Positions 1-64,000 of a DNA stretch of 64,000 bases are shown piece after piece. This stretch comes from Bdellovibrionales bacterium. GTDB lineage: Bacteria; Bdellovibrionota; UBA1018; CAIMNF01. The stretch lies in contig JAFEAO010000006.1 of NCBI GenBank assembly GCA_018266375.1, forward strand, positions 222,930 through 286,929, given 5' to 3'. Made by a program: the position numbers and the translations under genes. How positions within the stretch are numbered: position 1 is the first letter of the stretch; the number at the start of each line of letters is the position of its first letter. The notes beneath the pieces are model-generated. The model saw only the letters and a list, made by a program, of their open reading frames with translations, did no database searches and had not been told where the DNA came from.

Positions 1-1395
1 TTTGTCACTCACCGTTGCACCGACTTCGGAATGGAGTCGCAAAAGTTTTTAGGTGACGGTGTGATCACTGGATTCGGCACGATTCACGGCCGTAAGGTTT
101 GTATTTTCTCTCAAGACTTTACGGTGTTCGGTGGCTCGTTGTCGTCGGCGCACGCTTCAAAGATTTGTAAGGTGATGGATCTCGCATTGAAAACCGGCGT
201 GCCGGTCATCGGTTTGAACGACTCAGGCGGCGCGCGCATTCAAGAAGGCGTCGAGTCTTTGGGTGGTTACGCCGAGATTTTCTGGCGTAATACTCAGGCT
301 TCGGGTGTGATCCCTCAAATTAGTTTGATTATGGGTCCGTGCGCAGGTGGTGCGGTTTACTCGCCGGCGATCACGGATTTCGTCGCGATGGTGCAAGACA
401 CCTCGTATATGTTTGTGACCGGCCCCGACGTCATTAAGACCGTCACGCACGAAGAAGTGACTAAAGAAGACCTGGGTGGCGCGGACACGCACGCCGAGAA
501 GAGCGGTGTCGCGAATTTGGTGTATCCTGATGAACGCGCGATGTTCGAAGGTGCTCGTCGCTTGATGGAGTTTTTACCTTCGAACAATTTGGATCCAGCG
601 CCTCGTAAACGCGTTACCGATCCGGTGGATCGTCCGTGCGCGCGTATCTCCGAGTTGTTGCCTGATGTTTCGACCAAACCTTACGACATTCGCGGCGTGA
701 TTGAAGACGTTGTCGACGACGGCGATTTCTTGGAAGTGCATGCGGCGTACTCGCCGAACATCGTGGTGGGCTTTGCCCGTCTCGGCGGTCAGACCGTCGG
801 CCTGGTGGGGAACCAACCCGCCCACTTGGCGGGCTGCTTGGATATCAACGCTTCGGTCAAAGGCGCGCGCTTTGTTCGCTACTGCGATGCTTTCAATATT
901 CCACTCGTGACCTTTGTCGACGTTCCAGGATTCTTGCCGGGTACCGCACAGGAGTACGGCGGAATTATCCGTCACGGAGCAAAGCTGCTTTATGCTTATG
1001 CCGAAGCAACGGTGCCGAAGCTTACGGTTATTACCCGCAAAGCATATGGGGGGGCATACGACGTCATGGCGTCGAAGCACATTCGTGCGGACGTGAACCT
1101 TGCGTACCCGAACGCCGAGATTGCGGTGATGGGGCCGGATGGCGCGATTAACATTTTGTATCGCAAGGAAATCGCGGAAGCTACGAGTTCTGGCAAGTTA
1201 GACGCCGCTCGCGCGAAGCTCGTTGCCGAGTACAAAGAGAAGTTTGCAAATCCATATAAGGCGGCCGAACTCGGATACATCGACGAGGTGATCGATCCGG
1301 TGCACACGCGTGCACGCTTAATTCAGGCTTTGTCATTACTTGAGGGCAAACGCGAAAAGGCGCCGTCCCGTAAACACGGAAATATTCCTTTATAG
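1..1395 (+). CDS. pccB: Propionyl-CoA carboxylase beta subunit (carboxyltransferase), 5' partial
   Basis: Frame 1 is open from base 1 ([12 protein letters not shown]...), so the N-terminus lies upstream of the window. The carboxyltransferase domain is conserved throughout ([21 protein letters not shown], acyl-CoA carboxylase beta signature). Confidence 0.9.
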
Positions 1396-1414
1396 CTGGG
1401 GGCTCGGACGCGCG

Positions 1415-2977
1415 ATGAAATTTGAATATAAAAAACGTCCCCCGGTGTTGATCGCAAACCGCGGTGAGATCGCGATTCGGGTAGCTCGTACGGCGAAGAT
1501 GTTGGGTTTCCCGACCGTCGCGGTGTACTCTGACGCCGATCGATTCTCCGAGCACGTCAAATTTTGCGATCAGGCCGTACACATCGGCGGGTCGGAACCG
1601 AAGTTATCGTATTTGCTGGGTGAGAAGATCATTGAAGCCGCTCGACGCACGGGCGCGAGGTACATTCATCCGGGCTACGGATTTTTATCAGAGCGCGCGC
1701 ACTTCGTAGAAGCGTGCGAGAAAGCGGGATTGGTGTTTGTGGGTCCGTCCGCGGACTCGATGCGCGTGATGGGCGATAAGATTGAAGCCCGCGCGACGGT
1801 GGATCGCTTAAAAATGCCGAGAGTGCCGGGAAGTCCGGGTGCGGTGAAGGATGCCAAAGAGGCGGCTGAGTTTGCCGAGCGAGTGAAGTATCCGGTGCTC
1901 TTAAAAGCAACCGCGGGCGGTGGCGGTAAAGGCATGCGTCGGGTCGACAGTGCGGCTGAAATTGCGGCGGCGTTTGAATCGGCGTCGCGCGAGGCCCTGA
2001 CTGCGTTCGGCGACGGCGCGATGTACGTCGAAAAATATATTTTGGAACCTCACCATGTGGAGATCCAGGTGTTTGGGGATGGTAAGGGCGGCGCTGTTCA
2101 CTTGGGTGAGCGCGAGTGCTCGATCCAGCGCCGTCACCAAAAAGTATGGGAAGAATCTCCGGCGCCGATCCTTGAGCAATATCCAGAGACTCGAGGCAAG
2201 ATGTTCGAGGCTGCGATCAAGGTCGCATCTGGAATCAAATACGCCGGCGCAGGCACCTTTGAGTTTATCGTCGACGGAGCGGGAGACTTTTATTTCTTGG
2301 AGATGAACACGCGCTTGCAAGTGGAGCATCCGGTAACGGAATGGGTGACGGGCGTGGACCTCGTCGCGTGGCAGTTGCTCCTCGCCGCTGGCGAGTTGAA
2401 ATTACCTTCTCAAGATTCGATCACGCGTACAGGCGCATCGGTTGAGGTGCGTATTTATGCCGAGGACCCGCAGACCTTCCTTCCGGCTCCCGGGAAGATG
2501 GGTCGTATCGTACAACCGAACGGACCGTTTTTACGCTGGGACTCGTCTTACGAGACCGCGACCACGAACGCCGGTGAAGTTTCGATGTTCTACGATCCGA
2601 TGATTGCAAAGCTCTCGGTGTGGGGGCAATCCCGCGATGAAGCGGTCGCTCGTATGCGGGTGGCGCTCGACGAACTCTCGATCGAAGCGCCGAAGTCGGC
2701 GAGCGGGGATGTCAAAGGCTCTCTGAAGACGAACGTGGTCTTTTTGCAGCGTTTAACTCGCACGCCAGATGTGCTGAAGGGCAATACGACAACCGATTTG
2801 ATTCCGCGGAACGAAGCTCTCGTTTTGGATCCCGCGGCGGATGCTTCGGAAGAGATGGCGATCGCGCTGTCATTGTTACGTTTGACCGAAGGTGCGGAGG
2901 ATGCGACCGCTCTTGAAGGTGGCGCGGTTCGAGGAAGTCTCTGGTCGCAGACCGCTCGCTTGGAGGGACGTAAATGA
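1415..2977 (+). CDS. Biotin carboxylase (alpha) subunit of the acyl/propionyl-CoA carboxylase, no fused BCCP domain
   Basis: ATP-grasp biotin carboxylase motifs (KFEYKKRPPVLIANRGEIAIRVART, GGGGKGMR, EMNTRLQVEHPVTE). I chose the ATG at 1415 (MKFEYKK) rather than the ORF-track start at 1340, which overlaps pccB. Confidence 0.85.
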   Translation: MKFEYKKRPPVLIANRGEIAIRVARTAKMLGFPTVAVYSDADRFSEHVKFCDQAVHIGGSEPKLSYLLGEKIIEAARRTGARYIHPGYGFLSERAHFVEACEKAGLVFVGPSADSMRVMGDKIEARATVDRLKMPRVPGSPGAVKDAKEAAEFAERVKYPVLLKATAGGGGKGMRRVDSAAEIAAAFESASREALTAFGDGAMYVEKYILEPHHVEIQVFGDGKGGAVHLGERECSIQRRHQKVWEESPAPILEQYPETRGKMFEAAIKVASGIKYAGAGTFEFIVDGAGDFYFLEMNTRLQVEHPVTEWVTGVDLVAWQLLLAAGELKLPSQDSITRTGASVEVRIYAEDPQTFLPAPGKMGRIVQPNGPFLRWDSSYETATTNAGEVSMFYDPMIAKLSVWGQSRDEAVARMRVALDELSIEAPKSASGDVKGSLKTNVVFLQRLTRTPDVLKGNTTTDLIPRNEALVLDPAADASEEMAIALSLLRLTEGAEDATALEGGAVRGSLWSQTARLEGRK

Positions 2978-3492
2978 CCGAAGGTAAAGTCGGCTCTCGG
3001 GCCATTCAGTGGAAAGTTGCTCCTAAAGGTAAATCGGGCGAAGCCGTGCTCGTCGATTCCAAGGGGCAGGAGCAAACGATTCGTTACCATCGTGACGAGC
3101 AAGGAATCTGGATCGAAACCGTCAGAGGATTTTTTGGATTCGACGCCCGCCGTTTTGTCAGCGACGATGCCCAGCCGTCTTACACTTTGGTGCGTCGTAA
3201 GCATGCGGACATTGCGGGTGGATTACAGTTCCTCCGCGCGGGCGAAGCGTCTGCCGGTGTCGCCGCGAAAGTTAAAAAGGGCGCGAAGATCAAATCGCAG
3301 ATGCCGGGAAAGATCGTGCGCATCAACGCCAAAGTCGGCGACTCCGTCAAAAAAGGCGATCGCTTGCTCGTGATGGAAGCCATGAAAATGGAAAACGAGA
3401 TCAAGTCTCCGCAAGACGGTTTGATTAAAGAGATCAAAGTCACCGAAGGTCAGGCTGTGGAAACCGGCGCGGAATTACTTAAGTTTGAGTAA
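2974..3492 (+). CDS. Biotin carboxyl carrier protein (biotinyl domain)
   Basis: C-terminal biotinyl-domain EAMKM motif (LLVMEAMKMENEIKSP). ATGA overlap with the upstream biotin carboxylase. GGAGGG Shine-Dalgarno. Confidence 0.8.
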   Translation: MTEGKVGSRAIQWKVAPKGKSGEAVLVDSKGQEQTIRYHRDEQGIWIETVRGFFGFDARRFVSDDAQPSYTLVRRKHADIAGGLQFLRAGEASAGVAAKVKKGAKIKSQMPGKIVRINAKVGDSVKKGDRLLVMEAMKMENEIKSPQDGLIKEIKVTEGQAVETGAELLKFE

Positions 3493-3583
3493 TTATTAAA
3501 TTTTTTTGATTCTATAATTTTAAACTATTTTAGTTTATTTATCGATTCGAATCATGTATTGTCTCGTCGAATTTGAGGTATTT

Positions 3584-3979
3584 ATGAAATTTGCAGTTAC
3601 CGCTTTAGTTCTATTTTCCGTAGTCGCGACTTCGAACGCTGCTCGAGCTGAGGAGGTTAATTGCGTCGTGAACTCATTCAGCAAAAAAACCAATGTATCG
3701 GGCGTCGCCGTCCTCAAGAATATAGCATGGGGCAAGGAATTCTTAAATTTGTATTCGCTTACCAACGGAGAAACGGGTTCTTTCACGATCCAAACCGAGA
3801 TGACGAGCCCCGACTCAGGCATTGAATTCATCACGATCCAAAACCAAAAGGCGGATACTTGCAAAGAAGAGGCGCTGTTTAAAAACAATCAGGAAGGCCA
3901 GGGTATCTATAGCGGAGTTCGCACCACTTGTTACCCGACCGAAGATCAAATCCTCAGCGTGAGCTGCTACTGGCTTTAA
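3584..3979 (+). CDS. Small secreted hypothetical protein with a signal peptide
   Basis: MKFAVTALVLFSVVATSNAARA signal peptide with a GAGGT Shine-Dalgarno. Preceded by a very AT-rich 90-bp intergenic region. No recognisable domain. Confidence 0.5.
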   Translation: MKFAVTALVLFSVVATSNAARAEEVNCVVNSFSKKTNVSGVAVLKNIAWGKEFLNLYSLTNGETGSFTIQTEMTSPDSGIEFITIQNQKADTCKEEALFKNNQEGQGIYSGVRTTCYPTEDQILSVSCYWL

Positions 3980-4062
3980 GATCCGCGGATTGTAGTGTGG
4001 CGCATAATTGAAACTGTTGTGCGTCAAACACAAGGACCGCGAGTTGTGCTAAGGTATGGCTC

Positions 4063-5658
4063 ATGTCCAAAACGAAGACCGAGTTCAAAACGAGATCGCA
4101 AATTCCCGTGAAGGAAACTTATACGGCTGAAGATTTGCCCTCGGATTTGAGAGTACGTCTCTCGGAACCGGGTGCTTATCCGTTCACACGGGGCGTTCAA
4201 AAAAACATGTACCGCGGTCGCCTCTGGACGATGCGCCAGTACGCGGGCTTTGGTACGGCAGAGGAATCAAACCAGCGCTATCACTATCTTCTATCGCAAG
4301 GCACGATGGGTCTATCGGTCGCATTCGACCTTCCGACTCAACTCGGGTATGACCCGGATAACGGTCGCTCGAAAGGCGAAGTCGGCAAGGTCGGCGTCTC
4401 GATTTCAACTCTCGATGAGATGCGCACGCTCTTCAAAGGGATTCCGCTCGCAAAAGTTTCGACCTCGATGACGATCAACGCGACGGCGCCGATTCTTTTG
4501 GCATTTTATGTCGCGCTTGCGGAGGAACAGGGCGCAGACATCAAGGAACTTCGCGGCACGGTTCAAAACGACGTGCTTAAGGAATACATCGCACGCGGGA
4601 ATTTTATTTATCCGCCGAAGGGTGCGCTTCGCATGATCACCAATATGTTCGATTGGTGCGCGAAGGCCACTCCGAAGTGGAATCCGATTTCGATTTCGGG
4701 TTATCACATTCGCGAAGCGGGTTCGTCAGCCGTGCAGGAACTTGCGTTCACATTCGCGAACGCGATCGCGTATGTGGAATCGGCGACGCGGGCGGGCCTG
4801 GATATCGACGCATTTGCCGGGCAGCTCTCGTTCTTTTTTAACGTTCATAACGATTTTTTCGAAGAAATCGCCAAATTTCGCGCGGCCCGCCGCATTTGGG
4901 CAAAGCTCGTGAAAGAACGTTTCAAAGCCAAAGATCCGCGCTCGATGATGCTTCGGTTTCATTCCCAAACTGCGGGTTCGACGCTTACGGCTCAGCAGCC
5001 CGAAAACAACGTCGTGCGTGTGACCTTACAAGCTCTTGCGAGCGTGATTGGCGGAACTCAGTCTTTGCATACCAACTCGTTGGATGAAGCGCTCGCGCTC
5101 CCGACCGAGAGCAGCGCGAAACTTGCGCTTCGTACTCAGCAAATCATCGCGGCCGAAACCATGGTCACTCAAACGGTCGACCCGATTGCCGGAAGTTACT
5201 TTGTCGAGAGCTTGACCACGGAGATCGAAAATAAGGTGTGGAAGTATCTCGAAGAGATCGATCGTCGCGGCGGAACCGTCCAGTGTATCGAAACAGGTTA
5301 CATTCAGACCGAAATTTTGAACGCTGCTTACCAGGATCAACGCAAGATGGACTCGGGCGAGCTCCAAGTCGTCGGCGTAAACTGCAATCAAGAAACCGGT
5401 AACGAAAAGAAACCGGAGATCCTTCGCGTTCCGCCCGAACTCGAGCAAAAAGCGGTGGAACGTATCCGCGCCTATCGCGCTAGGCGCTCGGACGGCAAAG
5501 CAAAAGAAGCATTGCGCCAATTAACTGATGGCGCGCAGGGCGATGCAAATCTCATGGGTTTGATTTACAACTCGGTTAAAAGCGAATGCACGCTCGGTGA
5601 GATTTCGGATTCGCTTCGCAAGGTTTTCGGCGAGTACCAAGAGTATTCAGGATTCTAG
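4063..5658 (+). CDS. Methylmalonyl-CoA mutase catalytic (N-terminal) subunit, no B12-binding domain
   Basis: Strong MCM catalytic-domain similarity ([52 protein letters not shown]). The protein ends after about 530 aa, without a DxHxxG cobalamin-binding module. Confidence 0.9.
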
Positions 5659-5687
5659 TTCAGGGTCATTGTGATACTTAAAGGGTA

Positions 5688-6815
5688 ATGAACAAATTTC
5701 GGGCTTACGCTTTTTTGATCCTCGCCAGTGTTGTAAGCAGTCCAACCTACGCGTACTACGCCACCCCGGCCGAGGATTGCTCGGACGTCGATTTGCGCAA
5801 AGATTTCCCGATGGCGATTCGCAATCAAGGGACCGTGAGTTGGTGTTACGCTCACTCGAGCGCCGACTATCTCCAATTTTATTTTAAAATTCCGACTCAG
5901 ATCTCGGCTGCCGACATCGCGATCCAGTACAACTTGCGCACCTGGCCTCGCTTGATTCGTTTCTTTTCGGGCCGGTTGTTTCCGGAAACCGGTTTTGCTC
6001 GTTCGGCGATGTACGATTCGCTTGCAAACGGCTATTGCCCGGAAGAATATTTTCCATCCGAGACTTGGTCAAAACGCTATCTCACCGGCGTTCGTGCGGG
6101 TCAACGTGAAAAGGTCCTTCTCAAGGACGCGCTTCACGATCTCGTCAACTTGAAAGGTCAAGTGCAGATGGGGTTGTACCTGACCCCGTCACAACTGCCT
6201 TACGTCTATGAGTTTAAAGGCATGACCGATGGGCAGTTCATGGATGTCGTGGCTAACTCAACGGATCGCACGCTGCCTAACAACTTGCGTGTGGCCGCAT
6301 GCCAGGATCACCGTATTCAGTATCCGAGCCGGATCAACGCGCTCGGAATGCGACTCAAGGGGCGGCACACGTTTGAACACATCAACGCCGTGCTTGATAC
6401 TCACACTCCGCTTGACGTCGATTTCTTTTACGGTTTTCTGGATAACATCGACAGCTATAAGCGCACTCTTGGCGAGTTACACAGCACCCAGCTCATGGGC
6501 CGCCGCTTTGACGTCAAGACCGAGGAATGCCAGTACCTGATTAAAAACTCTTACGGACCGGGCTGCGACGAATACGATCATCGCCATCAGTGCGAGGGTG
6601 GATATGTGTGGGTGAGCGAGAGCTCGCTTTACGGCGCGATCGTCTCTTACGTGTACGTCAGAGACGTGCTGACGGATGATTCGGGCCCGGATCTCCAGAA
6701 GCAGGAGCAGGAACCCGCTACCCCAGTTGAAATGACTGCACCATCTTTTGATGGTCGGGATGACCAATCAGCATCAGACGATCTTGCTGAGACAAAGTTG
6801 CCTGGGCTAATTTAA
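5688..6815 (+). CDS. Secreted papain-like (C1-type) cysteine peptidase
   Basis: Signal peptide (MNKFRAYAFLILASVVSSPTYA). Cys box QGTVSWCYAHS, His region LHSTQLMG, and an Asn/Trp box IKNSYGPGCDE...GGYVWV resembling papain IKNSWG...GY. Confidence 0.6.
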   Translation: MNKFRAYAFLILASVVSSPTYAYYATPAEDCSDVDLRKDFPMAIRNQGTVSWCYAHSSADYLQFYFKIPTQISAADIAIQYNLRTWPRLIRFFSGRLFPETGFARSAMYDSLANGYCPEEYFPSETWSKRYLTGVRAGQREKVLLKDALHDLVNLKGQVQMGLYLTPSQLPYVYEFKGMTDGQFMDVVANSTDRTLPNNLRVAACQDHRIQYPSRINALGMRLKGRHTFEHINAVLDTHTPLDVDFFYGFLDNIDSYKRTLGELHSTQLMGRRFDVKTEECQYLIKNSYGPGCDEYDHRHQCEGGYVWVSESSLYGAIVSYVYVRDVLTDDSGPDLQKQEQEPATPVEMTAPSFDGRDDQSASDDLAETKLPGLI

Positions 6816-7818
6816 CATCTTTGCGGATCGTTCGCGTGCGTTCGATCGACCTGCGCAGCTCGTTGACGTCGAGTCTGCCGTCGTCGATTCCTTTTCGGAT
6901 CGCATCGAGTGCGATCATCGATTGTTCTTCGGTGCGGTAGCACAGCAAATCGCAGCCGGCTTGAAGTGCGAGCACAGGCGCCTCCTCTTTACCGAAAGTG
7001 CTCGTGACCGCGCCCATTTCCATGTCGTCCGAGATGATCGCTCCTTGATACATGAGGTTGCCGCGCACGTAAGTTTTGAGGAACGTGCTGGAGAACGTGC
7101 CCGGGCGTTGCGGATCGATGTGCGGTAACATCACATGCGCGCTCATTAGATAGCGGGCTCCGGATCTCATCGCTTTATGAAACGGAACCCACTCGCGGGT
7201 TTTCAAGGTTTCAAGAGGGGTGTTGACCTCGGGGAGCGAGAGATGCGAATCGAGATGAGTGTCTCCGTGCCCAGGGAAGTGCTTGATACAGGGCTCGACT
7301 TTTTCAAGAAGGTGCCCACGCACGCTTGCGGTCGCCATTCGAGTGACCACGCCTTCTTGGCTTCCGTAAGCGCGATCGCCGATCACTGGATTTTTTGGGT
7401 TCGTGTTGATATCGCAAACCGGAGCGTAGTTGAGCTGGATACCGGCGGCGTGGAGTTCGCGTGCTTGAACCTTTGCGAGTTCGAACGCGAAATTTGGAGA
7501 CCCCTTATCGCCGACTTTGCCGGCAGGGGGTAAAATCGTAAAACCATCGCGAAAACGGGCGACGCGTCCGCCTTCTTGATCGGTTGAAACCACGAACGGC
7601 ATGCCTGAGGCAAACTGGCTCGAACGGGCGAGCGCTTGCACGTCGTCGGTGAGGGCGATGAGCTGCTCTTTTGATTCGTAGTTGTGCGCGAAGAGGATGA
7701 AGTGAGTGAAGCCCTCTTGAAGGATGTTTTTTACGGTGCCGGCTGAGAGCGTCTTTCCGGAAAATCCCGTGATGATCAGTTCGGCAGGAGAAAACTCAAG
7801 TGCGCTGGAGAGGTTCAT
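6718..7818 (-). CDS. nagZ: Beta-N-acetylhexosaminidase NagZ (glycoside hydrolase family 3)
   Basis: GH3 N-terminal domain motifs (STDQEGGRVARF, KHFPGHGDTHLDSH, IGDRAYG). About 366 aa, typical of cytoplasmic NagZ. Confidence 0.85.
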   Translation of the reverse strand: MNLSSALEFSPAELIITGFSGKTLSAGTVKNILQEGFTHFILFAHNYESKEQLIALTDDVQALARSSQFASGMPFVVSTDQEGGRVARFRDGFTILPPAGKVGDKGSPNFAFELAKVQARELHAAGIQLNYAPVCDINTNPKNPVIGDRAYGSQEGVVTRMATASVRGHLLEKVEPCIKHFPGHGDTHLDSHLSLPEVNTPLETLKTREWVPFHKAMRSGARYLMSAHVMLPHIDPQRPGTFSSTFLKTYVRGNLMYQGAIISDDMEMGAVTSTFGKEEAPVLALQAGCDLLCYRTEEQSMIALDAIRKGIDDGRLDVNELRRSIERTRTIRKDVKLAQATLSQQDRLMLIGHPDHQKMVQSFQLG

Positions 7819-7832
7819 GTGACCTGATTATT

Positions 7833-8597
7833 TTAGCTTCGCTCGGAGTCAGAGAGCAAGTGGAATGCGAGAAGCGTCAGGAAGAGCGGGGCACCAACAT
7901 ACGCGATGATCCATGGCGCTTCGAGTAAATGGTCTTTTCCTTGGTACAAGAGTCGGCCCCAGGTCTCACCTTGCGTGAAGGATTGGATCCCCAGAAACGA
8001 AAGCGAAGTCTCAATCAGGATTAAGCGGGTCATGAGGAACGGAAACACCGCTGCGACGGAACTGAGGAGTTCGGGAATGATGTAGTGAAGGTACAAATGT
8101 CCAGGATGCGCGCCCATGGCGACCGTACTTTGAAAGTAGCTACGGGATTGGAGTTCGGTGATTTGCCCCTCAAAAAACCGGAACAAATAAGGGACGAGGC
8201 TGATTCCGCACGCGATGATAAAGGCGGCGTCGCTATTTTGAAAAAACGATCCGATCGCGAGTGCGACGAGCAAGCCCGGGAGACTGGAGAGCGTGTCGAG
8301 CACCGAACGAAAGAAAAACATCAGCCACTGACCCGAGAGAAAACGAAGGAGTGACAGGAACAGAGTCAGACCGATCAAGACGAATGCCATCGGAACCAAG
8401 AATTGAAAGCTGTGATAAGCGGCGACGAGCGTGAGTTTTAAGCAGTCGCGTCCGAACGCATCGAAGCCGACTTGCAGAGCTTGTGGGAGTGAGTGAGACT
8501 CGATGGTCGAAGCCTGGTGAACACCGGTCGAGTAGGCAAGTCCCGCAAAAATCAGGAGCCAGAGGATCGCCCCAATCTTTGTCGCGTTCAATTTCAT
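7833..8597 (-). CDS. ABC transporter permease (OppC/DppC-like)
   Basis: Binding-protein-dependent transporter inner-membrane component, multiple TM helices. Start moved to MKLNATK at 8597, giving an ATGA overlap with the upstream permease. Confidence 0.75.
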   Translation of the reverse strand: MKLNATKIGAILWLLIFAGLAYSTGVHQASTIESHSLPQALQVGFDAFGRDCLKLTLVAAYHSFQFLVPMAFVLIGLTLFLSLLRFLSGQWLMFFFRSVLDTLSSLPGLLVALAIGSFFQNSDAAFIIACGISLVPYLFRFFEGQITELQSRSYFQSTVAMGAHPGHLYLHYIIPELLSSVAAVFPFLMTRLILIETSLSFLGIQSFTQGETWGRLLYQGKDHLLEAPWIIAYVGAPLFLTLLAFHLLSDSERS

Positions 8598-9475
8598 GAG
8601 AGTTTTTCCTCCCATGCATCCTGTGCCCAATATCCGAGCTGCAGGCAAAAAAGAGTTACGAGCGTGATTGTGAGAAGCGTGCTTTCGACAAGCGGGTAAT
8701 CGCGCGAGAGAACCGCGTCGGTGAGAAGCGAGCCGAGGCCGTTCCACTGAAAGATGATCTCGATGAGCACGCTGCCGTTCAAGAGTGTCCCGATCTGCGA
8801 TCCCAGGAACCCGAAATAACCTCCGAGGGACGGAATCAGCAAATACCTGAAAAACGCTTGATTTTCAGGTACTCCGCGTGCATGCGCACCCGAGATCGCG
8901 CTGATCGGCAGATAACGTTCCATCCGTCTCGAGAGTGCCCGGTACCAAAAGCCGGTGAGGTAGATGGCGAGCGTCAGCGCGGGTAAGACCGGGTGATGCG
9001 ATACCGGAAAGAGTCCGGCTTTGAGCGAGAACACGAACAAAAAAATCGGGCCGAGAATAAAAACCGGGAGCGAGGCGATGACTACTGAGATCGCATCTGC
9101 AGCGGCTCGCATCCGGGACGACCGGTAAGACCCAAGGAGCACTAGTGTGACCAGTACCAAGAAAAATGCGATCGTCAGTGATGTTAACGCGACGGAGTTG
9201 TAAAACGCATCCCGCACGAGAGGAAAAATCGGTTTGCCGGTGACCAGCGATTCGCTTCGAGGAAGCGAAAACACCCGATGCGTCCAAGTTTGATCGAGTT
9301 CCATCCGGTCGCGCAAAACGGCCGGGTCGATGTCGACCAACGTTTCATGCGCGAGATACTCGGCCGGGTCGCCCGGCAAAAAATAAAGCAAACTGCGCGC
9401 GATCACCCAGGTAAAGGCAAAAACCATGGCGATACGTACGGCGGTTTGAAGCAGCGAGAGGCGGGCTTTGTTCAC
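8594..9475 (-). CDS. ABC transporter permease (OppB/DppB-like)
   Basis: N-terminal LPGDP motif after TM1, six predicted TM segments. 4-bp overlap with the upstream secreted-protein gene. Confidence 0.75.
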   Translation of the reverse strand: MNKARLSLLQTAVRIAMVFAFTWVIARSLLYFLPGDPAEYLAHETLVDIDPAVLRDRMELDQTWTHRVFSLPRSESLVTGKPIFPLVRDAFYNSVALTSLTIAFFLVLVTLVLLGSYRSSRMRAAADAISVVIASLPVFILGPIFLFVFSLKAGLFPVSHHPVLPALTLAIYLTGFWYRALSRRMERYLPISAISGAHARGVPENQAFFRYLLIPSLGGYFGFLGSQIGTLLNGSVLIEIIFQWNGLGSLLTDAVLSRDYPLVESTLLTITLVTLFCLQLGYWAQDAWEEKLS

Positions 9476-10197
9476 AGTTTACTTAAAAAAGCTTCGGCGG
9501 TGGCTTTATCGACTTTCTCGACGTGCTTTTCTTGCGACGGGATGTCGATCCGGATTGCGGCACCTTGCTTGTCGATGTACCAGTAGTTCACAGTGTTACT
9601 GAACACAACGCGAATTTTCCGGGCCGAATACTTTTTTGAAATGTCGTCGGGGTTCATCTCGTAGGCGGTGCCCGCCACGACCGGAACCTGGTCGTCGACC
9701 TGGTCTTCGACGATGGCGTGGAACTCGATCGGCTGGACCCCGGTGATGCGTTTGTAGTTTTTATTGACCCAAACCGGAAAGAACGACGAGAGAATGAGCT
9801 TCGGGATCATCTCGGCGCGAAGCGGCTTCAAAGTCTCGGCGCCTTTTTTGATCTTGACCGAAAAAACTTTGCCGTTGCTGACGATCGACCCGTCGATGAT
9901 TTTTTCCATTCCGCGCTCATCTTGAGTGCGAAAGTTGTAAAGCAGGGGTTCAAGGAGTGTCGTATTTTTGGCGGTAGCGCCTAAATTTTCACTCCGGGTC
10001 TTGCTACCTTCGCGGATCCAGCTGTTGACCTGGATCTTCGCCTTGGTGCCGACGAGTTCCGCTTTCTCGTGGTAATAAGATTGGGGTTTTCCTTTTTCCG
10101 TCACGGTATACCAGTTGTCCCAAAGCGTTTCTGCTTGAGCTGATGCTGTCGAGGCCATCCCGAAAATCACGCTAAATCCTAGTAAAAATTTTGACAC
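9472..10197 (-). CDS. Secreted hypothetical protein (first gene of the permease/NagZ operon)
   Basis: Signal peptide MSKFLLGFSVIFGMASTASAQA. 241 aa, too short for a canonical family-5 substrate-binding protein. Confidence 0.5.
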   Translation of the reverse strand: MSKFLLGFSVIFGMASTASAQAETLWDNWYTVTEKGKPQSYYHEKAELVGTKAKIQVNSWIREGSKTRSENLGATAKNTTLLEPLLYNFRTQDERGMEKIIDGSIVSNGKVFSVKIKKGAETLKPLRAEMIPKLILSSFFPVWVNKNYKRITGVQPIEFHAIVEDQVDDQVPVVAGTAYEMNPDDISKKYSARKIRVVFSNTVNYWYIDKQGAAIRIDIPSQEKHVEKVDKATAEAFLSKL

Positions 10198-10234
10198 TTT
10201 CGCCCTCAGTCTGTCGTGTTCTTGTACACCTTGG

Positions 10235-10252
10235 AAATAGGCTAACCTATTT
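10235..10252. promoter_or_regulatory. Perfect 7-bp inverted repeat (AAATAGG-ctaa-CCTATTT) in a divergent promoter region, candidate operator
   Basis: Seen directly in the sequence between the divergent genes at 10197(-) and 10296(+). Confidence 0.25.
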
Positions 10253-10295
10253 TAGTTATTAAGAAAAGGTGCCGAAGAGAGGATGGGAGAAGGTA

Positions 10296-11216
10296 ATGTT
10301 CAGCATCACAGATTATCGCATGGTAGTACTTTATGCGGGCTACGCATTGATCGCGGCCGCCGTGTTTTGGTTCACGCGGATGCTGCTCAGCGAGCAAGAG
10401 AACATTTCCGCATCCGAAAATTTGCGCGAGATCGATGGCAAGCGCACTTCGAACGCACTCGTGCGCGCGACGCGTCCGTTTTTTTCGCAGTACATTCTCC
10501 CATCCGTTCGCGGACGTCCCGGACTCGAAGAGTCGCGCGTAAAATATCGCCGTAAGATCATCAGCGCAGGCGTGAAAGACGAAATCACCGCCGACGAGTT
10601 TATTGCTTTTAAAATCATGTTGATCGTCGTGTTCCCGCTCATCGCCGGATTCGTCCGCGCGCTCAGTCTCTACGACGTTCCAAAAGAAATTTTCCCGATT
10701 CTCCCGATCCTCGGATATTTCTATCCGGATTTCTGGGTGAGCAGCCTCATCAAAGAGCGTCACGTACGGGTCCTGAAGTCTCTCCCATTCGTCGTGGACT
10801 TGCTTGCGCTCTCGACCGAGGCGGGCTTAGATTTCATCGGTGCGATCCAGAAAGTCGTGGAAAAAGCTTCACCAAGCCCGCTCATTGACGAACTCGAACA
10901 AGTGCTCAAGGAAATCAAAGTGGGTTCATCACGCGCGGAAGCGCTACGCGAGATGGCGTTCAGGATCAATATGCAGGAAGTGAACTCTTTCATCGCGGTA
11001 CTTGTGTCAGCGGATCAGATGGGTGCGTCGATCGGTAAGATCTTGCGCCAGCAATCGGATCAAATTCGGACTCTGCGGTTCGTTCGGGCGGAAAAAATGG
11101 GTGCATTATCCGCACAGAAGTTGATGATTCCAACCTTTGTTCTCATTCTCCCTGCCATTCTTGCAGTAATGCTGGGGCCGTTTTTTTTACATGCGGTGAT
11201 CGGAGGTAACGGATGA
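10296..11216 (+). CDS. tadC: TadC-like pilus assembly membrane protein (T2SS F domain)
   Basis: Topology of TM helices flanking a cytoplasmic GspF-like domain (LPFVVDLLALSTEAGLDF...AEALREMA). Start chosen at MFSITDY (10296) with a GGAGAAGG Shine-Dalgarno. Confidence 0.7.
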   Translation: MFSITDYRMVVLYAGYALIAAAVFWFTRMLLSEQENISASENLREIDGKRTSNALVRATRPFFSQYILPSVRGRPGLEESRVKYRRKIISAGVKDEITADEFIAFKIMLIVVFPLIAGFVRALSLYDVPKEIFPILPILGYFYPDFWVSSLIKERHVRVLKSLPFVVDLLALSTEAGLDFIGAIQKVVEKASPSPLIDELEQVLKEIKVGSSRAEALREMAFRINMQEVNSFIAVLVSADQMGASIGKILRQQSDQIRTLRFVRAEKMGALSAQKLMIPTFVLILPAILAVMLGPFFLHAVIGGNG

Positions 11217-11560
11217 TGATTACCCGTAAACACGATCAGGCGGTAGTGGTTCACGCCGGCAAAATAGCCAACACCTTTGTTTCCCGCCTCGTGGGCTGGA
11301 TCGGCAAACGTCAGGCTCATCTGGGCGAGGGGCTTTGGTTTACCAACAGCAACAGCGCACACATGTGGATGATGAGCATTCCGATCGACGTCGTTTTTTT
11401 GAGCCGCGACCGGAAGATCGTAAAAACGTTTTCGAACTTGAAACCTTGGAGGCCGCTCCCGGTGTTGTGTATTGGCGCGGATTCCATGCTAGAGCTTCCT
11501 GCCGGTACGGTGGAGACGCTGAACTTGAAGAGTGGGGAGGAATTGTGCATCGACTCGTGA
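11213..11560 (+). CDS. DUF192 (COG1430) family protein
   Basis: About 115 aa with a PIDVVFL...LELPAGT pattern typical of DUF192. ATGA overlap with tadC. Confidence 0.55.
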   Translation: MMITRKHDQAVVVHAGKIANTFVSRLVGWIGKRQAHLGEGLWFTNSNSAHMWMMSIPIDVVFLSRDRKIVKTFSNLKPWRPLPVLCIGADSMLELPAGTVETLNLKSGEELCIDS

Positions 11561-13182
11561 TCGTCGCCGGTCCTAACCGGGGCAGTTCATTCGCATTAGT
11601 GGACGGAGACAACTCGATTGGTCGTCAAATAGACAACCATATCGTGCTGACTTCCGTCAAAGTGTCGAAGCGTCACTGCACGGTATCGGTGAATCACGAA
11701 GACGTGATCCTGACCGACGCGGGTAGCACGAACGGCGTGTTCGTGAACGGTGCCTTGGTCAAAAAGCATATTTTGCGTCCGGGCGATCGCGTGAGCGTCG
11801 GTGATTTCGTGCTGGAGTTGATCCGGGTCTCCTATATGACCGGCGCGGCCCCAAGTCAGAACGCTCAACAGATGCCGATGATCCAAAGTCACGGCCAAGT
11901 TTATCCCATGAGCCAGATTGGCGGCGGCGCACTCACCGAGAACACCAATCCGGGTCTCGAAGTGCCGAAGAACGCGCTCGAGGCTCCGGACGATCCGGTT
12001 GGAAAAATTCAGTTCGCGTTTGAAAATCGTTTCATGCCGATCTTCTACGGAATGCTGCTCAAGACCGAGTTCCGCTCGCTCGTGGGCGCGCTCATGGTCG
12101 GAGTGGTCACGCTTTCGGTGGTGGGTTCGATCATGCCGATGCAGGACCTTGCGATGAAGAGTATTCAGCGCGAAGGTTTGATCCGTGCAAAAGTGGTCGC
12201 GCGCGAAATCGCGGATCGTTTTTTGCCGGCGCTCGCTAATCACGCCGAGTCCCAGATCGATCTGTCTCTCATCGAGAACGAAGAGAGTATCAAGATGGCG
12301 GCGATTACCAATACGAGTTTGCAAATCATCGCGCCGCAATCGCGAATCAATCAGTTACTTGCCGGCGGCAAGGAAGCGATCTTCGCCAACTACATGGCAA
12401 AAGAATTTAAAGAAGGCCGCGAGCGCGGTAGCGGGCTCATTATCGGCGATACCGTCGCGGTTTACGTCGAGCCAATCAAAGTTACCGATCCTCGCCAGGT
12501 CAAAACGACGGTTCCGGCGATGGTCGTGGTAGCGGTCGACTTCTCGAATAACTTGATGGCGACCGGAGAGATGGGTGTCACGTACGGCGTGGGATTCGTT
12601 ATTGCAGGGATAGCGGCGTTCTTGGCGTACCTGATTATTCTACGTTTATCGTTTAAGCCCTATGAGGTTTTAAACGATGATCTGGACCAAGTTTTGCGTG
12701 GGGAATTGCCTCGCGTAACGCATGAGTTTAAAATAGAAGAAACGGCTGCGCTTTGGAATAACATCAACGCCGCCATTCAACGCATTCCACGATTGGGAGT
12801 GGGGGGCGATTCAGCCAGCACGGGCGAAACGATCAATGTCGACTGGGACATGGAATTGGCGGCGGTTCGCGCGCTGAGCGAAGCTTCAGGGTTTGGAATG
12901 ATCGGTTTTGATCAAAATTTAACGGTGCAGGCGCTGAACCCTCAGTTCGAGGAAATCAGCGGTATGGGCATCAATGCAATCGGACAGACAGTAAATCAGG
13001 CTGCTCGAGATCAGGCGTTTGTAGCGCTGGTCAATGATCTCATGGAGCGCGTGCTCGGCTCACCTTCACGTTCGGCGCTGGATGTTTTCGAGTTCAGCGG
13101 TTTGAACTATCAGGTGGTGGCGACCGGAGTCGGCCCGGCTTCGCAATCGGGCTTGTCGTTAGTATTCAAAAAGAAGGAGTGA
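11545..13182 (+). CDS. FHA-domain membrane protein
   Basis: N-terminal FHA domain (IGRQIDNHIVLTSVKVSKRHCTV...DAGSTNGVFVNG), at least two TM segments and a large extracytoplasmic region. GTG start at 11545 with a GGGGAGG Shine-Dalgarno, overlapping the DUF192 stop. Confidence 0.75.
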   Translation: MHRLVIVAGPNRGSSFALVDGDNSIGRQIDNHIVLTSVKVSKRHCTVSVNHEDVILTDAGSTNGVFVNGALVKKHILRPGDRVSVGDFVLELIRVSYMTGAAPSQNAQQMPMIQSHGQVYPMSQIGGGALTENTNPGLEVPKNALEAPDDPVGKIQFAFENRFMPIFYGMLLKTEFRSLVGALMVGVVTLSVVGSIMPMQDLAMKSIQREGLIRAKVVAREIADRFLPALANHAESQIDLSLIENEESIKMAAITNTSLQIIAPQSRINQLLAGGKEAIFANYMAKEFKEGRERGSGLIIGDTVAVYVEPIKVTDPRQVKTTVPAMVVVAVDFSNNLMATGEMGVTYGVGFVIAGIAAFLAYLIILRLSFKPYEVLNDDLDQVLRGELPRVTHEFKIEETAALWNNINAAIQRIPRLGVGGDSASTGETINVDWDMELAAVRALSEASGFGMIGFDQNLTVQALNPQFEEISGMGINAIGQTVNQAARDQAFVALVNDLMERVLGSPSRSALDVFEFSGLNYQVVATGVGPASQSGLSLVFKKKE

Positions 13183-13188
13183 TGGAAC

Positions 13189-14223
13189 TTGGAATCCGCT
13201 AAGGTCACCCGATTTAAAGCGACCGATGTCCCTCGCCAGCAAGGCGAGGTGGGACGGATCCGTGTCATCAAAGGACCGGACAAGGGAACCACTTATGTTC
13301 TGAAGGACTCGTCGCTGGTCATCGGCCGCGGCGAAGACGTCGACGTCATGATCACCGACATCAAGGCATCACGCGCTCACGCGCGCCTCGATTACACGTC
13401 GGGTGGTTGGGTGATGAGCGACCTGGGCTCGGCGAACGGAATTTTCTTCCAAGGCGAATACATCCGCAAGTTCGGCGTCGCCAGCCATGACCACTTCACG
13501 GTGGGCGAAACGATTTTAGAGTTTTTGACTCATACCGAGTCCACTCGCGTGTTGATGGCGCCGACCCGTCCGGCTCAAGCCGTCGTGCAACAAGACCGCG
13601 CTCTCATCGCTCAGCGGATGAAAGTGCAATCGATGGCCAAAGGTCCGGAGATTACTCAAAAAGCCGGCGCCAAAAAAGAAGATCCGAAGAAGATCATGCT
13701 CTATTTGGCGCTTCTCGCCGGCGGTTACTACTTTATGTTCATGGACGATAATCCGCCTCCGAAAACCCAGGAGACGAAGAAAGAATCGAAGGTCGAGAAA
13801 GATCAAAACCGCGGGCTTGCGTCTTATCTGCCACCGGGCGTGGGTCGCGAAGCCGCGAAGAGCGCCGAACAAAGTTATTGGGAAGGTTTCCGCGAGTATC
13901 GCGAAGGCCACTACTTGCGTGCCAAGGAACACTTCGAGCTCGCTTTGCAAGTGAATCCGGCGCACGATCTCGCGAGATTTTATTTGAAGAGCGCGGACAA
14001 GGAAATTGACGACGAAGTGAAGAGGATGCTGATGGCGGCGCAGAAGGCGACCGTCGCCGGACGTCTGCGCGAGGCCAAAGGTTATTATGAAACCGCGATG
14101 CGTGCGATGTTTAACGATCGCAGCAATCCGGATTATATCGAAGCGGAGGAAGCTCTGAAAAAGCTCACGAATGAATTGACGGAATCAAACCGTGTACCCG
14201 CCTCGGGGGAGGGTAAACAATGA
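13189..14223 (+). CDS. FHA-domain protein with a TM segment and TPR-like C-terminus
   Basis: FHA motif (IGRGEDVDVMITDIKASRAHARL...DLGSANGIFFQG), TM segment IMLYLALLAGGYYFMF, then a helical repeat region. TTG start with an AAGGAG Shine-Dalgarno 8 nt upstream. Confidence 0.7.
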   Translation: MESAKVTRFKATDVPRQQGEVGRIRVIKGPDKGTTYVLKDSSLVIGRGEDVDVMITDIKASRAHARLDYTSGGWVMSDLGSANGIFFQGEYIRKFGVASHDHFTVGETILEFLTHTESTRVLMAPTRPAQAVVQQDRALIAQRMKVQSMAKGPEITQKAGAKKEDPKKIMLYLALLAGGYYFMFMDDNPPPKTQETKKESKVEKDQNRGLASYLPPGVGREAAKSAEQSYWEGFREYREGHYLRAKEHFELALQVNPAHDLARFYLKSADKEIDDEVKRMLMAAQKATVAGRLREAKGYYETAMRAMFNDRSNPDYIEAEEALKKLTNELTESNRVPASGEGKQ

Positions 14224-16532
14224 GTGCATTAATGAAACTGGAAGTATTTCAGGACGGACAGCTTCTTCAAGAAGTGCCGGTGGATGAAAACGAATTGTGG
14301 GTGGGTCGCGACCAAGGCTGCGTCATCCGGTTGGAAGACCGGGCGATATCTCGCCGGCACGCGCTTTTGAAGAGCACCGATCGCGGCATCGAGTTCGAAA
14401 AGAAATCGAAGTTCGGTTGGGTAAAGGTCAACGGGCAGGACGCAACCCAGATTACCTTGAAATCGGGCGACCGTGTGGAAATGGGTCCGTATGAAATCCG
14501 GGTATCGGGTGCCGATGCTCCGGCGGGTGCAAGCGCGTCCGCGGATGTGATTCAAATGGCTGCTCCTGCCAACACTCCGAACGGAATGACCGTCGGTCCT
14601 GTTGTCGAATCTCCGATCCAACTCAACGATCCGCTAACCGGCGAACCCGTTCCGGGCGTCGAAGCATTGCCAGCCATCGAAATTCCGGCGTCGAATCCGC
14701 CCGAGCACACCAAGGTGCTCGGTCAAACGGCTGAAATCGCAGTCCCAAGCAATGAAAACGGCAATGAGGTCGGCCTCGACGTTCAGAAGATCGAAAAGAC
14801 AAGCGCTGGCGGAAACACCGGCGCGATGGATTACGGCGCGGTGTCGAGCGACGGCGCGACCAAAGTGTTCGGTCGCAAGGATCCGATCAAAGCGATTCTT
14901 CAATTTAACGACGGTCAAGCCAACGTTTCTCAGTATGAACTGAACGACAACGAAATCGCGATTGGCCGTTCGCAGCAGTGTCACGTTGTTCTCGAAGATA
15001 AAAAGTCTTCGCGTAAGCATGCGATCATCCGCCGTGAAGGCGATAAGTATTACTTGAAAGACTTGGGCTCCGCTAACGGTACCCAAGTCAATGGCTCGCG
15101 CGTGGACGACGTCGAACTTCAGAGCGGCGACCAAATCCAAATCGGCGAAACCGCATTCGCATTCAAAATCGTGCAAGCCGACTATGAAATCAAAAAGGAA
15201 GGTTTCATCGCGGTTCCACAGCACGAGATGCCTCCACCGCCGCCAGTCGGCTCGCATCGGGACGCGAACGTGATCGAGTCGTTGGACTATATTCCTCCCG
15301 ATGTGGGCAATGCTCCGACTCCGCAGCCGGAATTCTCAGCTCCGAAAGCCGAAAAGAAATCGTTGATCGGTAAAGCACTCGATCGCTACCGCGCGATGAA
15401 TACCCGCCAGCAGATCATCTGGGGTATCCTGGTTCTCGCCAGCCTGTACGTACTGATGATGGACGAGGAAGGCGATCATCAGCCGGCACGCCTCAACACC
15501 GGCCTCGTTCAAAAGTCGAAAGCGACCAAGCCGGGCGATAGAAAACCGGGTGAAGGCCAGAGCTTCGACGCGTTGACCGCCGAGCAAAAACGTTACATCG
15601 AGACTCAGTATCAGCTCTCGTTCGATCTTTATAAAAACCGCGAGTACGATAAAGCGCTTCTCGAAGTGGGCAAGATATTCAGTCTCGTGCAAGACTACAA
15701 GAACGCACGCGAGATCGAAGCGTTTTCCCGCGAAGGTAAACGTAAGCTTGAAGCTCAGGAAGAAGAACGGAAACGTAAGGAGCAGGAACGTCAAAGCCAG
15801 CTCAAACTTCAAAGCTTGCTCGAGCAAGCCGACATGCTCATGAGCAAAAAGCGATTCCACGAGGCCGAAGCGCTCTTCCCTGAAATCGAATTGATTCAGC
15901 CGGAGAACGCGGCGGTAAACGAATGGCGTAAGATCATCATGGCCGAAGGCGAGCGTCTCGATCGTGAACGCGAAGAGCAAGAGCGTCAGCAAGCGCTCGT
16001 CCGCCAGGGTTGGTCGAAACTCCAACGCGCGGTCGATTACAAAAAGGATCACGACTATCAAACCGCACTCGACGAACTTAACGAGATTGACGAGCTCGGC
16101 GTTCAAGATAGAAAATTGAAGAACGCGGTCCGGGACGAAGATTCCGCGATCCGCGGTCGCATCGCGGCTGAACGCGATCCGCTCCTCGTTCAAGGTAAAG
16201 AACTCGAGCAAAGCGGACAGCTCGCCGAAGCTTACAAGGCTTACGAGAAAGCGCATACTATCGATCCGGACGACAAGGTGTCGGAACAGGGCATGGCCCG
16301 TATTCACGGTAACCTGACCGCCCGGGCGAAGGCTCTATATATAGAGGGCGTCTTTGCCGAAAGCTATAACGATCTGGAGACGGCGGAGCGCAGTTACCGC
16401 GAGATCCTGAGCGTTGTGCCCAAGGACGACGAATATCACGCCAAAGCGGAACTCCGCTTGAAGCGCGTGACTTCATTCCGTAGACCGGCGGGCTCGGCGA
16501 GCAACGCTGGCTCCGGGGAGTCGCCTCAATGA
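14220..16532 (+). CDS. Tandem-FHA (two FHA domains) membrane protein with a long coiled-coil/TPR-like C-terminus
   Basis: FHA 1 (VGRDQGCVIRLEDRAISRRHALL). FHA 2 (IGRSQQCHVVLEDKKSSRKHAII...DLGSANGTQVNG). TM segment IIWGILVLASLYVLMM. Charged coiled-coil region (EERKRKEQERQSQ). ATGA overlap with the upstream gene. Confidence 0.8.
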   Translation: MSALMKLEVFQDGQLLQEVPVDENELWVGRDQGCVIRLEDRAISRRHALLKSTDRGIEFEKKSKFGWVKVNGQDATQITLKSGDRVEMGPYEIRVSGADAPAGASASADVIQMAAPANTPNGMTVGPVVESPIQLNDPLTGEPVPGVEALPAIEIPASNPPEHTKVLGQTAEIAVPSNENGNEVGLDVQKIEKTSAGGNTGAMDYGAVSSDGATKVFGRKDPIKAILQFNDGQANVSQYELNDNEIAIGRSQQCHVVLEDKKSSRKHAIIRREGDKYYLKDLGSANGTQVNGSRVDDVELQSGDQIQIGETAFAFKIVQADYEIKKEGFIAVPQHEMPPPPPVGSHRDANVIESLDYIPPDVGNAPTPQPEFSAPKAEKKSLIGKALDRYRAMNTRQQIIWGILVLASLYVLMMDEEGDHQPARLNTGLVQKSKATKPGDRKPGEGQSFDALTAEQKRYIETQYQLSFDLYKNREYDKALLEVGKIFSLVQDYKNAREIEAFSREGKRKLEAQEEERKRKEQERQSQLKLQSLLEQADMLMSKKRFHEAEALFPEIELIQPENAAVNEWRKIIMAEGERLDREREEQERQQALVRQGWSKLQRAVDYKKDHDYQTALDELNEIDELGVQDRKLKNAVRDEDSAIRGRIAAERDPLLVQGKELEQSGQLAEAYKAYEKAHTIDPDDKVSEQGMARIHGNLTARAKALYIEGVFAESYNDLETAERSYREILSVVPKDDEYHAKAELRLKRVTSFRRPAGSASNAGSGESPQ

Positions 16533-17278
16533 GTTCTAGCGAGTCCTGGGTCAAAACGCGTCTTCCGTTCAAATGGGTCGAGGGATTCCAGCTTCAGGGC
16601 GGACTCCCGGTCCAAGAGGATTACTTCGAGGTCAATGCCGATCGCGGGATTTTTATTTTGGCCGATGGCTTTGGCGGCGGCGCGGGAAAGTACGCAGCCG
16701 AAGTCGCGGTGAAAGCCGTACGCCAATTCTTGGAACAGGAGGCGGGCGACTTGGATGCGACCCTTCCGTTCGAGTTGCGGCCGTATTTTTCGCTCGCGGG
16801 AAACGTACTTTTCAACGCGATTTCTTACGCTAATCAAAAACTCATCGCCGCTAACAAAGGCAAAAACCCGCTGAACTCGGGCGGAACTTCTTTGATCGCG
16901 GGATACCTCGAGGGGCGCTTGCTCTCGGTCGCGAACGTCGGCACCTGCAGTTTGTTTTTATCTCGTGACGGCAAGAGCAAAGAAATTTTGGTCCCGCGCT
17001 CGCTTGCAAAACAAGTGAACCCGTTCGCGGACAGCATGGTAGAAGGCGCCGGCGTGCCTTTGATGAGTCTCGGAACCGCTCGCCAGCTCGAGCCCGAGAT
17101 CGTGGAGATCGAAGTTCGCGAAGGCGACCAGCTTTGTTTTCAATCGGCGCCGGTCACTGCCGAACTTCGCGATCAGTTGTTTCAATTGAATTCCAACAAG
17201 GGATTAAGCCAAATCATTGACGCTCAAGATACGGCGGGCATTCAGGGCAACGCTAGCCTGATTTGGACGGCATTCTAA
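16529..17278 (+). CDS. PP2C-family Ser/Thr protein phosphatase
   Basis: PP2C motifs (FILADGFGGG, GGTSLIAGYL, VANVGTCSLFLSRDG), about 250 aa like Stp/PrpC phosphatases. ATGA overlap with the FHA gene. Confidence 0.75.
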   Translation: MSSSESWVKTRLPFKWVEGFQLQGGLPVQEDYFEVNADRGIFILADGFGGGAGKYAAEVAVKAVRQFLEQEAGDLDATLPFELRPYFSLAGNVLFNAISYANQKLIAANKGKNPLNSGGTSLIAGYLEGRLLSVANVGTCSLFLSRDGKSKEILVPRSLAKQVNPFADSMVEGAGVPLMSLGTARQLEPEIVEIEVREGDQLCFQSAPVTAELRDQLFQLNSNKGLSQIIDAQDTAGIQGNASLIWTAF

Positions 17279-17320
17279 ATACACTCTAAATATGTAATAA
17301 TTAGAGTGAGGGGGAAATCT

Positions 17321-17563
17321 GTGTTTAGGGCATTTTCTCGGAAATTGAAGGTGATTTTACACCGCCGTAAGAAGCGTCGCTTGGGCAACCAAGGGCAAGC
17401 TTTGGTGGAGTACATCATTCTCCTCACGATCGTGATGGGCGTGGTGGCCTATTTCCTGAGTAAAATGACGGGATCCTTTGATATGACGACCGCCAAATAC
17501 GGGGGAGTAATCGAGAAGCAGATCCGAACAGGCTCTGCTCCGGCAACGGTATGGAATCGATAA
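17321..17563 (+). CDS. flp: Flp-family prepilin
   Basis: Basic leader, then G/QALVEYIILLTIV (Flp G-XXXXEY processing motif) and a hydrophobic helix. GTG at 17321 with a GAGGGGG Shine-Dalgarno (the ORF track begins at an upstream GTG at 17306). Confidence 0.6.
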   Translation: MFRAFSRKLKVILHRRKKRRLGNQGQALVEYIILLTIVMGVVAYFLSKMTGSFDMTTAKYGGVIEKQIRTGSAPATVWNR

Positions 17564-17844
17564 TTGCTAAACGCAGGAAGACGCAGTCCGGCCAAGCCGT
17601 ACTCGAGTACATCCTGCTCTTGGCGATCATCGTGTTTTTATATTCGCTGGTTTTGAACTCGATCTCCGGCTCGAACGGCTTCGAGAACATGAAAAAGCCG
17701 CTGACCAAGGACTTCAAGTATACCTATCAATACGGTCATCCTGAGGCGAGGGGTCAAGAAGATGGCGGTCCCAAGTTTATCCCGCAGCATCACGACGGGG
17801 CCCAAAACTTCAGAATTTTCATTAATCCGCCGATTAATGAATAG
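17551..17844 (+). CDS. Flp/TadE-like prepilin (second pilin)
   Basis: SG/QAVLEYILLLAIIVF motif after a basic leader. About 97 aa. Confidence 0.55.
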   Translation: MESIIAKRRKTQSGQAVLEYILLLAIIVFLYSLVLNSISGSNGFENMKKPLTKDFKYTYQYGHPEARGQEDGGPKFIPQHHDGAQNFRIFINPPINE

Positions 17845-17846
17845 AG

Positions 17847-18461
17847 ATGAGCCGTAAAAAGTATAAACAAATCAACGACAAATGCGAAAGCCGGGCGAGC
17901 AAGACACACTTGCGTTCGAACGCACTCGCGCGCTCACAAAGCGGACAAGCGCTGATCGAGTTCGTTCTCGGACTGATGATCGTCATCTCGTTTTTCTTTT
18001 TCTACGTGAAGATGGCGGCGGTGTTCGCCGTCGGAAATTATATTCACTACGCAACCTTCATGGCCGCACGCGCCTACTCATCCGGCGCAGGCTCGCCTGA
18101 CGAGCAAACCGCGAACGCCGAAGCGGTGTTGCAAAAAATGGTCGCCGGCCGTTTTAAAACTCTTTTGAAGCCGTCGTCGGATTCGGGCGGCTCGGTTCCC
18201 GGTGCAACCGTCGGCCCGGGGCCGTGGTATCAAGACGATCCGGCCCAAGATAATTGGAACCAAGGCGTCACATACTCGTATTCGACGAAAGTCGCCCTCT
18301 ACCCGTGGAGTAAAGGCAATCAGGCGATCACCATGAAACTCACCAGCGAAAGCTGGATGCGCCGTGAAGATACCGAAACCGAATGTAATGCCAAAAAAGG
18401 CCGCATTCAAGGCGGGATTCGTCTGCAAAACATTTCTGTGGAGTGGGACAATGGTTGCTAA
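17847..18461 (+). CDS. tadE: TadE-like pseudopilin
   Basis: SG/QALIEFVLGLMIVISFFFF TadE-type N-terminus. About 200 aa with a Gly/Pro-rich middle region. Confidence 0.65.
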   Translation: MSRKKYKQINDKCESRASKTHLRSNALARSQSGQALIEFVLGLMIVISFFFFYVKMAAVFAVGNYIHYATFMAARAYSSGAGSPDEQTANAEAVLQKMVAGRFKTLLKPSSDSGGSVPGATVGPGPWYQDDPAQDNWNQGVTYSYSTKVALYPWSKGNQAITMKLTSESWMRREDTETECNAKKGRIQGGIRLQNISVEWDNGC

Positions 18462-19020
18462 GACAATAACCCACGCTCAACGTATTCAAGACAATTCGGG
18501 ACAAAGCATCCTCGAAGTGGTGTTCATTCTCCCGTTCCTGTTTTTGTTCGTTGGCATGCTCTACAAGATCAATATGGCGATTCAGATGGCGATCAACAAC
18601 ACGCAGTATGCTCGCTCGCAAATTTACGTGCTGACCGCGAATTCTCCGGAGTACCCGCGTTACGCGTTCCGTTTCCTCGAAAAGGACTTGTTCGGGATGA
18701 ACAACCAGGATCGGATGGTTCTCGGCGTGTCTGATCCGAAGGCGATCAGCCAAGCGGCTTCAAACGACTCGTCGATCGAACCGTTGCCGCAAACGACCAA
18801 GATCAATCGCGCGGGCACGACCGTCAAAGGCAGTAACGAACGCGGTGAAGTGAATCTGAGAAATGAAATCCGGGTTCGAAATACGTCCGCGATTTGCACG
18901 CAGTTGAACTCGGTCGGTTCGAAGACTCCTTGGAGTTCGTCGAACGTGGTGGGTTTGAAATCTAAGCGTTGGCCGTTTGGCCAAACAGTTTGCCAGTACA
19001 GTGGCAAGAAGGAAGGTTAA
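18451..19020 (+). CDS. TadE/TadF-like pseudopilin
   Basis: SG/QSILEVVFILPFLFLFV motif. Start moved to MVAKTIT (18451), which has a GGAG Shine-Dalgarno. The ORF-track start at 18364 overlaps tadE. Confidence 0.6.
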   Translation: MVAKTITHAQRIQDNSGQSILEVVFILPFLFLFVGMLYKINMAIQMAINNTQYARSQIYVLTANSPEYPRYAFRFLEKDLFGMNNQDRMVLGVSDPKAISQAASNDSSIEPLPQTTKINRAGTTVKGSNERGEVNLRNEIRVRNTSAICTQLNSVGSKTPWSSSNVVGLKSKRWPFGQTVCQYSGKKEG

Positions 19021-19022
19021 CG

Positions 19023-19862
19023 ATGAATAGTCGCGCGATGACACTCTCATTATTCATGGCCGGTGTGGCGGTGTTCTTTGTCATGAGTTCGGTCTCCAGC
19101 ATCGAAGACGAAGCCAAAAAAAAGTTCGGCGACGACGTCACGGTCCTGGTCGCGAAGAACGACATCAAAGAGATGGACTCGATCTTGGACGGGATGATCG
19201 AACCGCGCGTGGTCCCACGTCGTTTCGTCGAGCCGTCGGCGATCGCGTTCAACACCCTCGTCAAAGAAGACTCCCATGACTACGCGATGGAAACCAAGCG
19301 CATCATCGGTAACGTCGCGATCGTCCCGATCAAAAAGGGCGAGCAGCTGTCATTGAATAAAATCACCGAACCAAGTATGCGTACGGGTCTTGCGCCACAG
19401 GTGAGCCCCGGCAAACGTGCGATCTCCGTCAATGTCGATGAAACCTCGGGCGTCGCCAAGCTCATTAAGCCAGGCGACCGCGTGGATATCATCGCGGTGA
19501 TCGATCCGGGCAACGCGGTCGGTGGCCGCGACAACAAGGTCGCGAAGACGCTTTTCCAGGACATTGTTGTATTGGCGGTCGGACGCAATATTACCAACAA
19601 CCTCGCGCGTAAGATCGAACTTGACGCGATCACTGGCAAGGCCAAAGTCCGCTCGCTTACCGAGTTCGACGGATTTAGTTCCGTCACCTTGGAAGTGGAT
19701 CCGAATCAGGCTCAACTCTTGGCTGCGATCACGACGAGCAATATGAACCGTTTGGTGTTTACTCTACGGAACAACGACGATACCGACCGCACGAACTTGA
19801 TGTCCGTGCGTGCCGTTGATGCTTTGAGCGACGGATTGCGTATCCCGGCAGGAGGCAGATAA
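19023..19862 (+). CDS. cpaB: Flp pilus assembly protein CpaB/RcpC
   Basis: N-terminal TM anchor, then SAF/CpaB domain (IAVIDPGNAVGGRDNKVAKTLFQDIVVLAVG). Start MNSRAM at 19023 with an AAGGAAGG Shine-Dalgarno. Confidence 0.8.
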   Translation: MNSRAMTLSLFMAGVAVFFVMSSVSSIEDEAKKKFGDDVTVLVAKNDIKEMDSILDGMIEPRVVPRRFVEPSAIAFNTLVKEDSHDYAMETKRIIGNVAIVPIKKGEQLSLNKITEPSMRTGLAPQVSPGKRAISVNVDETSGVAKLIKPGDRVDIIAVIDPGNAVGGRDNKVAKTLFQDIVVLAVGRNITNNLARKIELDAITGKAKVRSLTEFDGFSSVTLEVDPNQAQLLAAITTSNMNRLVFTLRNNDDTDRTNLMSVRAVDALSDGLRIPAGGR

Positions 19863-21568
19863 TGAGAAACTTGCCGCTTTACCTCATCCCGAGCTTTATC
19901 GTTGCGTCGTTAGTTCTCGTGGGTGGCAAAGCTCACGCGCAAGAAGCGGGGGTACCGACAGTTGAAGCTGCGCCGACAACGGAGTCGGGTGAAGCCGAAA
20001 AGGGTGACGTCACTAAACCAAAGTCCCGCCGCAAAGTCGTCGAAACGAGAACCGGCGCGTCTAGATACACGAATGACCAAACCGAGCGCGAAGCCGATCA
20101 TCGTCCGGAGCTGGTTGCCGTTGGTGTCGATAAACTCATCGACATCGATCCGGCAATTAAGATCGGTGATCGCCAGGGTTCGATCTGGGAATCGAATAAA
20201 AACGTCGCATTGGTGCAGCTGGTGTCGGTCGGTAACAGGAAGCAGCTCATCTTGAAAGGCGTCGGCGAAGGCTCGGCGAACATTTTCATCCGGGATCAAG
20301 CGGGCAACGTCAAAATCGTGATCGACGTCACCGTCGCCAAGCAAAATATCATTAAGTACTACGAGCGCCTCAAAGAGAAGCTTAAGGAAGTCGAAGGTAT
20401 CACGATCGCGATCGAAGACCAAAAGGTCGTCATTCGCGGTGAAGTGTATACTGTGAACGATTACGGCACGATCGTCAACGAGATCGCCGAGAAGACCTAC
20501 GGGGATGCGGTGATCAACAAGGCGACGATCTCGACCGTATCTCTAAACCTGCTTGCTAAGAAAATCGCCGAAGACGTGCAAGTCTTCGCTCCGACCGTGA
20601 CCGCGACCGCATTGAACGGCCGTGTGATCATGGGCGGTTCGGTCGAGAGTGCCGCGGTTCGTGACCGTGCTCTCAAGCGCGCCGAGTATTACATTCCGGT
20701 GATTCGCGTGAGCGATCCGGTGGCATCGGCAACTAACATCGAAAAGAACGAGAAATCGCTCCAAATCATTCAAAACGACATTCAAGTCAATCCTCCTCCG
20801 CCGAAACGTGATTCGAAGCTCGTACGCCTGAGCCTTTACTTCGTGGAGTTGAGTAAGGACTTTTTGAAATCTTTTGGTTTCAAATGGCAGCCGGGATTTA
20901 CCGCGGATCCACAGATCTCGATCGGGAGCGCGACGGATGGGACGACATCGACCAGCAGCTCGGGCGGTTTTACCTTTTCGGGAACGCTTTCGAGTCTCTT
21001 CCCGGCGTTGAACGCGCCGCCTTCGAACGCGGGCTACGGCCGGATTTTGAAACAAGCCAATATTATCGTGAAGAGCGAGCAACAAGGTACGATTCGGGAC
21101 GAGCAAACCATTCCGACTCAACAGCTCGGTCCAAACGGAACCGTCGGCGCGGGTACCCCCGTCACGGTCGGCTTTTTGGCGATCATCACCCCGACCATCC
21201 TGCAAGGCCAGGACGTTGACCTCAACATCAATTTGACCCAGACTAACGCGCTTGCAAAGCAGCTGAACAATCAACCGTATACCGCAACTCACAAAGTTGA
21301 AACGCGTTTGTATCTCAAGTCAGGCGAAGTGGCAGCAGTCGCGGCGGTCAATAACCAGGACGTTTCGACGTCGTTTAACCGCGATGATCCGAACGCCGGA
21401 AGCTTCGGCGCGAGCACGAAGCCGCTCTTTACTTTGCAACGTTCAAAAAGTTCGTCGAACAAGCGCGGACAGTTCGTCGTGTTCGTTTCGCCGCAAATTA
21501 TCGATAGCGCGTCGGAAGGAACGGAAGATCTCAAAAAGAACTTCCGCATGCCGACCTCAACAAGATAG
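19862..21568 (+). CDS. cpaC: Flp pilus secretin CpaC/RcpA
   Basis: Signal peptide. N-domain repeats. C-terminal secretin domain (KPLFTLQRSKSSSNKRGQFVVFVSPQII). Confidence 0.85.
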   Translation: MRNLPLYLIPSFIVASLVLVGGKAHAQEAGVPTVEAAPTTESGEAEKGDVTKPKSRRKVVETRTGASRYTNDQTEREADHRPELVAVGVDKLIDIDPAIKIGDRQGSIWESNKNVALVQLVSVGNRKQLILKGVGEGSANIFIRDQAGNVKIVIDVTVAKQNIIKYYERLKEKLKEVEGITIAIEDQKVVIRGEVYTVNDYGTIVNEIAEKTYGDAVINKATISTVSLNLLAKKIAEDVQVFAPTVTATALNGRVIMGGSVESAAVRDRALKRAEYYIPVIRVSDPVASATNIEKNEKSLQIIQNDIQVNPPPPKRDSKLVRLSLYFVELSKDFLKSFGFKWQPGFTADPQISIGSATDGTTSTSSSGGFTFSGTLSSLFPALNAPPSNAGYGRILKQANIIVKSEQQGTIRDEQTIPTQQLGPNGTVGAGTPVTVGFLAIITPTILQGQDVDLNINLTQTNALAKQLNNQPYTATHKVETRLYLKSGEVAAVAAVNNQDVSTSFNRDDPNAGSFGASTKPLFTLQRSKSSSNKRGQFVVFVSPQIIDSASEGTEDLKKNFRMPTSTR

Positions 21569-21584
21569 TGGGAAGAAGGGTTAG

Positions 21585-23744
21585 ATGGGTCACATTATCG
21601 CGATCGTCGGAGGCAAAGGTGGAGTCGGGAAGAGCGTATTCGCCGCTAACATGGCGATTGCGTATCAACTCAACTTCAAGCAGCGCTCTCTGATTGTAGA
21701 TCTGGATTTCCAATCCTTGGGCGATCAAAACATCATTTTAGGCATGAACCCGCCTAAGAACATCGTCGATTTGACCAAGACTCAGGTCCCTCAGTGGGAT
21801 CCGAAGACGCTTGCGCCTTTCATGATGAACCATCAGCAGGGGTTCAGCTTCATCGGCGCGCCTCGCGAGGCGGCCGTCGCTAAAGACATCGACCTTGACG
21901 GCCTCGGAAAGTTCTTCAAAGCAGCGACTCAGATTTTTCCGTGGGTGATCGTGGACTGCGGCAGCGGTACCGAGCCTCATGCGTTGAAAGCGCTCGAGCA
22001 AGCGACGTTGATCTTCGTCGTGACCACACCGGATGTGATCGTGGTCAATCAAACCCGCCGGATTATGTCGAAGATCCAGGAACTCCTGTTTCCGCCGGAA
22101 ATGATTCAAATCATCATCAACCGTTACTCGCAAACCAACTTGATTAACCCGCAGATGATCCAAAAGAACTTGGGTAAAAGCCCGTTCTTCGCGATCCCGG
22201 AAGAAGCCGCGACCTGCGAGGCGTCCCTCGCGAAGAGTCAGCCGTTTACCATCGCTAACCCGGGCGCGCCGATCTCGCGCGCGTTCTCCGACCTTGTCCG
22301 CCGCATCGATCAAGCCAAGATGCTCGAACAATTGGCGAAGCTCAACAAACCGACCGGTACCGCAAAGAAGCTCGAAGTCATTCAAGGTGGAGCGAGTGCC
22401 AGCATTATGCCTGCCCCAACCGACGGTGGAATCATTTCGCGCTCGCGTTCGGCTCCGGTCGATCCATGGACCGCGATGAAGTTACGCGTGCACCGCGCGC
22501 TTATCGACGTCGTCGACATGAAGAAGATGAACGCCGATATGAACGATCCTCGTCAGAAGGACGTCTTGCGCGCGAAGACCACGAAAGCGATCGTCGACGT
22601 TCTGAATAAAGAAGATTTGGCTCAGTTGTGCCCGACGCGCGAACACCGCGCTCAACTCGTCAAAGAGATCTTGGATGAAGCCTTGGGCTTAGGACCGCTC
22701 GAAGATTTGCTCGCCGACGATACCGTGACCGAGATCATGGTCAATGCGCGCGACCAGATTTACGTCGAGCAAGGCGGCCGCCCCGGCCTCTCGAAAGTAA
22801 CCTTTACCAGCGAACAGCAAATGATGAACGTGATCGAACGGATCGTGACTCCGCTCGGGCGCCGCGTGGATGAAAAAACTCCGTACGTCGACGCTCGTTT
22901 GCAAGACGGTTCGCGGGTGCACGTGATCATTCCGCCACTCGCGCTCCGAGGCCCGACGATTACGATTCGTAAGTTCCCTAAAAAACGGATCGTAGCGACC
23001 GACCTCGTGAAGTTCGGTTCGATGACTCAGGAGATTTCGGATTTTCTCCGTGCCTGCGTCGAAGCCAAGCTCAACATGATCGTGTCGGGTGGTACCGGTT
23101 CAGGTAAAACCACTTTGCTGAATGTATTGTCGAACCATATTCCCGCGAACGAACGGATTATCACCGTCGAGGACGCGGCCGAATTGCAGCTCGGCCAGGA
23201 CCACGTCGTGCGTCTGGAGACTCGTCCGAAAAACATCGAAGGCGAGGGTGAAGTTTCGATTCGTGATTTGATTAAGTCGTGTTTGCGGATGCGTCCTGAC
23301 CGGATTGTGGTCGGTGAGTGTCGGGGCGGCGAAGCCCTCGACATGTTGCAAGCGATGAACACCGGTCACTCGGGGTCGCTCACTACCGTCCATGCCAACA
23401 ACCCACGCGAGTCGCTTGGCCGCCTTGAGACGCTCGTGATGATGGCGGGTTTGGGTCTTCCGCTAAAAGCGATTCGCGAGACGATCGCGTCCGCGGTTAA
23501 CGTAGTCGTGCAACAATCACGTTTGGCGGATGGATCGCGTAAGGTGACCCATATTTCGGAAGTCGTCGGTATTCAAGGCGACACAATCACGCTTCAAGAT
23601 ATTTTCGTGTTCAAGCAAGAAGGTTTGGATAAAAACCGTAAGATCATCGGCCGTTTCGTGCCGACGGGTTTCATCCCAAAATTTATCGAAGAGATGGAAG
23701 CAAAGGGCATGAAGGTCTCACGCGGCCTCTTCGTGGCCAAGTAA
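21585..23744 (+). CDS. Fused TadZ/CpaE-like (ParA/MinD-type) ATPase and TadA/CpaF secretion ATPase
   Basis: N-terminal deviant Walker A IVGGKGGVGKS (ParA/MinD fold, about 260 aa). The C-terminus is a full CpaF/VirB11-type ATPase: Walker A GGTGSGKTT, Asp box, Walker B, His box (GECRGGEALDMLQAMNTGHSGSLTTVHAN). One continuous 719-aa ORF. Confidence 0.85.
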   Translation: MGHIIAIVGGKGGVGKSVFAANMAIAYQLNFKQRSLIVDLDFQSLGDQNIILGMNPPKNIVDLTKTQVPQWDPKTLAPFMMNHQQGFSFIGAPREAAVAKDIDLDGLGKFFKAATQIFPWVIVDCGSGTEPHALKALEQATLIFVVTTPDVIVVNQTRRIMSKIQELLFPPEMIQIIINRYSQTNLINPQMIQKNLGKSPFFAIPEEAATCEASLAKSQPFTIANPGAPISRAFSDLVRRIDQAKMLEQLAKLNKPTGTAKKLEVIQGGASASIMPAPTDGGIISRSRSAPVDPWTAMKLRVHRALIDVVDMKKMNADMNDPRQKDVLRAKTTKAIVDVLNKEDLAQLCPTREHRAQLVKEILDEALGLGPLEDLLADDTVTEIMVNARDQIYVEQGGRPGLSKVTFTSEQQMMNVIERIVTPLGRRVDEKTPYVDARLQDGSRVHVIIPPLALRGPTITIRKFPKKRIVATDLVKFGSMTQEISDFLRACVEAKLNMIVSGGTGSGKTTLLNVLSNHIPANERIITVEDAAELQLGQDHVVRLETRPKNIEGEGEVSIRDLIKSCLRMRPDRIVVGECRGGEALDMLQAMNTGHSGSLTTVHANNPRESLGRLETLVMMAGLGLPLKAIRETIASAVNVVVQQSRLADGSRKVTHISEVVGIQGDTITLQDIFVFKQEGLDKNRKIIGRFVPTGFIPKFIEEMEAKGMKVSRGLFVAK

Positions 23745-23768
23745 TCCGTCCAAAATTTCGCATTACGC

Positions 23769-24635
23769 TCAACTTTTGTCTTCCACGTCTTGCACTTCGA
23801 TCAAGTAGCAGTAAAGATCGCTACGGTTACAGAGTTGGAACGGATAGTAATGATAGCCTTTCTCGCCGCAATCCGTGCCCCAGCTGTTCTTCACGATGAA
23901 GTAACCGCCACCCGCGATGCTGTTGTCGAGTTTGTAACCCACGGCTTCGATCACGTGCTGGCCGCTGGTGTAACCCGAAGTCGCGCTGATGTCGGTCTTA
24001 CAGTTCGCGAGATCGCTTGGCACTTGAATCGCGAGTACGAGAGGCCTTTTATCCCGTCCCATCGCTTGAAGAGCCGGTTTCCAATCGTATTCGAACTCCT
24101 TGTACTGAGTAATTCGGAGGGTCGCGAAGTCCTTATAGTTAGAAGCGCGGCTACCGTTGATCGGCCAGTATTTTTCTTCGGTAATGTAGTTCTTCTTGGC
24201 CGCATCGACCGCGTACCAGGCGTCGTAGACCCCGTAGGTATCCCACAAATGGCGTTCCGAAACGTTTTTGTCGATGCCTTTTGATTTTAGGACGTTGTCC
24301 ATCGCCGCTGCAGTGGCGAACGTCGAGCAGGTCCCGCCGAATTGAGAGACGACCGGCCCGTCGAATTGCCTCATATCCAAGTTATCCGGAATGCCGAGTT
24401 CGATCCCGAGCTTGCTGCTGCCGATACCGCCGCCGACGACCGGAGTGGCTGTTGGAGCCGGAGTCGCGGATGATCTTGGAGTAGGCGTGGGAGACGCTTG
24501 CGGTGACGAGTTCGGGGTCGGACTCGCGGTAGGGTTCGTCGGGTCAAATCCCGCCGGCAATTCGCACGCTGTGAGCAAAAATATGGAGGCGAGGAAGAGA
24601 GATATGTCTCGTCGATAACGTCCTTGTCGCTGCAT
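23769..24635 (-). CDS. Lipoprotein papain-like (C1-family) cysteine peptidase
   Basis: Lipobox LLTAC. Pro/Thr/Ser-rich linker. Catalytic Cys (GGTCSTFATAAAMD), His (SGQHVIEAVGY) and Asn/Trp (IVKNSWGTDCGEKGY) regions. Confidence 0.7.
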   Translation of the reverse strand: MQRQGRYRRDISLFLASIFLLTACELPAGFDPTNPTASPTPNSSPQASPTPTPRSSATPAPTATPVVGGGIGSSKLGIELGIPDNLDMRQFDGPVVSQFGGTCSTFATAAAMDNVLKSKGIDKNVSERHLWDTYGVYDAWYAVDAAKKNYITEEKYWPINGSRASNYKDFATLRITQYKEFEYDWKPALQAMGRDKRPLVLAIQVPSDLANCKTDISATSGYTSGQHVIEAVGYKLDNSIAGGGYFIVKNSWGTDCGEKGYHYYPFQLCNRSDLYCYLIEVQDVEDKS

Positions 24636-24910
24636 TTAAAACTCCTTGATGAATTTTTTTCATATCCCTATGAAAAAATTAAACATCATTTGTAGAATAA
24701 ATGTGTGCGTGAGGGAGTTCTATGTTTTTTGATCTAAGACATCGAGTCAAAAGGTTGGCAATTCCACCAGTAGAAGGAAGTTTCTAATTTTTATATACAA
24801 TTTGTGTAAAAAATAAATATTAAAACCTTACTCGGAATTAAAAATTTCGCACGCACCGCACAAAAACGCTGAATCCTTCCTGTTTTTAAATCATCGTTAT
24901 AGAATAGTAA

Positions 24911-25789
24911 GTGATGAACTTCGCAGCTCCGCACTGGCTACTTGCGATCGTGGTATTTATCTCCGCGCTTTTGGTAGCCTACCAATTTTCGGGCCGTATC
25001 TTGGATTGGATTCGCTTCCAATCCATCGGCACGCGCGACTACATCGCCGACAAGTTGCAGTTGATGATGATGGACATCCCGCCTGAACGGATTTTGATCG
25101 GGCAGGTGAGCTTAAGTCTGGGCTTAGGGATGCTGGTGTTCCTCCTGTGTTTGCCGAATTTCGCGGTAGGCGGCATTTTCGGCGTGATTTCGATGTTAAT
25201 CGGGTGGATTCTTCCTCGACCGATCATCGATATCATGTACGGCAGCCGGTGCACTAAGTTTGTCGAGCAGATGGTCGACGGCTTGGGCCTCATGTCTAAC
25301 GGCATGCGCTCGGGACTTTCGGTCGTGCAAGCGATGGGTCTCGTCGCGCAAGAGATGCCGAATCCGATTCAGCAGGAGTTCAATCTGATTTTGAGTCAGA
25401 ACAAACTCGGCGTTTCTCTCGAAGAGGCTTTCTTGAATCTTTCTCGCCGGGTTGTCGCCGACGAGGTCGAGATGTTCGTGACGTCCGTAAATATTTTGAA
25501 AGAAACCGGCGGTAATTTGGCGGAGACGTTCGATACGATCACGACCTTGATTCGCGAGCGGATCAAGGTTGAAGGAAAAATCAAAGCAATGACCGCCCAG
25601 GCTTTCTGGCAGGGCATTATCTTGATGTGCGTACCTCCGTTTATGGCGACCGTACTCAGTCAGTCCGATCCTGAACTCATGCGTCCGATGTTTACGCACC
25701 CGCTCGGTTGGGTGATTTTGACGGTGGTTGTGATCCTCGAGGTCGCGGCGTTTTTTATGATTCGGAAAGTTACAAAAATCGACGTATAA
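24911..25789 (+). CDS. tadB: Flp pilus assembly protein TadB (T2SS F domain)
   Basis: GspF-like domain flanked by TM helices. Preceded by a 275-bp AT-rich divergent promoter region. Confidence 0.8.
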   Translation: MMNFAAPHWLLAIVVFISALLVAYQFSGRILDWIRFQSIGTRDYIADKLQLMMMDIPPERILIGQVSLSLGLGMLVFLLCLPNFAVGGIFGVISMLIGWILPRPIIDIMYGSRCTKFVEQMVDGLGLMSNGMRSGLSVVQAMGLVAQEMPNPIQQEFNLILSQNKLGVSLEEAFLNLSRRVVADEVEMFVTSVNILKETGGNLAETFDTITTLIRERIKVEGKIKAMTAQAFWQGIILMCVPPFMATVLSQSDPELMRPMFTHPLGWVILTVVVILEVAAFFMIRKVTKIDV

Positions 25790-25867
25790 TCAATAGTGTA
25801 AGTTTAAAGTCGGCAGTTCAGACTTCGGTAGTGATACTACAGCAGTTTCGCTTCAGAGGAGAGAATC

Positions 25868-27556
25868 ATGAAGATTCTATTGGCATTGGGTGTATTAACT
25901 TCGATTTCAACCGCCTATGCGCGCGCGGATGTGAGTCTGCGTAACGGTAACTTTTACGTTACTTTCCGCGATATTTCTTATCCTGGCGGGATCGAACCCA
26001 AGTTCGAACGTGTTTATAACTCCAAATCCGATTTTCACGGTATCTTCGGCTTCGGTTGGGGAACCGAGTATGAAACCTCGCTTGCGATCGATTCCGACGG
26101 CAGTATCGTCGTCAACGAGTACGGCGGCGGGGCTGAAAACCGTTTTACGTCGAAGAATGCCAAGCCCGCTGATCTTGAAAAGGGCGTGAATGATCTCGTC
26201 GAAGCCGCGAAAAAGAGCGGTGTCGTGACAACGAAAGCCCAGATCGACGATTTTAGAACTCATTTGAAAACCGATTTTGAATTCCGTTCGAGACAATACG
26301 GCATTTACTCGAATAAAGGTCTCGTCGCCAAGAAAGCGGTCCGGGAAGGGACGCAGTTTACTTCGACCCGCTATCTGTACCAGTACATCACTAAGGTCAA
26401 AGGCGGTTACGTCCGCGTGATGGAAGGCGGCGTGATTCAAAAATTCAACGAGGCGGGCAGACTCGTTCAGATCATGGATCGTAACAAAAACTTCGTGAAC
26501 TTCAGTTACGATAAGGGCAATAGACTGGTGCAGCTCGTGGACAACCAGAACCGCAAAATGATCCTAAGCTACAATACCCAGGGCTTGGTCGAGAAAATTG
26601 TCGGCGAGAGCGGTAAAAATACGGCTTACAAATACACTAAAGAAGGTCTTCTGAGTTATTGCAGGGACGATGTCGGCGAAGAGAATACTTTTGCTTACAC
26701 GACGGACGCCTACCGGAACTTGTCCGAGATCGGTTATCCGAAAGAGAAAGACTCTAAGGGTAAGCCCAAAAAGATGTCCATCTCTTACTACGGCTCGGAT
26801 AAAAACACCGGCGTAAAATCGGTGACCAATCCGGATGGAAGCGTGAACGAATACGAATATTACAAGGACCCGAAAAATCCGGACTACTACGGAGTGCGCG
26901 TGTTCCTGAAAGATTCTTCGGGCGCGCGGATCAGCGACGCAAAATATGAATACTTTTCAAAACCTCGTCCGGGCGGCGAGGTCTTTACCCAAAAGATGAT
27001 TTCAACCGTCGATGGCGACAAAACTGAAACCTATTACGACTTGAAAACCGGATTTCCGGCTAAAGTCGTGAACGGCACTCGCGTGACGACGATGGCGTAC
27101 GACGTAAAAGGCCGTCTTGTTAAAAAGGTCACCCCGATCGAAACCACCGAGCTCAGTTACGATGCTAAAGTAGGGAAGGTCAATAAAGTCGTACGCAAGC
27201 TAAAGAGCGGAACCGTGCTCTGGAGCCAGTTCGAATACGAGGCATCGACCGGCAACTTATCTCTCGCCAAAAATAACGAAAAGAAGCAAGTGAAGTTGAT
27301 CCACGACACCGCCGGAAATATCCGCGCGCTTATCGATCAGAGCGGCCGCAAACTTACGTTTAAGTACAACGAGCTTTCAAAGCCGGTTGAGATCTCGGAT
27401 GCGAAGCTCGGTACCGTGAAGGTGATGTATAAAAACAGTGGCGAAGTCGATAAGATCGAGAGTAACGGCGGCAGTAACGTCGCGACCGAGGTCATGCGAG
27501 CGCTTCAGGGTTTGCTTGATATCACTGCTCCGGCGGGTGTGAGTTTAGGTTTGTAA
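25868..27556 (+). CDS. Secreted YD/RHS-repeat protein
   Basis: Signal peptide MKILLALGVLTSISTAYARA. Several YD repeats (NFVNFSYDKGNRLVQLVDNQNRKMILSYNTQGLVEKIV, MAYDVKGRLVKKV, LSYDAKVGKVNKV). No toxin tail. Confidence 0.6.
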   Translation: MKILLALGVLTSISTAYARADVSLRNGNFYVTFRDISYPGGIEPKFERVYNSKSDFHGIFGFGWGTEYETSLAIDSDGSIVVNEYGGGAENRFTSKNAKPADLEKGVNDLVEAAKKSGVVTTKAQIDDFRTHLKTDFEFRSRQYGIYSNKGLVAKKAVREGTQFTSTRYLYQYITKVKGGYVRVMEGGVIQKFNEAGRLVQIMDRNKNFVNFSYDKGNRLVQLVDNQNRKMILSYNTQGLVEKIVGESGKNTAYKYTKEGLLSYCRDDVGEENTFAYTTDAYRNLSEIGYPKEKDSKGKPKKMSISYYGSDKNTGVKSVTNPDGSVNEYEYYKDPKNPDYYGVRVFLKDSSGARISDAKYEYFSKPRPGGEVFTQKMISTVDGDKTETYYDLKTGFPAKVVNGTRVTTMAYDVKGRLVKKVTPIETTELSYDAKVGKVNKVVRKLKSGTVLWSQFEYEASTGNLSLAKNNEKKQVKLIHDTAGNIRALIDQSGRKLTFKYNELSKPVEISDAKLGTVKVMYKNSGEVDKIESNGGSNVATEVMRALQGLLDITAPAGVSLGL

Positions 27557-27632
27557 GTGTTTGTTTTTAAATGATATTAATTTAATAAACTCAAAATTAC
27601 ATTTGAGATACACTAGTCAGGAGAGGTTCTGG

Positions 27633-27884
27633 ATGAAAACCGTAAGTATTTTAAGTCTTTTGATTCTCGCCGTCGTTACTGAAGTTCGCGCCGAGATGAC
27701 CACCAGCCAGACCAACGCTAACGAGCCTTACTATTGCGAACCCTGTAAGAAGTGGATTTTCCCGAAACTGGGCTCAAAGAACGACGCCGTCGCGCCCACG
27801 GCCGTCGTCGAGGACGCGGTAGCTCCGGGTGAGGTTCGTAAGGCCAACGATGCGGTCGATCCTCCTGCTTCTGGGACGCATTAA
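27633..27884 (+). CDS. Small secreted protein (83 aa) with an Ala/Val/Asp/Pro repeat tail
   Basis: MKTVSILSLLILAVVTEVRA signal peptide with an AGGAGAGG Shine-Dalgarno. C-terminal imperfect repeats (NDAVAPTAVVEDAVAPGEV...NDAVDPPA) encoded by near-direct DNA repeats. Confidence 0.45.
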   Translation: MKTVSILSLLILAVVTEVRAEMTTSQTNANEPYYCEPCKKWIFPKLGSKNDAVAPTAVVEDAVAPGEVRKANDAVDPPASGTH

Positions 27885-27977
27885 TCGCCTATCATTCGAC
27901 CTAATCCATAGCATTATCCCCAAGTAGTATTTCCATTGAGTTGCGCGCCGCTTCCGGTGTAAATTAGGAAACAATTC

Positions 27978-28934
27978 ATGGATCAAAACGAGCTTAAAAA
28001 CCTGGCGCGACCGTTGTCGCCGTCTGAGGCCAAAAAGATCACTCCACTCAAAAAACCGGAGTGGCTTAAGATCCGTCCGCCTGCCGGCGAGAACTATCTC
28101 GAAATCAAAAAACTTTTACGCGAACGTGGCCTCCACACCGTGTGTGAGGAAGCGCATTGCCCGAACGTCGCCGAGTGTTGGGCGAGCGGCACCGCAACCT
28201 TCATGCTTGGGACTGAAGTGTGCACTCGCGCCTGTCGTTTTTGCGCGATCAAGACCGCGCGTCGTCCGCCTCCTCTCGATCCTGAAGAACCCTTCAAAGT
28301 CGCCGAGGCAGTATCGAAGCTTAAATTAAAATATGTCGTCCTTACGTCAGTCGATCGCGACGATATGGCCGACGGCGGAGCTAACCACTTTGCAGCAACG
28401 ATTCGTGAACTCAAGCGTCTCGACCCAAATTTAATCGTCGAAGCGCTCGTTCCCGATTTCCGCGGCGATCTTAAAGCCGTCGAAATCATCGTCGATAGCG
28501 GGCTTGACGTTTATGCGCACAATGTGGAGACAGTTCGCCGCCTTCAGTATCGTGTTCGTGACCCGCGTGCGGGGTATCAGCAAAGTCTGACCACGCTCAA
28601 ATACGCAAAAGACTACGCGCGCTCAAAAAATAAGTCGCTTCACACCAAGAGCTCGATTATGCTGGGATTAGGTGAGGATGTCGTCGAGCTTCAAGAGGCG
28701 TTCAATGATTTGCACGCGCACGAGATCGATGTTTTGACATTGGGTCAGTACCTGCGTCCGTCGATGACCCACCTTCCGGTTGAGAAGTACTATTCTCCCG
28801 AGGAGTTTAAGCAACTTGAAGATGTTTCAAAAGAGACCGGCTTTTTGTACGTAGCTTCCGGACCGATGGTTCGTTCGAGCTACAAAGCGGCGGAATTGTT
28901 TATTCACGGACTCATTCAAAAAGGAAAGGCATAA
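27978..28934 (+). CDS. lipA: Lipoyl synthase
   Basis: Radical-SAM and auxiliary-cluster cysteine motifs (CEEAHCPNVAECW, CTRACRFCAI). Confidence 0.95.
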   Translation: MDQNELKNLARPLSPSEAKKITPLKKPEWLKIRPPAGENYLEIKKLLRERGLHTVCEEAHCPNVAECWASGTATFMLGTEVCTRACRFCAIKTARRPPPLDPEEPFKVAEAVSKLKLKYVVLTSVDRDDMADGGANHFAATIRELKRLDPNLIVEALVPDFRGDLKAVEIIVDSGLDVYAHNVETVRRLQYRVRDPRAGYQQSLTTLKYAKDYARSKNKSLHTKSSIMLGLGEDVVELQEAFNDLHAHEIDVLTLGQYLRPSMTHLPVEKYYSPEEFKQLEDVSKETGFLYVASGPMVRSSYKAAELFIHGLIQKGKA

Positions 28935-28938
28935 GAAT

Positions 28939-30210
28939 ATGGAATTCAGATTACCTGAGCTCGGAGAAGGTGTTGCCGAAGGCGAACTCGTAAAATGGCG
29001 CGTAAAAGTCGGCGACACCGTGAAAGACGATCAACCGCTTTGCGAAGTCATGACTGACAAAGCGACGATCGAGATTCCATCCCACTTCTCGGGCACCGTG
29101 GTGGAACTCGTTGCTAAAGAAGGCGACATCGTAAAAGTAAATCAACTCATGTTGAAAGGCGAAGCAGCCGGCGGTTCATCGCAAGCGGTTTCGAAGCCAG
29201 CCGAGGCGCCAAAAGCAGCAGCACCGGCTCCTGCCACGGCTCCAGCTCAAAAACCAGCGGGCGCGACGGCGGCAGCAGCCCCAGTCCCAGCCATGAATGC
29301 TCGCCCAAGCGCAGACGTTCTTGCTTCTCCATCGACTCGCAAGCTTGCTCGTGAAATTGGCGTCGATCTCGGCGTTGTTCCGGCAACCGGTCCTCACGGC
29401 CGTGTATTGCGCGAAGATGTTGAGCGCGTGTCTAAAGGCGGAGCTCCCATGGCAGCTCGCGGCCCTGCGCGCCCATACAATGGCGGCCCGGCCGCTCCGG
29501 ACGAACGCACTCCAATCCGTGGCATGCGTAAAAAGATCTCTGAAAAAATGCGCCAGTCTAAAGACAAGGCCGCGCACTTTACTTACGTCGAAGAGGCGGA
29601 TGCAACCGAGCTTGTGCGTTTGCGTACCCAAGCTAAAGCCATCGCCGAAGCCCGCGGCATCAAGCTCACTTACCTGCCGTTTATCTTAAAGGCAATGGTT
29701 GCCGCTTGCCGCAAGCATCCAAAAGTCAATTCGATTTACGATGAAGCGACGAACGAACTCGTTACACGCCACTATTTCAATATCGCGATCTCGGTTCAAA
29801 CCGAAGACGGTCTCACCGTTCCAGTGGTTAAAAACGTCGAGCAAAAAACGATTTTCGAAATCGCGCAAAACATTGCCGACCTCGTCGATCGCGCTCGTCA
29901 CAAAAGGCTCACGATGGACGATTTGACCGGTAGTTCGATCACGCTCACCAACGCTGGTTCTATCGGCGGCTTGTTTGCGACTCCGATCATCAACTATCCG
30001 GAAGTCGCGATCCTTGGATTCAATAAAATCGCGCGTAAACCGGTCGTTGTGACTCGTAATGGTGCGGAAACCATCGAAATCCGCGATTGGACCTATTTCT
30101 CGATCAGCATGAACCATCAACTTTTGGACGGCGCGGACGCCGCCGAGTTCTTGAAAACGTTCATCACTTATATCGAAAACCCTGCAACCCTCTTCTTGGA
30201 GGATCTCTAA
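28939..30210 (+). CDS. 2-oxo acid dehydrogenase E2 component (dihydrolipoamide acyltransferase)
   Basis: Lipoyl domain (EVMTDKATIEIPS), Ala/Pro linker, E3-binding domain, catalytic domain (DHQLLDGA). Substrate specificity cannot be assigned. Confidence 0.9.
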   Translation: MEFRLPELGEGVAEGELVKWRVKVGDTVKDDQPLCEVMTDKATIEIPSHFSGTVVELVAKEGDIVKVNQLMLKGEAAGGSSQAVSKPAEAPKAAAPAPATAPAQKPAGATAAAAPVPAMNARPSADVLASPSTRKLAREIGVDLGVVPATGPHGRVLREDVERVSKGGAPMAARGPARPYNGGPAAPDERTPIRGMRKKISEKMRQSKDKAAHFTYVEEADATELVRLRTQAKAIAEARGIKLTYLPFILKAMVAACRKHPKVNSIYDEATNELVTRHYFNIAISVQTEDGLTVPVVKNVEQKTIFEIAQNIADLVDRARHKRLTMDDLTGSSITLTNAGSIGGLFATPIINYPEVAILGFNKIARKPVVVTRNGAETIEIRDWTYFSISMNHQLLDGADAAEFLKTFITYIENPATLFLEDL

Positions 30211-30211
30211 G

Positions 30212-31666
30212 ATGGCAAATCAAACCGTTACCACTGACGTGGTTGTTATTGGCGCCGGCCCTGCCGGTTATGTGTGCGCAATCCGCCTTGCTCAATTGGG
30301 CAAAAAAGTGACCGTGGTCGAGCGCGAAGATGTGGGCGGCGTGTGCCTGAATCGCGGCTGTATCCCTTCTAAGGCACTCATTCACGCAGGCACCATGTTC
30401 GAAAAAATGTCTCATGCTGAAGACATCGGCATCACCGTAAAAGGCGCGTCGCTCGATTTTAAAAAGCTCATGAGCTGGAAAGGCGAAGTCGTTAAAAAAC
30501 TTACGACCGGCGTTGCAGGCCTCCTCAAAGCTAACGGCGCGACCACCATCATGGGTGATGCAAAGTTCGTCGGCCCGACATCACTTGAAGTGAAAGCAAA
30601 AGACGGCACGACCACCGTTCAATTCAAAAATGCGGTGATCGCTACCGGCTCGCGTCCGGCGCAAATCCCGGGCTTTGACATCGATCAAAAGCTCGTTCTC
30701 GATTCTACGGGCGGCCTTGATCAAAACGCGCTTCCGGAGACTTTGTTGTGTGTTGGCGGCGGTTACATCGGTATGGAGTTAGGAACTTTCTACGCGAAAG
30801 TCGGCACCAAAGTCACGATCGTCGAAGCGGCTCCGCAAATTCTCGGTATCGTTGATCCGGACCTCGTCCGTGTGGTCGAGCGCGGACTTAAAAAACGTAA
30901 CGTTGAAGTGATGACTGCAACTACGGTCAAAGCCGTTAAGAAAAACGCGAAAAACGTCGAAGTCACTTTCGGTGCAACTGCGGACGGTAAAGACATCAAG
31001 AAAACCTTCGACAAAGTGCTCGTCACGATCGGCCGTTCGCCGAACACCGACGGACTTGGCTTAGACAAAATCGGCGTAAAAACCGACTCCAAAGGCTTTA
31101 TACAGGTCAATAACAAACGTCAGACCTCGGTGCCGCATATTTTTGCGATCGGCGACGTTGCAGGCCAACCGCTTCTCGCCCACAAAGGCTCAAAGGAAGG
31201 CATGGTTGCGGCTGAAGTCATCGGCGGCATGAAAACCGTGTACGACGTAAAAGCGATGCCAGCTGTGATCTTTACCGATCCTGAAATCGCTTCCGTCGGC
31301 ATCACCGAGACCGAGGCAAAAGTTAAAAACTTGAACGTGGCTTTAGGCGTGTTCCCGTACGCGGCGAATGGCCGTGCATTGTCGGTTAATGAGCCAGACG
31401 GAATGGTTAAACTCATTAGCGACGCGAAGACCGGAACGCTCCTAGGCTGCCACATCGTTGGTGCCGAAGCTTCGAACTTGATCGCGGAAGCGACTTTGCT
31501 CATTGAGATGGGCGGAAACGTCGAAGATCTCGCTTTGACCGTGCACGCGCACCCAACATTGCCTGAAACCATGATGGAAGCAGCAGAAGTCGCTCTCGGA
31601 CACGCGATCCATATCTTCAAGCCAAAGCGTCCGGCTGCTAACGGTGGCGCCAGCCCGCGCGTATAG
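30212..31666 (+). CDS. lpdA: Dihydrolipoyl dehydrogenase (E3)
   Basis: FAD-binding GAGPAGY, redox-active disulfide GGVCLNRGCIPSK, C-terminal dimerisation HAHPTLPE. Confidence 0.95.
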   Translation: MANQTVTTDVVVIGAGPAGYVCAIRLAQLGKKVTVVEREDVGGVCLNRGCIPSKALIHAGTMFEKMSHAEDIGITVKGASLDFKKLMSWKGEVVKKLTTGVAGLLKANGATTIMGDAKFVGPTSLEVKAKDGTTTVQFKNAVIATGSRPAQIPGFDIDQKLVLDSTGGLDQNALPETLLCVGGGYIGMELGTFYAKVGTKVTIVEAAPQILGIVDPDLVRVVERGLKKRNVEVMTATTVKAVKKNAKNVEVTFGATADGKDIKKTFDKVLVTIGRSPNTDGLGLDKIGVKTDSKGFIQVNNKRQTSVPHIFAIGDVAGQPLLAHKGSKEGMVAAEVIGGMKTVYDVKAMPAVIFTDPEIASVGITETEAKVKNLNVALGVFPYAANGRALSVNEPDGMVKLISDAKTGTLLGCHIVGAEASNLIAEATLLIEMGGNVEDLALTVHAHPTLPETMMEAAEVALGHAIHIFKPKRPAANGGASPRV

Positions 31667-31672
31667 ATCGAT

Positions 31673-32377
31673 ATGGATTTTGAAGTACTCTCATTGCCGG
31701 GTCTGACTCGATTCAGTGAAGTACATTCGCTCCAAAAGGAACTCTTACAGAAACGTATCGAGGATCAGATCCCCGATACGTTTATTTTTTGCGAGCATCA
31801 CCCGGTAATCACTCGCGGGCGCGGGTTGCAATTTCAACCCGATCGCGCAGCACGTGCGATGCCGCTGCCGGTGGTCCCGCCCGGCACCGACTATGTCGAG
31901 ATCGAGAGGGGTGGGGATTTGACCTGGCATGGTCCAGGGCAACTCGTGATGTATCCCATCATAAAATTGGGTGGCGCCGGCAAGATTGGCTCACGAGTCG
32001 GTCAGGATATCGACAGCTGGGTGCGGTTTCAGGAGCGGGTATGGTCCGGCGTGTTCGGGCGGTGGGGTTTGGAGACGCACACCCAACCGGGCGGCAGCGG
32101 TGTGTGGATCAAACGCGGTGAAATCAATGCGCTTGGTATTGAGCGGAAGCTCGTATCGGTCGGAATCGCGCTCCGCAAGTGGGTGAGTTATCACGGGACC
32201 GCGGGTAACATTATTAACGACCCGATGGCATTCTTAGGCTTTGATCCGTGCGGGTTCGAAAGCGCGGTGATGATTCGCGCGCAAGATCTCAAAGAAATTC
32301 CAAATGAAATGGTCGCTGCCGATTGGCGCGTGCAATGGGAACGTATGCTGATTGAATCGGTTCAACGAATTTTGTAG
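31673..32377 (+). CDS. lipB: Octanoyltransferase (lipoyl(octanoyl) transferase)
   Basis: FCEHHPVITRGRG motif and a length of about 230 aa. Confidence 0.85.
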   Translation: MDFEVLSLPGLTRFSEVHSLQKELLQKRIEDQIPDTFIFCEHHPVITRGRGLQFQPDRAARAMPLPVVPPGTDYVEIERGGDLTWHGPGQLVMYPIIKLGGAGKIGSRVGQDIDSWVRFQERVWSGVFGRWGLETHTQPGGSGVWIKRGEINALGIERKLVSVGIALRKWVSYHGTAGNIINDPMAFLGFDPCGFESAVMIRAQDLKEIPNEMVAADWRVQWERMLIESVQRIL

Positions 32378-32429
32378 ACATAAGTTCCAGTAATTATTAT
32401 ATATAAGATGTTTACAAAGTCCGACCAAG

Positions 32430-33647
32430 ATGGTACACTTCGAATCCATGTTGGAAATGATGGGACATGCATCGTTGAAAGTGGCTCTAGTTCTGAGTGT
32501 AGCATTTAGCTACGCGTCCGCGGTCGCGCAAGACGGCGGTCCCGGTCTGACGAAAAAATTCTCTCCCGATAAAAATCAGAAAGTTTATATCTTTTCCGAT
32601 TTCGACCGCACCATCGGAAATGATTTAGGAAATTACATCATCGATTTGCTTCCTAACCCGGGTTTCGAAGGTTTGGGGAATTACTCGGGGCTCGTGTCGT
32701 CTGCGGAAGTAACGCAATGGGAGTACGAAGGCGCGACCAACCGCAATCGAATTCGCGATCTTTTGGGGTCAGTGTTTCGAGGTCAGCCGGCTCCATTTGG
32801 CGCTTTTGAGCCGATTAAGTTAGAAAGTGGAGCTACCATTATTCCAGCTTTGTATCAGCTTGATCCAATTCGAGGGATGACACAGTTTCGCCCGCCTGTC
32901 AGCGGCAAACCAGAAGACGGCTTCCTGTACCAAGCGATCGTTAAAAATTTCGAAAAACAGATTCCATTTTTGATGGATGCAGCTCCTTACATCGCACTTT
33001 CATTTTCGGATCGTTTTCCAAAGGGCCGAGTAAAACCGCTTATCGTGACAATGGCCGGCCGTAGTGGAAGTGAAGTTGCTTTGTCCATGAACTACGTCGC
33101 GCAGCAACTCAAGTGGGGACCGAACCAATTTCAAGCGCAGAGTGCGATCAATCTTTCAAATCCAAACGAAGCCTATCAGTGGGCGAAATCGAAGTCTCGC
33201 GTACTCACGGAAGTTTACAAGCAGCTTTCAAATACGCACATGCAGGACCACTCGGTTCCTCACTACCTTATCGTTCTTGAGAACGATACGAAGCAAATCG
33301 AAGACCTCACTAAAACCATGCGCAACCTCGCTCATAGTGGTGTTGGAGCGAATCCGGTTGTTCCGATTCTCGTTAACTTAGATGAACCCGAATTGATGAA
33401 TATGTACGGTCAACAAAGCTATCTAGCAAGCTCGCTCGAAACCGCAGAGGTTAAACACCGTGTGACGATCTTTGGCGATCTGAACAAAATCGAATATTCA
33501 GAAAATCTAGCCCGCCCTTTGGAGCTGGCGTTTGGTCTTGATTCCAAAGAAGCGCTCCAGCTTTTTAAGTCTTATGACAGCCCTATCCGCTGTTCGGTAG
33601 GGTATAGCAATCAGGCTAAAATTAATAAGCGGGGGGGTAGCAAGTGA
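32430..33647 (+). CDS. Secreted hypothetical protein
   Basis: Signal peptide (LKVALVLSVAFSYASAVAQ). No recognisable domain. The start is ambiguous among four in-frame Met codons. Confidence 0.5.
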   Translation: MVHFESMLEMMGHASLKVALVLSVAFSYASAVAQDGGPGLTKKFSPDKNQKVYIFSDFDRTIGNDLGNYIIDLLPNPGFEGLGNYSGLVSSAEVTQWEYEGATNRNRIRDLLGSVFRGQPAPFGAFEPIKLESGATIIPALYQLDPIRGMTQFRPPVSGKPEDGFLYQAIVKNFEKQIPFLMDAAPYIALSFSDRFPKGRVKPLIVTMAGRSGSEVALSMNYVAQQLKWGPNQFQAQSAINLSNPNEAYQWAKSKSRVLTEVYKQLSNTHMQDHSVPHYLIVLENDTKQIEDLTKTMRNLAHSGVGANPVVPILVNLDEPELMNMYGQQSYLASSLETAEVKHRVTIFGDLNKIEYSENLARPLELAFGLDSKEALQLFKSYDSPIRCSVGYSNQAKINKRGGSK

Positions 33648-36280
33648 AGGCACTTCTCATTGCTCTTCTTTTGTTTATGCCCTCGACGTTCGCTTCAATC
33701 TCGGTGTTCGCGGCTGCTCCACCACTTTGCGAGATTTCGTATAGCATCATGGATGTTGAAGATGCGTTCGCATTGCATCTATCCACATATGCATTCAATA
33801 ACTCAAAACTTCCAACCATTGGCCGTAGTATCCTCAAGCTTCAAGGGTTTGAAGGCGAACTGGCCGATGCAGCGTATTTCGAAAAAGTAATCAAAAGCTA
33901 CGGTTTGTCGGTTGAAGAGTGGAGATCGATTGAGAGCGTCGAGCTAAAAAATAAAGTCGTACTCGGAAGCGGCGACTTCCTGAAGACTCTCCATGAATTG
34001 CTGAGTGAACCGGGAATTGCACTGAACGGGATGCAGATTTCGGCGCTGACTAAGCTAAACAACGCTGTTGATATGGCTCGGATGAAGGTGAAGACCCATC
34101 TTCAAAATATAGAAAACCGTATGTTGGTTGAGCTCGACCGCTTTATGAGCGATGAAGAGCTTAGTGTCGTGATGGCCCGCTATACACGCGACCAGAATTT
34201 CTCTCTCAAAAATTTCGGTTATAGCGGTCGTAATGGTCCTCCAGAGGTGCAGTGGCGTAACGACGTCATGACGCAGAATCCGAAAGTCCAGACAAAGATC
34301 GAAAAGTCGATGATTAGCGGGTTTTTGAACCATGTTGAAGCAAAACGCGAAATCCCTGAAACGGGCGATGAATTGATCGCTATCCTCGCTGAGCGCATGA
34401 ACACGTCGGTAGAGCAGGTAAAGAGTTTTATTGGGGAAGGTAAATTGTTCGGTTCAACGGATGCGTTGATCGATCTCGCAATCGAAACCAGCCCGCGTGC
34501 CTTTTACGGTGCGATCGATAAACGGGTATTCTCAGCAAAATACGAAGAAAGGTTCAGAAAAGCGATTCAGGATTCCGAAGGCGGATGGCTCGTGATGAAG
34601 CTCGTCGAAAAGCAAGGCCTTGATCCGGCGGAATTCGCGGCGATGGAAAAATTCGCTAAAGATAAAAAAGCAATGATCATTTTGCTCCCGGCGTTTTCAG
34701 AGCTCGGTCAGATTCCGGATCAAATGAAGTATTTACTTTCGCGACCGAACGTCTACGTTTCTCAGCACAATGTGATCGCACTTAATAAAAACAACTTCAT
34801 TATCAACGCAGGCGCAATCGATAAAATCAAGAATCCTCTCACCGGTCTTCGTTTCTCTCCGACCGATCACTTGTTTGTAGCCCATCCTCGCGTAGTGACT
34901 ACCACGGTCGCGACCGGCAACAACGATATGGTGACCGGATACATGATGACGACGGGCTCGATCAGTAATGCTCAGTATCGCGGTCGCTATTTGCAAAATA
35001 TGTTCGCAGACTTCAAGGCTCAGCGCGCTCTCGAAGACAACCGGGGTTTCTTGTATATCTCGAGAGATTACATGCACCAAGACCTCGGCCCGCTCAGCGA
35101 TGCGGCCTGGGAGATCGGAGCACGCCGAGTTCGCATCACGCCAGCAATGTTCGGCAACCCAGCCGGTTTTTTCGATCAAAACAAACTTTATACGTTTGAC
35201 GGTAGAGTGGTTGACGTAAATTACATTCCGGCGATCGTTCCGGGCGACTTGCACCTGACCGCGACCGATCCTGCGTATCAACGCGCGTTCTTCGATTTCT
35301 TGAAGCGCCTGAATATCTTGGCCAAGAATCCGAAATACGGAAGACCGGATCAAGGTGTTCAGTTTGAATATGTTCCGGGTAAGGTCAAGTTAGGCGCGAT
35401 TTTTTACCATGACTTCGGTAACGGCACCAATTTAAGTCATTGGATCCGCGATACGTTGATGACCTTATCTAAGACAGATCAAAAGGGATTACTCGATCTC
35501 GTCAATACGATGAAGCTTTATGCCTCGTATCTCAATCACCAAGCACGCTTGATGCCGGACACGGATCTCGTCGTAGTGATTGGCAACCACGATCACGATT
35601 GGCTCATGAAGATTCTCGAGAAGGCAAACTTCAGAGACTGGCATAGTCCGGGCGATTTGCCTGTAATCGCAAGACTCTTTTATGAAACCGCTAAGTCCGG
35701 TAAGCACCCGTTCGAAGCGTTGCTAAGATACTTCGGCGTAGACCGCGGCGACGGAGCGAATACGACTCTTAAAAACATCATCTTTGTCGACAAGCACGAA
35801 AATTATCGCGCCGGTTACGACAATTCTAACTACGACGTTCGCTCGTTATTGAATGGCGTGCAACTCGCGAAGCATATGGATAAGGGCCAAAACGGCGGAA
35901 AATCTATTTCGGATGACAAGATTGAAGAATCGTACGAAGCGGCGGTAGGTGCCCACAATCATAGAACAGGTGAAGCGGGATTGGTGGTTCGCGTCGGTGC
36001 GTTCCCGAGCAAGACTCAAGATTATCATACGGGCGGTCCGAGTTCGAGTGATGCTTCGGTTGCCGTACTTTACTCGAAGTACGCGATTCAGTTGTGGCGT
36101 GAAGTAAATTGGACTTTTTCGCCGAACGCGCCGTCGGTCCAACCTTGGAATCAGTTCGCTCCTAGTCCTCTCTATCCGGTTGTTCAGCATTGGCCTGAAA
36201 TGCCGGAAGGTGGCGGGATGACCGACCAGTTGAACAGCATTAAGACTGACTATAACAGCGGACGAAGCCGTAAGAAGTAG
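33644..36280 (+). CDS. Large secreted hypothetical protein (878 aa)
   Basis: GTG start with a GGGGGGG Shine-Dalgarno, GTGA overlap with the upstream gene. Signal peptide MKALLIALLLFMPSTFASISVFAAA. Contains LVVVIGNHDHDW, weakly reminiscent of a metallophosphoesterase GNH(D/E) motif. Confidence 0.55.
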   Translation: MKALLIALLLFMPSTFASISVFAAAPPLCEISYSIMDVEDAFALHLSTYAFNNSKLPTIGRSILKLQGFEGELADAAYFEKVIKSYGLSVEEWRSIESVELKNKVVLGSGDFLKTLHELLSEPGIALNGMQISALTKLNNAVDMARMKVKTHLQNIENRMLVELDRFMSDEELSVVMARYTRDQNFSLKNFGYSGRNGPPEVQWRNDVMTQNPKVQTKIEKSMISGFLNHVEAKREIPETGDELIAILAERMNTSVEQVKSFIGEGKLFGSTDALIDLAIETSPRAFYGAIDKRVFSAKYEERFRKAIQDSEGGWLVMKLVEKQGLDPAEFAAMEKFAKDKKAMIILLPAFSELGQIPDQMKYLLSRPNVYVSQHNVIALNKNNFIINAGAIDKIKNPLTGLRFSPTDHLFVAHPRVVTTTVATGNNDMVTGYMMTTGSISNAQYRGRYLQNMFADFKAQRALEDNRGFLYISRDYMHQDLGPLSDAAWEIGARRVRITPAMFGNPAGFFDQNKLYTFDGRVVDVNYIPAIVPGDLHLTATDPAYQRAFFDFLKRLNILAKNPKYGRPDQGVQFEYVPGKVKLGAIFYHDFGNGTNLSHWIRDTLMTLSKTDQKGLLDLVNTMKLYASYLNHQARLMPDTDLVVVIGNHDHDWLMKILEKANFRDWHSPGDLPVIARLFYETAKSGKHPFEALLRYFGVDRGDGANTTLKNIIFVDKHENYRAGYDNSNYDVRSLLNGVQLAKHMDKGQNGGKSISDDKIEESYEAAVGAHNHRTGEAGLVVRVGAFPSKTQDYHTGGPSSSDASVAVLYSKYAIQLWREVNWTFSPNAPSVQPWNQFAPSPLYPVVQHWPEMPEGGGMTDQLNSIKTDYNSGRSRKK

Positions 36281-36429
36281 AGCCCGTCTTCCCGACCAAT
36301 CCACTCCGATTAGCGGTTCTCACACGTAAATTCCCGATACACGCACGCGAAAAAATAAACGACGCCCATTAAATTTACTCGTTGCGTCAAAGTGGGTTTT
36401 TTAATACATCACTGCTCCAGGAGAGAGCA

Positions 36430-37254
36430 GTGAGAGCAGTAAGGCAGACCCGTATTCCAAAGAGAGTCCACGTGAAATCGCAAGCTGCGGGTTTGATTCC
36501 GTCGCTGTCGCTTTTGCTTTTGGGCCTCGCTATTTACTCGTTCGCGCACGCTGGCGAAACCGTGATCGGCGAGGGCGCAACCCGGGTTAAAGACAAAGAC
36601 TATCCGTCTCTCTGTCACATCGAAATCGAAGTTCCAAACAGCGACGAAGAAGGCATTCGTTCCTGCAGCGGAACTCTCGTCGGCCCGAATGAGATCGCGA
36701 CCGGCGCACATTGCTTCAAAAAAGATTTTGAATTTTCTTATTCCACCGTCAGGGCCAGCTGCGGAGGGAAATCCGTAACCGTAATCGACGTCGCGTTACC
36801 GGCGTCCACGCATTGGATGAATAATGATCGTCCGTATCCCAATTACGACTATGCGAAACTGACTCTGAAAAAGAACATGGGTTCGTGGATGTCAAAAGCA
36901 CCGTCGATGGAGTCTTATTTCGCAGAAAATGGTGCGATCAAAACCGGCACCCGTTGCTGGGTGGGTGGATTCGGAAACAGCCCGAGCGGAAGCGTGGGCG
37001 TCCTCTATATCGCCGAAGTGACCAAACAGAAGATCGAATTCTTCGGCGGAATGATCACCTTGAAAGATCCTGCGGGTGGAGTCTTGAAAACTTCGGTTGA
37101 TCACGGCGATTCAGGCGGTTCTTTCTATTGTCAGGCGCCCGGCAAAAACACCGTCGAACTCGTCGGCGTGATCGTGAGCTATTTCGCGGACAAAAAGAAG
37201 GACAGTAAACGCATGGAAAATGACTTTGCGCCGATCTGGATCCAAAACCTTTAA
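36430..37254 (+). CDS. Secreted trypsin-like (S1) serine peptidase
   Basis: Catalytic triad context TGAHC (His), DYA (Asp), DHGDSGGSFYC (Ser). GTG start at 36430 with an AGGAGAG Shine-Dalgarno, giving a signal peptide with a positively charged n-region. Confidence 0.75.
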   Translation: MRAVRQTRIPKRVHVKSQAAGLIPSLSLLLLGLAIYSFAHAGETVIGEGATRVKDKDYPSLCHIEIEVPNSDEEGIRSCSGTLVGPNEIATGAHCFKKDFEFSYSTVRASCGGKSVTVIDVALPASTHWMNNDRPYPNYDYAKLTLKKNMGSWMSKAPSMESYFAENGAIKTGTRCWVGGFGNSPSGSVGVLYIAEVTKQKIEFFGGMITLKDPAGGVLKTSVDHGDSGGSFYCQAPGKNTVELVGVIVSYFADKKKDSKRMENDFAPIWIQNL

Positions 37255-37408
37255 TCAAAACCTATTCACCGCCACTGTCTAAGGTTTGTACACGTGTGTA
37301 ATGTTATTGAACACCCCGTGTGCTCAATCGGCTTCATTGAATAGATTTTGTTCAAAAAAACGCTGTTGCTTCGAGTGCTTGCGGCTTCACACCTGTGGAC
37401 CCGGCTCG

Positions 37409-37424
37409 TGGCACACCCCCTGCA
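37409..37424 (+). promoter_or_regulatory. Candidate sigma-54 (-24/-12) promoter TGGCACacccccTGCA
   Basis: 14 of 16 positions match TGGCACG-N4-TTGCA, with GG and GC correctly spaced. Lies about 27 nt upstream of the ATG at 37451. Confidence 0.3.
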
Positions 37425-37450
37425 TACTTAGGGGTATCAGGAGAGTTTTT

Positions 37451-37672
37451 ATGAGCAAGTCTAAAAATTATACATTTATCATGGGTTTCATCGTGGCGAT
37501 CACTACTTTCAGCCCTTACGCAGTTGCGGGCCTTAAAGCGAGCGACGGTAGTAACCCAGGCGTAAAATGCAAGCTTTCAAAATACAACAAAGAGCGATTC
37601 ACGCAATCCGTCGCGGTCGTGAACACACCGGTTCAGCAACAGCCTGCCGGTAAAGCCAACAAAGCGATCTAA
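37451..37672 (+). CDS. Small secreted hypothetical protein (73 aa)
   Basis: MSKSKNYTFIMGFIVAITTFSPYAVAG signal-like N-terminus with a CAGGAGAG Shine-Dalgarno. Followed by a strong terminator. Confidence 0.4.
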   Translation: MSKSKNYTFIMGFIVAITTFSPYAVAGLKASDGSNPGVKCKLSKYNKERFTQSVAVVNTPVQQQPAGKANKAI

Positions 37673-37728
37673 TAAAGCTACCCCCCCACACACACAACCC
37701 CCGACCTCGATCAAGAAGATCAAAGAAA

Positions 37729-37757
37729 AGGAGCCTTCCCCCAGGCTCCTTTTTTAT
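37729..37757. terminator. Rho-independent terminator, probably bidirectional
   Basis: GGAGCCT-tccccc-AGGCTCC perfect 7-bp stem followed by TTTTTTATTT. Lies between converging genes at 37672(+) and 37776(-). Confidence 0.6.
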
Positions 37758-37775
37758 TTAAATGGGTTCGTGCTT

Positions 37776-38093
37776 TTAGCGTTGGGTTTTTTGAATGAGA
37801 TGATTGAGCTGACGTTGATCGCCGGCCGAGATATCAGTATCGGCGGATGCGGAGGTGCCGCGCTCCGCGCGAGTATTGGCCGTACGGAGACGGATCACGT
37901 TATTTACGCTGCTCGAGAGCTCTTGCGTGACCTTGGTGATTTCACGTTTAGGTTTGATGCCCGCGACCCAGTCCATCGTGTTTTCAACGTGCTGAGAGAT
38001 CGTAGTGCCGCGGATTTGAATGATGTGGGACAGAATCAAGACCAGAATGACTAGAGCGCCGTACTTCAATGTCTGACCGATCAAAGCGAACAT
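37776..38093 (-). CDS. Small membrane protein (one N-terminal TM), hypothetical
   Basis: MFALIGQTLKYGALVILVLILSHII TM segment. Directly downstream of a CheY-like regulator gene. Confidence 0.4.
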   Translation of the reverse strand: MFALIGQTLKYGALVILVLILSHIIQIRGTTISQHVENTMDWVAGIKPKREITKVTQELSSSVNNVIRLRTANTRAERGTSASADTDISAGDQRQLNHLIQKTQR

Positions 38094-38109
38094 TGAGTTC
38101 TCTCCTAAA

Positions 38110-38538
38110 CTAAGCGGCTCCGCCTGCGACAGCGAGACGGCGTGAGTTTCCGCCTGCTCCCGATCGGGCGACCGAGTTCAATACTTTCAGCACTTCTTCC
38201 GTAACGAATGGTTTTACAATGTAGTCCTTGGCGCCGGCGTGGATCGCTTCGGTCACGAGGTTCTCCTGCATCATCGCGGAGAGGACGACGATCTTCGCGT
38301 CGCTGTCGATTTGTAAAATATCTTTGGTCGCTTGCACGCCGTTTTTGGACGGCATCACGAGATCCATCGTCACAATGTCGGGTTTGGTTTCGGCGTAGAG
38401 ACGTGAGGCTTCATCGCCGTTTTCGGCTTCGCCGACTACGCGAAATCCGTGCGAGGTTAAGATTTGTTTCAGCGTTTTGCGGATGTAAGGAATATCATCC
38501 ACGATCAAAACGGTAATTTGCTTATTCAAGTCATTCAT
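38110..38538 (-). CDS. CheY-like single-domain response regulator
   Basis: REC domain (VLIVDDIPYIRK, DIVTMDLVMP, KDYIVKPF) plus a Gly/Ala-rich C-terminal tail. Confidence 0.8.
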   Translation of the reverse strand: MNDLNKQITVLIVDDIPYIRKTLKQILTSHGFRVVGEAENGDEASRLYAETKPDIVTMDLVMPSKNGVQATKDILQIDSDAKIVVLSAMMQENLVTEAIHAGAKDYIVKPFVTEEVLKVLNSVARSGAGGNSRRLAVAGGAA

Positions 38539-38583
38539 AAAACTCCATCCGTACGAGAAAAATGCCTGGCCCTATAGCTAATT

Positions 38584-39870
38584 CTACGCGTCGTGCGGGA
38601 TTCTTTCAATGCTGACGCTGTCGATTCTGCGAGCCGTGGCTTCACGGACGATGAAGTGAATTTGGCCCGCTCGAGTGTCAAAAAACAGTTCGTCACCGGC
38701 ATCCGGAATGCGGGAAAATTGACGGAGTAAGAACCCGCCGATGGTGTCATAATCGCCTTCAGGGAGATCGAGATGGAGTTCTTCGTTGATGTGGGTCATC
38801 GACGTATTAGCTCTTACGATCCAGCGATGATCGCCCGCCGGCCGAATGAGGCGTGACTCCGGATCGTCTTCATCGTGAAGATCACCGACGATCTGTTCGA
38901 AGATGTCTTCTCTCGTCAAAATACCGACAGCCCCGCCGTATTCGTCGACCACGATGGCAAGTTGCATATCTTGGTGAATCATCTCGTTCAGGATGTCCTC
39001 GAGCTTTTGTGTCTCAGCGACGTACAACGTCGGCTTGATAAAACGCTCCACCGGCTGGTTGACGTCGTTAGCGCGGATCACGTGGAAGAGCTCCAGCGTG
39101 CCCACGATATTGTCGATCCGATCGTCGTAAACGGGTAGACGGGAGTGCTTCTTTTCGTGAAAAATTTGATAGGCGCTGCCCAAGCTCGAACGCTTCTCGA
39201 CGGCGTCGACCTTCACGAGCGGAAGGTAGCCATCTTTCGCGATCTTGTCGCGAAACTTCAGGATCTTCTTAATCAAACGTTTTTCGTTCGACGAAATCTG
39301 TGTATCGTTCGAATCCGAGGTCAGGAGTACTTGCAAGTCGTCTTTCCCGGTATTTTTGCCGAACCACAAACGTTCAAGCGGTTGAATAGCCCTGGTGATC
39401 TGGGAAGTGTAGAGATTGGTCAAAAACAAGATCGGCGAGAGGACTTTCTGAGTGTAGAAAATCGGGATCGCCACTTTCGACGCGAAGAAAGACGAGAACT
39501 TGCGGTAAAAGAATTTCGGGATGAGTTCGCCGAACAGAATAACGACCGTAGAACCCGCGGTTACAGCCATCCACTCGCCGTGTTCGCCGAAGAGCCGGCG
39601 GAACTCAATCGTGAGCGCTACCGACGTCGCCATGATCGTCGTGCTTGTCATCACTAGGGTGGTGGAGAGAATTTGCTCGGGGTGCTTCAGCATGCGGAGG
39701 GCAAGCTGCGCGCCGAAGTCGCCTTTTTTGCTGCGTTTACGAAGTTGCAGTCGATCGGCGGAGAGGAGGGCGAGCTCGGAGCCCGAGTAAAATCCTTCGA
39801 TCACGACCATGATCGCGACGATCGAAATGATCAGCGTCGAAAATTCGCCGAGTTTAGAGTAGTCGCTCAT
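38584..39870 (-). CDS. CNNM/HlyC-CorC family transporter (DUF21, CBS pair, CorC_HlyC)
   Basis: N-terminal DUF21 TM domain, CBS pair, C-terminal transporter-associated domain. Confidence 0.8.
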   Translation of the reverse strand: MSDYSKLGEFSTLIISIVAIMVVIEGFYSGSELALLSADRLQLRKRSKKGDFGAQLALRMLKHPEQILSTTLVMTSTTIMATSVALTIEFRRLFGEHGEWMAVTAGSTVVILFGELIPKFFYRKFSSFFASKVAIPIFYTQKVLSPILFLTNLYTSQITRAIQPLERLWFGKNTGKDDLQVLLTSDSNDTQISSNEKRLIKKILKFRDKIAKDGYLPLVKVDAVEKRSSLGSAYQIFHEKKHSRLPVYDDRIDNIVGTLELFHVIRANDVNQPVERFIKPTLYVAETQKLEDILNEMIHQDMQLAIVVDEYGGAVGILTREDIFEQIVGDLHDEDDPESRLIRPAGDHRWIVRANTSMTHINEELHLDLPEGDYDTIGGFLLRQFSRIPDAGDELFFDTRAGQIHFIVREATARRIDSVSIERIPHDA

Positions 39871-40838
39871 TCTTCGAACGCCTCCTCGATCAACGAATCC
39901 AAAATGTCCTGGATTGAAATCATACCGATAATCTTGTTTTGAATGTTTTTAACGAAGGCGACTTGCACCTTTTTAGACTTCATTTTACGGAAAAGCGCGT
40001 CGATCGAGAGATTTCCGGAGACGATGAGCGGTTCTTTCGCGAGCGTCATGACGGACTCTTCCTTGGATTCCGCGCGCACGCGGACTTCGATGAGGTCCTT
40101 GGTGTTCAATACGCCGACGATGTCTTCTTTGAACTTGCCGGAGATTGGCACGCGCGAGTAGGGGTGTTCTTTCAAGAGCTGGGCCGCGGCTTGTTCAAGC
40201 GTGTAGTTCGACGGGATCGTGATGATCTTTTTCATCGGGGTGACGACTTGCTCGACGCTCACGTCGTCCATCTCGAATACGTTTTTAATCAGCTCGAGCT
40301 CGGTCTCATGCAGGTGACCGGTCTCGGTGTGCTCCTCGGCCAAAATGATGAAGTCGTCTTCCTGAAGTTGATGGAGTTCCTTGATCGCCTGCTTTGGAAT
40401 AAACCACTTAAACAGACCCGCAATCGGTTTGGCCAAAATATAAAACGGATAGACAATCGGAAGGAAGAGCGACACGATGAGTGAGTTTGCGCGCGTCGCG
40501 AGCACCTTCGGGGTGATCTCACAGCAGATCAGAATCACCGGCGTCGTGATAATGACCCCGAACAAGATCTGCATGCGGTAGTCGAGACCGAGCGGTTCGA
40601 TGACGTGACTGGTAATGATCGAACCGATCGCGATGTTCACGATCTCGTTAAAAAGCAGGACGGTGATTAAAATCCCGAACGAGTCGTGGATCAGCGTCCG
40701 AATCCGGCGGAAGAGAGGCTCGGAGCGGTCTTTGATCTTTTTGAGCTGGACGCGCGATAACGAGAAGAGGGCGATCTCGCTCGCGGAGAAAACAAAAGAG
40801 CAAGACATCAACGCGATACAGAGGACCAGTGTGTTCAT
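39867..40838 (-). CDS. DUF21-CBS (CNNM-family) membrane protein, paralog lacking the CorC_HlyC tail
   Basis: Same DUF21 and CBS architecture. ATGA overlap with the downstream paralog. Confidence 0.75.
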   Translation of the reverse strand: MNTLVLCIALMSCSFVFSASEIALFSLSRVQLKKIKDRSEPLFRRIRTLIHDSFGILITVLLFNEIVNIAIGSIITSHVIEPLGLDYRMQILFGVIITTPVILICCEITPKVLATRANSLIVSLFLPIVYPFYILAKPIAGLFKWFIPKQAIKELHQLQEDDFIILAEEHTETGHLHETELELIKNVFEMDDVSVEQVVTPMKKIITIPSNYTLEQAAAQLLKEHPYSRVPISGKFKEDIVGVLNTKDLIEVRVRAESKEESVMTLAKEPLIVSGNLSIDALFRKMKSKKVQVAFVKNIQNKIIGMISIQDILDSLIEEAFEE

Positions 40839-40952
40839 GGCGGCAGCTCAAATTATCGCATATGCCTCATAAATACTCAAAAATACGAAGGCCCGAGTCA
40901 ATCCAATGACCCAGGCCCTCATTTGAGTACAACTACATCATAAATGTTTAAA

Positions 40953-43451
40953 TTACGCGGAGCGCTTAGCTTGTTTAGTCATCACGGATTTCGCTACCGC
41001 AGGTTCGGCAGCCGCCACGGGCTTCTGCTTCTTATTGCTCTTGGTAGGACGAGTTTCGTGGACGTCGGAGCTGTGTACGGTGTGAGTCGTTTCGACCGGG
41101 GTCACCTTGTGAGAGAGAGCGACTTCCAAAACTTCGTCGATTGACTTCACCGGCACAAAGGTCACATGCTGGCGGACTTCTTCCGGAATCTCTTCGAGAT
41201 CCTTCTTGTTTTTGTCAGGGATGACTACGGTCTTGATTCCGTGTCTCATCGCTGCAAGAGCTTTCTCCTTCAAGCCGCCGATCGGAAGCACGCGGCCGGT
41301 GAGGGTGATCTCACCAGTCATCGCGACATCGCGACGGATCGAGATACCGGTCAAGCGCGAGATCATCGCGGTCGCCATCGTGATACCCGCGGACGGACCG
41401 TCTTTCGGGATCGCGCCTTGAGGAAAGTGGACGTGAATGTCCGTTTCGCTCAAAGTATCCGGATTGATGCCGAAGTCGGCTGCACGCCAGCGGATGAGGC
41501 CGAGAGCCGCTTGTGCGGACTCTTTCATGACGTCGCCCAGTTGCCCGGTCAACAGCATGCCGCCTTTGCCACGAGTCGTAGCGGTTTCGACGTACAAGAT
41601 TTCTCCACCGACCGAAGTCCAGGCGAGGCCGGTTGCGATACCGATTTCATCCTTGTCTTGCTCTTCTTCGCGGGTGTAGACCGCGGGTCCGAGGAACTTC
41701 GCTACCACGTCCGAGGTGATAGTTGTGGTTGATTCAGTGCCTTCGGCCACCTTGCGCGCGGTCTTGCGGCAAACGCTACCGATCAAACGCTCGAGGTTAC
41801 GGAGACCCGCTTCGCGAGTGTAGTTTTCGACGATGGAGCGGATACCGTCGTCGGTGAAGGCGATGTGATTCGGCTTCAATCCGTTCTCGGTCGTTTGTTT
41901 TGGAATAAGGTACTTGTTAGCGATGAAGTATTTTTCTTCCTGAGTGTAACCCGCAAGTTGAATCACTTCCATACGATCACGGAGAGCAGGTGGGATCTGG
42001 CTAAGGTCGTTACAAGTCGCGATAAACATCACGTTTGTAAGATCGATCGCTACGTTAAGGTAGTGATCGCGGAACGCATAGTTTTGTTCCGGGTCGAGCA
42101 CTTCGAGGAGTGCCGCGCTTGGATCGCCTTTGTAGTCCGCGCCCATCTTGTCCAACTCATCGAGGATGAAAACAGGGTTATTTGTGCCTGCTTGTTTCAA
42201 GCCTTGAATGATACGGCCTGGGAGCGCGCCGACGTACGTACGGCGGTGACCGCGAATTTCGGCTTCGTCCTTTACGCCGCCGAGAGAGATCCGCACGAAT
42301 TCACGGCCCAAAGCGCGGGCGATTGATTTACCGAGAGAGGTTTTACCTACACCCGGAGGGCCCGAGAAACAAAGGATCGGACCCTTCATGTTGTCCTTGA
42401 GCTTGCGAACCGCCAAGAACTCCATAATACGTTCCTTGATTTTGTCGAGTTTGTAGTGGTCGTCGTCCAAAATCTCCATCGCATGGTCGAGATCGAGGTT
42501 GTCCGGGCTTGATTTACCCCAAGGGGTATCAATCATCCACTCAACGTAGGTACGCATCATCGATGCTTCCGAACTTTCAGGGTGCATGCGCTCCAAACGT
42601 TGGAGTTGTTTCAAGCACTCTTGCTCGACATTTGGCGGCATCTTAGAAGAGAGAATCTTCTCGCGAAGCTCGTTAATTTCTTCACCCTTCGGATCGCCGT
42701 CGCCGAGTTCATTCTTTATTTGCTTCATCTGTTCGCGAAGGAAGTACTCCTTCTGGGATTTTGAAATTTCGTCTTTGGTCTGAGAGCGGATCTTCGCTTG
42801 GATGGAAAGCACTTCCGTCTCTTTGTTCAGGATTTCGTTGATCTTCTTCAATTTGTCGAATGGATCGTGGATCTCGAGAACTTCCTGGGCTTGGCTCACT
42901 TTAAGACCGAGGTTGGAAGACACGAGGTCAGCCATACGGCTAGGATCTTGAATGTCTTCGAGAACCATCATGATATCCGGAGCGAGGACTTTACCGAGAG
43001 AGATCACGCGCTCAAGTTGTTCCTTGATCGTGCGCATGAGTGCTTCGGCTTCCGATTTCTTCTCGCCGAGGGCGTTCTCCTGGATTTGATCCACTTGAAC
43101 TTCATAATAAGGGGCTGTTTGTGTGAACTTCTTGATACGCGCTTTGCATAGACCTTGGGTCAGGATCTTGATGCGGCCGTCCGGCAGTTTGCGCATGCGC
43201 ATGATCATCGCGACTGTACCGGTTTCGTAAATACCTTCCGGAGACGGCTGCTCGTCCGCAATATTTTTTTGTGATGATAAAAAGATCAAGCGATCTGTTT
43301 TTGAAAGCGCTTCCTCTACGCTTCTAATCGAAGAATCACGGCCCACGAAAAGTGGGATGATCATGTAGGGGAAAACAACGATATCTCGAACTGGGAGCAT
43401 TGGCAGTGTTTGAGGGATCTCAATTTGTTCGCCGTCGTAGTTAGTGACCAT
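40953..43451 (-). CDS. lon: ATP-dependent Lon protease
   Basis: LON N domain ([23 protein letters not shown]), AAA+ Walker [10 protein letters not shown], catalytic Ser region [11 protein letters not shown]. Has a 40-aa Lys-rich C-terminal tail. Confidence 0.95.
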
Positions 43452-43600
43452 TCTTTGCCTCCAAGGCTGTTGTACTCAAGAACAAATCGGAGTTGCCTTG
43501 AGATACCTTTAGGGAATTGTTATTAAAAGGGTATTTAGACTAAAATGATCAAGAATAGAAATTTGACAGAAGATCAAAGACTTCTACAATTAGAGATACG

Positions 43601-44266
43601 ATGAAAATGGAAAATCTCTACGTTTTGCTGGGATTAGCGATGATCTCCAGCTGTGCACCTTCTTCGAAAAACACCCGCGTTGTAAAGCCGGATGCTCCGG
43701 AAAAAGCGCCAGAAATCCCGACAAAGGCCTATCCTGAGCGGGCTAAGTTTGAGGTGGAATGTAAGTACGGGGAGCAATCTTTTTCGATTGATTTCGAGTC
43801 CAAAAGCGGGGATCTCAAAAACAAGGATATGAGCGTGATCGCGAAGTTCAAAAGCGACGACGCTGACACCGAAGTTCCGCTCAAACTCGCACCCGCAACC
43901 TATCGCGCGGTCGATACGAGCGGACTGAAAAGCATCTGCGATGGCGTGCCAGCGTTTCAAATCGAAAATACCCCGCAATTCCTGTTCGTTTTTAACGTCG
44001 ATCAAAGGCCGCAGTTCCCGGAAACTTCTCTCGTGCTACTCGACGTCGCGAAAAAACGCGTGGTCAACAAGCTCGAGCACATCGGCCAACTGAAAACCAC
44101 AGATGTTCCGAAATATCAAATTATTCCAGCTCAAAACGGCTTTCAAATGCGCCTGATCCGTAACCTCGACAAAAAAACCGAGGACTGGAAATGGATTATT
44201 GTTAAAAAAGGAATGCTCACCGCTAAGTGGATGAGTGGCGGAGGCAGGAAGTCAAAAGCGTATTAA
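43601..44266 (+). CDS. Lipoprotein, hypothetical
   Basis: Lipobox LGLAMISSC. No recognisable domain. Confidence 0.5.
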   Translation: MKMENLYVLLGLAMISSCAPSSKNTRVVKPDAPEKAPEIPTKAYPERAKFEVECKYGEQSFSIDFESKSGDLKNKDMSVIAKFKSDDADTEVPLKLAPATYRAVDTSGLKSICDGVPAFQIENTPQFLFVFNVDQRPQFPETSLVLLDVAKKRVVNKLEHIGQLKTTDVPKYQIIPAQNGFQMRLIRNLDKKTEDWKWIIVKKGMLTAKWMSGGGRKSKAY

Positions 44267-45245
44267 ACGCTTCAAACGGCGGCGCTTCGAAACACATTTC
44301 TTTACCCGTAATCGGATGCTTGAAGCCTAAAACACGGGCGTGAAGCGCTTGACCCGGCAGTTCCTCGATCGCGGCTTGAACCAATTTCGGAAGATTTTTC
44401 CACTTGGGTTGACTACTCGCCGGCGTGCCGTAAACCGGGTCGCCCATGATCGAATAACCAAGGTGATTTAAGTGCACGCGCACTTGGTGCGTACGGCCGG
44501 TTTCGAGCGCGGCCTCGATCAACGAACCGAACGGCGTCTTGCTTGGAACCGCAAACTCGCGCTCGAGTTCGAAGTGTGAGATCGCCTCGCGTCCGTCGGT
44601 GACGTTGACGGACATTTTTTTGCGATCGCTCGGGCTGCGGCCGATCAAGGTTTTTACCGTCTGGCGTTCGTGCCAGCGAGGCGAACCATAGCAAATTGCC
44701 CAATATTTACGTCGAATATCGTGTTTTGCAAAGAGTTTGGAGAGCCCGAGGTGGGCCTCGTCGTGTTTTGAAATCACGAGTGCGCCACTCGTGTCTTTAT
44801 CGATGCGATGGACGATGCCGGGGCGGAGTTTGCCGCCGATACCGGAAAGATCCTTGATGTGGTAAAGAAGCGCGTTCACGAGGGTGTGCTCTTTTTGCGT
44901 TTCGCTCGGATGTACCGTGAGTCCAGGTGGTTTATTGACGACGACGAGGTGCTCGTCTTCATACAAAAGCGGTACCGGAATATTTTCGGGTTTGAGTTCG
45001 ATCCCGACCGGATCCGGGAGAAAGACCTCAATCATCGCGCCCGTTGCAACCGGGTCCTTGGCGCGGATCGGACGTGAGTCGATGAGGATCCCACCGTTTT
45101 CGATCAAACGCTGGACTTGCGAGCGCGAAAGATGATCCAAACCTTCTTGTTCGCTAAACAGAGCGGTCAGGTAGCGGTCGGCGCGAAGGCCGAAATCAAC
45201 GTCCTGACTCGACAGATCTGCGGTAAGCGCGAACTTCTTGGGCAC
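44223..45245 (-). CDS. rluD: RluA/RluD-family 23S rRNA pseudouridine synthase
   Basis: S4 domain N-terminus and catalytic HRIDKDTSGALV motif. Confidence 0.85.
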   Translation of the reverse strand: MPKKFALTADLSSQDVDFGLRADRYLTALFSEQEGLDHLSRSQVQRLIENGGILIDSRPIRAKDPVATGAMIEVFLPDPVGIELKPENIPVPLLYEDEHLVVVNKPPGLTVHPSETQKEHTLVNALLYHIKDLSGIGGKLRPGIVHRIDKDTSGALVISKHDEAHLGLSKLFAKHDIRRKYWAICYGSPRWHERQTVKTLIGRSPSDRKKMSVNVTDGREAISHFELEREFAVPSKTPFGSLIEAALETGRTHQVRVHLNHLGYSIMGDPVYGTPASSQPKWKNLPKLVQAAIEELPGQALHARVLGFKHPITGKEMCFEAPPFEAFNTLLTSCLRHSST

Positions 45246-45345
45246 ACTTGCTTTTACCTCAATGAAATTGATTTAAAAAGTGGACAATGTAGTATATTGT
45301 TGACTAATTTAGTATTGTATTATATTTTATTGCTGGTATAAAAGC

Positions 45346-46137
45346 ATGGAATTTCGACAGCTCATTGGATTGCTATCATTACTTGCATCATTAACGGTTC
45401 ACGCCGGTAACATAGATTACTGCATTAAAAGTTATACCAATCAGATGGAGCTTCTCGATTCGAGTGAGCAAATTCTAAGGGCGATTGAAGAGAGTGAGAG
45501 CTCAACACTACATGAGTTAGGACTCCACTTAAGGCAGGGTTTGCATTTTGCAGAATCCGAAGTATCACAAAAGTATCGAAGTACATATGAATGGGAACTT
45601 GGCAGTGCTTTCGTCAACGCCCGTGACCTCGTCAAACTTCAGAGAACCGGCGCCTCTGAGCGCGAACTTGAAGAGTTTTTGAATCTCTTTAGAACCGATA
45701 TTTATAAGAACATGGAAGCTTATCGGCAGAAGCCGGTGGCCGCGTTCGATAACGACGATCCTCGGATGCCAGCTGCAACGTTTTATAGGATTGACGGGCT
45801 TGAAACGTCCCAGATGCCTATTTTTACAGCCTGTAAGCTTGAGGGATTTCAAAGGTGGCTCGGAGGACTAGGTAAAACCGAAGTATTGGCTGTGAATCAC
45901 AGACTCCGAGTGATTGCCGAGCGAGCTCATTTGGGTACGACGAGATCAGTGACGACCGGAAAGTCTGTAGGTCTCCATGAGATTAAAATTGACGTCGGCC
46001 CAGGTTTAAGAATCTACTACATACAAAGAAACAACTCGTTCGTGATCATGTTTTACGGCGACAAAGGCTCACAAGATTCTGATATCCGCAAAGCGGTGAT
46101 TAACGCATCCGCGTTTCTTGCCATGCAGTCTCAGTAA
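45346..46137 (+). CDS. Protein with a C-terminal Gp49/HigB-like (RelE/ParE superfamily) toxin domain and a signal-peptide-like N-terminus
   Basis: The C-terminal about 105 aa (GLHEIKIDVGPGLRIYYIQRNNSFVIMFYGDKGSQDSDIRKA) match the Gp49/HigB addiction-module killer pattern. The N-terminus MEFRQLIGLLSLLASLTVHA is hydrophobic. An internal Met at 45814 would give a 107-aa standalone toxin. Confidence 0.5.
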   Translation: MEFRQLIGLLSLLASLTVHAGNIDYCIKSYTNQMELLDSSEQILRAIEESESSTLHELGLHLRQGLHFAESEVSQKYRSTYEWELGSAFVNARDLVKLQRTGASERELEEFLNLFRTDIYKNMEAYRQKPVAAFDNDDPRMPAATFYRIDGLETSQMPIFTACKLEGFQRWLGGLGKTEVLAVNHRLRVIAERAHLGTTRSVTTGKSVGLHEIKIDVGPGLRIYYIQRNNSFVIMFYGDKGSQDSDIRKAVINASAFLAMQSQ

Positions 46138-46138
46138 C

Positions 46139-46750
46139 TTAAGCTTTATCCGGACTGCCGGCTTTCATGCGGATGATGTACTTCGAGATCATCTGATCGT
46201 TCGGGAGTTTCAAGCGCTTCGCGATTTGCTGTAAGAAGCCGCGGCAGTACACGACCGCCGGGAGTTTTTTGTAGTCTTCGTCCTCGATCGCTTGGAGGTA
46301 AGCTTTCGAGATACGGGTGAAATCAGCCAAGTCCTCGAGCGTGATCTTGCGCGCTTCACGAATCCGGCGAATCGCGGAACCGCTCCAGTCTTGCTCGCTC
46401 TCGACCAGAAGTTCGACGTCCGATGAATCGTTCGATATTGACGACACGGTCGACGAGTAAGTCGGCATCGGAGTAGTGTATGCTCTGCCTTGATGAGTGA
46501 GACCTTGTGATGAATCGTAAGTCTTGCGCTTTTCAGGGTTCGAGAGAGTAAGGTAAGCATTTTCGATGCGCTGGAGCATCTGATCCGTTTCTTCGCGAGA
46601 GAAGAGGGTGTAGTGAGCGATGCTTTCCTTGTTGTACGCCGATTTCAGGCGCAGGTAGGCCGAGCGGATTTCTTGCGGGGTCGCATCCGGTGTCAGTTCA
46701 AGGGTGTCGTAAAGGCTAGATGGATCGTCATTCAAGTTCACTGCTAACAA
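46139..46750 (-). CDS. J-domain protein with a C-terminal RodZ-like HTH (HTH_25)
   Basis: N-terminal J domain (YDTLELTPDATPQEIRSAYLRLKSAYNKES...KRKTYD, HPD replaced by NKE). C-terminal XRE/RodZ-type HTH (ITLEDLADFTRISKAYLQAIEDEDYKKLPAVVYCRGFL). Confidence 0.6.
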   Translation of the reverse strand: MLAVNLNDDPSSLYDTLELTPDATPQEIRSAYLRLKSAYNKESIAHYTLFSREETDQMLQRIENAYLTLSNPEKRKTYDSSQGLTHQGRAYTTPMPTYSSTVSSISNDSSDVELLVESEQDWSGSAIRRIREARKITLEDLADFTRISKAYLQAIEDEDYKKLPAVVYCRGFLQQIAKRLKLPNDQMISKYIIRMKAGSPDKA

Positions 46751-46762
46751 AATTTTATCGAA

Positions 46763-47794
46763 TTACTCGTTCAACGTCTGTTCAATTCTCGCATGTTTAA
46801 GCAGATAATTGCAGATGCGATCCACATGCGTGGCAATCCGCGATTGAGGATGCTCTGCCAAGAACGGGCGCATTTTGCGAACCGACTGCCAAACATTTGG
46901 CTCATATTCAAGATAACCCAGGTAGTCGAGATCGATTCCGAAGTATTTTTTTGCGACGCTCTTCATCGAAAAGCCGACGTCAATGTCGGTTTGCGAGCGA
47001 GTTTGGTTCAAAACGAGCTTCGGTTTGAAGTCCTTTATTGAACGCTTGAGCTCGCCAGCGAGCTCGGGATTCTGGAAATTTACTTCGTTTAAGAGGTCCG
47101 AGGGCGATTGAATGCCGAGTTGGTTGTTCGGGATCATTGCCGCTTCAATCATTGGCTGAATGGATTCAAAGCGAGAATTCGAGTGGAGGCGGTGATAGTA
47201 AACCGCTTTCAAGAATCGATAGGCGTTTTCAATCGAGGTGGGTTCCGGAAGTACGGTTACGATACCGACTTGAGCGATATTGAAAAAGTCGAGAGTGTAC
47301 TGGCTGGTGCCGGCGCCGAGATCGAGAATGATAAACTGAGCCGGAAGACCCCGGATCTGATTGATCAGCATTTTCTTTTTTTCTTCGGTGATTTGAGTGA
47401 TTTTCAAATCGTCTTTAGCTCCGCCGATCATTTTAAGATTTGGATACTGAGTGTCAACGATGCATTCGACGAGATCGACTACGTTGCCGCTCAGGAAATC
47501 GGAGACGCACTTTTTAGGGGGAGTCTGTCCGAGAACGGTGTGGAGATTTGCGCCTCCCAAGTCCAGATCGATCGCGATCGTTGTGAACCCGTGTTTTGCT
47601 AGATCAAACGCGAGCGATGAGGAGACCAAAGATTTGCCAACGCCGCCTTTTCCGCCCCCAATTGCCCAAATTTGTTTTTGAAACTGATGTCCCCGATATT
47701 GCGAGTGCAAAGATGCCCAAATCCCTTTATTTTCCGACGTGTTGGTGTTTGTTTCCATCCTAGAAACCCCTATATAAATAGCGTAAGTTAGCAT
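46763..47794 (-). CDS. MinD/ParA/FlhG-family P-loop ATPase
   Basis: Deviant Walker A IGGGKGGVGKS, Walker B ILDLGAG. Confidence 0.7.
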   Translation of the reverse strand: MLTYAIYIGVSRMETNTNTSENKGIWASLHSQYRGHQFQKQIWAIGGGKGGVGKSLVSSSLAFDLAKHGFTTIAIDLDLGGANLHTVLGQTPPKKCVSDFLSGNVVDLVECIVDTQYPNLKMIGGAKDDLKITQITEEKKKMLINQIRGLPAQFIILDLGAGTSQYTLDFFNIAQVGIVTVLPEPTSIENAYRFLKAVYYHRLHSNSRFESIQPMIEAAMIPNNQLGIQSPSDLLNEVNFQNPELAGELKRSIKDFKPKLVLNQTRSQTDIDVGFSMKSVAKKYFGIDLDYLGYLEYEPNVWQSVRKMRPFLAEHPQSRIATHVDRICNYLLKHARIEQTLNE

Positions 47795-47838
47795 GCGTTA
47801 TTGTCAAGGGAGAAGCCTCTGGTATACTGAGTCTAAAC

Positions 47839-48498
47839 ATGGAAGAAAACCAACAACCGCCAACGGCTTGGCGTCTGCGCCTTCGCAACGATTTGCACCT
47901 GATGCGCAAAGCTTGGCACTGCTGCATGGGCTTGTTCATGGCGTTTGTCTATTTGATCGGCACGCCGAAAGTCGTTTGCGTGCTGCTCCTGATCGCGGGA
48001 CTCGCGTTTTTCCTGACGGCTGAATACGCACGTCTCAAATTTCCGAAAGTAAACCAGTTCGCGATCAAAGTGATGGGCCCGCTCATGCGTAAGAGCGAGG
48101 TCAACAAGATCAGCGGCACTCCGTTTTATGTCGGCTCAGTACTTTTGTCGGTCATCATCTTTCCGAAATCGATCGCCATCCTCTCGATTCTTTTTTTGGC
48201 GATCGGTGATCCGATCTCATCCGTATTCGGGATCCAGTATGGCGACCTCGGACCGAGGTTTGCGAACGGCAAGTCCCTGATCGGCACGGCGGCGGGGATG
48301 GGCGTGTGCTCGCTCATTACGTTCGTATACTTCATGTGGACCAACAACTCCGCCGGCTCATCGGCTTTGATCGCGATCATGGGCGGAATCGCCGGTGGCG
48401 GTGCCGAGATGATCCCGCTCGATATCGATGACAACTTTTCTATCCCGCTCGTGAGCGGTCTTGCCCTGTGGGTTACGTACCTCTTCGTCGGGATCTAA
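47839..48498 (+). CDS. Polytopic membrane protein, CTP-dependent polyprenol/dolichol kinase or CdsA-like family
   Basis: Six to seven TM helices. GKSLIGTAAGMG and IAGGGAEMIPLDIDDN motifs resembling the CTP_transf_1/DUF92 family. Confidence 0.4.
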   Translation: MEENQQPPTAWRLRLRNDLHLMRKAWHCCMGLFMAFVYLIGTPKVVCVLLLIAGLAFFLTAEYARLKFPKVNQFAIKVMGPLMRKSEVNKISGTPFYVGSVLLSVIIFPKSIAILSILFLAIGDPISSVFGIQYGDLGPRFANGKSLIGTAAGMGVCSLITFVYFMWTNNSAGSSALIAIMGGIAGGGAEMIPLDIDDNFSIPLVSGLALWVTYLFVGI

Positions 48499-48501
48499 AG
48501 C

Positions 48502-50514
48502 ATGAACCTCCTGAAACAAACGGCGTTGGTCTTGGGTTTGGTGAGTCTGAGTCTCGGTGGCTGGGCGCTTTTTAAGAACTGGCGCCAGAAGCTCGCCATC
48601 CTTTATTCGATCCTGTGCTTTACCGTCGCGGGCTGGGCGCTGAGCTTTGTTTCGTACGCAACGCTCATGGGCCGCATCTCCAAGGACATCCACTGGATCT
48701 TCAACATCTGGCTCGCGCCGATCGGCGTGTTGATCGTGTCTAAAATTTTGTCCGCCCGGGACAAGTGGGGAAAGTGGTTTTTCCGGGTCAGCCTCATCGG
48801 CGCGGTTCCGCTCAGTCTCTCGATCATGTTTTCGATTCATGCAATTACGGACGAGGACTGGTTTTGGGTGCTCGTCCGTTTTTGGCCGACGTTCATTTTA
48901 ATGGAATTTATCCATGTCCTGATCGCCGATCTCATCAAGCATCAACCGGTCGACATCGACTTTATTTCGACCAAAAAACGCCGTTGGCTCTATGGGGGTT
49001 TGGTCGTGAGTCTTGCGAGTTGCTCGTTTGACCACATCCCGAACATGGGCTACCTCGTCCCTTCGATCGGAAACCTCGCGTTCGCCGCTTATCTCGCGTT
49101 TGCAAGCCAGGTGATGAGTCCGCAAAAGATCCTCGGGATCGAAGCGCTCTTATCGCGCTTTTTCGCGGTGGTGATTTTATCGCTCGTCATTACCGGGTAC
49201 TTCGCGCTTTTGTACCAGTACATGAGCGAGACCTTCGGGTTGTTCGTGCTTAACTCATTTTTGATTTCTTTTTCGGTACTGGCGCTTTGGAGCCCGCTCG
49301 TGACTTTGTTTAGGATCATCGCCCGGCGTTTGTTTCGGAGCGAGAGCGAGATGCGCAAGGCTCAGGTCGAGAGTTTCAAGCTCGGGATCAGCGGCGTGAC
49401 CTCGCTCGTGGAACTCGGCTATCTTCTTGAAGGTTTTTTCAGGCAGGCGATGAAATCCAAGGAGCCGCGTCTTGAATTTGATTTGGCCGGCGTGCGATTG
49501 CCGGATTCGGTCAAAAATTTTTTTACGAGGCTTGAAGACCGATGGGAGACGCCGCTTTTGCACCGGGCACTCGTGCAGATGGAACGTGACCAAGTCCTTA
49601 CCCACGAGCGTCGCCACGAACTCGATTTGCTTTTGCAATATCTCGATCACTACCGGTGCGATCTGATTTTCCCGGTCTTTGCCGACAAAAAGGTCATTGC
49701 GCTCGTCCGGGTAGAATTCCTCACTTCGGTGGATGAGTGGACGGTGAGCCTGAGTTTTTACGCGTTGGTCGCGCAAGCGCTTCAGGCACTCGGGCCCGCG
49801 CTTCAGCGGATCGCTCAAGTCGAGAGCACGCTCGAAAAGGATCGTCTCGCGCTCATGGGTGAGATGGCGGCGGGCTTAGCACACGAGATCCGGAACCCGC
49901 TAGGTGCCATCAAGGGCGCCACCGAACTCATGATCCAGCAAGAAGGTCAGCAGAAAGACGGCACTTGGACCAAAGTGATTCAAGAAGAGGTCGAACGCCT
50001 CAATCGCCTTGTCTCGCAGTTCCTGGATTTCTCTCACTCGAATCCCGAGAATCCCGAAACCGTAAATTTGTACGAACTCGCCTCGCGTGTGATCGATAGT
50101 TTCAAACCGAGTTTACCGAAGACGGCAACGCTTGAGCTGATCCCGCCGAGCGAAACCATTCAAGCGATGATCGCGCCCGATCAGATCCAGCAGGTGCTTC
50201 TCAATCTTCTGCAAAATGCCTTGAAAGCAACCGACGGGCGTTCGGAGACAAAAATCCAAGTCCAATTGTTTCAAACTGGATTCATGGTGTCAGACAACGG
50301 CGTCGGCATGAGCGAAGACACGCTTGCCCGCGTCTTCCAGCCGTTCTTCAGCAGTTTCCGTACCGGAAGCGGCCTCGGACTCTCTATTTGCCAGCGCCTT
50401 GTCGCTTCTAATGACGGATCGATCCAAATTCAGTCTCGACTGGGCGAGGGCACCACGGTAAAAGTAAATCTATGCGAGACAAGATCCTCCTTATTGATGA
50501 CGAGCCGAACCTAA
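48502..50514 (+). CDS. Membrane sensor histidine kinase
   Basis: At least eight N-terminal TM helices. HisKA H-box MGEMAAGLAHEIRNPLGAIKG. HATPase_c (N, G1, G2 boxes: NLLQNALKAT, DNGVGM, GSGLGLSI). Confidence 0.85.
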   Translation: MNLLKQTALVLGLVSLSLGGWALFKNWRQKLAILYSILCFTVAGWALSFVSYATLMGRISKDIHWIFNIWLAPIGVLIVSKILSARDKWGKWFFRVSLIGAVPLSLSIMFSIHAITDEDWFWVLVRFWPTFILMEFIHVLIADLIKHQPVDIDFISTKKRRWLYGGLVVSLASCSFDHIPNMGYLVPSIGNLAFAAYLAFASQVMSPQKILGIEALLSRFFAVVILSLVITGYFALLYQYMSETFGLFVLNSFLISFSVLALWSPLVTLFRIIARRLFRSESEMRKAQVESFKLGISGVTSLVELGYLLEGFFRQAMKSKEPRLEFDLAGVRLPDSVKNFFTRLEDRWETPLLHRALVQMERDQVLTHERRHELDLLLQYLDHYRCDLIFPVFADKKVIALVRVEFLTSVDEWTVSLSFYALVAQALQALGPALQRIAQVESTLEKDRLALMGEMAAGLAHEIRNPLGAIKGATELMIQQEGQQKDGTWTKVIQEEVERLNRLVSQFLDFSHSNPENPETVNLYELASRVIDSFKPSLPKTATLELIPPSETIQAMIAPDQIQQVLLNLLQNALKATDGRSETKIQVQLFQTGFMVSDNGVGMSEDTLARVFQPFFSSFRTGSGLGLSICQRLVASNDGSIQIQSRLGEGTTVKVNLCETRSSLLMTSRT

Positions 50515-51659
50515 GAATGATCTTATCTGCGATGCTCGAGCGCGAAGACTTTCAGGTCTTTGCGTTTGAAGGATTCAGCGCCGCCAAATCGACGCTCAAC
50601 AATGAAGACATCGATGTCGTTCTGACCGATCTTGCCATGCCTGAAGTGACGGGTATGGACGTGCTTAAGTATTGCCAAGAGTATTCGCCCGATCTTCCGG
50701 TGATTATGATCACCGCATTCGGTACGATCGAGGCCGCCGTTGCCGCGCTCAAAAACGGCGCGTTCGATTTTGTACTCAAGCCTTTCGATCAAGAAGAACT
50801 CTTGCGTAGTATCCGCAAAGCGATTCAAAGCCGCAAACGCCGCAAGCGCGAGCCCGCGCTCGAGATGATGACGGCGGTCGGGGTGGGGCCGGTCGCGTTC
50901 CCTCTCTTCGGGGACGAGGCCGAGACCATGAAGCTTCGCGTGGCGGTCAGTCGTTTCTCGAAAACAAACAGTAACATCATGATGCTCGGCGAAGTGGGGA
51001 CGGGTAAGCGGAGTATTGCGTACGAGATCCACCGCAGGTCCGATCGCGCACGCGGTCCGTTCATTCAGATTCAAGCGGATGCGATCCCCGAAGTGTTTCA
51101 AAAATCCGAGCTCTTTGGAGTGGAGAAGGGCGCCTTGCCGATGGCACTGTTTTCAAAACCCGGTGCGATGGAACTCGCGCAAGGCGGGACACTATTGATC
51201 GAAGAGGCGGGTGCTCTCGGGGTAGAAACGCAGAACGCGCTCTTCACGGCGATGCAGGATGAGTGTTTTTCGCGTATTGGTGGCGCAAAGAGGTTTCCGC
51301 TCGATTTCCGTTTGGTTGTTACTACCTCTAAGGATTTAGGCAAGATGGTCAAAGACGGAAAGTTTCATGTCGAGCTCGAGTATAAGCTGACGACTGAGAC
51401 CATCGCTCTAAAACCGCTTCGGGAGCGCCAGCAGGATCTAGCCAAGCAGTTGGCACCGTATTTTATTACCCGCTCATGTCATCGTCGCGGCATTCCAATG
51501 CTTGAAACCGAGCCCGAGGCACTCGAGTGGCTGACAATCCAGCCCTGGCCGGGGAACTTGGGCGAACTCGAACGCAAGATCGAGCAAGCGATCAACACGG
51601 CTCACGCTCGGGGTTCGCGTAAACTTCAGGTTCGCGACCTCGCCAACCGGACAAATTAG
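50472..51659 (+). CDS. NtrC-family response regulator (REC plus degenerate sigma-54-interaction AAA+ domain, no DNA-binding HTH)
   Basis: REC with Asp (VVLTDLAMPE). Walker A GEVGTGKRS. The GAFTGA loop is replaced by GALPMA. Walker B is LLIEE. The protein ends after the AAA+ domain without an HTH. 43-nt overlap with the kinase gene. Confidence 0.75.
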   Translation: MRDKILLIDDEPNLRMILSAMLEREDFQVFAFEGFSAAKSTLNNEDIDVVLTDLAMPEVTGMDVLKYCQEYSPDLPVIMITAFGTIEAAVAALKNGAFDFVLKPFDQEELLRSIRKAIQSRKRRKREPALEMMTAVGVGPVAFPLFGDEAETMKLRVAVSRFSKTNSNIMMLGEVGTGKRSIAYEIHRRSDRARGPFIQIQADAIPEVFQKSELFGVEKGALPMALFSKPGAMELAQGGTLLIEEAGALGVETQNALFTAMQDECFSRIGGAKRFPLDFRLVVTTSKDLGKMVKDGKFHVELEYKLTTETIALKPLRERQQDLAKQLAPYFITRSCHRRGIPMLETEPEALEWLTIQPWPGNLGELERKIEQAINTAHARGSRKLQVRDLANRTN

Positions 51660-51679
51660 CAGAGCTCTCTGTCTGGCAA

Positions 51680-52885
51680 CTAGTTATAGGGCCGCTGATC
51701 ACCAGATACGTCAACGATCTGGTGGGAGATTGGAATTCCGGCGGTATCCATCTCAATGATTAAGGCGTTCCGTTTGGTATGAGGATTGCCGAATGACAGC
51801 ACTGCCAACAGAGGCACTTTCGCCACTAGATCCGCAGTAAATTCGTTTCCGGCGATTTCGACTTTGACTGAAGCTCTATTCGTTCCAACGGTTCCACCCG
51901 CAAGTATTGGATCAACCACTTCGATTTGCAACCGACGTAGTACACCTGCCTGATCGAATTGTGCAATGTAATAGATGCCGTCATATCTGCGTTTTTTTGA
52001 TGATCCGACCATAGAAAGTCTAGCTGGGTTAATACTTCCGAGCCGGAAGGCTATGCTATCATCCAACATGCCGGTAAGTTTCGCAGTAGTCACGCCATTT
52101 TCATACCTTACGCTGCCGCCGCTATAAAAACGCCGCGACGTGGAATAATTAACCGGATAACCCCAATACTGAAATCTCAAATTCTCCTTCACTAATTGCG
52201 CGAATTCTTTGAAACTCAACCCGTCGAATTGAGTCGAACTGATAGCGCGGTTGAACTCACGCACGCCATCTGAATTCGTCGCATCCAGTTCGGCCTCGAG
52301 ATTGTAGATTGCTTCGTGAAGTCTGAGTCCCGCACGATCCCGATCAGACAACAGATCATAAAATTGCTGAACGAAAATGTACTTGTAATTATTCATGCCA
52401 ACCTTAACCCGATTGAAGGCCGCTTGGCGAGGTACACAATCTTCGCTCGGAGGATCAACTAATTCCTTGGCATCTGGAATCAACGCCAACATGTATCCAT
52501 CTTTGTCCAAATCGATAAACTTTTCCTGGCTTGCGATTTCGGTCAACTTATTGCGGATTTTGTCTGCAAAGTAAGGCGTTTTTTTGTAAAGTCGGTTAAG
52601 TGCGAGGTCGATCATTGTTTGCGTATCATCAACGCCGGGAGAATCGGGACCCAGATCGATGGTCCAAGAAGAAAGAACCCGAGCCTCCTCATAATCGACA
52701 AGTTTAGCTGAAATCGGTTTCCTTTTGCCTGTGAGGGGGTCTTTCGGACCGTAGCACACGAAGGCTCGTCCGCCGTGGCCATCACGACCACTTTGAGCAA
52801 AGGCTGGATTTGTCGACAGGACACTTAAAGAGATCAGGCAGCCGATTAAATAGAACTTGGTTTTACCTGGTTTTGGGGGTTTCAT
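51680..52885 (-). CDS. Secreted hypothetical protein
   Basis: Signal peptide (YLIGCLISLSVLSTNPAFAQ). No recognisable domain. Confidence 0.5.
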   Translation of the reverse strand: MKPPKPGKTKFYLIGCLISLSVLSTNPAFAQSGRDGHGGRAFVCYGPKDPLTGKRKPISAKLVDYEEARVLSSWTIDLGPDSPGVDDTQTMIDLALNRLYKKTPYFADKIRNKLTEIASQEKFIDLDKDGYMLALIPDAKELVDPPSEDCVPRQAAFNRVKVGMNNYKYIFVQQFYDLLSDRDRAGLRLHEAIYNLEAELDATNSDGVREFNRAISSTQFDGLSFKEFAQLVKENLRFQYWGYPVNYSTSRRFYSGGSVRYENGVTTAKLTGMLDDSIAFRLGSINPARLSMVGSSKKRRYDGIYYIAQFDQAGVLRRLQIEVVDPILAGGTVGTNRASVKVEIAGNEFTADLVAKVPLLAVLSFGNPHTKRNALIIEMDTAGIPISHQIVDVSGDQRPYN

Positions 52886-53726
52886 CTAATACTCCTTGGG
52901 TTAATGGAAAAAGGGAAACGGTGAGGGCATAGACAGAGTCCAATGACGATGCGCTCTCAACATTGAGGATTTGGTTCATTTTTTTCTGGAAATCGGCGAT
53001 CACCTTTTTAACTTCCGGAATCTTCTTTGAGTCTACCGCCATGGTTGTCGACGTCTGACTCCGTTTGTGGAACGGGACTTCTTCGATAGCCAGAAGAGCC
53101 TTTTCTAAGAGTTGACGCTGCATATTCCTAAAAGCGGAAGCCGTGAACGGATTGGAAAGCGTGGTTGAATACCCGCCGGTTAAGTCTCTCCACGATCCAT
53201 CCTGAAGAACTTCCAGCATTTCGAGCCTCACTAGGCGCTCGATCGCAATTTGTACTTCTGTCGAGGTTATCCCCAAAATCCGAGCCACCTTTGATGGATT
53301 GGGATCAAAATCAGGAAGCCTGCAAAGCTCCATGATCGCGTAGTGGTACCAATCTGAGATTACTTGGAAAGCGTCCAGAGTGAGTTGCTGATATTGGATG
53401 TCAGTCGAGTCGACGGGGCCTGCTTTCAAGCGAGCGTTTTTACGTGGTGAGGCTTTTTCGAATTGGGCGATTTGGTTTGGGCTGAGACCGATCTTTAATC
53501 CAAGCTTTTGGATCAATTGCTTTCGAAGGGGCCGCTGCCCTTTCATTACTTTTGCCAAAGTAGATTTATCCATTCCGAGAGCTTTAGCAAAAGCACTTAA
53601 CGAGTACCGTTCGTTTTTGCGGCATCGCTTTAGAAACTCATGCTGCAGGTAAATCCGGAAGTCAGCAATGCTGTCGGTGCCTGGCTCTGAAGCTTGCGGA
53701 GGTGGAAATAATTTTTGTATAAACAT
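52863..53726 (-). CDS. TIGR02147/DUF4423-family HTH regulator
   Basis: N-terminal pattern RIYLQHEFLKRCRKNERYSLSAFAKALGMDKSTLAKVMKGQR characteristic of this family. Start trimmed to MFIQKL (the ORF track extends to 53777). Confidence 0.55.
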   Translation of the reverse strand: MFIQKLFPPPQASEPGTDSIADFRIYLQHEFLKRCRKNERYSLSAFAKALGMDKSTLAKVMKGQRPLRKQLIQKLGLKIGLSPNQIAQFEKASPRKNARLKAGPVDSTDIQYQQLTLDAFQVISDWYHYAIMELCRLPDFDPNPSKVARILGITSTEVQIAIERLVRLEMLEVLQDGSWRDLTGGYSTTLSNPFTASAFRNMQRQLLEKALLAIEEVPFHKRSQTSTTMAVDSKKIPEVKKVIADFQKKMNQILNVESASSLDSVYALTVSLFPLTQGVLDETPKTR

Positions 53727-53840
53727 GACAGACGCGAGAATAACGCGTTGTATTATAAATTGCAACATTTTGCCCATTATTCGTGGTCAAAAATAACAAT
53801 TATATTACAAATAGTTATGTTAACTGTTTAAGTTTTGCCC

Positions 53841-54782
53841 TCATTGATTTTTATCGGGGGCTCTCCGCGACTTCGCGATTTCAATCCGTCCGGCCGAGTC
53901 TTGGGTTAAATTTCCCGTTTCAAATTCGAGTTCGAGTTCGGCGTAAAACGCGCTTAGGCTCATGCCTTTGCCGGTTGCAAGGTTCATCAGCGTTTGAAGA
54001 TGGCACGCACCGAATTCATTTTTGAGCTCCAAGACCCAAGTTTGAGCTTTTGAGAGCGCCGTCTTTGAAGCCGACAGTCCAAGTTCCGGATTCCCGGATA
54101 AGAATTTCCACGAGGTGGCAAGGCTCTGCACGTCAAATAACGGGTCCGCGATTGGGTACCGGTTAGTGTCTTTTTTGCTCAGCAGTTTTTGGTTCCCTTT
54201 AAAGAAGTGGTCGCTCGGAAAACACGAGGTCGCGTAGAGGTCCCGGTTGAGTTCCATTGCGTGTTTTGCGGTGTTTAAGGTGCCGGAAACTTCGGCCGCT
54301 TCGACGACCCAGGTGGCTTTGGCGAACCCCGCGATCAGACGATTGCGGTCCAGAAAATTCCTTTCAAAGGCAGGTGTATGGTTCTCAAAGTGAGACACCA
54401 TCATTCCGCCGCTTTCCAGGATTTTTCGGCGTAACGCTCGATTCTCGCGTGGATAATCGACGTCGAGTCCGCACCCGAGCACCGCGATCGTGCGAAGCCC
54501 GTTCTCGATCGCGAGCTCGTGCGCGCGCGAATCGATGCCGCGTGCAAACCCCGAGATGATGATCAAGCCGGTTCCTTGAAGGTCCCGCAGGACCGATTCG
54601 AGAAGCTCAAACGAACGCCGCTGCGGGTACCTTGTGCCCACGATGGCAAGCCCGTTCTCCGGAAGTCGTTCGAACAACTTCGCCGGATCGTCCGGAGATC
54701 GGACTCGAAGCGTTTTAGCTTTGTGGTCGGTAATGGTTTTGAAGATCGGAAGTGCGTCGACGGAGTAAGTATGGTCTTGCAT
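53841..54782 (-). CDS. dprA: DNA processing protein DprA (Smf)
   Basis: Rossmann-like DprA core (AIVGTRYPQRRSFELL, IIISGFARGIDSRAHELAI, VVEAAEVSGTLNTAKHAMELNRDLYA). Confidence 0.85.
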   Translation of the reverse strand: MQDHTYSVDALPIFKTITDHKAKTLRVRSPDDPAKLFERLPENGLAIVGTRYPQRRSFELLESVLRDLQGTGLIIISGFARGIDSRAHELAIENGLRTIAVLGCGLDVDYPRENRALRRKILESGGMMVSHFENHTPAFERNFLDRNRLIAGFAKATWVVEAAEVSGTLNTAKHAMELNRDLYATSCFPSDHFFKGNQKLLSKKDTNRYPIADPLFDVQSLATSWKFLSGNPELGLSASKTALSKAQTWVLELKNEFGACHLQTLMNLATGKGMSLSAFYAELELEFETGNLTQDSAGRIEIAKSRRAPDKNQ

Positions 54783-55161
54783 CCGTCAGCGAACTTCAAG
54801 ATTTAGGCCATTAACCGGGTGGTTGTTGATCCGCAGTGAGTACGAGCTGCATGATTGTCGTACTGCCGAGAAAATTCATTGCCTTTCGAAGGTCAGCAAC
54901 GCCTCCCGGGATGGCGTAGTAGGCGGAGTTTACAAACTGCAAAATCCTCTCAGTAAGACAATGATCGGAGCGGATGAGATAGTAAATCTCATCCGTCGTC
55001 GCTCCGGACGGAAAAGTCGTTCTAAGATCAGTTCATGGAGTTTCATAAAGTTTCCCTCCCACCCGGTGATATTGCATCAGTGGTGCCAACGACTCCGCAG
55101 GGCGGAAAAGACACGTATTAAACTAAAATAATTTAAAAAATAGAACGAATTTGTTCCGCGA

Positions 55162-56307
55162 TCAATCGTGGAGGAGTTCGTCGACCAGCAAGCGGGAGAG
55201 CTCCGGACAGATCAATTGATTCCGCCGACCGAACTCCTTGCTGAAGTACTCGGGGTCAGGCACCACATGATTGACCATCGTGAAGTAAGAAGTATCAGGC
55301 CTGCCGGTTCGTGCCAGCGTTAAAGACTGCTCCATCGAGAGAAGCCCGCTTTGTAAAGCCGTATTTCCGGCACGGCTTAAGTTTTGAGCGATTGCGGTTG
55401 CGACAATATGGCTGAGATACCCAAACCCGGTGTGAACCTGATAAAGCGGGCTGTCCATCGGGTCACTAAAAATTTGAGTTGTCCAAAGTGAATTCGAGAT
55501 GCCGTTTGTGGAGAGCAGCGTGCTCCAGTCGATGTTGATTTCGGCGTATTTTGGGGTCGTCCTCACCGATGCGAGTTGGGTCGCGTTCAAACGACAATTG
55601 AGCGCCTTTACCGCGAAGCCTAAGCGTTTGTAGAGCGGGACCTTCTCTTCGAGAATTCTCGCATTTCGGAGCGCGAGGTACCGGGTGACGAGCATGCCGT
55701 AATGGAGGTTTGGCTCCTCGTCGTTTTGTTCGAGATAGCGATAGCGAGGATGAGCGGGTTTGGCTTTCAACCATTCTTGAAAATCCTTGTCGTCCTCTTG
55801 CATCCGATCGTGAAACGATCCGTAAGTTCCTGGCCACTTCGGATATTCGCCCCAATTGGGTCTCGGATCGGAGCCGCCGTGACAGCCGAGGCAACTCACT
55901 TTACCGTCGGAGGATTTTCCGGACTCCGAGAACATCACCGGATCGGACGAGCCCCGCTTTGGAAATTGAATCTGCCTGAAATCGAATTTTCGAGTCGAGG
56001 TACGGAACTGAATACACTCAAAAGTGTCGCCGCGAAGTTGGGTTGCGTCGCCGTTGAACGAGCACGAGAGTCTGCCGTCGCTCCCGTAGAGAACCACGCG
56101 CGGATTGGTACGGCTTGCACCTTGAAGACTCCGGCTGGTGTGGATTAAAGTGTAATGGCTTCTGAAATCCGTCGGCAGTACGGGCAAGAGCGACTCGATC
56201 GTGCGAATGGATTTTGTTTGGATGAGTGAACTCAGGTCCTCGTATTCAAATCCGTGCGAGGTCGTGGCAACAAGTGCAGAGAGAATGAGGAACGCGCCCA
56301 CCATCAT
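55162..56307 (-). CDS. Secreted protein with a single CxxCH heme-binding motif (PSCyt/DUF1549-like?)
   Basis: Signal peptide MMVGAFLILSALVATTSHG. CLGCHGGSDPRPNW motif. ATGA-coupled to the upstream DUF1501 gene. Confidence 0.5.
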   Translation of the reverse strand: MMVGAFLILSALVATTSHGFEYEDLSSLIQTKSIRTIESLLPVLPTDFRSHYTLIHTSRSLQGASRTNPRVVLYGSDGRLSCSFNGDATQLRGDTFECIQFRTSTRKFDFRQIQFPKRGSSDPVMFSESGKSSDGKVSCLGCHGGSDPRPNWGEYPKWPGTYGSFHDRMQEDDKDFQEWLKAKPAHPRYRYLEQNDEEPNLHYGMLVTRYLALRNARILEEKVPLYKRLGFAVKALNCRLNATQLASVRTTPKYAEINIDWSTLLSTNGISNSLWTTQIFSDPMDSPLYQVHTGFGYLSHIVATAIAQNLSRAGNTALQSGLLSMEQSLTLARTGRPDTSYFTMVNHVVPDPEYFSKEFGRRNQLICPELSRLLVDELLHD

Positions 56308-57389
56308 GCCCGCACTCCAAGATTCGGAATGATCCGGCCGGGGGAAGGTCTAAGACCGAGCACCGAGCGCAAAGTCTCCGTTACGTTTTCCGGACGGATG
56401 AAGTCGCTGGTACCGGTTTCAAACTCAAATGGGCAACCCACATGCAAAGACGGCGAATGGTTTTGAGGGTTCCGGGCGATGACTTGGCTTCGGCCAAAAG
56501 TTTGGCCGCCGCGAACGTTCTTGCCCGCGATCAAACAAGAATTAGTCATCGGATTGTGGTCTTTGCCGCTATTCGGGTTCAAAGCAGGCGTGCGAGAAAA
56601 CTCGTTGGAAACAAAGAACGTGGTGGCCTCGAACAGACTGCCGTTTTTGTAAGGAATACTTTTGAAATAATCGAAGATCGTCGAAACGGAATCCCAGAAT
56701 TCTTTTTGAGCTTGCAGGTGAGTTCCTGGATGATTGCGATGGGTATCGAGATTGCCCGAAGTACGAACGGCAAATTGGGCGTCGAACGCTTTGCCGGATA
56801 CAAATGCCGACGCCATCAACCGAACTTCTTCGTCTTGAGTGTGCTCTCCCGGACCGAGAAGGCGATCTAAATCGGTAAACACAGAAGTCGGACCTGGAGC
56901 AAAAATGGTGGCGCCATTGTGGAGGAGACCCAACTCCGTCGACTCAAAGCTGGTTGCATGAATCACACTGAGTATCGCCTGTACTTTGTGGGAGTCGCCC
57001 GATTGCATGTACTGCAAAAGCGCAGGGTGACCTTTGTCAGCACCCATTTGGATTCCGTTAATGACAGCGACGTCACTCGCGTGTCTCGAGAGCGCCAAGG
57101 CCGAGGGTCCGAGCCGCAGTCCATGGACCGTAGAGATATCGGCGTCGCGATACTCGAGGTACGCATCGAGTGGACTTGCGATGGTGGAAGGTAAAATCGG
57201 ATCGAGTCCGAGAGTGCAATCCAAGCCGGCATTGTCAGCTGGGACGAGGCATACAAAAAATCCGGTACGACGCGCTTGAAATAATTGCGAATTTAAAAAC
57301 GAATAAGCGCTGGCGGGTGGCGATTTGAGAATAGCAAGGACGCCCAATGACAGACCTTGAATCACAAAATCACGACGCGACTGGTTCAT
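56304..57389 (-). CDS. DUF1501-family Tat-exported protein (sulfatase/alkaline-phosphatase-like)
   Basis: Twin-arginine signal SRRDFVIQGLSLGVLA. DTHRNH and NEFSRTP motifs resembling the DUF1501 DTH and GEFGRTP hallmarks. Confidence 0.55.
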   Translation of the reverse strand: MNQSRRDFVIQGLSLGVLAILKSPPASAYSFLNSQLFQARRTGFFVCLVPADNAGLDCTLGLDPILPSTIASPLDAYLEYRDADISTVHGLRLGPSALALSRHASDVAVINGIQMGADKGHPALLQYMQSGDSHKVQAILSVIHATSFESTELGLLHNGATIFAPGPTSVFTDLDRLLGPGEHTQDEEVRLMASAFVSGKAFDAQFAVRTSGNLDTHRNHPGTHLQAQKEFWDSVSTIFDYFKSIPYKNGSLFEATTFFVSNEFSRTPALNPNSGKDHNPMTNSCLIAGKNVRGGQTFGRSQVIARNPQNHSPSLHVGCPFEFETGTSDFIRPENVTETLRSVLGLRPSPGRIIPNLGVRA

Positions 57390-57448
57390 GCTGCTCCCAT
57401 CAAAGATGGAATTAGCATTAATGGAGGGATTGGGCTAGAAAATGTTGG

Positions 57449-58213
57449 CTAATGGCTGAGGATTTGACCTAAAAATGCGCGAGTACGCTCTTCTTTTGGA
57501 CTTTTAAAGAAATCCTGAGGGGCACCTTCCTCGATAATACGGCCTTGATCGAAAAAGATGATTCGATCGGCGACTTCTTTGGCAAAACCCATCTCGTGAG
57601 TGACCACGACCATGGTCATGCCTGAAAGCGCGAGCTCCTTCATGACTTGGAGGACCTCATTGACCATCTCCGGATCGAGCGCGGAAGTGGGCTCGTCAAA
57701 GAGCATGACTTTGGGTTGCATCGCAAGTGCGCGCGCGATTGCTACACGTTGCTGCTGGCCGCCCGAAAGCGCACTTGGATATTTATTGGCTTTATCGGTG
57801 ATTCCGACGCGTTTGAGTAAATCCATCGCGAGGCGAGTCGCTTCATCTCTCGTCAGGCCGCGTACTTTCATCGGTGCGAGCGTGATGTTTTGTAGAACAG
57901 TAAGGTGCGGAAAGAGGTTAAAGCTTTGAAAAACCATTCCCACCTCGCGGCGAATGGACTCGAGATTTGCACCATCTTCGAGTTTAATGTTATCGATGGT
58001 TACCGTGCCGGAGTCATAGCGCTCGAGGCGATTCAAAGTGCGGATGAAGGTGGATTTACCCGAGCCCGACGGACCGATGATGACGACCACCTCGCCTTTT
58101 TTTACCGTGAGGTTAATGCCGTTCAGGGCGGCGACGCCGTCGAAGGACTTGTGGATGTTTTCCGCAACTACCATGTCGAACGAACGATCAATCAGATTAC
58201 GAGCTGCCGCCAT
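57449..58213 (-). CDS. Polar amino-acid ABC transporter ATP-binding protein (GlnQ-like)
   Basis: Walker [10 protein letters not shown], signature [15 protein letters not shown], Walker [14 protein letters not shown]-loop. About 250 aa. Confidence 0.9.
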
Positions 58214-58313
58214 TTTATTACTTTTTAAAGGTTATTTGAGCCGGGCGCAAGTGTATTTATTACGGTTTTTATTAAACTATTGACGTTTAATAAAACTCTG
58301 ATAAGGTGGCATC

Positions 58314-58952
58314 ATGTTACCGATCAAAACTCTAGTTGTATTGTCATTGGTCTTGGGTGCTTCGGCGTTTGCCCAAACCGAAGTTTCCAAATGTGGTGAT
58401 CTCAATCGTGAGATCGAACTGAGTGATATCGCGTGCTTAGCGAACGAAGTTCTAGAAGCGAGCTTCCCAGAGGTCAAAACAATGCTGGAAGGCTTGAAGG
58501 ACGGCACTCGAGCAATCCAGGTCCGCAAGTTTGCCTCGGACGAAGTTTATGTCCGCATCCGCAATGCCGACGACGGCGTGAGCCTCTTTGCAATCGACGT
58601 CAATCCCAAGCTATACCACTCCTTTTTACCGGTCCGACCGCGTCCGACCTTGCGTGCGGTTCGAGGGATTATTGCCCGCGAAATGGTTGAAGCCCGCGAT
58701 CTTAGCACTCTCACGTTTCTTGAACGCGCAAAATTGCTCAAAAATAAATTCACCGATCGCGTCGGATATGAGCGCAATATCGACGAGCGCGCCTTTGAAA
58801 TGGGTTATGCCACGGACATCGCCATTTACCGCACTTGGCTTTACGACCAGTTAGATGAAGCCAATTTGAAGAAGGTTCAAAAGCGATTTTACACACCGGA
58901 CGAAATCAATGAATGGATTTTACGTGATGAACTTGCTCGTCCAGTTCACTAA
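58314..58952 (+). CDS. Secreted hypothetical protein
   Basis: Signal peptide MLPIKTLVVLSLVLGASAFAQ. No domain recognised. Confidence 0.45.
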   Translation: MLPIKTLVVLSLVLGASAFAQTEVSKCGDLNREIELSDIACLANEVLEASFPEVKTMLEGLKDGTRAIQVRKFASDEVYVRIRNADDGVSLFAIDVNPKLYHSFLPVRPRPTLRAVRGIIAREMVEARDLSTLTFLERAKLLKNKFTDRVGYERNIDERAFEMGYATDIAIYRTWLYDQLDEANLKKVQKRFYTPDEINEWILRDELARPVH

Positions 58953-58964
58953 GCCGCCGGCTTT

Positions 58965-59846
58965 TTAAACGTCCGATCTTTGAATCCAGCCGCGTTTCCA
59001 GCAATAGGTTAGTATTCCGACGGCGACAAGCACCATTAGACTGATCGCAAGCGTATAGCCGTGCGCCCACTTGAGCTCAGGCATGTGTTCGAAGTTCATT
59101 CCGTAGATCCCGGCGATTAAATGCAGGGGCATGAATAAGATGGAATAGACGGTGAGAACGCGCATGATCTCGTTCGTTTTTTGCGACGATATCGAGATTT
59201 GAAGCGAGAGAATCGCGATCAAGTTGTCGTAAATCTCTTCGAGTTGGAACAGGTATTTGCCGAGGTAATCCTGCGCGAGTCCCGTCGGGTATTTTTCTTC
59301 CAAATCCATGACCGGTTCTTGGGTCATCCGCAAAATGCGTTTGAGAAGGGTTACTCGGCGTTTGAGCGTGTACAAATCTTGAGTGGATTGAGAACTGAGA
59401 GGAGTCGACAGATCCAAAATGCTTTCTTCGATATCGTCAAATGCTTCGCCGATTTTAGCGACGGCAAAATCGTAGGTCTTGATGATTTTAGCGATCAGGT
59501 CCTGAACGACTTTGTCTTCGTTCGCCACCGTATCGAATATGGTTTGCACGCACTTCAACGGAACACGATGGATCGTGAGTAAAAAATCGGGGCGGATCAC
59601 CATCGTGATTTTTCGAGTGAGACCGTGAATGGAATCTTCTTCGTCCTTTGTTTCGACATCATAAGCTCGAAGAGTCAAAAAATCCGTTTGATCGACGGTA
59701 TCCAGCTGCGGAAGATGATCGGGATCCAGACAACCGAGCAAAAATCCCGGGTTGACGTCATACTTTGCAATGACTTGTTCCAACTCCGATCTTTCGGGAT
59801 TCGTGAAGTCGATCCATGTGAGGTTTCCGATTTTACGTTCTTGCAT
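58965..59846 (-). CDS. corA: CorA-family magnesium/cobalt transporter
   Basis: C-terminal two TM helices with a GMNFEHMPELKW (GMN) motif. Confidence 0.85.
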   Translation of the reverse strand: MQERKIGNLTWIDFTNPERSELEQVIAKYDVNPGFLLGCLDPDHLPQLDTVDQTDFLTLRAYDVETKDEEDSIHGLTRKITMVIRPDFLLTIHRVPLKCVQTIFDTVANEDKVVQDLIAKIIKTYDFAVAKIGEAFDDIEESILDLSTPLSSQSTQDLYTLKRRVTLLKRILRMTQEPVMDLEEKYPTGLAQDYLGKYLFQLEEIYDNLIAILSLQISISSQKTNEIMRVLTVYSILFMPLHLIAGIYGMNFEHMPELKWAHGYTLAISLMVLVAVGILTYCWKRGWIQRSDV

Positions 59847-59943
59847 GGTAGCTCAAATTTAATCATTTCAGAGAGCCGCGCGCAAACTAAAGCTCGCCTA
59901 AGCGACTCTCTCCGGTCGCCGAATTCGGTTTCGACGGCGATTT

Positions 59944-60441
59944 TTATCTCTTTGAAAATAAGACGGTATCGACGCCGCAGATGCGTTTTTGGATCAGCGT
60001 CCAGCCCGTCCACATGATCGAGATCGGCGAGAGGGCATTGGCCGTCGCTTCTTGGAGGGCGGGTTTGCAGGCTGTACCCCACTCTGATGCTTCGAGATGG
60101 GTGAGTTGAGTCACAGTACCTCTTTGCATACGCACCGAACGGTCAGAACTGCGAAAATCGAGCATGCAGTAATACTCAAGACGGTAAATCGGGGTGTTGC
60201 CTCCGCCGACGTTGCGTTGAGCGGCACCGTAGTAACCGGTCACGTTGAAGGTATCCGGAGTGATCCCGAGTGCGGCTGCGATCGATGGAAGTTTGTTTTT
60301 TGCCGCGGCGTGATCTTGCTCGCAACGCGCTCTCAGGTCGCCGGCGCTGATCGGGATGTCGGTATCGATCGTGTAAAATTGAAGTGATGCTGCCGATGCA
60401 TTGATTGCAAAGAATGTCGCGAAAGCGATAAGAAGTTTCAT
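59944..60441 (-). CDS. Secreted hypothetical protein
   Basis: Signal peptide MKLLIAFATFFAINASAAS. No domain recognised. Confidence 0.45.
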   Translation of the reverse strand: MKLLIAFATFFAINASAASLQFYTIDTDIPISAGDLRARCEQDHAAAKNKLPSIAAALGITPDTFNVTGYYGAAQRNVGGGNTPIYRLEYYCMLDFRSSDRSVRMQRGTVTQLTHLEASEWGTACKPALQEATANALSPISIMWTGWTLIQKRICGVDTVLFSKR

Positions 60442-60522
60442 GGTTACCCCCCTCCGTTGGTGGCGATTTTCCAGATGACTCCATTACAACACCGGGTTTT
60501 GCAAATGTCACACCCTAAAAAA

Positions 60523-60599
60523 TGGCGTACCCGGTAGGAGTCGAACCTACGACCTACAGCTTCGGAAGCTGCCACTCTATCCAGCTGAGCTACGGGTAC
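60523..60599 (-). tRNA. tRNA-Arg (anticodon CCG)
   Basis: Manual fold of the reverse complement. Acceptor GTACCCG/CGGGTAC, D-arm GCTC...GAGT, anticodon stem GCAGC/GCTGT with loop TTCCGAA (anticodon CCG), T-arm GTAGG-TTCGACT-CCTAC, discriminator G and an encoded CCA. 77 nt. Confidence 0.85.
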
Positions 60600-60663
60600 G
60601 TAGGGTCAATATTAGCACATAGACAAACGAAATGCCGATAAGTATGGCGTGTAGGGCCTTCAT

Positions 60664-61155
60664 TTACTTGAATTTACACTCTTTACGCACCCATTCGACC
60701 AGTTTTTTTGCGGTTTCATTGTTATTGGTGATGCGTGTACCGCAGTCGTGAGAGTCGACGAGTACTATGTCTGCAGAACGAACATTTGCGATCACTGAGA
60801 ATCCGCCGATGTCGCAAGGGTTTTGACGTGTCTCAAATGGGCCGACCGACGCGGCTGCGATTTGGGTGTTCACATCACTGAGCTCTTGCGCAGTCAAATC
60901 ACGGTCCACAACATCGTGGGTGCCCCAACCGCGTTGCGAATCGGTGCCTGAGTAAACGTCAGAGCGTAATTTTCCTTCGACGGTCAGAGTGCATGTACTG
61001 GAGAAACGATATTGAGGTGGGGTGAAGCCCGAACCCTGGTTTGCCCGAAGTAGTGGGGTCGGAGTAGGCGTTTGTGCGAAACTAGTGTGGCTCACAACAA
61101 TCATACCAAGGACTATCATTAAATTATTCATAGAGTTTGGGCCTGTCCTGCGCAT
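60664..61155 (-). CDS. Secreted hypothetical protein
   Basis: Signal peptide MRRTGPNSMNNLMIVLGMIVVSHTSFAQT. The start is ambiguous (61131, 61155 or 61191). Confidence 0.45.
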   Translation of the reverse strand: MRRTGPNSMNNLMIVLGMIVVSHTSFAQTPTPTPLLRANQGSGFTPPQYRFSSTCTLTVEGKLRSDVYSGTDSQRGWGTHDVVDRDLTAQELSDVNTQIAAASVGPFETRQNPCDIGGFSVIANVRSADIVLVDSHDCGTRITNNNETAKKLVEWVRKECKFK

Positions 61156-61231
61156 GTGTGGCAGTTTGCATGAGTCTAAAACTTCTGACAAGGATTTTGT
61201 ATTTTAAACAAATTTTATTAAATAACGAGGC

Positions 61232-62857
61232 CTAAGCGCCCGCGATTGTACGACCTGCGACCCGTCCCGTAAGGACGCAACTACCAAGGAAGGTCCCTTC
61301 CAGTGCGCCGAGACCGTGGATCCCGCCGCCGCCAAAGCCCGCTGCTTCTCCGACCGCATAGAGTCCCGGAATGACCGAACCGTCGCCCCGCAGCACGCGT
61401 GATTGTAGATCCGTCTGGATTCCTCCGAGCGATTTGCGGGACAGGATGAACTCGCGTATCGCGATCAGGGGAAACGCTTTGCGATCGAGGATCTTCTGGA
61501 AATCACAAACGCGGATTTTGTCGCCCCGGTACTTCCTGAAAGTGGAGATCCAACGCAGCTGCTCGTCATTGTGAAAGGAGCGCCCGCGCGTGATCTGGTC
61601 ATCGTATTCGCGGATGTCTTTCTCAAATTGTTCGCGGTTGATCTTGTAACCTTCGATCGATCGCTCGTCCATCTTGTCCATCAGTTCGCTCAGAGAGTCA
61701 GCCACGACAAAATCTTCTGGGCATTCGCGGACCAGGCGTTCGACCAGATGATGATTTCCAAACAGCATGTTCTGAACGAGTAGGCGTTTGTTCTTGGTTC
61801 GGAAGGCGGTCATGTAATCACTTCCGGATACGGCAAGCTCCTTGGCCGCAATTTTCCAGTTGAGGATCTGCCACGAGTACTGACCGGGCTGGCGGGTGAT
61901 GGTTTCGACGAGAAATCGACCGTCGGTGTTGGAGACGAGGGGGATTGGTCCGATCCTTTCGCCACAAGCGTTCATCCAGAGTGCCGAACGCGGAGGCACC
62001 AGGCTCAGGCCGTCGTCCGGACGTCGCTTGCGGGGATGATGGACGCCAGCGGCGTAGTGCCACTGTTTGTCGAGATGGGTGACGTTGGCACCCGCCGATC
62101 TCGCTTGGTCATGCAGCTTTCCGTCGGAGTAGGGAAAACCGCCATTCAGGATCTTGCGTGGTGGTGTGCCCCAGTCTTTGTACCAGTTTTCGCGAAGCTT
62201 GGTGAGATCGCCGCCACAGATGCCGCCCGATGCGATCACGACACAGCTGGCGGTGGCGCGGAAATCGATTCCATTGTCGATGATTTTTCCATGAATGCCG
62301 GTTACCCGACCTTGCTCGATTTCAAATCCTGAAACATCATGTCCAAAAAGGATTTCGAGGTTGGCGCGATTCGGGTGCGCCTCGATCGCGAGCAGCAATT
62401 TTTCGATGAGTTCGTTCCCGGTGCCCCAGATCACGTGCCAGCGGGGCACGGTGTTGCCGGGTTTGTGCAGGCCTCGCTCGGCCCAGTTGAGGATCGGAAG
62501 AAACGAGATTTTTTTGGAGTCGAGGAAATCAAAAATGTATTCCTTCGAGTTTTCGCAATAAAATCGGGCCCACGCCATAGGCCAGCGGTCCTGCCCGCCG
62601 AATCCGGCGACGGTCGTCCAATCCCGGTATGCGAGTTCTGGAGTATCCTTGATTTTGAGGCGTTTCTGGTGGGGAGTGCCGATCATATGCACGCCACCAA
62701 ACGATTCCTTGGCCTGGCCACCCAGATCCTGTTGTATTCCCTTTTCGAGAATCAGGATTTTTTTGTCATGATCGAGCAGTTCGTAAGCCGTCGTGAGGCC
62801 GGCGAGTCCACCGCCGGCGATCACCACATCGGATTCATATTTTTTGGAGTTGTTCAT
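61232..62857 (-). CDS. FAD-binding dehydrogenase (COG3573-like flavoprotein oxidoreductase)
   Basis: N-terminal Rossmann dinucleotide fold DVVIAGGGLAGLTTAYEL. C-terminal GLYAVGEAAGFGGGGIHG, typical of the fumarate-reductase/KsdD-like FAD_binding_2 family. Confidence 0.75.
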   Translation of the reverse strand: MNNSKKYESDVVIAGGGLAGLTTAYELLDHDKKILILEKGIQQDLGGQAKESFGGVHMIGTPHQKRLKIKDTPELAYRDWTTVAGFGGQDRWPMAWARFYCENSKEYIFDFLDSKKISFLPILNWAERGLHKPGNTVPRWHVIWGTGNELIEKLLLAIEAHPNRANLEILFGHDVSGFEIEQGRVTGIHGKIIDNGIDFRATASCVVIASGGICGGDLTKLRENWYKDWGTPPRKILNGGFPYSDGKLHDQARSAGANVTHLDKQWHYAAGVHHPRKRRPDDGLSLVPPRSALWMNACGERIGPIPLVSNTDGRFLVETITRQPGQYSWQILNWKIAAKELAVSGSDYMTAFRTKNKRLLVQNMLFGNHHLVERLVRECPEDFVVADSLSELMDKMDERSIEGYKINREQFEKDIREYDDQITRGRSFHNDEQLRWISTFRKYRGDKIRVCDFQKILDRKAFPLIAIREFILSRKSLGGIQTDLQSRVLRGDGSVIPGLYAVGEAAGFGGGGIHGLGALEGTFLGSCVLTGRVAGRTIAGA

Positions 62858-64000
62858 GTGTTTTTCTCACCAGGACCCGTCCCGCGAGCGAGAGCTTGTC
62901 CTTGAAAGAGAACCTCTTGAAATTTGTCATCACCACCCCGCGCGTGAACGCTGTTTTTTGGGCATAGTCAATCGGAACTTCGACCAGCACTGGCGTCCCG
63001 TTTTGGGTCTCTTCGAGGGCCTTGACGAGAAACGCCTCAAGATCCGAGTCCGATGACATGAATCTGAACTCGTATCCGGCCGCATCCGCAATTTTGGACA
63101 GATCGTAAGGAGGTAGCTCGGTGAGGGTGGTTCGGACTACGCTTCCTTTTTGGAACTGGGAGATCTGTGATAGCTCGCCATCTCGGAGCACCATCACCAG
63201 AGGTGCGGCCCCGTACATCCGGCCCGTCAGCAATTCCAGACCTGTCATCAAAAACGCGCCGTCGCCGGGGAACACCACTACCGGCCGCTCCGGATCAGCG
63301 ACCTTCGCTCCCACCGCGGCCGGGATGCTGTAGCCCATGCACGAGTAGTCGACCGGCGCGAGAAAACATCCTGGCTTGTCGATCCGCAGGTTTTCCATAC
63401 CGAGAAAAAGCCCGTTACCGCTGTCGAATGCGTAAACCGTATCCTTTGGAAAAACGGCCTGAACGGCTTTCATGAGCCTGCGCGGCGAAATTTTTCCGTG
63501 CGTCTCGGGTTCCCGGTCCCGCTGCTTTTCGTATTTCATGCGTGCCTGCCGCACGATCTGGATGGAATCGCCCGCTTGGCGCGCGGGAATTTCTTTCATC
63601 AGGAACTCCACGAAGTCCCAGGCGTCCATCGGGATCGAGAGGGCCTCGTCGAGATTGGCCTTGAGCACTGATGGATCCACATCCACGTGGATGATCGGCT
63701 TTTTGGTGTTGAATCCGTAGCTCGCCGTTGCCACCTCGCCAAAGCGCGCACCCATGGCAATCCAGAGGTCGACCTGTGCTTCGATTTCCTGGTGCGCTTC
63801 CGGCGCGCCCGCACCGAGCACGTTCCAGATGAACCGCTCTTCGTTTTCCGGGTAGAGACCTTTTGCAGTGATCGTGCTCCACACCCAGGCGTCGAGATGG
63901 TGGGCAAGTTGGACGAGTTTTTCTCCGGCAGCGCTTTTGTTCCAACCGATGTTGCCGACGTAGATGCCGATTCGCTTTGCGCCCGCGATCAACCCGCGTG
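62835..64000 (-). CDS. Thiamine-pyrophosphate-dependent enzyme (acetolactate-synthase-like family), 5' end beyond the window
   Basis: The C-terminal TPP-binding motif GDGAFLMTGLELLT, the central domain and part of the N-terminal Pyr domain are all present. The ORF runs off the 3' edge of the window. 23-nt overlap with the downstream FAD dehydrogenase gene. Confidence 0.8.
   Translation of the reverse strand, partial: RGLIAGAKRIGIYVGNIGWNKSAAGEKLVQLAHHLDAWVWSTITAKGLYPENEERFIWNVLGAGAPEAHQEIEAQVDLWIAMGARFGEVATASYGFNTKKPIIHVDVDPSVLKANLDEALSIPMDAWDFVEFLMKEIPARQAGDSIQIVRQARMKYEKQRDREPETHGKISPRRLMKAVQAVFPKDTVYAFDSGNGLFLGMENLRIDKPGCFLAPVDYSCMGYSIPAAVGAKVADPERPVVVFPGDGAFLMTGLELLTGRMYGAAPLVMVLRDGELSQISQFQKGSVVRTTLTELPPYDLSKIADAAGYEFRFMSSDSDLEAFLVKALEETQNGTPVLVEVPIDYAQKTAFTRGVVMTNFKRFSFKDKLSLAGRVLVRKTHEQLQKI

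Follow-up and report, generated by a model that had tools for sequence, protein, structure and literature searches.

The Tad system of Bdellovibrio bacteriovorus is required for predation (Duncan 2019, PMC6561027; Tesseur 2026, bioRxiv 10.64898/2026.07.08.737194) and belongs to a Kil-like clade (Seef et al. 2021, PMC8460266). Bd0110 to Bd0119 and Bd0470 were assigned to it in supplement 2 of PMC8460266. Bd0470–0475 form one operon, in which Bd0473 has an FHA domain, Bd0474 has two FHA domains and TPR, and Bd0475 is listed as hypothetical; Bd0474 binds another TPR protein, Bd0075, through its own C-terminal TPR domain (PMC12034629). The mutants Bd0470::tn and Bd0474::tn lose prey killing, and the Bd0474 mutant attaches to prey that are then not rounded (PMC6561027). 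Bd0109, an RHS/YD protein, binds Bd0108, and the two are periplasmic partners that influence piliation (PMC3818213). The Kil system of Myxococcus xanthus (MXAN_3102–3108 and MXAN_4648–4661) is also derived from Tad, and Seef et al. propose that it may deliver an unknown toxin (PMC8460266).

The window analysed here, 64,000 nucleotides in its whole length, comes from an uncultured Bdellovibrionales bacterium whose genome is available as a MAG only. Positions 10269–27884 encode TadC, a DUF192 protein, three membrane FHA proteins (FHA1–FHA3), a PP2C-fold protein, Flp-type pilins, two TadE-like proteins, CpaB, a secretin, a TadZ–TadA fusion (TadZA) and TadB (Table 1). All of the genes named in an initial annotation were found in their places by Pfam profile searches (FHA, PP2C_2, T2SSF, T2SSE, RcpC and Secretin all matched) or, for the pilin and pseudopilin genes, by motif and position, since none of these four ORFs reached its Pfam cut-off. 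That annotation left unnamed the papain-like, RHS/YD and 83-aa secreted protein genes in the same interval. The coupling of genes that it described agrees with their packing: the 12 junctions from tadC to tadZA all measure between -16 and +42 nt, with overlaps at seven (4 nt between tadC and the DUF192 gene). We consider it likely that the block encodes, in full, a type IVc ("Kil-like") Tad pilus system from a member of Bdellovibrionota, together with an FHA control layer.

Table 1. Genes of the Tad block, with positions in the window
Feature	Position	Strand	Evidence
tadC, inner-membrane platform, Bd0470/KilH counterpart	10269..11216	+	Pfam T2SSF 57 bits; 3 hydrophobic segments
DUF192 protein	11213..11560	+	Pfam DUF192 60.7 bits
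FHA1, sensor-like, without kinase	11545..13182	+	FHA 60.9 bits
FHA2, FHA-TM-TPR, Bd0473-like	13189..14223	+	FHA 44.4 bits; TPR_2
FHA3, two cytoplasmic FHA-TM-TPR, Bd0474-like	14220..16532	+	FHA 114.9 bits in two stretches; TPR_2 37 bits
PP2C-fold protein, in the place of Bd0475	16529..17278	+	PP2C_2 26.9 bits
Flp-type prepilin	17321..17563	+	motif GQALVEYIILL; Class_IIIsignal E=0.012
97-aa minor-pilin-like protein, class III signal	17551..17844	+	motif SGQAVLEYILLL
TadE-like pseudopilin 1	17847..18461	+	motif SGQALIEFVLGL; Pfam TadE E=0.016
TadE-like pseudopilin 2 (weak assignment)	18451..19020	+	motif SGQSILEVVFIL; Pfam TadE E=0.92
CpaB/RcpC	19023..19862	+	RcpC 79.7 bits; TIGR03177 138 bits
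CpaC/RcpA secretin	19862..21568	+	Secretin 39.1 bits; weak BON; signal peptide
TadZ-TadA (CpaE-CpaF) fusion ATPase	21585..23744	+	CbiA/ParA, residues 3-216; T2SSE 217.8 bits, residues 367-647
Papain-family (C1) lipoprotein protease	23769..24635	-	Peptidase_C1 56.7 bits; lipobox LLTAC
tadB, second platform protein, Bd0110/KilG counterpart	24914..25789	+	T2SSF 68.8 bits
RHS/YD-repeat periplasmic protein, Bd0109 counterpart (hit locus)	25868..27556	+	DUF6531 49.5 bits; RHS_repeat 63.1 bits; YD_repeat; signal peptide
83-aa secreted low-complexity Cys-pair protein, Bd0108 positional counterpart	27633..27884	+	signal peptide MKTVSILSLLILAVVTEVRA

The block corresponds to three loci of B. bacteriovorus HD100 that have been studied separately, namely Bd0470–0475 (the tadC operon), Bd0110–0119 (tad locus 1) and Bd0108/0109 (the hit locus), and gene order, sizes and domain architecture point to it as the counterpart of that Tad system. 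For the tadC unit we infer orthology to Bd0470–0475 from published sizes and architectures, not from direct alignment. Shared features are the TadZ–TadA fusion, the order cpaB-secretin-tadZA-tadB-RHS-small ORF, a tadC followed by a DUF192 gene, three FHA proteins (one with two FHA domains and TPR) and a protein of about 230–250 aa, and a locus without TadV. However, the three loci are contiguous and on one strand here, whereas HD100 has tadC and the accompanying FHA genes at a separate site; the gene that closes the tadC unit encodes a protein of predicted PP2C fold, a papain-like gene stands between tadZA and tadB, and there is a single short flp gene.

The contiguous order was recognized in no fewer than seven further loci of Bdellovibrionota. 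The unit TadC-DUF192-FHA-FHA-2xFHA/TPR-PP2C exists in L002 and L082 to L087 (headed by tadC in L082, L083, L086 and L087), and, where the contig permits, the PP2C gene is followed by the pilin, cpaB, secretin, tadZA, tadB and RHS genes. The contig of L086 stops at the PP2C gene. Synteny covers the tadC-to-PP2C unit in L086 and L087 and the whole block in L002 and L082 to L085. The cultured Bdellovibrio sp. HCB288 (L007) retains cpaB-cpaC-tadZA-tadB-RHS-small ORF. Domains and synteny thus agree with a machine of the Tad/Flp type in which an FHA/PP2C module is embedded, as annotated initially; the FHA and PP2C genes are kept with tad genes in relatives and are not an unrelated insertion. Among 80 loci, drawn from many phyla, 33 have a DUF192 homologue close to TadA, and DUF192 is a common Tad-associated accessory gene.

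The TadZ–TadA fusion has a Walker motif (GGKGGVGKS) at its N-terminus and shows 100% identity to a protein from a Bdellovibrionales MAG at NCBI. All four of the pilin and pseudopilin ORFs carry the class III prepilin motif G/QA(L/V)(V/I/L)E(Y/F/V)-hydrophobic and occupy the same position as the pilin genes of relatives. The Flp-type prepilin is the orthologue of the second flp gene of L082 and L083, its C-terminus matching L082 11089–11304. The 97-aa protein, considered as a typical Flp ("Flp2"), proved instead to be a conserved minor-pilin-like protein with relatives in L082 (99 aa), L083 (92 aa) and L002. Homologues of TadE-like pseudopilin 1 were found in L002, L004 and L005, and one of pseudopilin 2 in L002. 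Because the locus has no prepilin peptidase (TadV/CpaA), this enzyme must be encoded elsewhere. Relatives keep a further flp gene and an A24 peptidase that the clade of the window has lost; its major pilin may therefore come from another part of the genome, or its filament may differ. The papain-like gene interrupts tadZA-tadB in this genome only, being absent from L002 and L082 to L085 (tadB follows tadZA in L002 to L007), and is a lineage-specific insertion outside the conserved system.

The RHS/YD gene follows tadB in L002, L003, L004, L006, L007 and L082 to L085, and a small secreted low-complexity ORF comes after it in L084, L085, L006 and L007 (with a CxxC-like pair) and in L002 (with a single Cys). 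The 83-aa protein shows no sequence homology and is the counterpart of Bd0108 by position only. The hit locus was treated initially as a neighbour of the tad cluster in Bdellovibrio; here its homologues lie inside the interval itself.

In the predicted structure of FHA1 (AF2 pLDDT 87.4), an FHA domain is followed by a TM segment, a periplasmic PAS/Cache-like domain, a second TM segment, HAMP-like helices and a cytoplasmic PAS domain. The best Foldseek match of the model is the WalK sensor-kinase model 9a5d_A (391 columns), and residues ~150–545 are arranged as in WalK-type histidine kinases (TM, extracytoplasmic PAS/Cache-like, TM, HAMP, PAS). Unlike these, FHA1 has no DHp or catalytic ATPase domain and has an N-terminal FHA domain instead, so that on the model it looks like a transmembrane sensor of the WalK kind whose kinase part is substituted by an FHA domain. 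Hydrophobic segments (170–195 and 337–366 in FHA1, ~169–185 in FHA2, ~399–414 in FHA3) support membrane anchoring of all three proteins. FHA2, whose start codon (TTG) is uncertain, has the pThr-pocket residues GR, SRAH and SANG, and FHA3 has the published architecture of Bd0474 (PMC12034629). TagH and FhaB family models also match the FHA proteins.

The PP2C-fold protein exceeds the PP2C_2 cut-off of 24 bits, falls below that of PF00481 and matches the Stp1 family (E=1e-14); its AF2 model (pLDDT 89.8) resembles tPphA, PstP and PppA (Foldseek TM 0.77–0.83). The core metal-binding aspartates of motifs VIII and XI are lost, A207 and G240 being aligned with D193 and D231 of tPphA. Because these two are missing, the protein is probably a pseudo-phosphatase in this clade, and a role as phosphatase "off switch" is doubtful, D193A being a known variant of tPphA (2xzv). 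Of the phosphatase in the initial annotation, therefore, the fold remains and the catalytic aspartates are gone. Its description of the machine as gated by Ser/Thr phosphorylation is not supported: neither the window ORFs of at least 100 aa nor six related loci contain a Hanks kinase, so phosphorylation here is an assumption.

As annotated initially, FHA and FHA+TPR genes adjoin platform genes in the M. xanthus kil clusters, MXAN_4648/4649 lying beside KilH/KilG. Kil and the window block also share a single ATPase and a locus in which TadD, RcpB and TadG were not found. However, the Kil hallmark, an FHA–ATPase fusion (KilF has an N-terminal FHA domain), is replaced here by fusion of the ATPase to TadZ. 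The Kil genes, which lie in two clusters, include one for a prepilin peptidase (KilA), and no PP2C-like, RHS or DUF192 gene appears in the kil gene tables; similarity between the FHA proteins is limited to the FHA domain. The proposed Kil-like apparatus accordingly holds for the FHA accessories and the clade of the matching system, and not for a KilF-type fusion. With the tad and cpa loci of Aggregatibacter and Caulobacter, the block shares the Flp-type motif, TadE-like proteins, RcpC/CpaB, RcpA/CpaC, TadZ/CpaE, TadA/CpaF, TadB and TadC. It differs in the fused TadZ and TadA, in the distance of tadC from tadB (~14 kb), in the absence of TadV/CpaA, TadD, RcpB and TadG from the window, and in the added FHA, PP2C and RHS genes. 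The type VI threonine-phosphorylation pathway of Pseudomonas aeruginosa (the kinase PpkA, the PP2C phosphatase PppA, Fha1 and FHA proteins of the TagH type) likewise combines an envelope machine with FHA and PP2C-fold genes, PppA being among the structural matches mentioned above; in the window, however, a PpkA-like kinase is absent, the PP2C protein lacks two catalytic aspartates, and the machine is of the type IV filament kind, not contractile.

Could the FHA proteins be a structural inner-membrane ring or scaffold, as YscD/PrgH in type III and TagH in type VI systems, linking platform, motor and periplasmic parts without phosphorylation? Every FHA domain also matches Yop-YscD_cpl, MXAN_4649, which adjoins KilH, has been called PrgH-like, the locus itself encodes no kinase, the PP2C protein is degenerate, and FHA2 and FHA3 have periplasmic TPR domains, the kind of domain by which Bd0474 binds Bd0075. 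Nevertheless, three of the four FHA domains keep the residues that bind pThr (GR, SxxH, N), and G26, R27, S41, H44 and N63 of FHA1 are invariant among 62 homologues. The nearest structures to the FHA1 domain are the phospho-dependent GarA and OdhI (38% identity), ahead of YscD, and more basal relatives retain an apparently active PP2C. We therefore hold a purely structural role to be possible but rather doubtful.

It seems unlikely that the locus encodes just an ordinary adhesive Tad pilus, used in biofilms or to attach to surfaces, in a Bdellovibrionota lineage that does not prey and whose likeness to B. bacteriovorus reflects shared ancestry only. The organism is uncultured, its clade no longer has a peptidase gene in the locus and is short of one flp gene, Tad loci with DUF192 occur in many phyla, and TadZ–TadA fusions are found also in Firmicutes, Chloroflexota and Acidobacteriota. 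In-frame FHA–TadA fusions in genomes of the non-predators Piscinibacter, Thauera, Oleiphilus and Lentisphaeria mean that FHA near tad genes is not specific to predators. However, the full accessory set (the unit of three FHA proteins and PP2C, the Bd0109-like RHS protein and the small secreted protein) matches that of B. bacteriovorus, which needs these genes to invade or kill prey, the RHS partner is restricted to Bdellovibrionota among the 80 loci, and TadZA identity of 84–92% across the clade indicates strong constraint. Still less credible is that the RHS gene and the small ORF directly downstream form a toxin–immunity pair, the machine delivering an RHS toxin to prey. RHS_repeat and DUF6531 matches and the toxin delivery proposed for Kil by Seef et al. 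would suit it, but the RHS protein (562 aa) has no DPxGL cleavage motif or C-terminal toxin domain, the small ORF, with its signal peptide and low complexity, is unlike cytoplasmic immunity proteins, and Bd0109 and Bd0108 are periplasmic and affect piliation.

In the FHA-controlled Tad system that we favor, the TadZ–TadA motor would assemble Flp-type prepilins, cleaved by the peptidase encoded elsewhere, and minor pilins on the TadB/TadC platform, and the filament would be extruded via the CpaC secretin, with CpaB as periplasmic link. The control layer, upstream in the same packed gene string, would consist of FHA1, FHA2 and FHA3, all anchored in the inner membrane with their FHA domains in the cytoplasm. 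FHA1 resembles a sensor kinase reduced to its input part (periplasmic PAS/Cache-like, HAMP, cytoplasmic PAS), and FHA2 and FHA3 would have TPR domains facing the periplasm. Most likely, the periplasmic domains of these proteins would sense events in the periplasm or envelope at prey contact. A kinase encoded outside the locus would make phospho-threonine sites, and binding of the FHA domains to these would carry the signal into the cytoplasm, so that the Tad motor or platform would be recruited or released. The PP2C-fold protein, probably non-enzymatic in this clade, may bind the FHA proteins as a partner or decoy, and the RHS/YD and small secreted proteins, as Bd0109/Bd0108, may modulate pilus behaviour from the periplasm. 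The sequence shows the gene content, folds, motif states and conserved synteny; pilus function, signalling direction and a role in predation are what we infer for this organism, presumed predatory from its taxonomy only. In short, the system itself is not new, the need for these genes in predation and their Kil-like class being already published, and the apparently inactive phosphatase is among the few new details that the locus adds to it.

All of the genes named for this interval in the initial annotation were recovered by ORF listing and by Pfam and NCBIfam scans, and three genes it had not described (for a papain-like protease, an RHS/YD protein and an 83-aa protein) were found among them (see the table). 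The locus encodes a TadA/CpaF ATPase, the GspF-like proteins TadB and TadC, a secretin, RcpC/CpaB and TadZ/CpaE, all of which are components expected of a Tad system. The TadZ part of the ATPase fusion is recognized by CbiA, ParA and MinD matches on residues 1-250. Since all 12 junctions from tadC to tadZA (the TadZ-TadA fusion gene) lie between -16 and +42 nt, seven of them being overlaps, the description of these genes as tightly packed and probably co-translated is fair. Promoter and terminator scans of positions 9400-28200 gave 11 and 28 hits, against 10.6 and 25.8 in shuffled sequence; without any excess, they carry no information on the operon structure. In an Rfam search, a single tRNA was the only match in the window, with no RNA element close to the locus.

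Genes of the Tad locus, with window coordinates, strand and supporting matches or remarks
Gene or product	Position	Strand	Match or remark
tadC	10269-11216	+	T2SSF 57 bits
DUF192	11213-11560	+	
FHA1	11545-13182	+	
FHA2	13189-14223	+	FHA+TPR
FHA3	14220-16532	+	two FHA domains + TPR
PP2C-fold protein	16529-17278	+	
Two short proteins with putative class III signal	17321-17563 and 17551-17844	+	
TadE-like proteins (putative)	17847-18461 and 18451-19020	+	
cpaB/rcpC	19023-19862	+	RcpC 79.7 bits; TIGR03177 138 bits
Secretin (RcpA/CpaC)	19862-21568	+	Secretin 39.1 bits
TadZ-TadA, ParA/MinD-like + T2SSE fusion	21585-23744	+	719 aa, one ORF; T2SSE 217.8 bits; TIGR03819 332 bits
Papain-family C1 protease, lipobox	23769-24635	-	between tadZA and tadB
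tadB	24914-25789	+	T2SSF 68.8 bits
DUF6531/RHS/YD-repeat protein, secreted, 562 aa	25868-27556	+	after tadB
83-aa low-complexity secreted protein with Cys pair	27633-27884	+	after RHS gene

One gene order, tadC - DUF192 - FHA - FHA(TPR) - 2xFHA(TPR) - PP2C-like - flp genes - TadE-like genes - rcpC - secretin - tadZA - tadB - RHS - small ORF, is common to the related loci L002 (from an Oligoflexia MAG), L082, L083, L084 and L085. The unit from tadC to the PP2C-like gene was also recognized in L086 (a 'Bdellovibrio sp.' MAG) and L087, and is therefore kept in seven related loci. The possibility that the FHA and PP2C genes were an unrelated insertion did not survive this comparison: because the same unit is syntenic across related loci, it is a conserved part of the locus that belongs with the tad genes. 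In a TadZA scan of genome contigs, at least six Bdellovibrionota loci were among the matches listed, most of which came from distant phyla; the Bdellovibrionota loci beyond those six were obtained from exact-protein look-ups. TadZA and FHA1 are 100% identical to NCBI proteins labelled 'MAG: Bdellovibrionales bacterium'.

In B. bacteriovorus HD100, Bd0110 encodes TadB, Bd0111 the ATPase, Bd0112 the secretin, Bd0113 CpaB, Bd0115 a TadE-like protein and Bd0117/0119 Flp, and Bd0470 is a separate TadC (PMC8460266). Bd0470-0475 form one operon, in which Bd0473 is a 386-aa FHA protein, Bd0474 (674 aa) combines a pair of cytoplasmic FHA domains with a TPR domain outside the cytoplasm, and Bd0475 is a 228-aa 'hypothetical' protein (PMC12034629). 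The window shares with HD100 the TadZ-TadA fusion and, as published for Bd0470-0475, a tadC unit with FHA and FHA+TPR proteins, and it agrees in order, size and architecture, Bd0471-0475 being compared through published sizes and domain descriptions. The situation differs in that three separate loci of HD100 (the tadC operon, the main tad cluster Bd0110-0119 and the hit locus Bd0108/0109) form a single contiguous string in the window, as they also do in several further Bdellovibrionota lineages. To judge from this gene order, the contiguity shows that the three loci belong together. The cultured Bdellovibrio sp. HCB288 (L007) has the order cpaB-secretin-tadZA-tadB-RHS-small secreted ORF.

The core of the initial interpretation was right. 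The system itself is already known and is under active study in B. bacteriovorus, and no new machine has been found here. Transposon mutants of Bd0470 and Bd0474 do not kill prey, and the Bd0474 mutant attaches without rounding of the prey (PMC6561027). Depletion of the Tad core in HD100 abolishes prolonged attachment and invasion, and the machine is located at the invasive pole, and TadZA binds RomR (bioRxiv 10.64898/2026.07.08.737194).

The three membrane FHA proteins contain four FHA domains in all, and two of the proteins also have TPR domains; by hydrophobicity, FHA1 has two membrane segments, and FHA2 and FHA3 have a single one each. In the AF2 model of FHA1 (pLDDT 87.4), an FHA domain (1-94) is followed by a disordered linker, a TM helix, a periplasmic alpha/beta domain of PAS/Cache-like type, a second TM helix, HAMP-like helices and a cytoplasmic PAS domain (434-543), and Foldseek aligned it best to a WalK sensor-kinase model, across 391 columns. 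On the basis of this predicted layout and the WalK match, FHA1 is an input module of sensor-kinase type that bears an FHA domain but no kinase. Its FHA domain is 38% identical to those of GarA/OdhI, and all 62 homologues keep the residues of the pThr pocket (G26, R27, S41, H44 and N63) unchanged. FHA1, FHA2 and the second FHA3 domain have all of the pocket residues Gly-Arg, Ser-x-x-His and Asn; the Asn is missing from the first FHA3 domain. Neither the window ORFs of at least 100 aa nor the gene tables of six related loci contain a Hanks-type kinase.

The PP2C fold of the next protein is certain in its predicted structure (AF2 pLDDT 89.8), for which Foldseek gave E = 2e-18 and TM values of 0.77-0.83 to tPphA, PstP and the T6SS regulator PppA. 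The metal ligands of motif I (E30-D31) and motif II (D46-G47-F48-G49-G50) are invariant in 56 aligned homologues. D193 and D231 of tPphA, which we take to be the motif VIII and motif XI Asp that act as M1/M2 ligands, align to A207 and G240 of the window protein, and the position of tPphA D119 is T139. Both of these motif VIII/XI Asp are kept in only 16 of 119 homologues, the most distant 16; the remaining homologues have S, A, G, T or P in these columns, with the rest of the protein conserved. The D/D state occurs in L082 and L086, and also in the N-terminally truncated protein of L087, itself without motifs I and II; L083 has D/E, and both Asp are lost in the window, L084, L085 and L002. These substitutions suggest that in the clade of the window the protein is a pseudo-phosphatase. 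The literature on Bdellovibrio Tad and Kil-like systems examined makes no mention of a phosphatase in the Bd0470-0475 operon; in the databases, homologues are annotated PrpC/PP2C. AlphaFold-Multimer gave a weak Bd0475-Bd0473 contact prediction for HD100, with ipTM 0.60 (PMC12034629).

The evidence best supports a Tad pilus machine in which the three membrane FHA proteins would control assembly or firing. The PAS/Cache-like domain of FHA1 and the TPR domains of FHA2 and FHA3 would sense the periplasm, the FHA domains would bind phospho-threonine partners in the cytoplasm, and the PP2C-fold protein would be a non-catalytic partner in the system of the window. The kinase would be encoded elsewhere in the genome; as there is no kinase gene nearby, it is there that the writer of the phospho-signal should be sought. 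The RHS/small-protein pair may modulate the pilus on the periplasmic side, a role that has been proposed for Bd0109/Bd0108. The missing kinase and the degenerate phosphatase speak for the main rival explanation, in which the FHA proteins are purely structural; the strict conservation of the pThr pocket speaks against it.

The assignments of the pilins and pseudopilins are the weakest part of the analysis, as they are based on a G/QA-x-x-E-(Y/F/V) motif, a hydrophobic stretch and gene position. All Pfam matches of these ORFs were below the cut-offs; the class III prepilin signal (G/XXXXEY) is seen in the sequence as GQALVEY and GQAVLEY. The two TadE-like proteins matched TadE with E = 0.016 and 0.92, also under the cut-off, and their motif and gene position fit. 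No window ORF matched Peptidase_A24 (TadV/CpaA), and a tblastn search of the window with the A24 proteins of L082 and L083 found nothing. In L002, L082 and L083 a pair of flp genes precedes a Peptidase_A24 gene; the window, L084 and L085 have only the second flp and lack the peptidase gene (spans compared: window 17278-17560, L002 5169-6037, L082 10880-11836, L083 11178-12258). In the more distant relatives, the first flp and the peptidase gene sit between the PP2C-like gene and the 97-aa pilin-like gene. Both are also missing in L001, which is, like L084 and L085, a close relative of the window. HD100 has no TadV, and PilD processes Flp1 (bioRxiv 10.64898/2026.07.08.737194).

The papain-like C1 protease has a lipoprotein signal and a Pro/Thr-rich linker. 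Its gene is missing between tadZA and tadB in every related locus examined, and the tadZA-tadB gap is 1169 nt in the window versus less than 100 nt in loci without it. Because of this absence from all relatives examined, the gene is taken as a recent insertion; a search for direct or inverted repeats flanking it found none, and thus no mark of a mobile element.

The RHS/YD protein and the small secreted protein directly follow tadB, the small ORF being matched by position and character only. In HD100, the neighbour of Bd0110 is Bd0109, an RHS/YD-repeat protein; it binds Bd0108, which is small and disordered, and the two form the classical hit locus (PMC3818213). A toxin-immunity pair was considered and rejected. 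The RHS protein, 562 aa in total, has nothing beyond DUF6531 and YD repeats, with no DPxG[LW] cleavage motif and no toxin domain, and the ORF 3' of it bears a signal peptide, unlike the cytoplasmic immunity protein of Rhs toxins. Small secreted ORFs in this position were also found in L084 (14895-15465, as two tandem genes), L085 (14899-15129), L006 (14756) and L007 (14734). They have almost no common sequence; with few exceptions, a signal peptide is followed by a mature part of low complexity, and the cysteines form a CxxC-like pair.

Bdellovibrio genes were placed in a 'Kil-like' clade by Seef et al., who stressed the excess of FHA proteins in kil clusters (PMC8460266). Kil is the Tad-derived contact-killing machine of Myxococcus xanthus, and FHA and FHA+TPR accessory genes are likewise over-represented in the window cluster. 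However, the Kil ATPase, KilF, has an N-terminal FHA domain, whereas the N-terminus of the window ATPase is ParA/MinD-like. True fusions of FHA to TadA are present in L046 and L055. In L056, L057, L071, L054, L059 and L023, from Piscinibacter, Oleiphilus, Thauera, Lentisphaeria and further non-predatory taxa, an FHA domain lies in frame about 400 nt upstream of the TadA match, giving a fusion ATPase of the KilF type, and tadB-tadC come next; this architecture is therefore not confined to predators. DUF192 follows tadB-tadC in L054, L056, L057 and L071. Among the matches listed, 33 of 80 loci, drawn from many phyla, have DUF192 near TadA. TadZ-TadA fusions of full length, with 36-43% identity along the entire protein (L008-L081), are widespread in Firmicutes, Chloroflexota, Acidobacteriota, Actinomycetota, Nitrospirota and other groups; a fusion described as atypical for B. 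bacteriovorus is thus common among genomes from metagenomes. Among the loci fetched, only the RHS partner and the unit of three FHA genes and PP2C are confined to Bdellovibrionota. A rough NJ tree of the TadA domain, without support values and too weak to establish membership of the Kil clade, placed Bdellovibrionota apart from the other TadZA fusions and nearer to an unfused TadA group, which includes Myxococcus-type sequences that are not sister to the Bdellovibrionota clade.

Outside the locus, window 31-7818 is syntenic with L086 1-5654 (carboxyl transferase, biotin carboxylase, biotin carrier, methylmalonyl-CoA mutase and a divergent GH3 glycosidase), but between GH3 and tadC the window additionally carries a pair of ABC permease genes and the gene of a 241-aa secreted protein (7833-10197, - strand). 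Genes for lipoyl synthase, 2-oxoacid dehydrogenase E2, dihydrolipoyl dehydrogenase E3 and lipoate-protein ligase lie directly 3' of the hit-like genes (27978-32377, + strand) and are conserved in L084 and L085. Between the lipoate ligase and trypsin-like protease genes, overlapping ORFs of 405 aa and 878 aa (32430-36280, + strand) have no Pfam, NCBIfam or PADLOC match and are missing at this position in L084 and L085; PADLOC and NCBIfam likewise gave no match for the other unannotated ORFs at 5688-6815, 9472-10197, 51680-52885 and 55162-56307. Window 46139-51659, with a DnaJ-HTH protein, a ParA/MinD-like ATPase, a 219-aa protein, a histidine kinase and a sigma-54-type response regulator, could be a regulatory cluster.

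The locus is of value for the contiguity of the three loci, for the assignment of a PP2C fold whose catalytic residues are lost in particular lineages, and for the resemblance of FHA1 to a sensor. For the question of how Bdellovibrio-like predators sense contact with prey and trigger invasion, three leads are offered: the protein at the Bd0475 position has a predicted PP2C fold with an active site that seems intact in some lineages and degenerate in others, the protein at the Bd0472 position is a sensor-kinase-like receptor with an FHA output, and the absence of a nearby kinase gene directs the search for the kinase to the rest of the genome. A bolder reading, which we regard as rather unlikely, is that the tadC-linked unit is a previously undescribed, kinase-less transmembrane relay, in which a WalK-like FHA1 with FHA output, two FHA-TM-TPR partners and a PP2C-fold protein, turned pseudo-phosphatase in some lineages, would link firing of the Tad motor to cues from the envelope or from contact with prey. 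If that were true, the contiguity would put the long-puzzling hit locus (Bd0108/0109) functionally with the Tad machine and not with type IVa pili.

Follow-up and report, generated by a model that had tools for sequence, protein, structure and literature searches.

The four closely packed plus-strand ORFs at 11545-17278 of the window, the 64,000-nucleotide stretch of a Bdellovibrionales MAG (an uncultured Bdellovibrio relative) that was analysed as a whole, encode three FHA proteins (P1-P3) followed by a PP2C-fold protein (P4). The block matches Bd0470-Bd0475 of Bdellovibrio bacteriovorus HD100, a putatively orthologous operon that has already been described and phenotyped and is needed for prey invasion. 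On balance, we think it probable that the block is a tadC-linked accessory module of a Kil-like Bdellovibrionota Tad machine, in which the reading of phosphothreonine would license prey entry. New here are the sensor architecture of P1, an invariant Thr214 in P3 and the loss of metal-binding Asp in P4. The genes concerned are:

10269..11216, plus strand: tadC, T2SSF-family inner-membrane platform protein (Pfam T2SSF 57 bits; 3 TM segments), first gene of a conserved six-gene unit; HD100 counterpart Bd0470 tadC
11213..11560, plus strand: DUF192 protein, 115 aa (Pfam DUF192 60.7 bits); HD100 counterpart Bd0471
11545..13182, plus strand: P1, predicted FHA-fused membrane sensor, 545 aa
13189..14223, plus strand: P2, FHA-TM-periplasmic TPR-like protein, 344 aa; HD100 counterpart Bd0473
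14220..16532, plus strand: P3, tandem-FHA-TM-long periplasmic helical-repeat protein, 770 aa; architecture as published for Bd0474
16529..17278, plus strand: P4, PP2C-fold protein, 249 aa (PP2C_2 26.9 bits)
17306..25789, plus strand: remaining Tad cluster with two Flp-type pilins, two TadE-like minor pilins, RcpC/CpaB, secretin, a TadZ-TadA fusion and tadB (Pfam RcpC, Secretin, CbiA+T2SSE, T2SSF; G/xxxxEY pilin motifs in the translations)
23769-24635, minus strand: papain-like protease gene

As the preliminary description had it, three consecutive FHA proteins, one of them tandem, carry four FHA domains in this block, on which ORFs and Pfam agree, and the GTG, TTG and ATGA starts that it gave for the FHA genes were found again. 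P1 starts with GTG, overlapping the stop of the DUF192 gene by 16 nt and with GGAGG 6 nt upstream, while P2 starts with TTG 6 nt past the P1 stop, preceded by AAGGAG. The starts of P3 and P4 each overlap the end of the preceding gene via ATGA, as does the start of the DUF192 gene with the tadC stop; translational coupling begins at tadC. The NCBI annotation places the start of P3 four codons later (766 aa).

In HD100 the operon consists of Bd0470 (tadC), Bd0471, the FHA genes Bd0472 and Bd0473, Bd0474, with two cytoplasmic FHA domains and an extracytoplasmic TPR part, and Bd0475, a small 'hypothetical' protein assigned by Phyre as a serine phosphatase; Tn-seq predation fitness was 0.002-0.03 for all six genes (PMC6561027; PMC12034629; bioRxiv 10.64898/2026.07.08.737194). 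A Bd0474::tn mutant attached to prey, with no killing or rounding (Duncan 2019, PMC6561027; PMC12034629; bioRxiv 10.64898/2026.07.08.737194). The Tn-seq fitness of Bd0471 was ~0.015. Bd0474 binds the TPR protein Bd0075 via its periplasmic domain (BACTH), and AlphaFold-Multimer predicts a contact between Bd0473 and Bd0475. The window was matched to this operon on its gene order, its domain architecture, sizes and the domain maps in the literature. The order is the same, including the small conserved protein between tadC and the first FHA gene, and the three-domain layout of P3 is that of Bd0474; given this match in synteny and architecture, the block belongs to an already known module. The HD100 tadC locus lies apart from tad locus 1, whereas in the window and in the related loci L001, L003-L005 and L084-L086 the tadC module is contiguous with pilins, secretin, TadZA, tadB and an RHS gene. 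The inter-FHA linker measures ~34 residues in Bd0474 vs ~125 in P3.

Fifteen related loci, spanning Bdellovibrionales, Oligoflexia, Pseudobdellovibrionaceae and Bacteriovoracaceae, were compared with the window. The pair tadC-DUF192 was found directly upstream of P1 in 15/15, which bears out the co-conservation of the FHA genes with tad genes, and all six genes (tadC, DUF192, FHA-sensor, FHA-TM-TPR, 2xFHA-TM-TPR and PP2C-like) were seen in 11 of these loci. The Tad cluster follows contiguously and in the same order as in the window in L001, L003-L005 and L084-L086; in L002, L008 and L009 tadC still accompanies the module, although the remaining tad cluster is not adjacent. The block had been described as adjoining the pilin genes, which holds for the window, but its fixed partner is tadC and not the pilins. 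It is from gene order only that we infer physical contact of the module with TadC/TadB.

The flanking methylmalonyl-CoA mutase, GH3 and ABC permease genes are also syntenic. Gene order alone is therefore weaker evidence, and this lends something to another reading, in which the block is a general Ser/Thr cassette for envelope growth and division that owes its place beside tad to history and has no action on the pilus. The actinobacterial gene order is fhaA-fhaB-pstP, which the FHA-FHA-PP2C order recalls; moreover, the best NCBIfam matches of the FHA domains are FhaB/FipA (Rv0019c) and OdhI, and P1 resembles WalK, a cell-wall sensor. All these NCBIfam scores, however, are under their cutoffs and come from the FHA domain only, no rodA, pbpA or kinase genes are found beside the block, coupling starts at tadC, and the module keeps tadC where the flanks change (L002, L008 and L009). 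HD100 mutants have defects specific to predation, with Bd0474 acting after attachment, and in the sister Kil system, too, FHA proteins go together with a TadC homologue. We consider an envelope role of this kind quite improbable.

Within the tadC-linked module that we favour, P1 is composed as follows:

11545..11829, plus strand: FHA, aa 1-95, cytoplasmic
12067..12135, plus strand: TM1, aa 175-197 (Kyte-Doolittle 2.27; model helix 175-225)
12136..12561, plus strand: predicted periplasmic PDC / extracytoplasmic-PAS-like sensor domain, aa 198-339
12562..12642, plus strand: TM2, aa 340-366 (Kyte-Doolittle 2.53; model helix 340-384)
12643..12783, plus strand: HAMP-like two-helix linker, aa 367-413, cytoplasmic (model helices 340-384 and 398-413)
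12844..13173, plus strand: C-terminal PAS, aa 434-543, cytoplasmic, with no kinase domain after it

The order TM, extracytoplasmic PDC, TM, HAMP-like linker and PAS in residues 175-543 is that of the WalK and CitA histidine kinases, and Foldseek matched P1 to WalK globally over 414 columns; no PDB chain matches P1 at sequence level. The linker carries a conserved LNDDLDxVLRGE...LW motif; because a HAMP profile gave no match on P1, we infer its HAMP-like nature. Neither HisKA nor HATPase_c was found in P1 by Pfam or in the model, and the protein stops after the PAS domain. As modelled, P1 is the input half of a WalK/CitA-type sensor (TM, PDC, TM, HAMP-like, PAS) that bears an FHA domain at its N terminus instead of DHp/catalytic domains behind it. 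The sensor part has 340 representatives among 1.84 billion. Within the top 150, the match begins at ~residue 110-200 in all near full-length proteins, and among the 150 best representatives the sensor part was seen only behind an FHA domain and never fused to a kinase. The succession of FHA, TM and extracytoplasmic or coiled-coil region that had been ascribed to all three FHA proteins consequently applies to P2 and P3 but not to P1, which has two TM segments and a cytoplasmic HAMP-like and PAS part. The features of P2 and P3 are:

13261-13527, plus strand: P2 FHA, aa 25-113 (Pfam 44.4 bits)
13693-13743, plus strand: P2 single TM, aa 169-185, segment IMLYLALLAGGYYFMFM, with a basic N side and an acidic C side
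plus strand: P2 periplasmic TPR-like helical domain, aa 186-344 (TPR_2 match below threshold)
14235..14507, plus strand: P3 N-terminal FHA, aa 6-96, atypical (pLDDT >90; ortholog alignment)
14859..14861, plus strand: P3 Thr214 codon, proposed phospho-acceptor (motif D-[GA]-x-T-[KR]-[VI]-[F/I/L])
14886..15176, plus strand: P3 C-terminal FHA, aa 223-319, canonical
15402..15461, plus strand: P3 TM helix, aa 395-414 (Kyte-Doolittle 2.49 in a 15-residue window; model helix 395-414)
15579..16481, plus strand: P3 periplasmic helical-repeat (TPR-like) domain, aa 454-754 (AF2 pLDDT >90)

P2 and P3 are bitopic, with one and two cytoplasmic FHA domains, respectively, a single TM and periplasmic TPR-like helices. 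With 17 and 16 hydrophobic residues, respectively, their TM segments are short and score below a 19-residue hydropathy threshold. In the AF2 model of the TPR-like domain of P3 short helices alternate with helices of 30-47 residues, and Pfam TPR_2 matched aa 658-685 with 37.2 bits.

All four FHA domains were recognised by Pfam with E values of 1e-11 to 1e-33; the FHA profile (PF00498, cutoff 20.7) scored 61.1 bits on P1, 44.4 on P2 and 114.9, in two stretches, on P3. The Gly-Arg, Ser/His and Asn-Gly motifs that had been expected of them are complete in three of the four: G26-R27, S41-x-x-H44 and S61-x-N63-G64 in P1, G46-R47, S61..H64 and S81-x-N83-G84 in P2, and G249-R250, S264..H267 and S284-x-N286-G287 in the C-terminal FHA of P3. 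These three pockets are fully canonical and invariant across the families. The N-terminal FHA of P3 keeps G29-R30 and S44..H47 but has K62-S63-K64-F65-G66 where S-x-N-G is expected; G29, R30, R45, H47, S63 and F65 are invariant there, with Phe for Asn in all family members. The closest structures are those of the pThr-binding GarA, FhaA, EmbR and Bdellovibrio DgcB. On the evidence of these residues, the FHA domains are genuine and their predicted phosphothreonine pocket is kept.

The same domains can also be read as protein-protein modules of a phospho-independent scaffold without a kinase, an inner-membrane ring like that of T3SS SctD (YscD/PrgH), in which P2 and P3 would connect the TadB/TadC platform with periplasm and secretin in place of missing Tad parts. 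We regard this as unlikely, although several observations favour it. Pfam Yop-YscD_cpl equals the FHA score on P1, P2 and P3, the FHA-TM-periplasmic layout is that of a scaffold, the N-terminal FHA of P3 is without the S-x-N-G Asn family-wide, and Bd0075 is bound by periplasmic domains and not by FHA. In addition, the FHA domains of GltG bind AglR and GltI in models that involve no phosphorylation (PMC11761067). Against a scaffold stands the invariance of the pocket Arg, Ser, His and Asn in families that diverge to 21-30% identity, and the ring-building motifs are absent, the periplasmic parts being helical repeats or a PDC domain. Conservation of these pocket residues is not known from SctD-type FHA folds.

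If the FHA domains read phosphothreonine, as we favour, a kinase must supply it. The absence of a Hanks kinase from the 64 kb window, noted earlier, was borne out by phmmer and Pfam: two kinase domains, run with phmmer --max on every six-frame ORF of the window, reached a best E of 0.39, the HRDxKxxN motif was not found in these ORFs, and a Pfam scan of 46 window ORFs gave no Pkinase, while the kinase queries found kinases in unrelated loci with E down to 1e-93. Nor did any of the 15 related loci hold a kinase within 10 kb, which would also suit the phospho-independent scaffold. Pseudomonas pairs an FHA protein with a PP2C as Fha1/PppA, and the same pairing is present here. A T6SS-type threonine-phosphorylation switch (Fha1/TagH, PppA), serving a T6SS encoded elsewhere, could be read from this pairing and from partial matches to TIGR03354 (TagH) of 32-88 bits. 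These matches, however, come from the FHA domain and are under the 120-bit cutoff, T6SS families turned up neither in the 46 window ORFs scanned nor in gene tables from six related loci, a PpkA-type kinase is missing, and the block is strictly syntenic with tadC. Such a switch seems to us very improbable indeed.

The best candidate for a phosphorylated residue within the favoured module lies in the linker between the two FHA domains of P3. For the P3 family 114 homologues were collected, and Thr214 is present in 115/115 family members, while the surrounding linker is hypervariable and disordered. The residues at +2 and +3 are hydrophobic. Thr214 is, from this conservation, likely a phospho-site. 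In the AF2 model it is docked on no FHA domain (pLDDT <50). It lies ~10 residues ahead of the first strand of the C-terminal FHA, and given this proximity it could instead form an N-terminal extension of that domain and not a ligand.

P4 has a PP2C fold (PP2C_2 26.9 bits, cutoff 24) and was aligned full-length to tPphA and PstP chains with an E value of 3e-7; its NCBIfam Stp1 score of 54.6 bits is under the cutoff of 230, and P4 is therefore not an Stp1 equivalog. The metal centre was compared with D25, D38, G39, D191 and D229 of PstP and the third-metal Asp of GDSR. In this residue alignment to tPphA and PstP, P4 keeps E30-D31 and D46-G47, but the Asp of GDSR is T139, the D-G of SDG reads A207-P208 and the DN motif has G240 at its Asp position, so that 3/5 metal-ligand aspartates are missing. 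The phosphatase that had been announced at the end of the block accordingly stood as to its fold, but not as to its catalytic metal ligands. Neither M2 aspartate is present in 94 of 116 homologues analysed (the best-scoring near full-length ones, mostly of the window's clade); in that clade P4 is nevertheless strongly conserved (purifying selection), with a family signature D74-L-D-A-T78-L-P-F81. Catalytic PP2C residues are kept in the orthologs of L002, L003, L008, L009 and L084-L086. As the metal-binding Asp was lost here while deeper lineages keep it, P4 of the window is probably a pseudophosphatase and not an active eraser. A degenerate P4 fits a phospho-independent role just as well, and the loss of the catalytic aspartates in most close relatives counts in favour of the scaffold; the catalytically complete PP2C that deep lineages hold in the same position counts against it.

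Taken as a phosphothreonine-reading module, the block might work as follows. An unlinked Hanks kinase would phosphorylate threonines of the module, the best candidate site being Thr214 of P3, which is invariant in the linker between the two FHA domains (T-[KR]-[VI]-[F/I/L]). In Bdellovibrio DgcB (Bd0742), a pThr-tail/FHA switch controls invasion; its kinase is unlinked, and the PknG-like Bd3148 (Tn-seq fitness 0.003), the published candidate in that parallel pathway, represents the class that could act here. Since a tether of only ~10 residues joins Thr214 to the second FHA of P3, the FHA domains would do most of their reading in trans. This reading may assemble or rearrange a P1-P2-P3 complex at the TadB/TadC platform, which the periplasmic helical domains would link to envelope partners such as Bd0075, and P1 could supply a periplasmic or envelope cue. 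The output would be a Tad activity licensed for prey entry after attachment. P4 may originally have been the eraser and, in the window's clade, probably binds the FHA proteins in a non-catalytic role.

Several known systems resemble the module in part. GarA/OdhI and DgcB possess an FHA domain switched by a phosphorylated Thr in their own flexible tail. Thr214 is disordered, lies upstream of an FHA domain and has a hydrophobic residue at +3, like pT14..V17 of DgcB; yet the Thr-to-FHA tether spans ~18 residues in DgcB and ~30 in GarA vs ~10 for the putative site, and the outputs of DgcB, GarA and OdhI are a GGDEF enzyme or a metabolic inhibitor, whereas here they are membrane scaffolds and a sensor. 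GltG of the Myxococcus Agl-Glt machine has an N-terminal FHA, a second FHA before a single TM and a long periplasmic extension, and is proposed to dock on the inner-membrane motor and a TPR scaffold (PMC11761067). Its layout is the same as that of P3, but it ends in a TonB-C-like periplasmic domain, vs the helical repeat of P3, and serves a different machine. Scores for GltG (NF033760), 37.5, 33.9 and 91.3 bits, came from FHA domains only and do not reach the cutoff of 650.

Like the module, SctD and TagH combine a cytoplasmic FHA, a TM and a periplasmic domain as components of a secretion or pilus nanomachine, and a T6SS shares the FHA and PP2C pairing. The scaffold-like likeness to T6SS and T3SS components that had been pointed out earlier thus stands for the architecture, but membership does not: TIGR02500 (SctD/YscD) scored far below its cutoff, with no ring-building motifs, and TIGR03354 (TagH/Fha) gave 45, 32.6 and 87.6 bits against 120.25. 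The window ORFs scanned included no T3SS or T6SS genes, a cognate kinase is missing, and the pocket residues are conserved here.

The module seems to be related to the FHA-rich Kil system of Myxococcus xanthus, a predator Tad-derived machine in which FHA and FHA+TPR proteins are over-represented (Seef 2021, PMC8460266). The Kil clusters as listed include neither a P1-type sensor nor DUF192 nor PP2C (PMC8460266), and the Kil ATPase itself bears an FHA domain, while the window ATPase is fused to TadZ instead. Our comparison with KilD was made with the protein at the KilD position of the Kil-like locus L060, not with M. xanthus KilD itself. An FHA-TadA fusion precedes this tandem-FHA-TM-helical-repeat protein, whose two FHA domains align colinearly with those of P3 (hhalign probability 98.9%; C-terminal match weak, E 0.002); the long T214-bearing linker is missing from it. 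The Kil FHA proteins comprise KilD, which is essential for killing, MXAN_4648, MXAN_4649 and the FHA-fused ATPase KilF, and FHA genes flank KilH, a TadC homologue (PMC8460266). The window module likewise pairs FHA genes with a TadC homologue in a predator Tad machine.

The block consists of four co-directional, closely packed genes, as read from the ORF listing and the individual junctions. They encode an FHA protein with a membrane sensor (P1, 545 aa), an FHA-TM-TPR-like protein (P2, 344 aa), a tandem-FHA protein with a TM helix and a helical repeat (P3, 770 aa) and a PP2C-fold protein (P4, 249 aa).

Genes of the block
11545-13182, + strand: P1, GTG start, 16-nt overlap with the stop of the upstream DUF192 gene
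13189-14223, + strand: P2, TTG start 6 nt past the P1 stop
14220-16532, + strand: P3, ATGA overlap
16529-17278, + strand: P4, ATGA overlap

Each of the four starts is preceded by a purine-rich Shine-Dalgarno sequence. Scanned for promoters and terminators, the region 10000-18000 gave counts equal to those expected from shuffled sequence and no terminator separating any of the genes, which is compatible with one long transcription unit and otherwise uninformative. Pfam FHA scored far over threshold in P1, in P2 and twice in P3, and PP2C_2 was only slightly over threshold in P4. Four FHA domains had been proposed in the preliminary description; their motifs are complete in P1, P2 and the second domain of P3 (FHA-C), but the first domain of P3 (FHA-N) keeps GR and SxxH and carries K-S-K-F-G in place of S-x-N-G.

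The same description held that no Hanks kinase is encoded in the window, and this was borne out: in the six-frame ORFs the best phmmer match had an E-value of 0.39 and HRDxKxxN did not occur, while Pkinase was absent from Pfam scans of 46 window ORFs. The queries were two kinase domains. They recognised each other at E 1e-80 and, in unrelated loci, matched kinases with E-values as low as 1e-93, so the negative result in the window is meaningful. These loci came from a survey of contigs with a generic FHA peptide, S[TSA]NG[TV]FVNG, which returned at least 80 loci; about 70 of those listed hold unrelated FHA genes (Chloroflexota, Myxococcota, Acidobacteriota and others) and served only as this positive control, besides supplying one Kil-like locus. 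No kinase was found within 10 kb in any of 15 related Bdellovibrionota loci (L001-L009, L011-L013, L084-L086).

Among the matches listed, homologues of P1, P3 and P4 came almost exclusively from Bdellovibrionota. In all 15 related loci tadC and a DUF192 gene lie directly upstream of P1, and all six genes were visible in 11, the others being cut by contig ends or too divergent to score. The remainder of the tad cluster directly follows the module in 7 of the 15. It is not adjacent in L002, an Oligoflexia MAG, or in L008 and L009, both Bacteriovoracaceae MAGs, and the six genes are still together there; tadC is therefore the invariant partner of the block. Thus the grounds that the preliminary description had named against its own reading, FHA motifs without the conserved residues or a lack of co-conservation with tad genes, do not apply. 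The DUF192 gene (11213-11560) separates tadC from P1 in 15/15 loci and overlaps both neighbors in the window. A literature search for DUF192 in connection with pili returned nothing relevant; the gene is apparently a Tad accessory that has gone unrecognised, and its counterpart in Bdellovibrio HD100, Bd0471, has a Tn-seq fitness of about 0.015.

The HD100 proteins were not among the best 120 matches listed for P1, P3 or P4, so that the case for orthology relies on synteny and on what has been published about the HD100 genes. In HD100 the corresponding operon is Bd0470-Bd0475 (PMC6561027; PMC12034629; bioRxiv 10.64898/2026.07.08.737194), with tadC as Bd0470, apart from tad locus 1, and Bd0472, Bd0473 and Bd0474 as FHA proteins. 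Bd0475 (228 aa) is annotated as "hypothetical", with a Phyre note in a supplementary table naming it a serine phosphatase. All six genes have Tn-seq predation fitness values of 0.002-0.03, and the Bd0474 mutant attaches to prey without killing or rounding it. In a two-hybrid assay Bd0474 interacts with the TPR protein Bd0075, and AlphaFold-Multimer suggests contact between Bd0473 and Bd0475. The Tad machine drives prey invasion, according to a 2026 preprint that mentions the FHA and TPR neighbors and leaves them unstudied (bioRxiv 10.64898/2026.07.08.737194). The window has tadC and the FHA module in one uninterrupted stretch with the pilins, RcpC, secretin, TadZA, tadB and an RHS gene (10269-27884). 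Because the contiguous layout recurs in 7/15 related loci, it is probably ancestral, and the split tadC locus of HD100 derived.

Upstream of P1, tadC (T2SSF) and the DUF192 gene each overlap their neighbors. P4 is followed by two Flp-type pilins, two TadE-like genes, RcpC/CpaB, a secretin and a TadZ-TadA fusion, and then by tadB, an RHS/DUF6531 protein and a small ORF; these genes correspond to the main Tad cluster and the hit-like locus known from B. bacteriovorus. For the first pilin, a GTG at 17321 may apply as start instead of 17306. A prepilin peptidase (Peptidase_A24) was not detected among the window pilin genes (17306-19020), in agreement with the HD100 report that PilD processes Flp; three related loci do have one at their pilin genes (L003 16704-17339, L085 13845-14387, L086 13622-14185). 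The fusion of a ParA/MinD-like TadZ to the TadA ATPase (21585-23744, 719 aa) is likewise reported for B. bacteriovorus. Between it and tadB lies a papain-family cysteine protease gene (23769-24635, - strand; Peptidase_C1, 56.7 bits) encoding a Pro/Thr/Ser-rich N-terminal region; the gene is missing from the corresponding position in L084 and L086. The RHS/DUF6531 protein (562 aa) and the small ORF with a signal-peptide-like segment (25868-27884) occupy the position that the hit-locus genes Bd0109 and Bd0108 have beside tadB in HD100, and L084 and L086 have the same RHS gene after tadB. Further downstream, two overlapping ORFs (32430-36280; 405 and 878 aa) start with signal-like segments and gave no Pfam family at E 1e-4; they were rejected as TPR partners of the Bd0075 type, since they lack a Pfam family and TPR-like repeats were not evident by eye. 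A histidine kinase (HisKA and HATPase_c) paired with a sigma-54 response regulator (48502-51659) and a separate ParA/MinD-like ATPase (46763-47794) have no evident link to the FHA module.

The AF2 model of P1 (mean pLDDT 78.8) resolves the following segments.

Segments of P1 in the AF2 model
aa 1-95: FHA domain
aa 97-144: disordered linker
aa ~175-197: TM1
aa 227-332: periplasmic alpha/beta domain
aa 340-366: TM2
up to aa 413: two-helix HAMP-like segment
aa 434-543: PAS domain

With Foldseek, P1 aligned over 414 columns with a WalK model, and the order of strands and helices in the periplasmic domain fits the PDC fold. P1 is therefore built like the input half of a sensor kinase, with no kinase domain following. 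Residues 145-545 have only 340 relatives among 1.84 billion representatives. Among the best 150 of these 340, no fusion of the sensor part to a kinase was found, and all near full-length relatives begin to match at about residue 110-200, behind an FHA domain. The FHA pocket residues are invariant in 39 of the most distant members of the P1 family. The sensor part had no match among PDB sequences at E up to 10, and no conserved Thr was found in the disordered linker.

P2 and P3 each have a single short hydrophobic segment, flanked by basic residues on its N-terminal side and by acidic ones on its C-terminal side. By the positive-inside rule, their FHA domains are predicted to be cytoplasmic and their C-terminal domains periplasmic, which agrees with the published topology of Bd0474, whose two FHA domains are cytoplasmic and whose TPR domain is extracytoplasmic. 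The periplasmic domains of P2 and P3 show no significant similarity to each other.

Segments of P3 in the AF2 model
aa 6-96: FHA-N
aa 100-219: disordered linker
aa 223-319: FHA-C
aa 395-414: TM helix
aa 454-754: confident helical-repeat domain, helices up to 47 residues

The P3 linker is unconserved apart from Thr214, which is invariant across 115 family members in the motif D-[GA]-x-T-[KR]-[VI]-[F/I/L]. This motif is like the self-ligand tail of DgcB (pT14, V at +3) and also like the ETTSVF tail of GarA/OdhI, and Thr214 is a candidate phospho-site. As Thr214 lies only about 10 residues ahead of the first FHA-C strand, binding would more likely occur in trans if it is a ligand. T12 in the N-terminal tail of P2 was rejected as a phospho-site, the residue being Thr in just about half of 10 orthologs.

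Alignment of P4 residues against tPphA and PstP revealed that the first two metal motifs are intact (E30-D31 and D46-G47). T139 stands where GDSR has Asp, A207-P208 where SDG has D-G, G240 where DN has Asp, and L26 where the phosphate-binding Arg is expected. In PPM enzymes the second metal is bound by the aspartates of SDG and DN, and catalysis depends on them. Both are missing in 94 of the best 116 near full-length homologues and kept in 16; the orthologs of L002, L003, L008, L009 and L084-L086 also have them. The degenerate group is strongly constrained, with at least 95% conservation at 67 of 249 positions. Aspartate loss in the window clade and retention elsewhere are best read as P4 being an ancestrally active PP2C that is now a putative pseudoenzyme. 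In the column of PstP S119, GDSR reads G-x-C throughout the family (Cys in 97/116, Asp in only 1 homologue), so the third-metal site is absent even in orthologs with both core aspartates. A D-L-D-A-T-L/M-P-F signature, absent from PstP, is invariant throughout the family; in P4 it occupies aa 74-81 (16748-16771, D-L-D-A-T-L-P-F), a segment missing from canonical PP2Cs, with T78, P80 and F81 present in 119/119 sequences. It resembles the Thr214 motif of P3; it could serve as another ligand for FHA domains or have a structural role. The main alternative, that the block is a purely structural, phospho-independent scaffold, is favored by the dead PP2C and the missing kinase; we consider it unlikely, as the FHA pockets are invariant, the structural neighbors speak against it and the PP2C is intact in deep lineages.

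The evidence supports a module that is part of the Tad machine, is needed for a step following prey attachment, has genuine pThr-type FHA pockets and a periplasmic sensor without enzymatic output, and binds at least one envelope TPR protein through its periplasmic helical domains. In such a module, an unlinked kinase would write pThr on T214 of P3 and perhaps on other sites, and the FHA domains of P1-P3 would read it in trans, thereby assembling or rearranging a complex at TadB/TadC. An envelope signal via P1 would tune this complex, and P4 would erase the marks or, in the window genome, bind without erasing. For the parallel DgcB switch the PknG-like Bd3148, itself predation-essential, is the published candidate kinase. 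A more specific scheme is a dedicated pThr "reader hub" gating Tad prey entry, in which P1 turns a periplasmic prey-contact cue into exposure or occlusion of its FHA domain, pThr214 of P3 and perhaps pThr78 in the DLDATLPF signature of P4 come from an unlinked PknG-like kinase, and P4, once an eraser, has become a dead phospho-site binder or protector in the Bdellovibrio-proximal clade; this scheme is rather improbable. If true, a pseudoenzyme would replace signal termination, a form of regulation little documented for a bacterial pilus or secretion nanomachine.

The module bears on how Bdellovibrio-like predators decide to enter prey to which they are attached. Work on DgcB showed that a pThr/FHA switch licenses invasion, and the module physically joins this thread with that of Tad-driven invasion: across the phylum, tadC is tied to a periplasmic sensor, to four pThr readers that are conserved and to a PP2C whose state, active or degenerate, varies by lineage, and in HD100 all of the genes are predation-essential. 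Testable handles are the arginines of the FHA pockets, Thr214 in proteins of the Bd0474 type and the natural series of active and degenerate PP2Cs. The locus is not a new kind of system, as composition and phenotypes in HD100 have been published and the FHA enrichment of Kil was noted before, and the novelty is modest because operon and phenotypes were already available. What the analysis adds is that P1 has the architecture of a sensor, that one Thr of P3 is invariant, that PP2C catalysis is lost by degrees and that the linkage to tadC extends across the phylum.

Compared with known systems, the block resembles FHA-TM scaffolds (SctD, TagH, GltG) in outline, as the preliminary description had suggested for TagH and YscD-like (SctD) components, and is a member of none; equivalog assignments to SctD, TagH, GltG, OdhI and FhaB all scored far under their cutoffs. 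The Myxococcus Kil system is FHA-rich, with two FHA proteins adjoining the TadC homologue KilH, one FHA domain fused to the ATPase, and KilD essential (PMC8460266). With this and the HD100 phenotypes in view, the block is a further example of a known, phenotypically important and mechanistically unexplained module. A Kil-like arrangement was also observed on a contig of an uncultured "Deltaproteobacteria" (L060, 797-4446), in the order secretin C-terminus, FHA-TadA fusion and a 649-aa tandem-FHA-TM-helical-repeat protein. Its ATPase carries an N-terminal FHA domain, whereas the homologous ATPase of the window, 56% identical in the ATPase part of TadZA, is fused to TadZ instead. The tandem-FHA protein is colinear with P3, which favors a shared ancestry for the FHA accessory set of Kil-like Tad systems and makes this locus a useful bridge between Kil and the systems of Bdellovibrionota.

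Follow-up and report, generated by a model that had tools for sequence, protein, structure and literature searches.

In Tad systems, TadZ is the Tad-specific positioning factor of the ParA/MinD type (PMC13170226), and a role in polar localization and placement of the machine has been shown only for TadZ of Caulobacter and Aggregatibacter and for TadZA of Bdellovibrio bacteriovorus (bioRxiv 10.64898/2026.07.08.737194; PMC13170226). The last of these was described by Tesseur, Denise, Santin and Laloux (July 2026) as an "atypical TadZA fusion ATPase" that is without a receiver domain, uses its TadZ domain and linker to bind the polarity hub RomR, and shows a localization biased to the invasive pole; depletion of TadZA stops both prey attachment and invasion (bioRxiv 10.64898/2026.07.08.737194). 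The preprint also cites, as its reference 13, a previous prediction of the Bdellovibrio fusion. The genes bd0113-bd0109 of Bdellovibrio constitute the "hit" locus, or tad locus 1, in which Bd0109 has been called RHS/YD-like (PMC3818213).

Here we analyzed a 64,000-nucleotide stretch of DNA (the window) from an uncultured Bdellovibrionales bacterium, which carries a gene of the same type, tadZA. With a probability of roughly 0.88, we consider this gene to be the orthologue of TadZA (Bd0111) from B. bacteriovorus tad locus 1. The TadZ-TadA fusion is real and was read correctly in the original prediction, but it is already known and is the normal form of the motor in Bdellovibrio-type predators. 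The novelty which that prediction implied is thereby lost, as the same fusion in the same locus has been studied experimentally under the name TadZA (bioRxiv 10.64898/2026.07.08.737194).

The tadZA gene and its two ATPase halves

The following features were assigned within tadZA, with the basis of each assignment in parentheses.

21585..23744, + strand: tadZA, a fusion of a TadZ/CpaE-like ParA/MinD ATPase and a TadA/CpaF motor ATPase (intact ORF, Pfam, NCBIfam)
21585..22349, + strand: TadZ-like ParA/MinD domain, residues 1-255, receiver-less (PDB matches, PDB profile, nearest unfused relatives)
21609..21635, + strand: deviant Walker A GGKGGVGKS, residues 9-17, both lysines present (invariant in 36 homologues)
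22290..22358, + strand: conserved helical segment after the ParA domain, residues 236-258, DLVRRIDQ..ML.QLAKLNKPTG (36-homologue alignment)
22359..22439, + strand: hypervariable Gly/Ala/Ser/Pro-rich linker of ~27 residues, residues 259-285 (36-homologue alignment)
22440..23741, + strand: TadA/CpaF motor, residues 286-719, comprising an N-terminal helical region, an N-terminal domain and the ATPase domain (CpaF match, T2SSE)
23088..23114, + strand: TadA Walker A GGTGSGKTT, residues 502-510 (translation; invariant in 36 homologues)
23298..23318, + strand: TadA Walker B region DRIVVGE, residues 572-578 (D572, R573, I574, V576, G577 and E578 invariant)
23361..23399, + strand: TadA His box TGHSGSLTTVHAN, residues 593-605 (T593, G594, H595, H603 and N605 invariant)

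The reading frame runs without interruption from an ATG at 21585 to a stop codon at 23742-23744 and encodes 719 amino acids, and an NCBI protein from a metagenome-assembled genome was found to be 100% identical to the product. With an intact ORF and with both halves assigned by Pfam, NCBIfam and PDB searches, the proposal that a single 719-aa polypeptide joins a ParA-type ATPase to CpaF stands, and the motifs on which it was based were all recovered (IVGGKGGVGKS at residues 7-17, GGTGSGKTT and the His box at the positions listed above). Conservation was assessed in an alignment of 36 TadZA homologues with 71-92% identity. A full-length AlphaFold2 model built on the same 36 sequences was unusable (mean pLDDT of 45, pTM of 0.32) and the packing of the domains could not be read from it, probably because the alignment was shallow.

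In the C-terminal half, residues 293-706 align with residues 80-486 of the Caulobacter CpaF chain (501 aa in full length), and the CpaF structures 8rkd, 8rjf and 9e24 match at E=2e-125; this end-to-end alignment with a solved protein agrees with the original prediction of a complete CpaF domain. Pfam T2SSE (PF00437) covers residues 367-647 (2.4e-64, 217.8 bits, cut-off 24.9), and NCBIfam TadA/VirB11 models match residues 335-658. TIGR03819 scored 332-334 bits and thus fell below its cut-off of 373, a miss that is not decisive, since the model describes a subfamily, TadA associated with conjugal transfer.

Between the two ATPases, the helical segment holds V238, R239, Q243, L250, L253, K255, P256 and G258, all invariant or nearly so in the 36 homologues, and its amphipathicity is moderate (hydrophobic moment about 0.5-0.6). 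A membrane-targeting helix of the MinD/CpaE kind was considered at this position; residues 242-254 are moderately amphipathic at most, and no such helix is claimed. The linker that follows differs among the homologues in both length and sequence.

Most bacteria carry tadZ and tadA as two neighbouring genes, frequently with a gap of just 0-40 nt (51 recovered loci), and one wrong base could merge them; furthermore, the window derives from a metagenome-assembled genome. A stop codon or frame lost in sequencing or assembly could therefore produce a fused gene, a worry that was raised together with the original prediction. However, at least 120 independent clusters with 71-92% identity to the window protein, drawn from four assembly sources (NCBI, JGI, ENA and Logan), each encode a product of 714-730 aa with both domains, and the complete isolate genome of Bdellovibrio sp. 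HCB288 likewise encodes a fused TadZA. In the 36 homologues, indels in the linker are always in frame and are flanked on both sides by conserved sequence, and the fused protein of B. bacteriovorus has already been expressed and tagged (bioRxiv 10.64898/2026.07.08.737194). An artefact that merged tadZ and tadA is in effect refuted by these conservation data, and we assign it a negligible probability.

Assignment of the N-terminal domain

The ParA domain begins at residue 2-3 of TadZA, and the N-terminal atypical receiver domain is absent. The stop codon of rcpA (TAG, 21566-21568) lies 16 nt ahead of the tadZA ATG, with a GAAGG ribosome-binding site in the gap, and there is therefore no space for an N-terminal receiver domain; the predicted lack of the CpaE-type receiver-like domain is thus borne out. 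Pfam gave CbiA/ParA-type matches to residues 3-216/252 and NCBIfam MinD models match residues 3-252, while residues 1-244 match MinD (1g3q, 1e-13) and a ParA-family structure (3ea0, 4e-14) in the PDB, as expected if the N-terminal part belongs to the ParA/MinD-family ATPases. A profile of TadZ-like domains retrieved the same structure 3ea0 at 5e-35 and MinD at 1e-24 to 1e-26. The sole curated CpaE-type model in the libraries, TIGR03815 for the actinobacterial CpaE homologue, scored 49-52 bits and did not reach its cut-off of 154; the NCBIfam MinD models scored 69-73 bits, above TIGR03815 and under their own cut-offs (>200). Curated models do not assign the N-terminal domain to the TadZ family.

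An alternative is that TadA independently took up another kind of ParA-type domain, such as MinD or FlhG, whose function is not comparable to that of CpaE/TadZ. That MinD models and structures outscore the only curated CpaE-type model speaks for such a capture, as do the MinD-like full KGGxGK[ST] signature, the missing receiver domain and the absence of the solved Eubacterium rectale TadZ from the best 60 PDB matches of the domain profile. Yet when 1.8 billion representative proteins were searched without bias, the nearest unfused relatives were not MinD proteins of 260-270 aa but proteins of ~400 aa, matched at approximately residues 140-385. Two of them, P0152 and P0159, were scanned and consist of Response_reg and a ParA-type domain, the architecture of CpaE/TadZ. 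In 51 other genomes with split loci, distributed over many phyla, the TadZ-like domain also aligns to the product of the gene that immediately precedes tadA, and this order of tadZ followed by tadA is exactly what the loss of an intergenic stop codon would fuse. Of these 51 separate TadZ proteins, 33 have the second Walker A lysine replaced and 18 keep the GK[ST] lysine, as the fused domain does. We regard an independent capture as unlikely.

Alternatively, the TadZ-like domain could be degenerate and nucleotide-independent, merely lengthening the disordered N-terminus of TadA. Low ATPase activity has been reported for canonical TadZ (quoted in PMC6668835 and PMC13170226), and the N-terminal domain evolves much faster than TadA, with identities within the phylum of 35-66% versus 58-79%. 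Against this, the predicted nucleotide-binding residues are invariant across the 36 homologues (G9-S17, including K11 and K16, as well as D39, D41 and D124), which is not expected of a decayed site, and a mere scaffold appears very improbable. The reading of the N-terminal half as a TadZ domain is thus preferred over both alternatives. No separate tadZ gene was found in the tad locus of the window. A second ParA-like gene (46763-47794, - strand) was considered as a separate TadZ and rejected: the tad locus ends ~19 kb before it, and its similarity to the TadZ domain is weak (22% identity over 143 residues).

The tad locus and its relatives

The gene order of the locus is tadC, three FHA genes, PP2C, two flp-like genes, two tadE/F-like genes, rcpC, rcpA, tadZA, tadB, RHS/YD and a small secreted ORF. 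Apart from tadZA, the features are as follows, and L001-L006 denote the six Bdellovibrionota loci recovered for comparison.

10269..11216, + strand: second platform gene, tadC-like (Pfam T2SSF, 2.6e-15)
11335..17278, + strand: interval between tadC and the pilin genes, with three FHA-domain genes, of which two also encode TPR repeats, and then a PP2C phosphatase gene (Pfam FHA, TPR, PP2C_2)
17306..19020, + strand: four pilin-like genes, two Flp-like (17306-17563 and 17551-17844) and two TadE/F-like (17847-18461 and 18364-19020) (motif)
18969..19862, + strand: rcpC/cpaB, counterpart of bd0113 (Pfam RcpC; TIGR03177 138 bits, cut-off 71)
19862..21568, + strand: rcpA/cpaC secretin, directly upstream of tadZA, counterpart of bd0112 (Pfam Secretin; syntenic in L001 and L003-L006)
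24911..25789, + strand: tadB inner-membrane platform protein, counterpart of bd0110 (Pfam T2SSF; syntenic in L001 and L003-L006)
25868..27556, + strand: RHS/YD-repeat protein, at the position of Bd0109 in the hit locus (Pfam RHS_repeat and DUF6531; NCBIfam YD repeat)

Bdellovibrio sp. HCB288 and other Bdellovibrionota have the same gene order, rcpC-rcpA-tadZA-tadB-RHS, which also agrees with the published assignments of bd0113-bd0109. Synteny from rcpC to the RHS gene is complete in L001, L003, L005 and L006, all of which include the RHS/YD gene, and in L004 it extends as far as the end of the contig. In the window, 1.17 kb with an antisense papain-like protease gene parts tadZA from tadB, whereas the two genes are adjacent in the relatives. 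The products of the tadC-like gene and tadB share 21% identity. Each of the pilin-like genes encodes a prepilin-type G/QA(L/V)(V/L/I)E(Y/F) motif followed by a hydrophobic helix; they gave no Pfam match and were recognized by the motif alone, and homologues are found at the equivalent place in L001, where the FHA/PP2C block is also located upstream of the tad genes. For the small ORF at 27561-27884, a candidate counterpart of Bd0108, tblastn found no homologue in the related loci and only its position is conserved.

A survey of homologous loci, as suggested with the original prediction, showed the fusion in all six Bdellovibrionota loci, each with both lysines in the deviant Walker A, while all Myxococcota loci recovered have an FHA-TadA in its place. 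In a neighbour-joining tree of the TadA domain, the window and L001-L006 form one clade (100 of 100 bootstraps). TadZ-TadA fusions were found as well in Omnitrophota, a WOR-3 bin and two unclassified bins. A single origin of all these fusions was rejected, as the fused proteins were monophyletic in 0 of 100 bootstraps. Nor was a grouping of the fused with the FHA-type motors, to the exclusion of the split-gene type, adopted; its support (41/100) is a weak hint only.

Tentatively, the fusion might be an ancestral, lineage-wide trait of the Bdellovibrionota which has re-arisen independently in Omnitrophota, the WOR-3 bin and the two unclassified bins, some of these other lineages being suspected of living on or attacking other cells. 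In the same proposal, the fused and FHA-TadA (KilF-type) motors would constitute a class of Tad systems in which the motor bears its own targeting or signalling module, and the rapid pole-to-pole dynamics that have been reported for TadZA would rest on the fully intact MinD-like Walker A of the Bdellovibrionota proteins. Taken as a whole, we consider this proposal possible and rather doubtful.

Proposed function and comparison with known systems

Facts established for both ATPase families, together with the work on B. bacteriovorus, suggest how TadZA may operate. The TadA part would form a hexameric motor beneath the TadB/TadC platform and power extension and retraction of the Flp pilus, while the six tethered TadZ domains, predicted to bind ATP and to be capable of pairing as ParA/MinD-type dimers, would serve as a positioning module linking the motor to a polarity factor. 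This factor is RomR in B. bacteriovorus, and its own degenerate receiver domain may replace the one missing from TadZA. The covalent link would set one positioning domain per motor subunit, and the outcome would be a Tad machine operating at the prey-facing pole.

Public records name TadZA simply "TadA", "CpaF" or even "MinD", which hides the positioning factor inside the motor gene, and as a result tad-system finders may call TadZ missing. The main practical worth of the window gene accordingly lies in annotation. TadZA offers a compact model for tying a pilus motor to cell polarity in prey invasion, in which the fusion swaps the usual receiver domain for an external partner (RomR in B. bacteriovorus). 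Work on the B. bacteriovorus protein is already under way; the window adds a divergent orthologue and comparative context rather than a new phenomenon.

The closest known system is that of B. bacteriovorus, which has the same arrangement of receiver-less TadZ domain, flexible linker and TadA, and the same neighbours in tad locus 1 (rcpC-rcpA-tadZA-tadB-RHS/YD gene). The L006 protein, congeneric with B. bacteriovorus, has the Walker A GGKGGVGKS as in the window, and a prepilin peptidase is missing from the tad locus in both organisms. Compared with Bdellovibrio sp. HCB288, the window protein is about 48% identical overall, with 58% in the TadA part and 35% in the TadZ part; it is therefore an assumption that the window protein retains the RomR contact. 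The two loci differ in that a tadC-like gene and the FHA/PP2C block are located directly upstream in the window, within 11 kb, whereas tadC of strain HD100 is at a separate locus, and in the antisense papain-like protease gene, which splits tadZA and tadB in the window but not in B. bacteriovorus.

Systems with separate CpaE/TadZ and CpaF/TadA, as in Caulobacter crescentus, Aggregatibacter actinomycetemcomitans and E. rectale, contain the same two ATPase modules with a gene order equal to the order of the fusion, but as two polypeptides instead of one. Many separate TadZ proteins have a variant Walker A, KGGxGx[ST], in which the second lysine is lost, whereas the window protein keeps both. In the in situ model of the Caulobacter machine, six CpaE dimers were fitted round one CpaF hexamer, a ratio of 2:1 (PMC13170226). 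The fusion would give 1:1, and the "obligatory 1:1 coupling" of the original prediction is thus a fair inference from the covalent link, at a ratio different from that of the Caulobacter model. MinD from Pyrococcus furiosus (1g3q) and Archaeoglobus fulgidus (1hyq) shares the fold, the deviant Walker A with both lysines and the size of ~250 residues. Unlike MinD, the TadZ-like domain is encoded outside a min/division locus, has tad-linked proteins as its nearest relatives in large databases, and is followed by a linker and TadA, with no clear membrane-targeting helix.

A further parallel is KilF of the Myxococcus xanthus Kil system (Seef et al. 2021; PMC8460266), likewise a Tad-type motor of a predator with an extra N-terminal module on TadA. 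The TadA domains share 55-57% identity, and the Kil locus is rich in FHA-domain proteins, as the window has three FHA genes and PP2C beside its tad genes. The fused module of KilF is, however, an FHA domain and not a ParA/MinD domain, and Kil assembles at sites of prey contact instead of at the pole (PMC8460266).

The fused tadZA gene and its Tad locus

The gene under study, tadZA, is an uninterrupted single ORF that lies in a Tad locus. This locus and a stand-alone ATPase gene elsewhere in the window comprise the following features:

10269-11216, +, tadC-like gene (T2SSF)
11335-16532, +, three FHA-domain genes, two with TPR repeats
16529-17278, +, PP2C phosphatase gene
17306-17844, +, two Flp-like genes
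17847-19020, +, two TadE/F-like pilin genes
18969-19862, +, rcpC/cpaB
19862-21568, +, rcpA secretin gene
21585-23744, +, tadZA, 719 codons
23769-24635, −, papain-like protease gene, antisense to the Tad locus
24911-25789, +, tadB
25868-27556, +, RHS/YD-repeat protein gene
27561-27884, +, small ORF with signal peptide
46763-47794, −, stand-alone ParA/MinD-like ATPase gene, 343 aa

The core order rcpC-rcpA-tadZA-tadB-RHS was also found in Bdellovibrio sp. HCB288 and further Bdellovibrionota loci, and equals bd0113-bd0112-bd0111-bd0110-bd0109 of B. bacteriovorus HD100, where the tad operon lies beside the host-interaction ('hit') genes (PMC5430801, PMC3818213). The FHA/PP2C/pilin block upstream of the core is also present in the Bdellovibrionota locus L001. 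A separate tadZ is absent from the window's Tad locus; the stand-alone ATPase, weakly similar to the TadZ domain, is encoded ~19 kb beyond the locus end with no tad genes nearby.

The original prediction of a ParA domain and a CpaF motor in one ORF was borne out by the translation, which contains both Walker A motifs (IVGGKGGVGKS, residues 7-17; GGTGSGKTT, residues 502-510) and the His box (TGHSGSLTTVHAN, residues 593-605). CobQ/MinD/ParA-type Pfam models cover residues 3-216/252 and T2SSE covers residues 367-647 (2.4e-64), while the NCBIfam matches are to MinD models (residues 3-252) and TadA/VirB11/TrbB models (residues 335-665). When the halves were compared separately with solved structures, residues 293-706 matched Caulobacter CpaF (E=2e-125) and residues 1-244 matched MinD 1g3q (1e-13) and the ParA-family ATPase 3ea0 (4e-14). 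The CpaE receiver domain is missing, as had been predicted: since the rcpA stop (TAG, 21566-21568) and a GAAGG ribosome-binding site sit just before the ATG at 21585, the protein opens directly with the ParA fold. The chain has two complete nucleotide-binding modules with a flexible linker between them. The AlphaFold2 model had a mean pLDDT of 45, too low in confidence to show how the domains pack.

Several neighboring genes were also noted. The protease between tadZA and tadB belongs to the papain family (Peptidase_C1); its N-terminus resembles that of a lipoprotein, and it has a spacer rich in Pro, Thr and Ser. Its gene looks like an insertion splitting the tadZA-tadB pair, because tadB follows within about 100 nt in the relatives checked (L001 and L003-L006; 3 nt in L006, congeneric with Bdellovibrio). 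The tadC-like product, a second T2SSF platform protein, is 21% identical to TadB; its gene immediately precedes the FHA genes, so that tadC and the main tad locus are linked in the window. The FHA/PP2C genes (11335-17278) lie between tadC and the pilin genes, and one of the three FHA proteins has two FHA domains plus TPR repeats. The RHS/YD-repeat protein carries a DUF6531 domain, and its gene and the small ORF (probable start M25, nt 27633) occupy the positions of bd0109 and bd0108 in the Bdellovibrio hit locus. No sequence homologue of the small ORF was detectable in related loci; L006 has a 96-aa ORF at that position. Two large ORFs (405 and 878 aa; 32430-36280, +), downstream of lipoate/2-oxoacid dehydrogenase genes, gave no Pfam match at E<=1e-5.

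Conservation of the join and identity of the N-terminal domain

That the fused ORF is an artefact is unlikely. Nearly all of the best 120 clusters (NCBI, JGI, ENA and Logan assemblies; 71-92% identity) have both domains and a length of 714-730 aa, and tadZA is likewise one gene in the complete isolate genome of HCB288. In an alignment of 36 of these homologues, the ParA-domain Walker A (G9-S17) and D39, D41 and D124 are invariant, and a conserved helical segment (residues 236-258) is followed by a Gly/Ala/Ser/Pro-rich linker (residues 259-285), which varies in sequence and length but always in frame. The TadA part that comes next is almost unchanged among them from about R286 onward. NCBI contains a protein of 100% identity whose source is a 'Bdellovibrionales bacterium' MAG and whose label is only 'TadA'. 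The 1156-aa ENA protein P0049 (1218 bits against tadZA, many P-loop families, no identity or coverage value listed) may be a TadA in tandem or with some other extension.

Residues 1-300 were searched against 1.8 billion representative proteins. Seven of the first ~25 matches are full-length (718-777 aa; match starting at about residue 3); the remainder are shorter (many <250 aa), and in most of them too the match begins at the very N-terminus. Below E≈1e-28 the matches are mostly ~400-aa proteins aligned at about residues 140-385, and the two scanned (P0152 and P0159) have the receiver-plus-ParA architecture of CpaE/TadZ. Among species-representative genomes, ~60 loci match tadZA over its whole length, and an ORF check showed the match to be divided over two adjacent genes in 51 of these, a ~400-codon gene with the ATPase domain at about residues 140-400 and then a ~450-codon tadA. 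As this counterpart stands directly before tadA, homology and position support the assignment of the N-terminal domain to TadZ/CpaE without its receiver. Three caveats attach to this assignment. The curated models do not confirm TadZ (TIGR03815 reaches 49-52 bits where the cut-off is 154; MinD models score higher in NCBIfam), and a profile of the fused domains matched 3ea0 (5e-35) and MinD (about 1e-24 to 1e-26), with E. rectale TadZ not found among the top 60 PDB matches. In addition, the complete KGGxGKS is kept in 6/6 Bdellovibrionota loci, but the second lysine is replaced by T, A, S, C, R or V in 33 of the 51 separate TadZ proteins. Given the split-gene counterpart, a captured ParA other than TadZ is nevertheless unlikely. 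It is also unlikely that the TadZ-like domain is a dead scaffold.

Distribution and origin of the fusions

By sequence comparison, the window's tadZA is a divergent orthologue of Bd0111/TadZA (identity to a Bdellovibrio-genus protein is 48% over the whole chain, 35% for TadZ and 58% for TadA). The original reading was right but the feature was already published, because the same fusion, lacking the atypical receiver domain, has been described in B. bacteriovorus in a preprint that also cites an earlier prediction (its reference 13) and does not discuss the distribution beyond that species (Tesseur et al., bioRxiv 10.64898/2026.07.08.737194).

We surveyed the best 80 loci from species-representative genomes, in which MAG taxon labels are the depositors' own and some are doubtful. 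The same fusion, for which a survey of Bdellovibrionota and Myxococcota had been proposed, was found in 6/6 loci of the former (L001-L006), while the Myxococcota loci have KilF-type FHA-TadA fusions (PMC8460266) instead. Single-ORF TadZ-TadA fusions were also identified in two Omnitrophota MAGs (L011 and L014, both rcpC-secretin-tadZA loci), one WOR-3 MAG (L024) and two unclassified MAGs (L007 and L076). The Omnitrophota secretins upstream of tadZA (L011 8131-9954; L014 696-2366) bear a C-terminal TonB_C domain, an unusual secretin architecture. Other long TadA genes without an adjacent tadZ were FHA-TadA of KilF type in 10/10 tested. FHA-TadA occurs in L022, L028, L029, L035, L044, L045, L053, L056, L058, L070 and L077, with phylum labels, some doubtful, that are not only Myxococcota but include Gammaproteobacteria, Lentisphaeria, Spirochaetaceae and others.

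In a neighbor-joining tree of 74 TadA domains (100 bootstraps), the window and L001-L006 grouped in 100/100 replicates, the two Omnitrophota proteins in 98/100, and all fused proteins together in 0/100; fused and FHA-type proteins (with L048) separated from the split-gene type in 41/100. This pattern suggests that the two genes fused once in an ancestor of the Bdellovibrionota lineage and separately in other lineages. It is a tentative and rather doubtful proposal, of moderate interest if true, that Tad machines with a targeting module (TadZ or FHA) on the motor make up a recurrent class.

Proposed mechanism and comparison with known systems

In B. bacteriovorus, binding to the polarity hub RomR requires the TadZ region and linker, which also suffice for it. 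TadZA-msfGFP shuttles quickly from pole to pole and favors the invasive pole in a RomR-dependent manner, and cells depleted of tadZA-tadB no longer attach stably to prey or invade it (bioRxiv 10.64898/2026.07.08.737194). CpaF is a bidirectional hexameric motor (PMC11300603). By analogy with both, the TadA part would form a hexamer under TadB/TadC and drive Flp pilus extension and retraction. ParA/MinD ATPases form ATP-sandwich dimers; the six tethered TadZ domains would likewise bind ATP and may pair, and, judging from B. bacteriovorus, would tether the motor to a polarity factor. The receiver missing from TadZA may be supplied by RomR, which has a degenerate one of its own.

In B. bacteriovorus, tadC is encoded away from the tad locus (in HD100 at a locus of its own), the tad locus lacks a TadV peptidase and FHA/TPR genes are nearby (bioRxiv 10.64898/2026.07.08.737194); the window differs in having its tadC-like gene linked to the main tad locus. 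The FHA/PP2C block is reminiscent of the Kil clusters of Myxococcus, which are rich in FHA genes. The predicted obligatory coupling would follow from the covalent link in one chain, which gives a fixed TadZ:TadA ratio of 1:1, whereas in the in situ model of Caulobacter a single CpaF hexamer is fitted with six surrounding CpaE dimers (PMC13170226).
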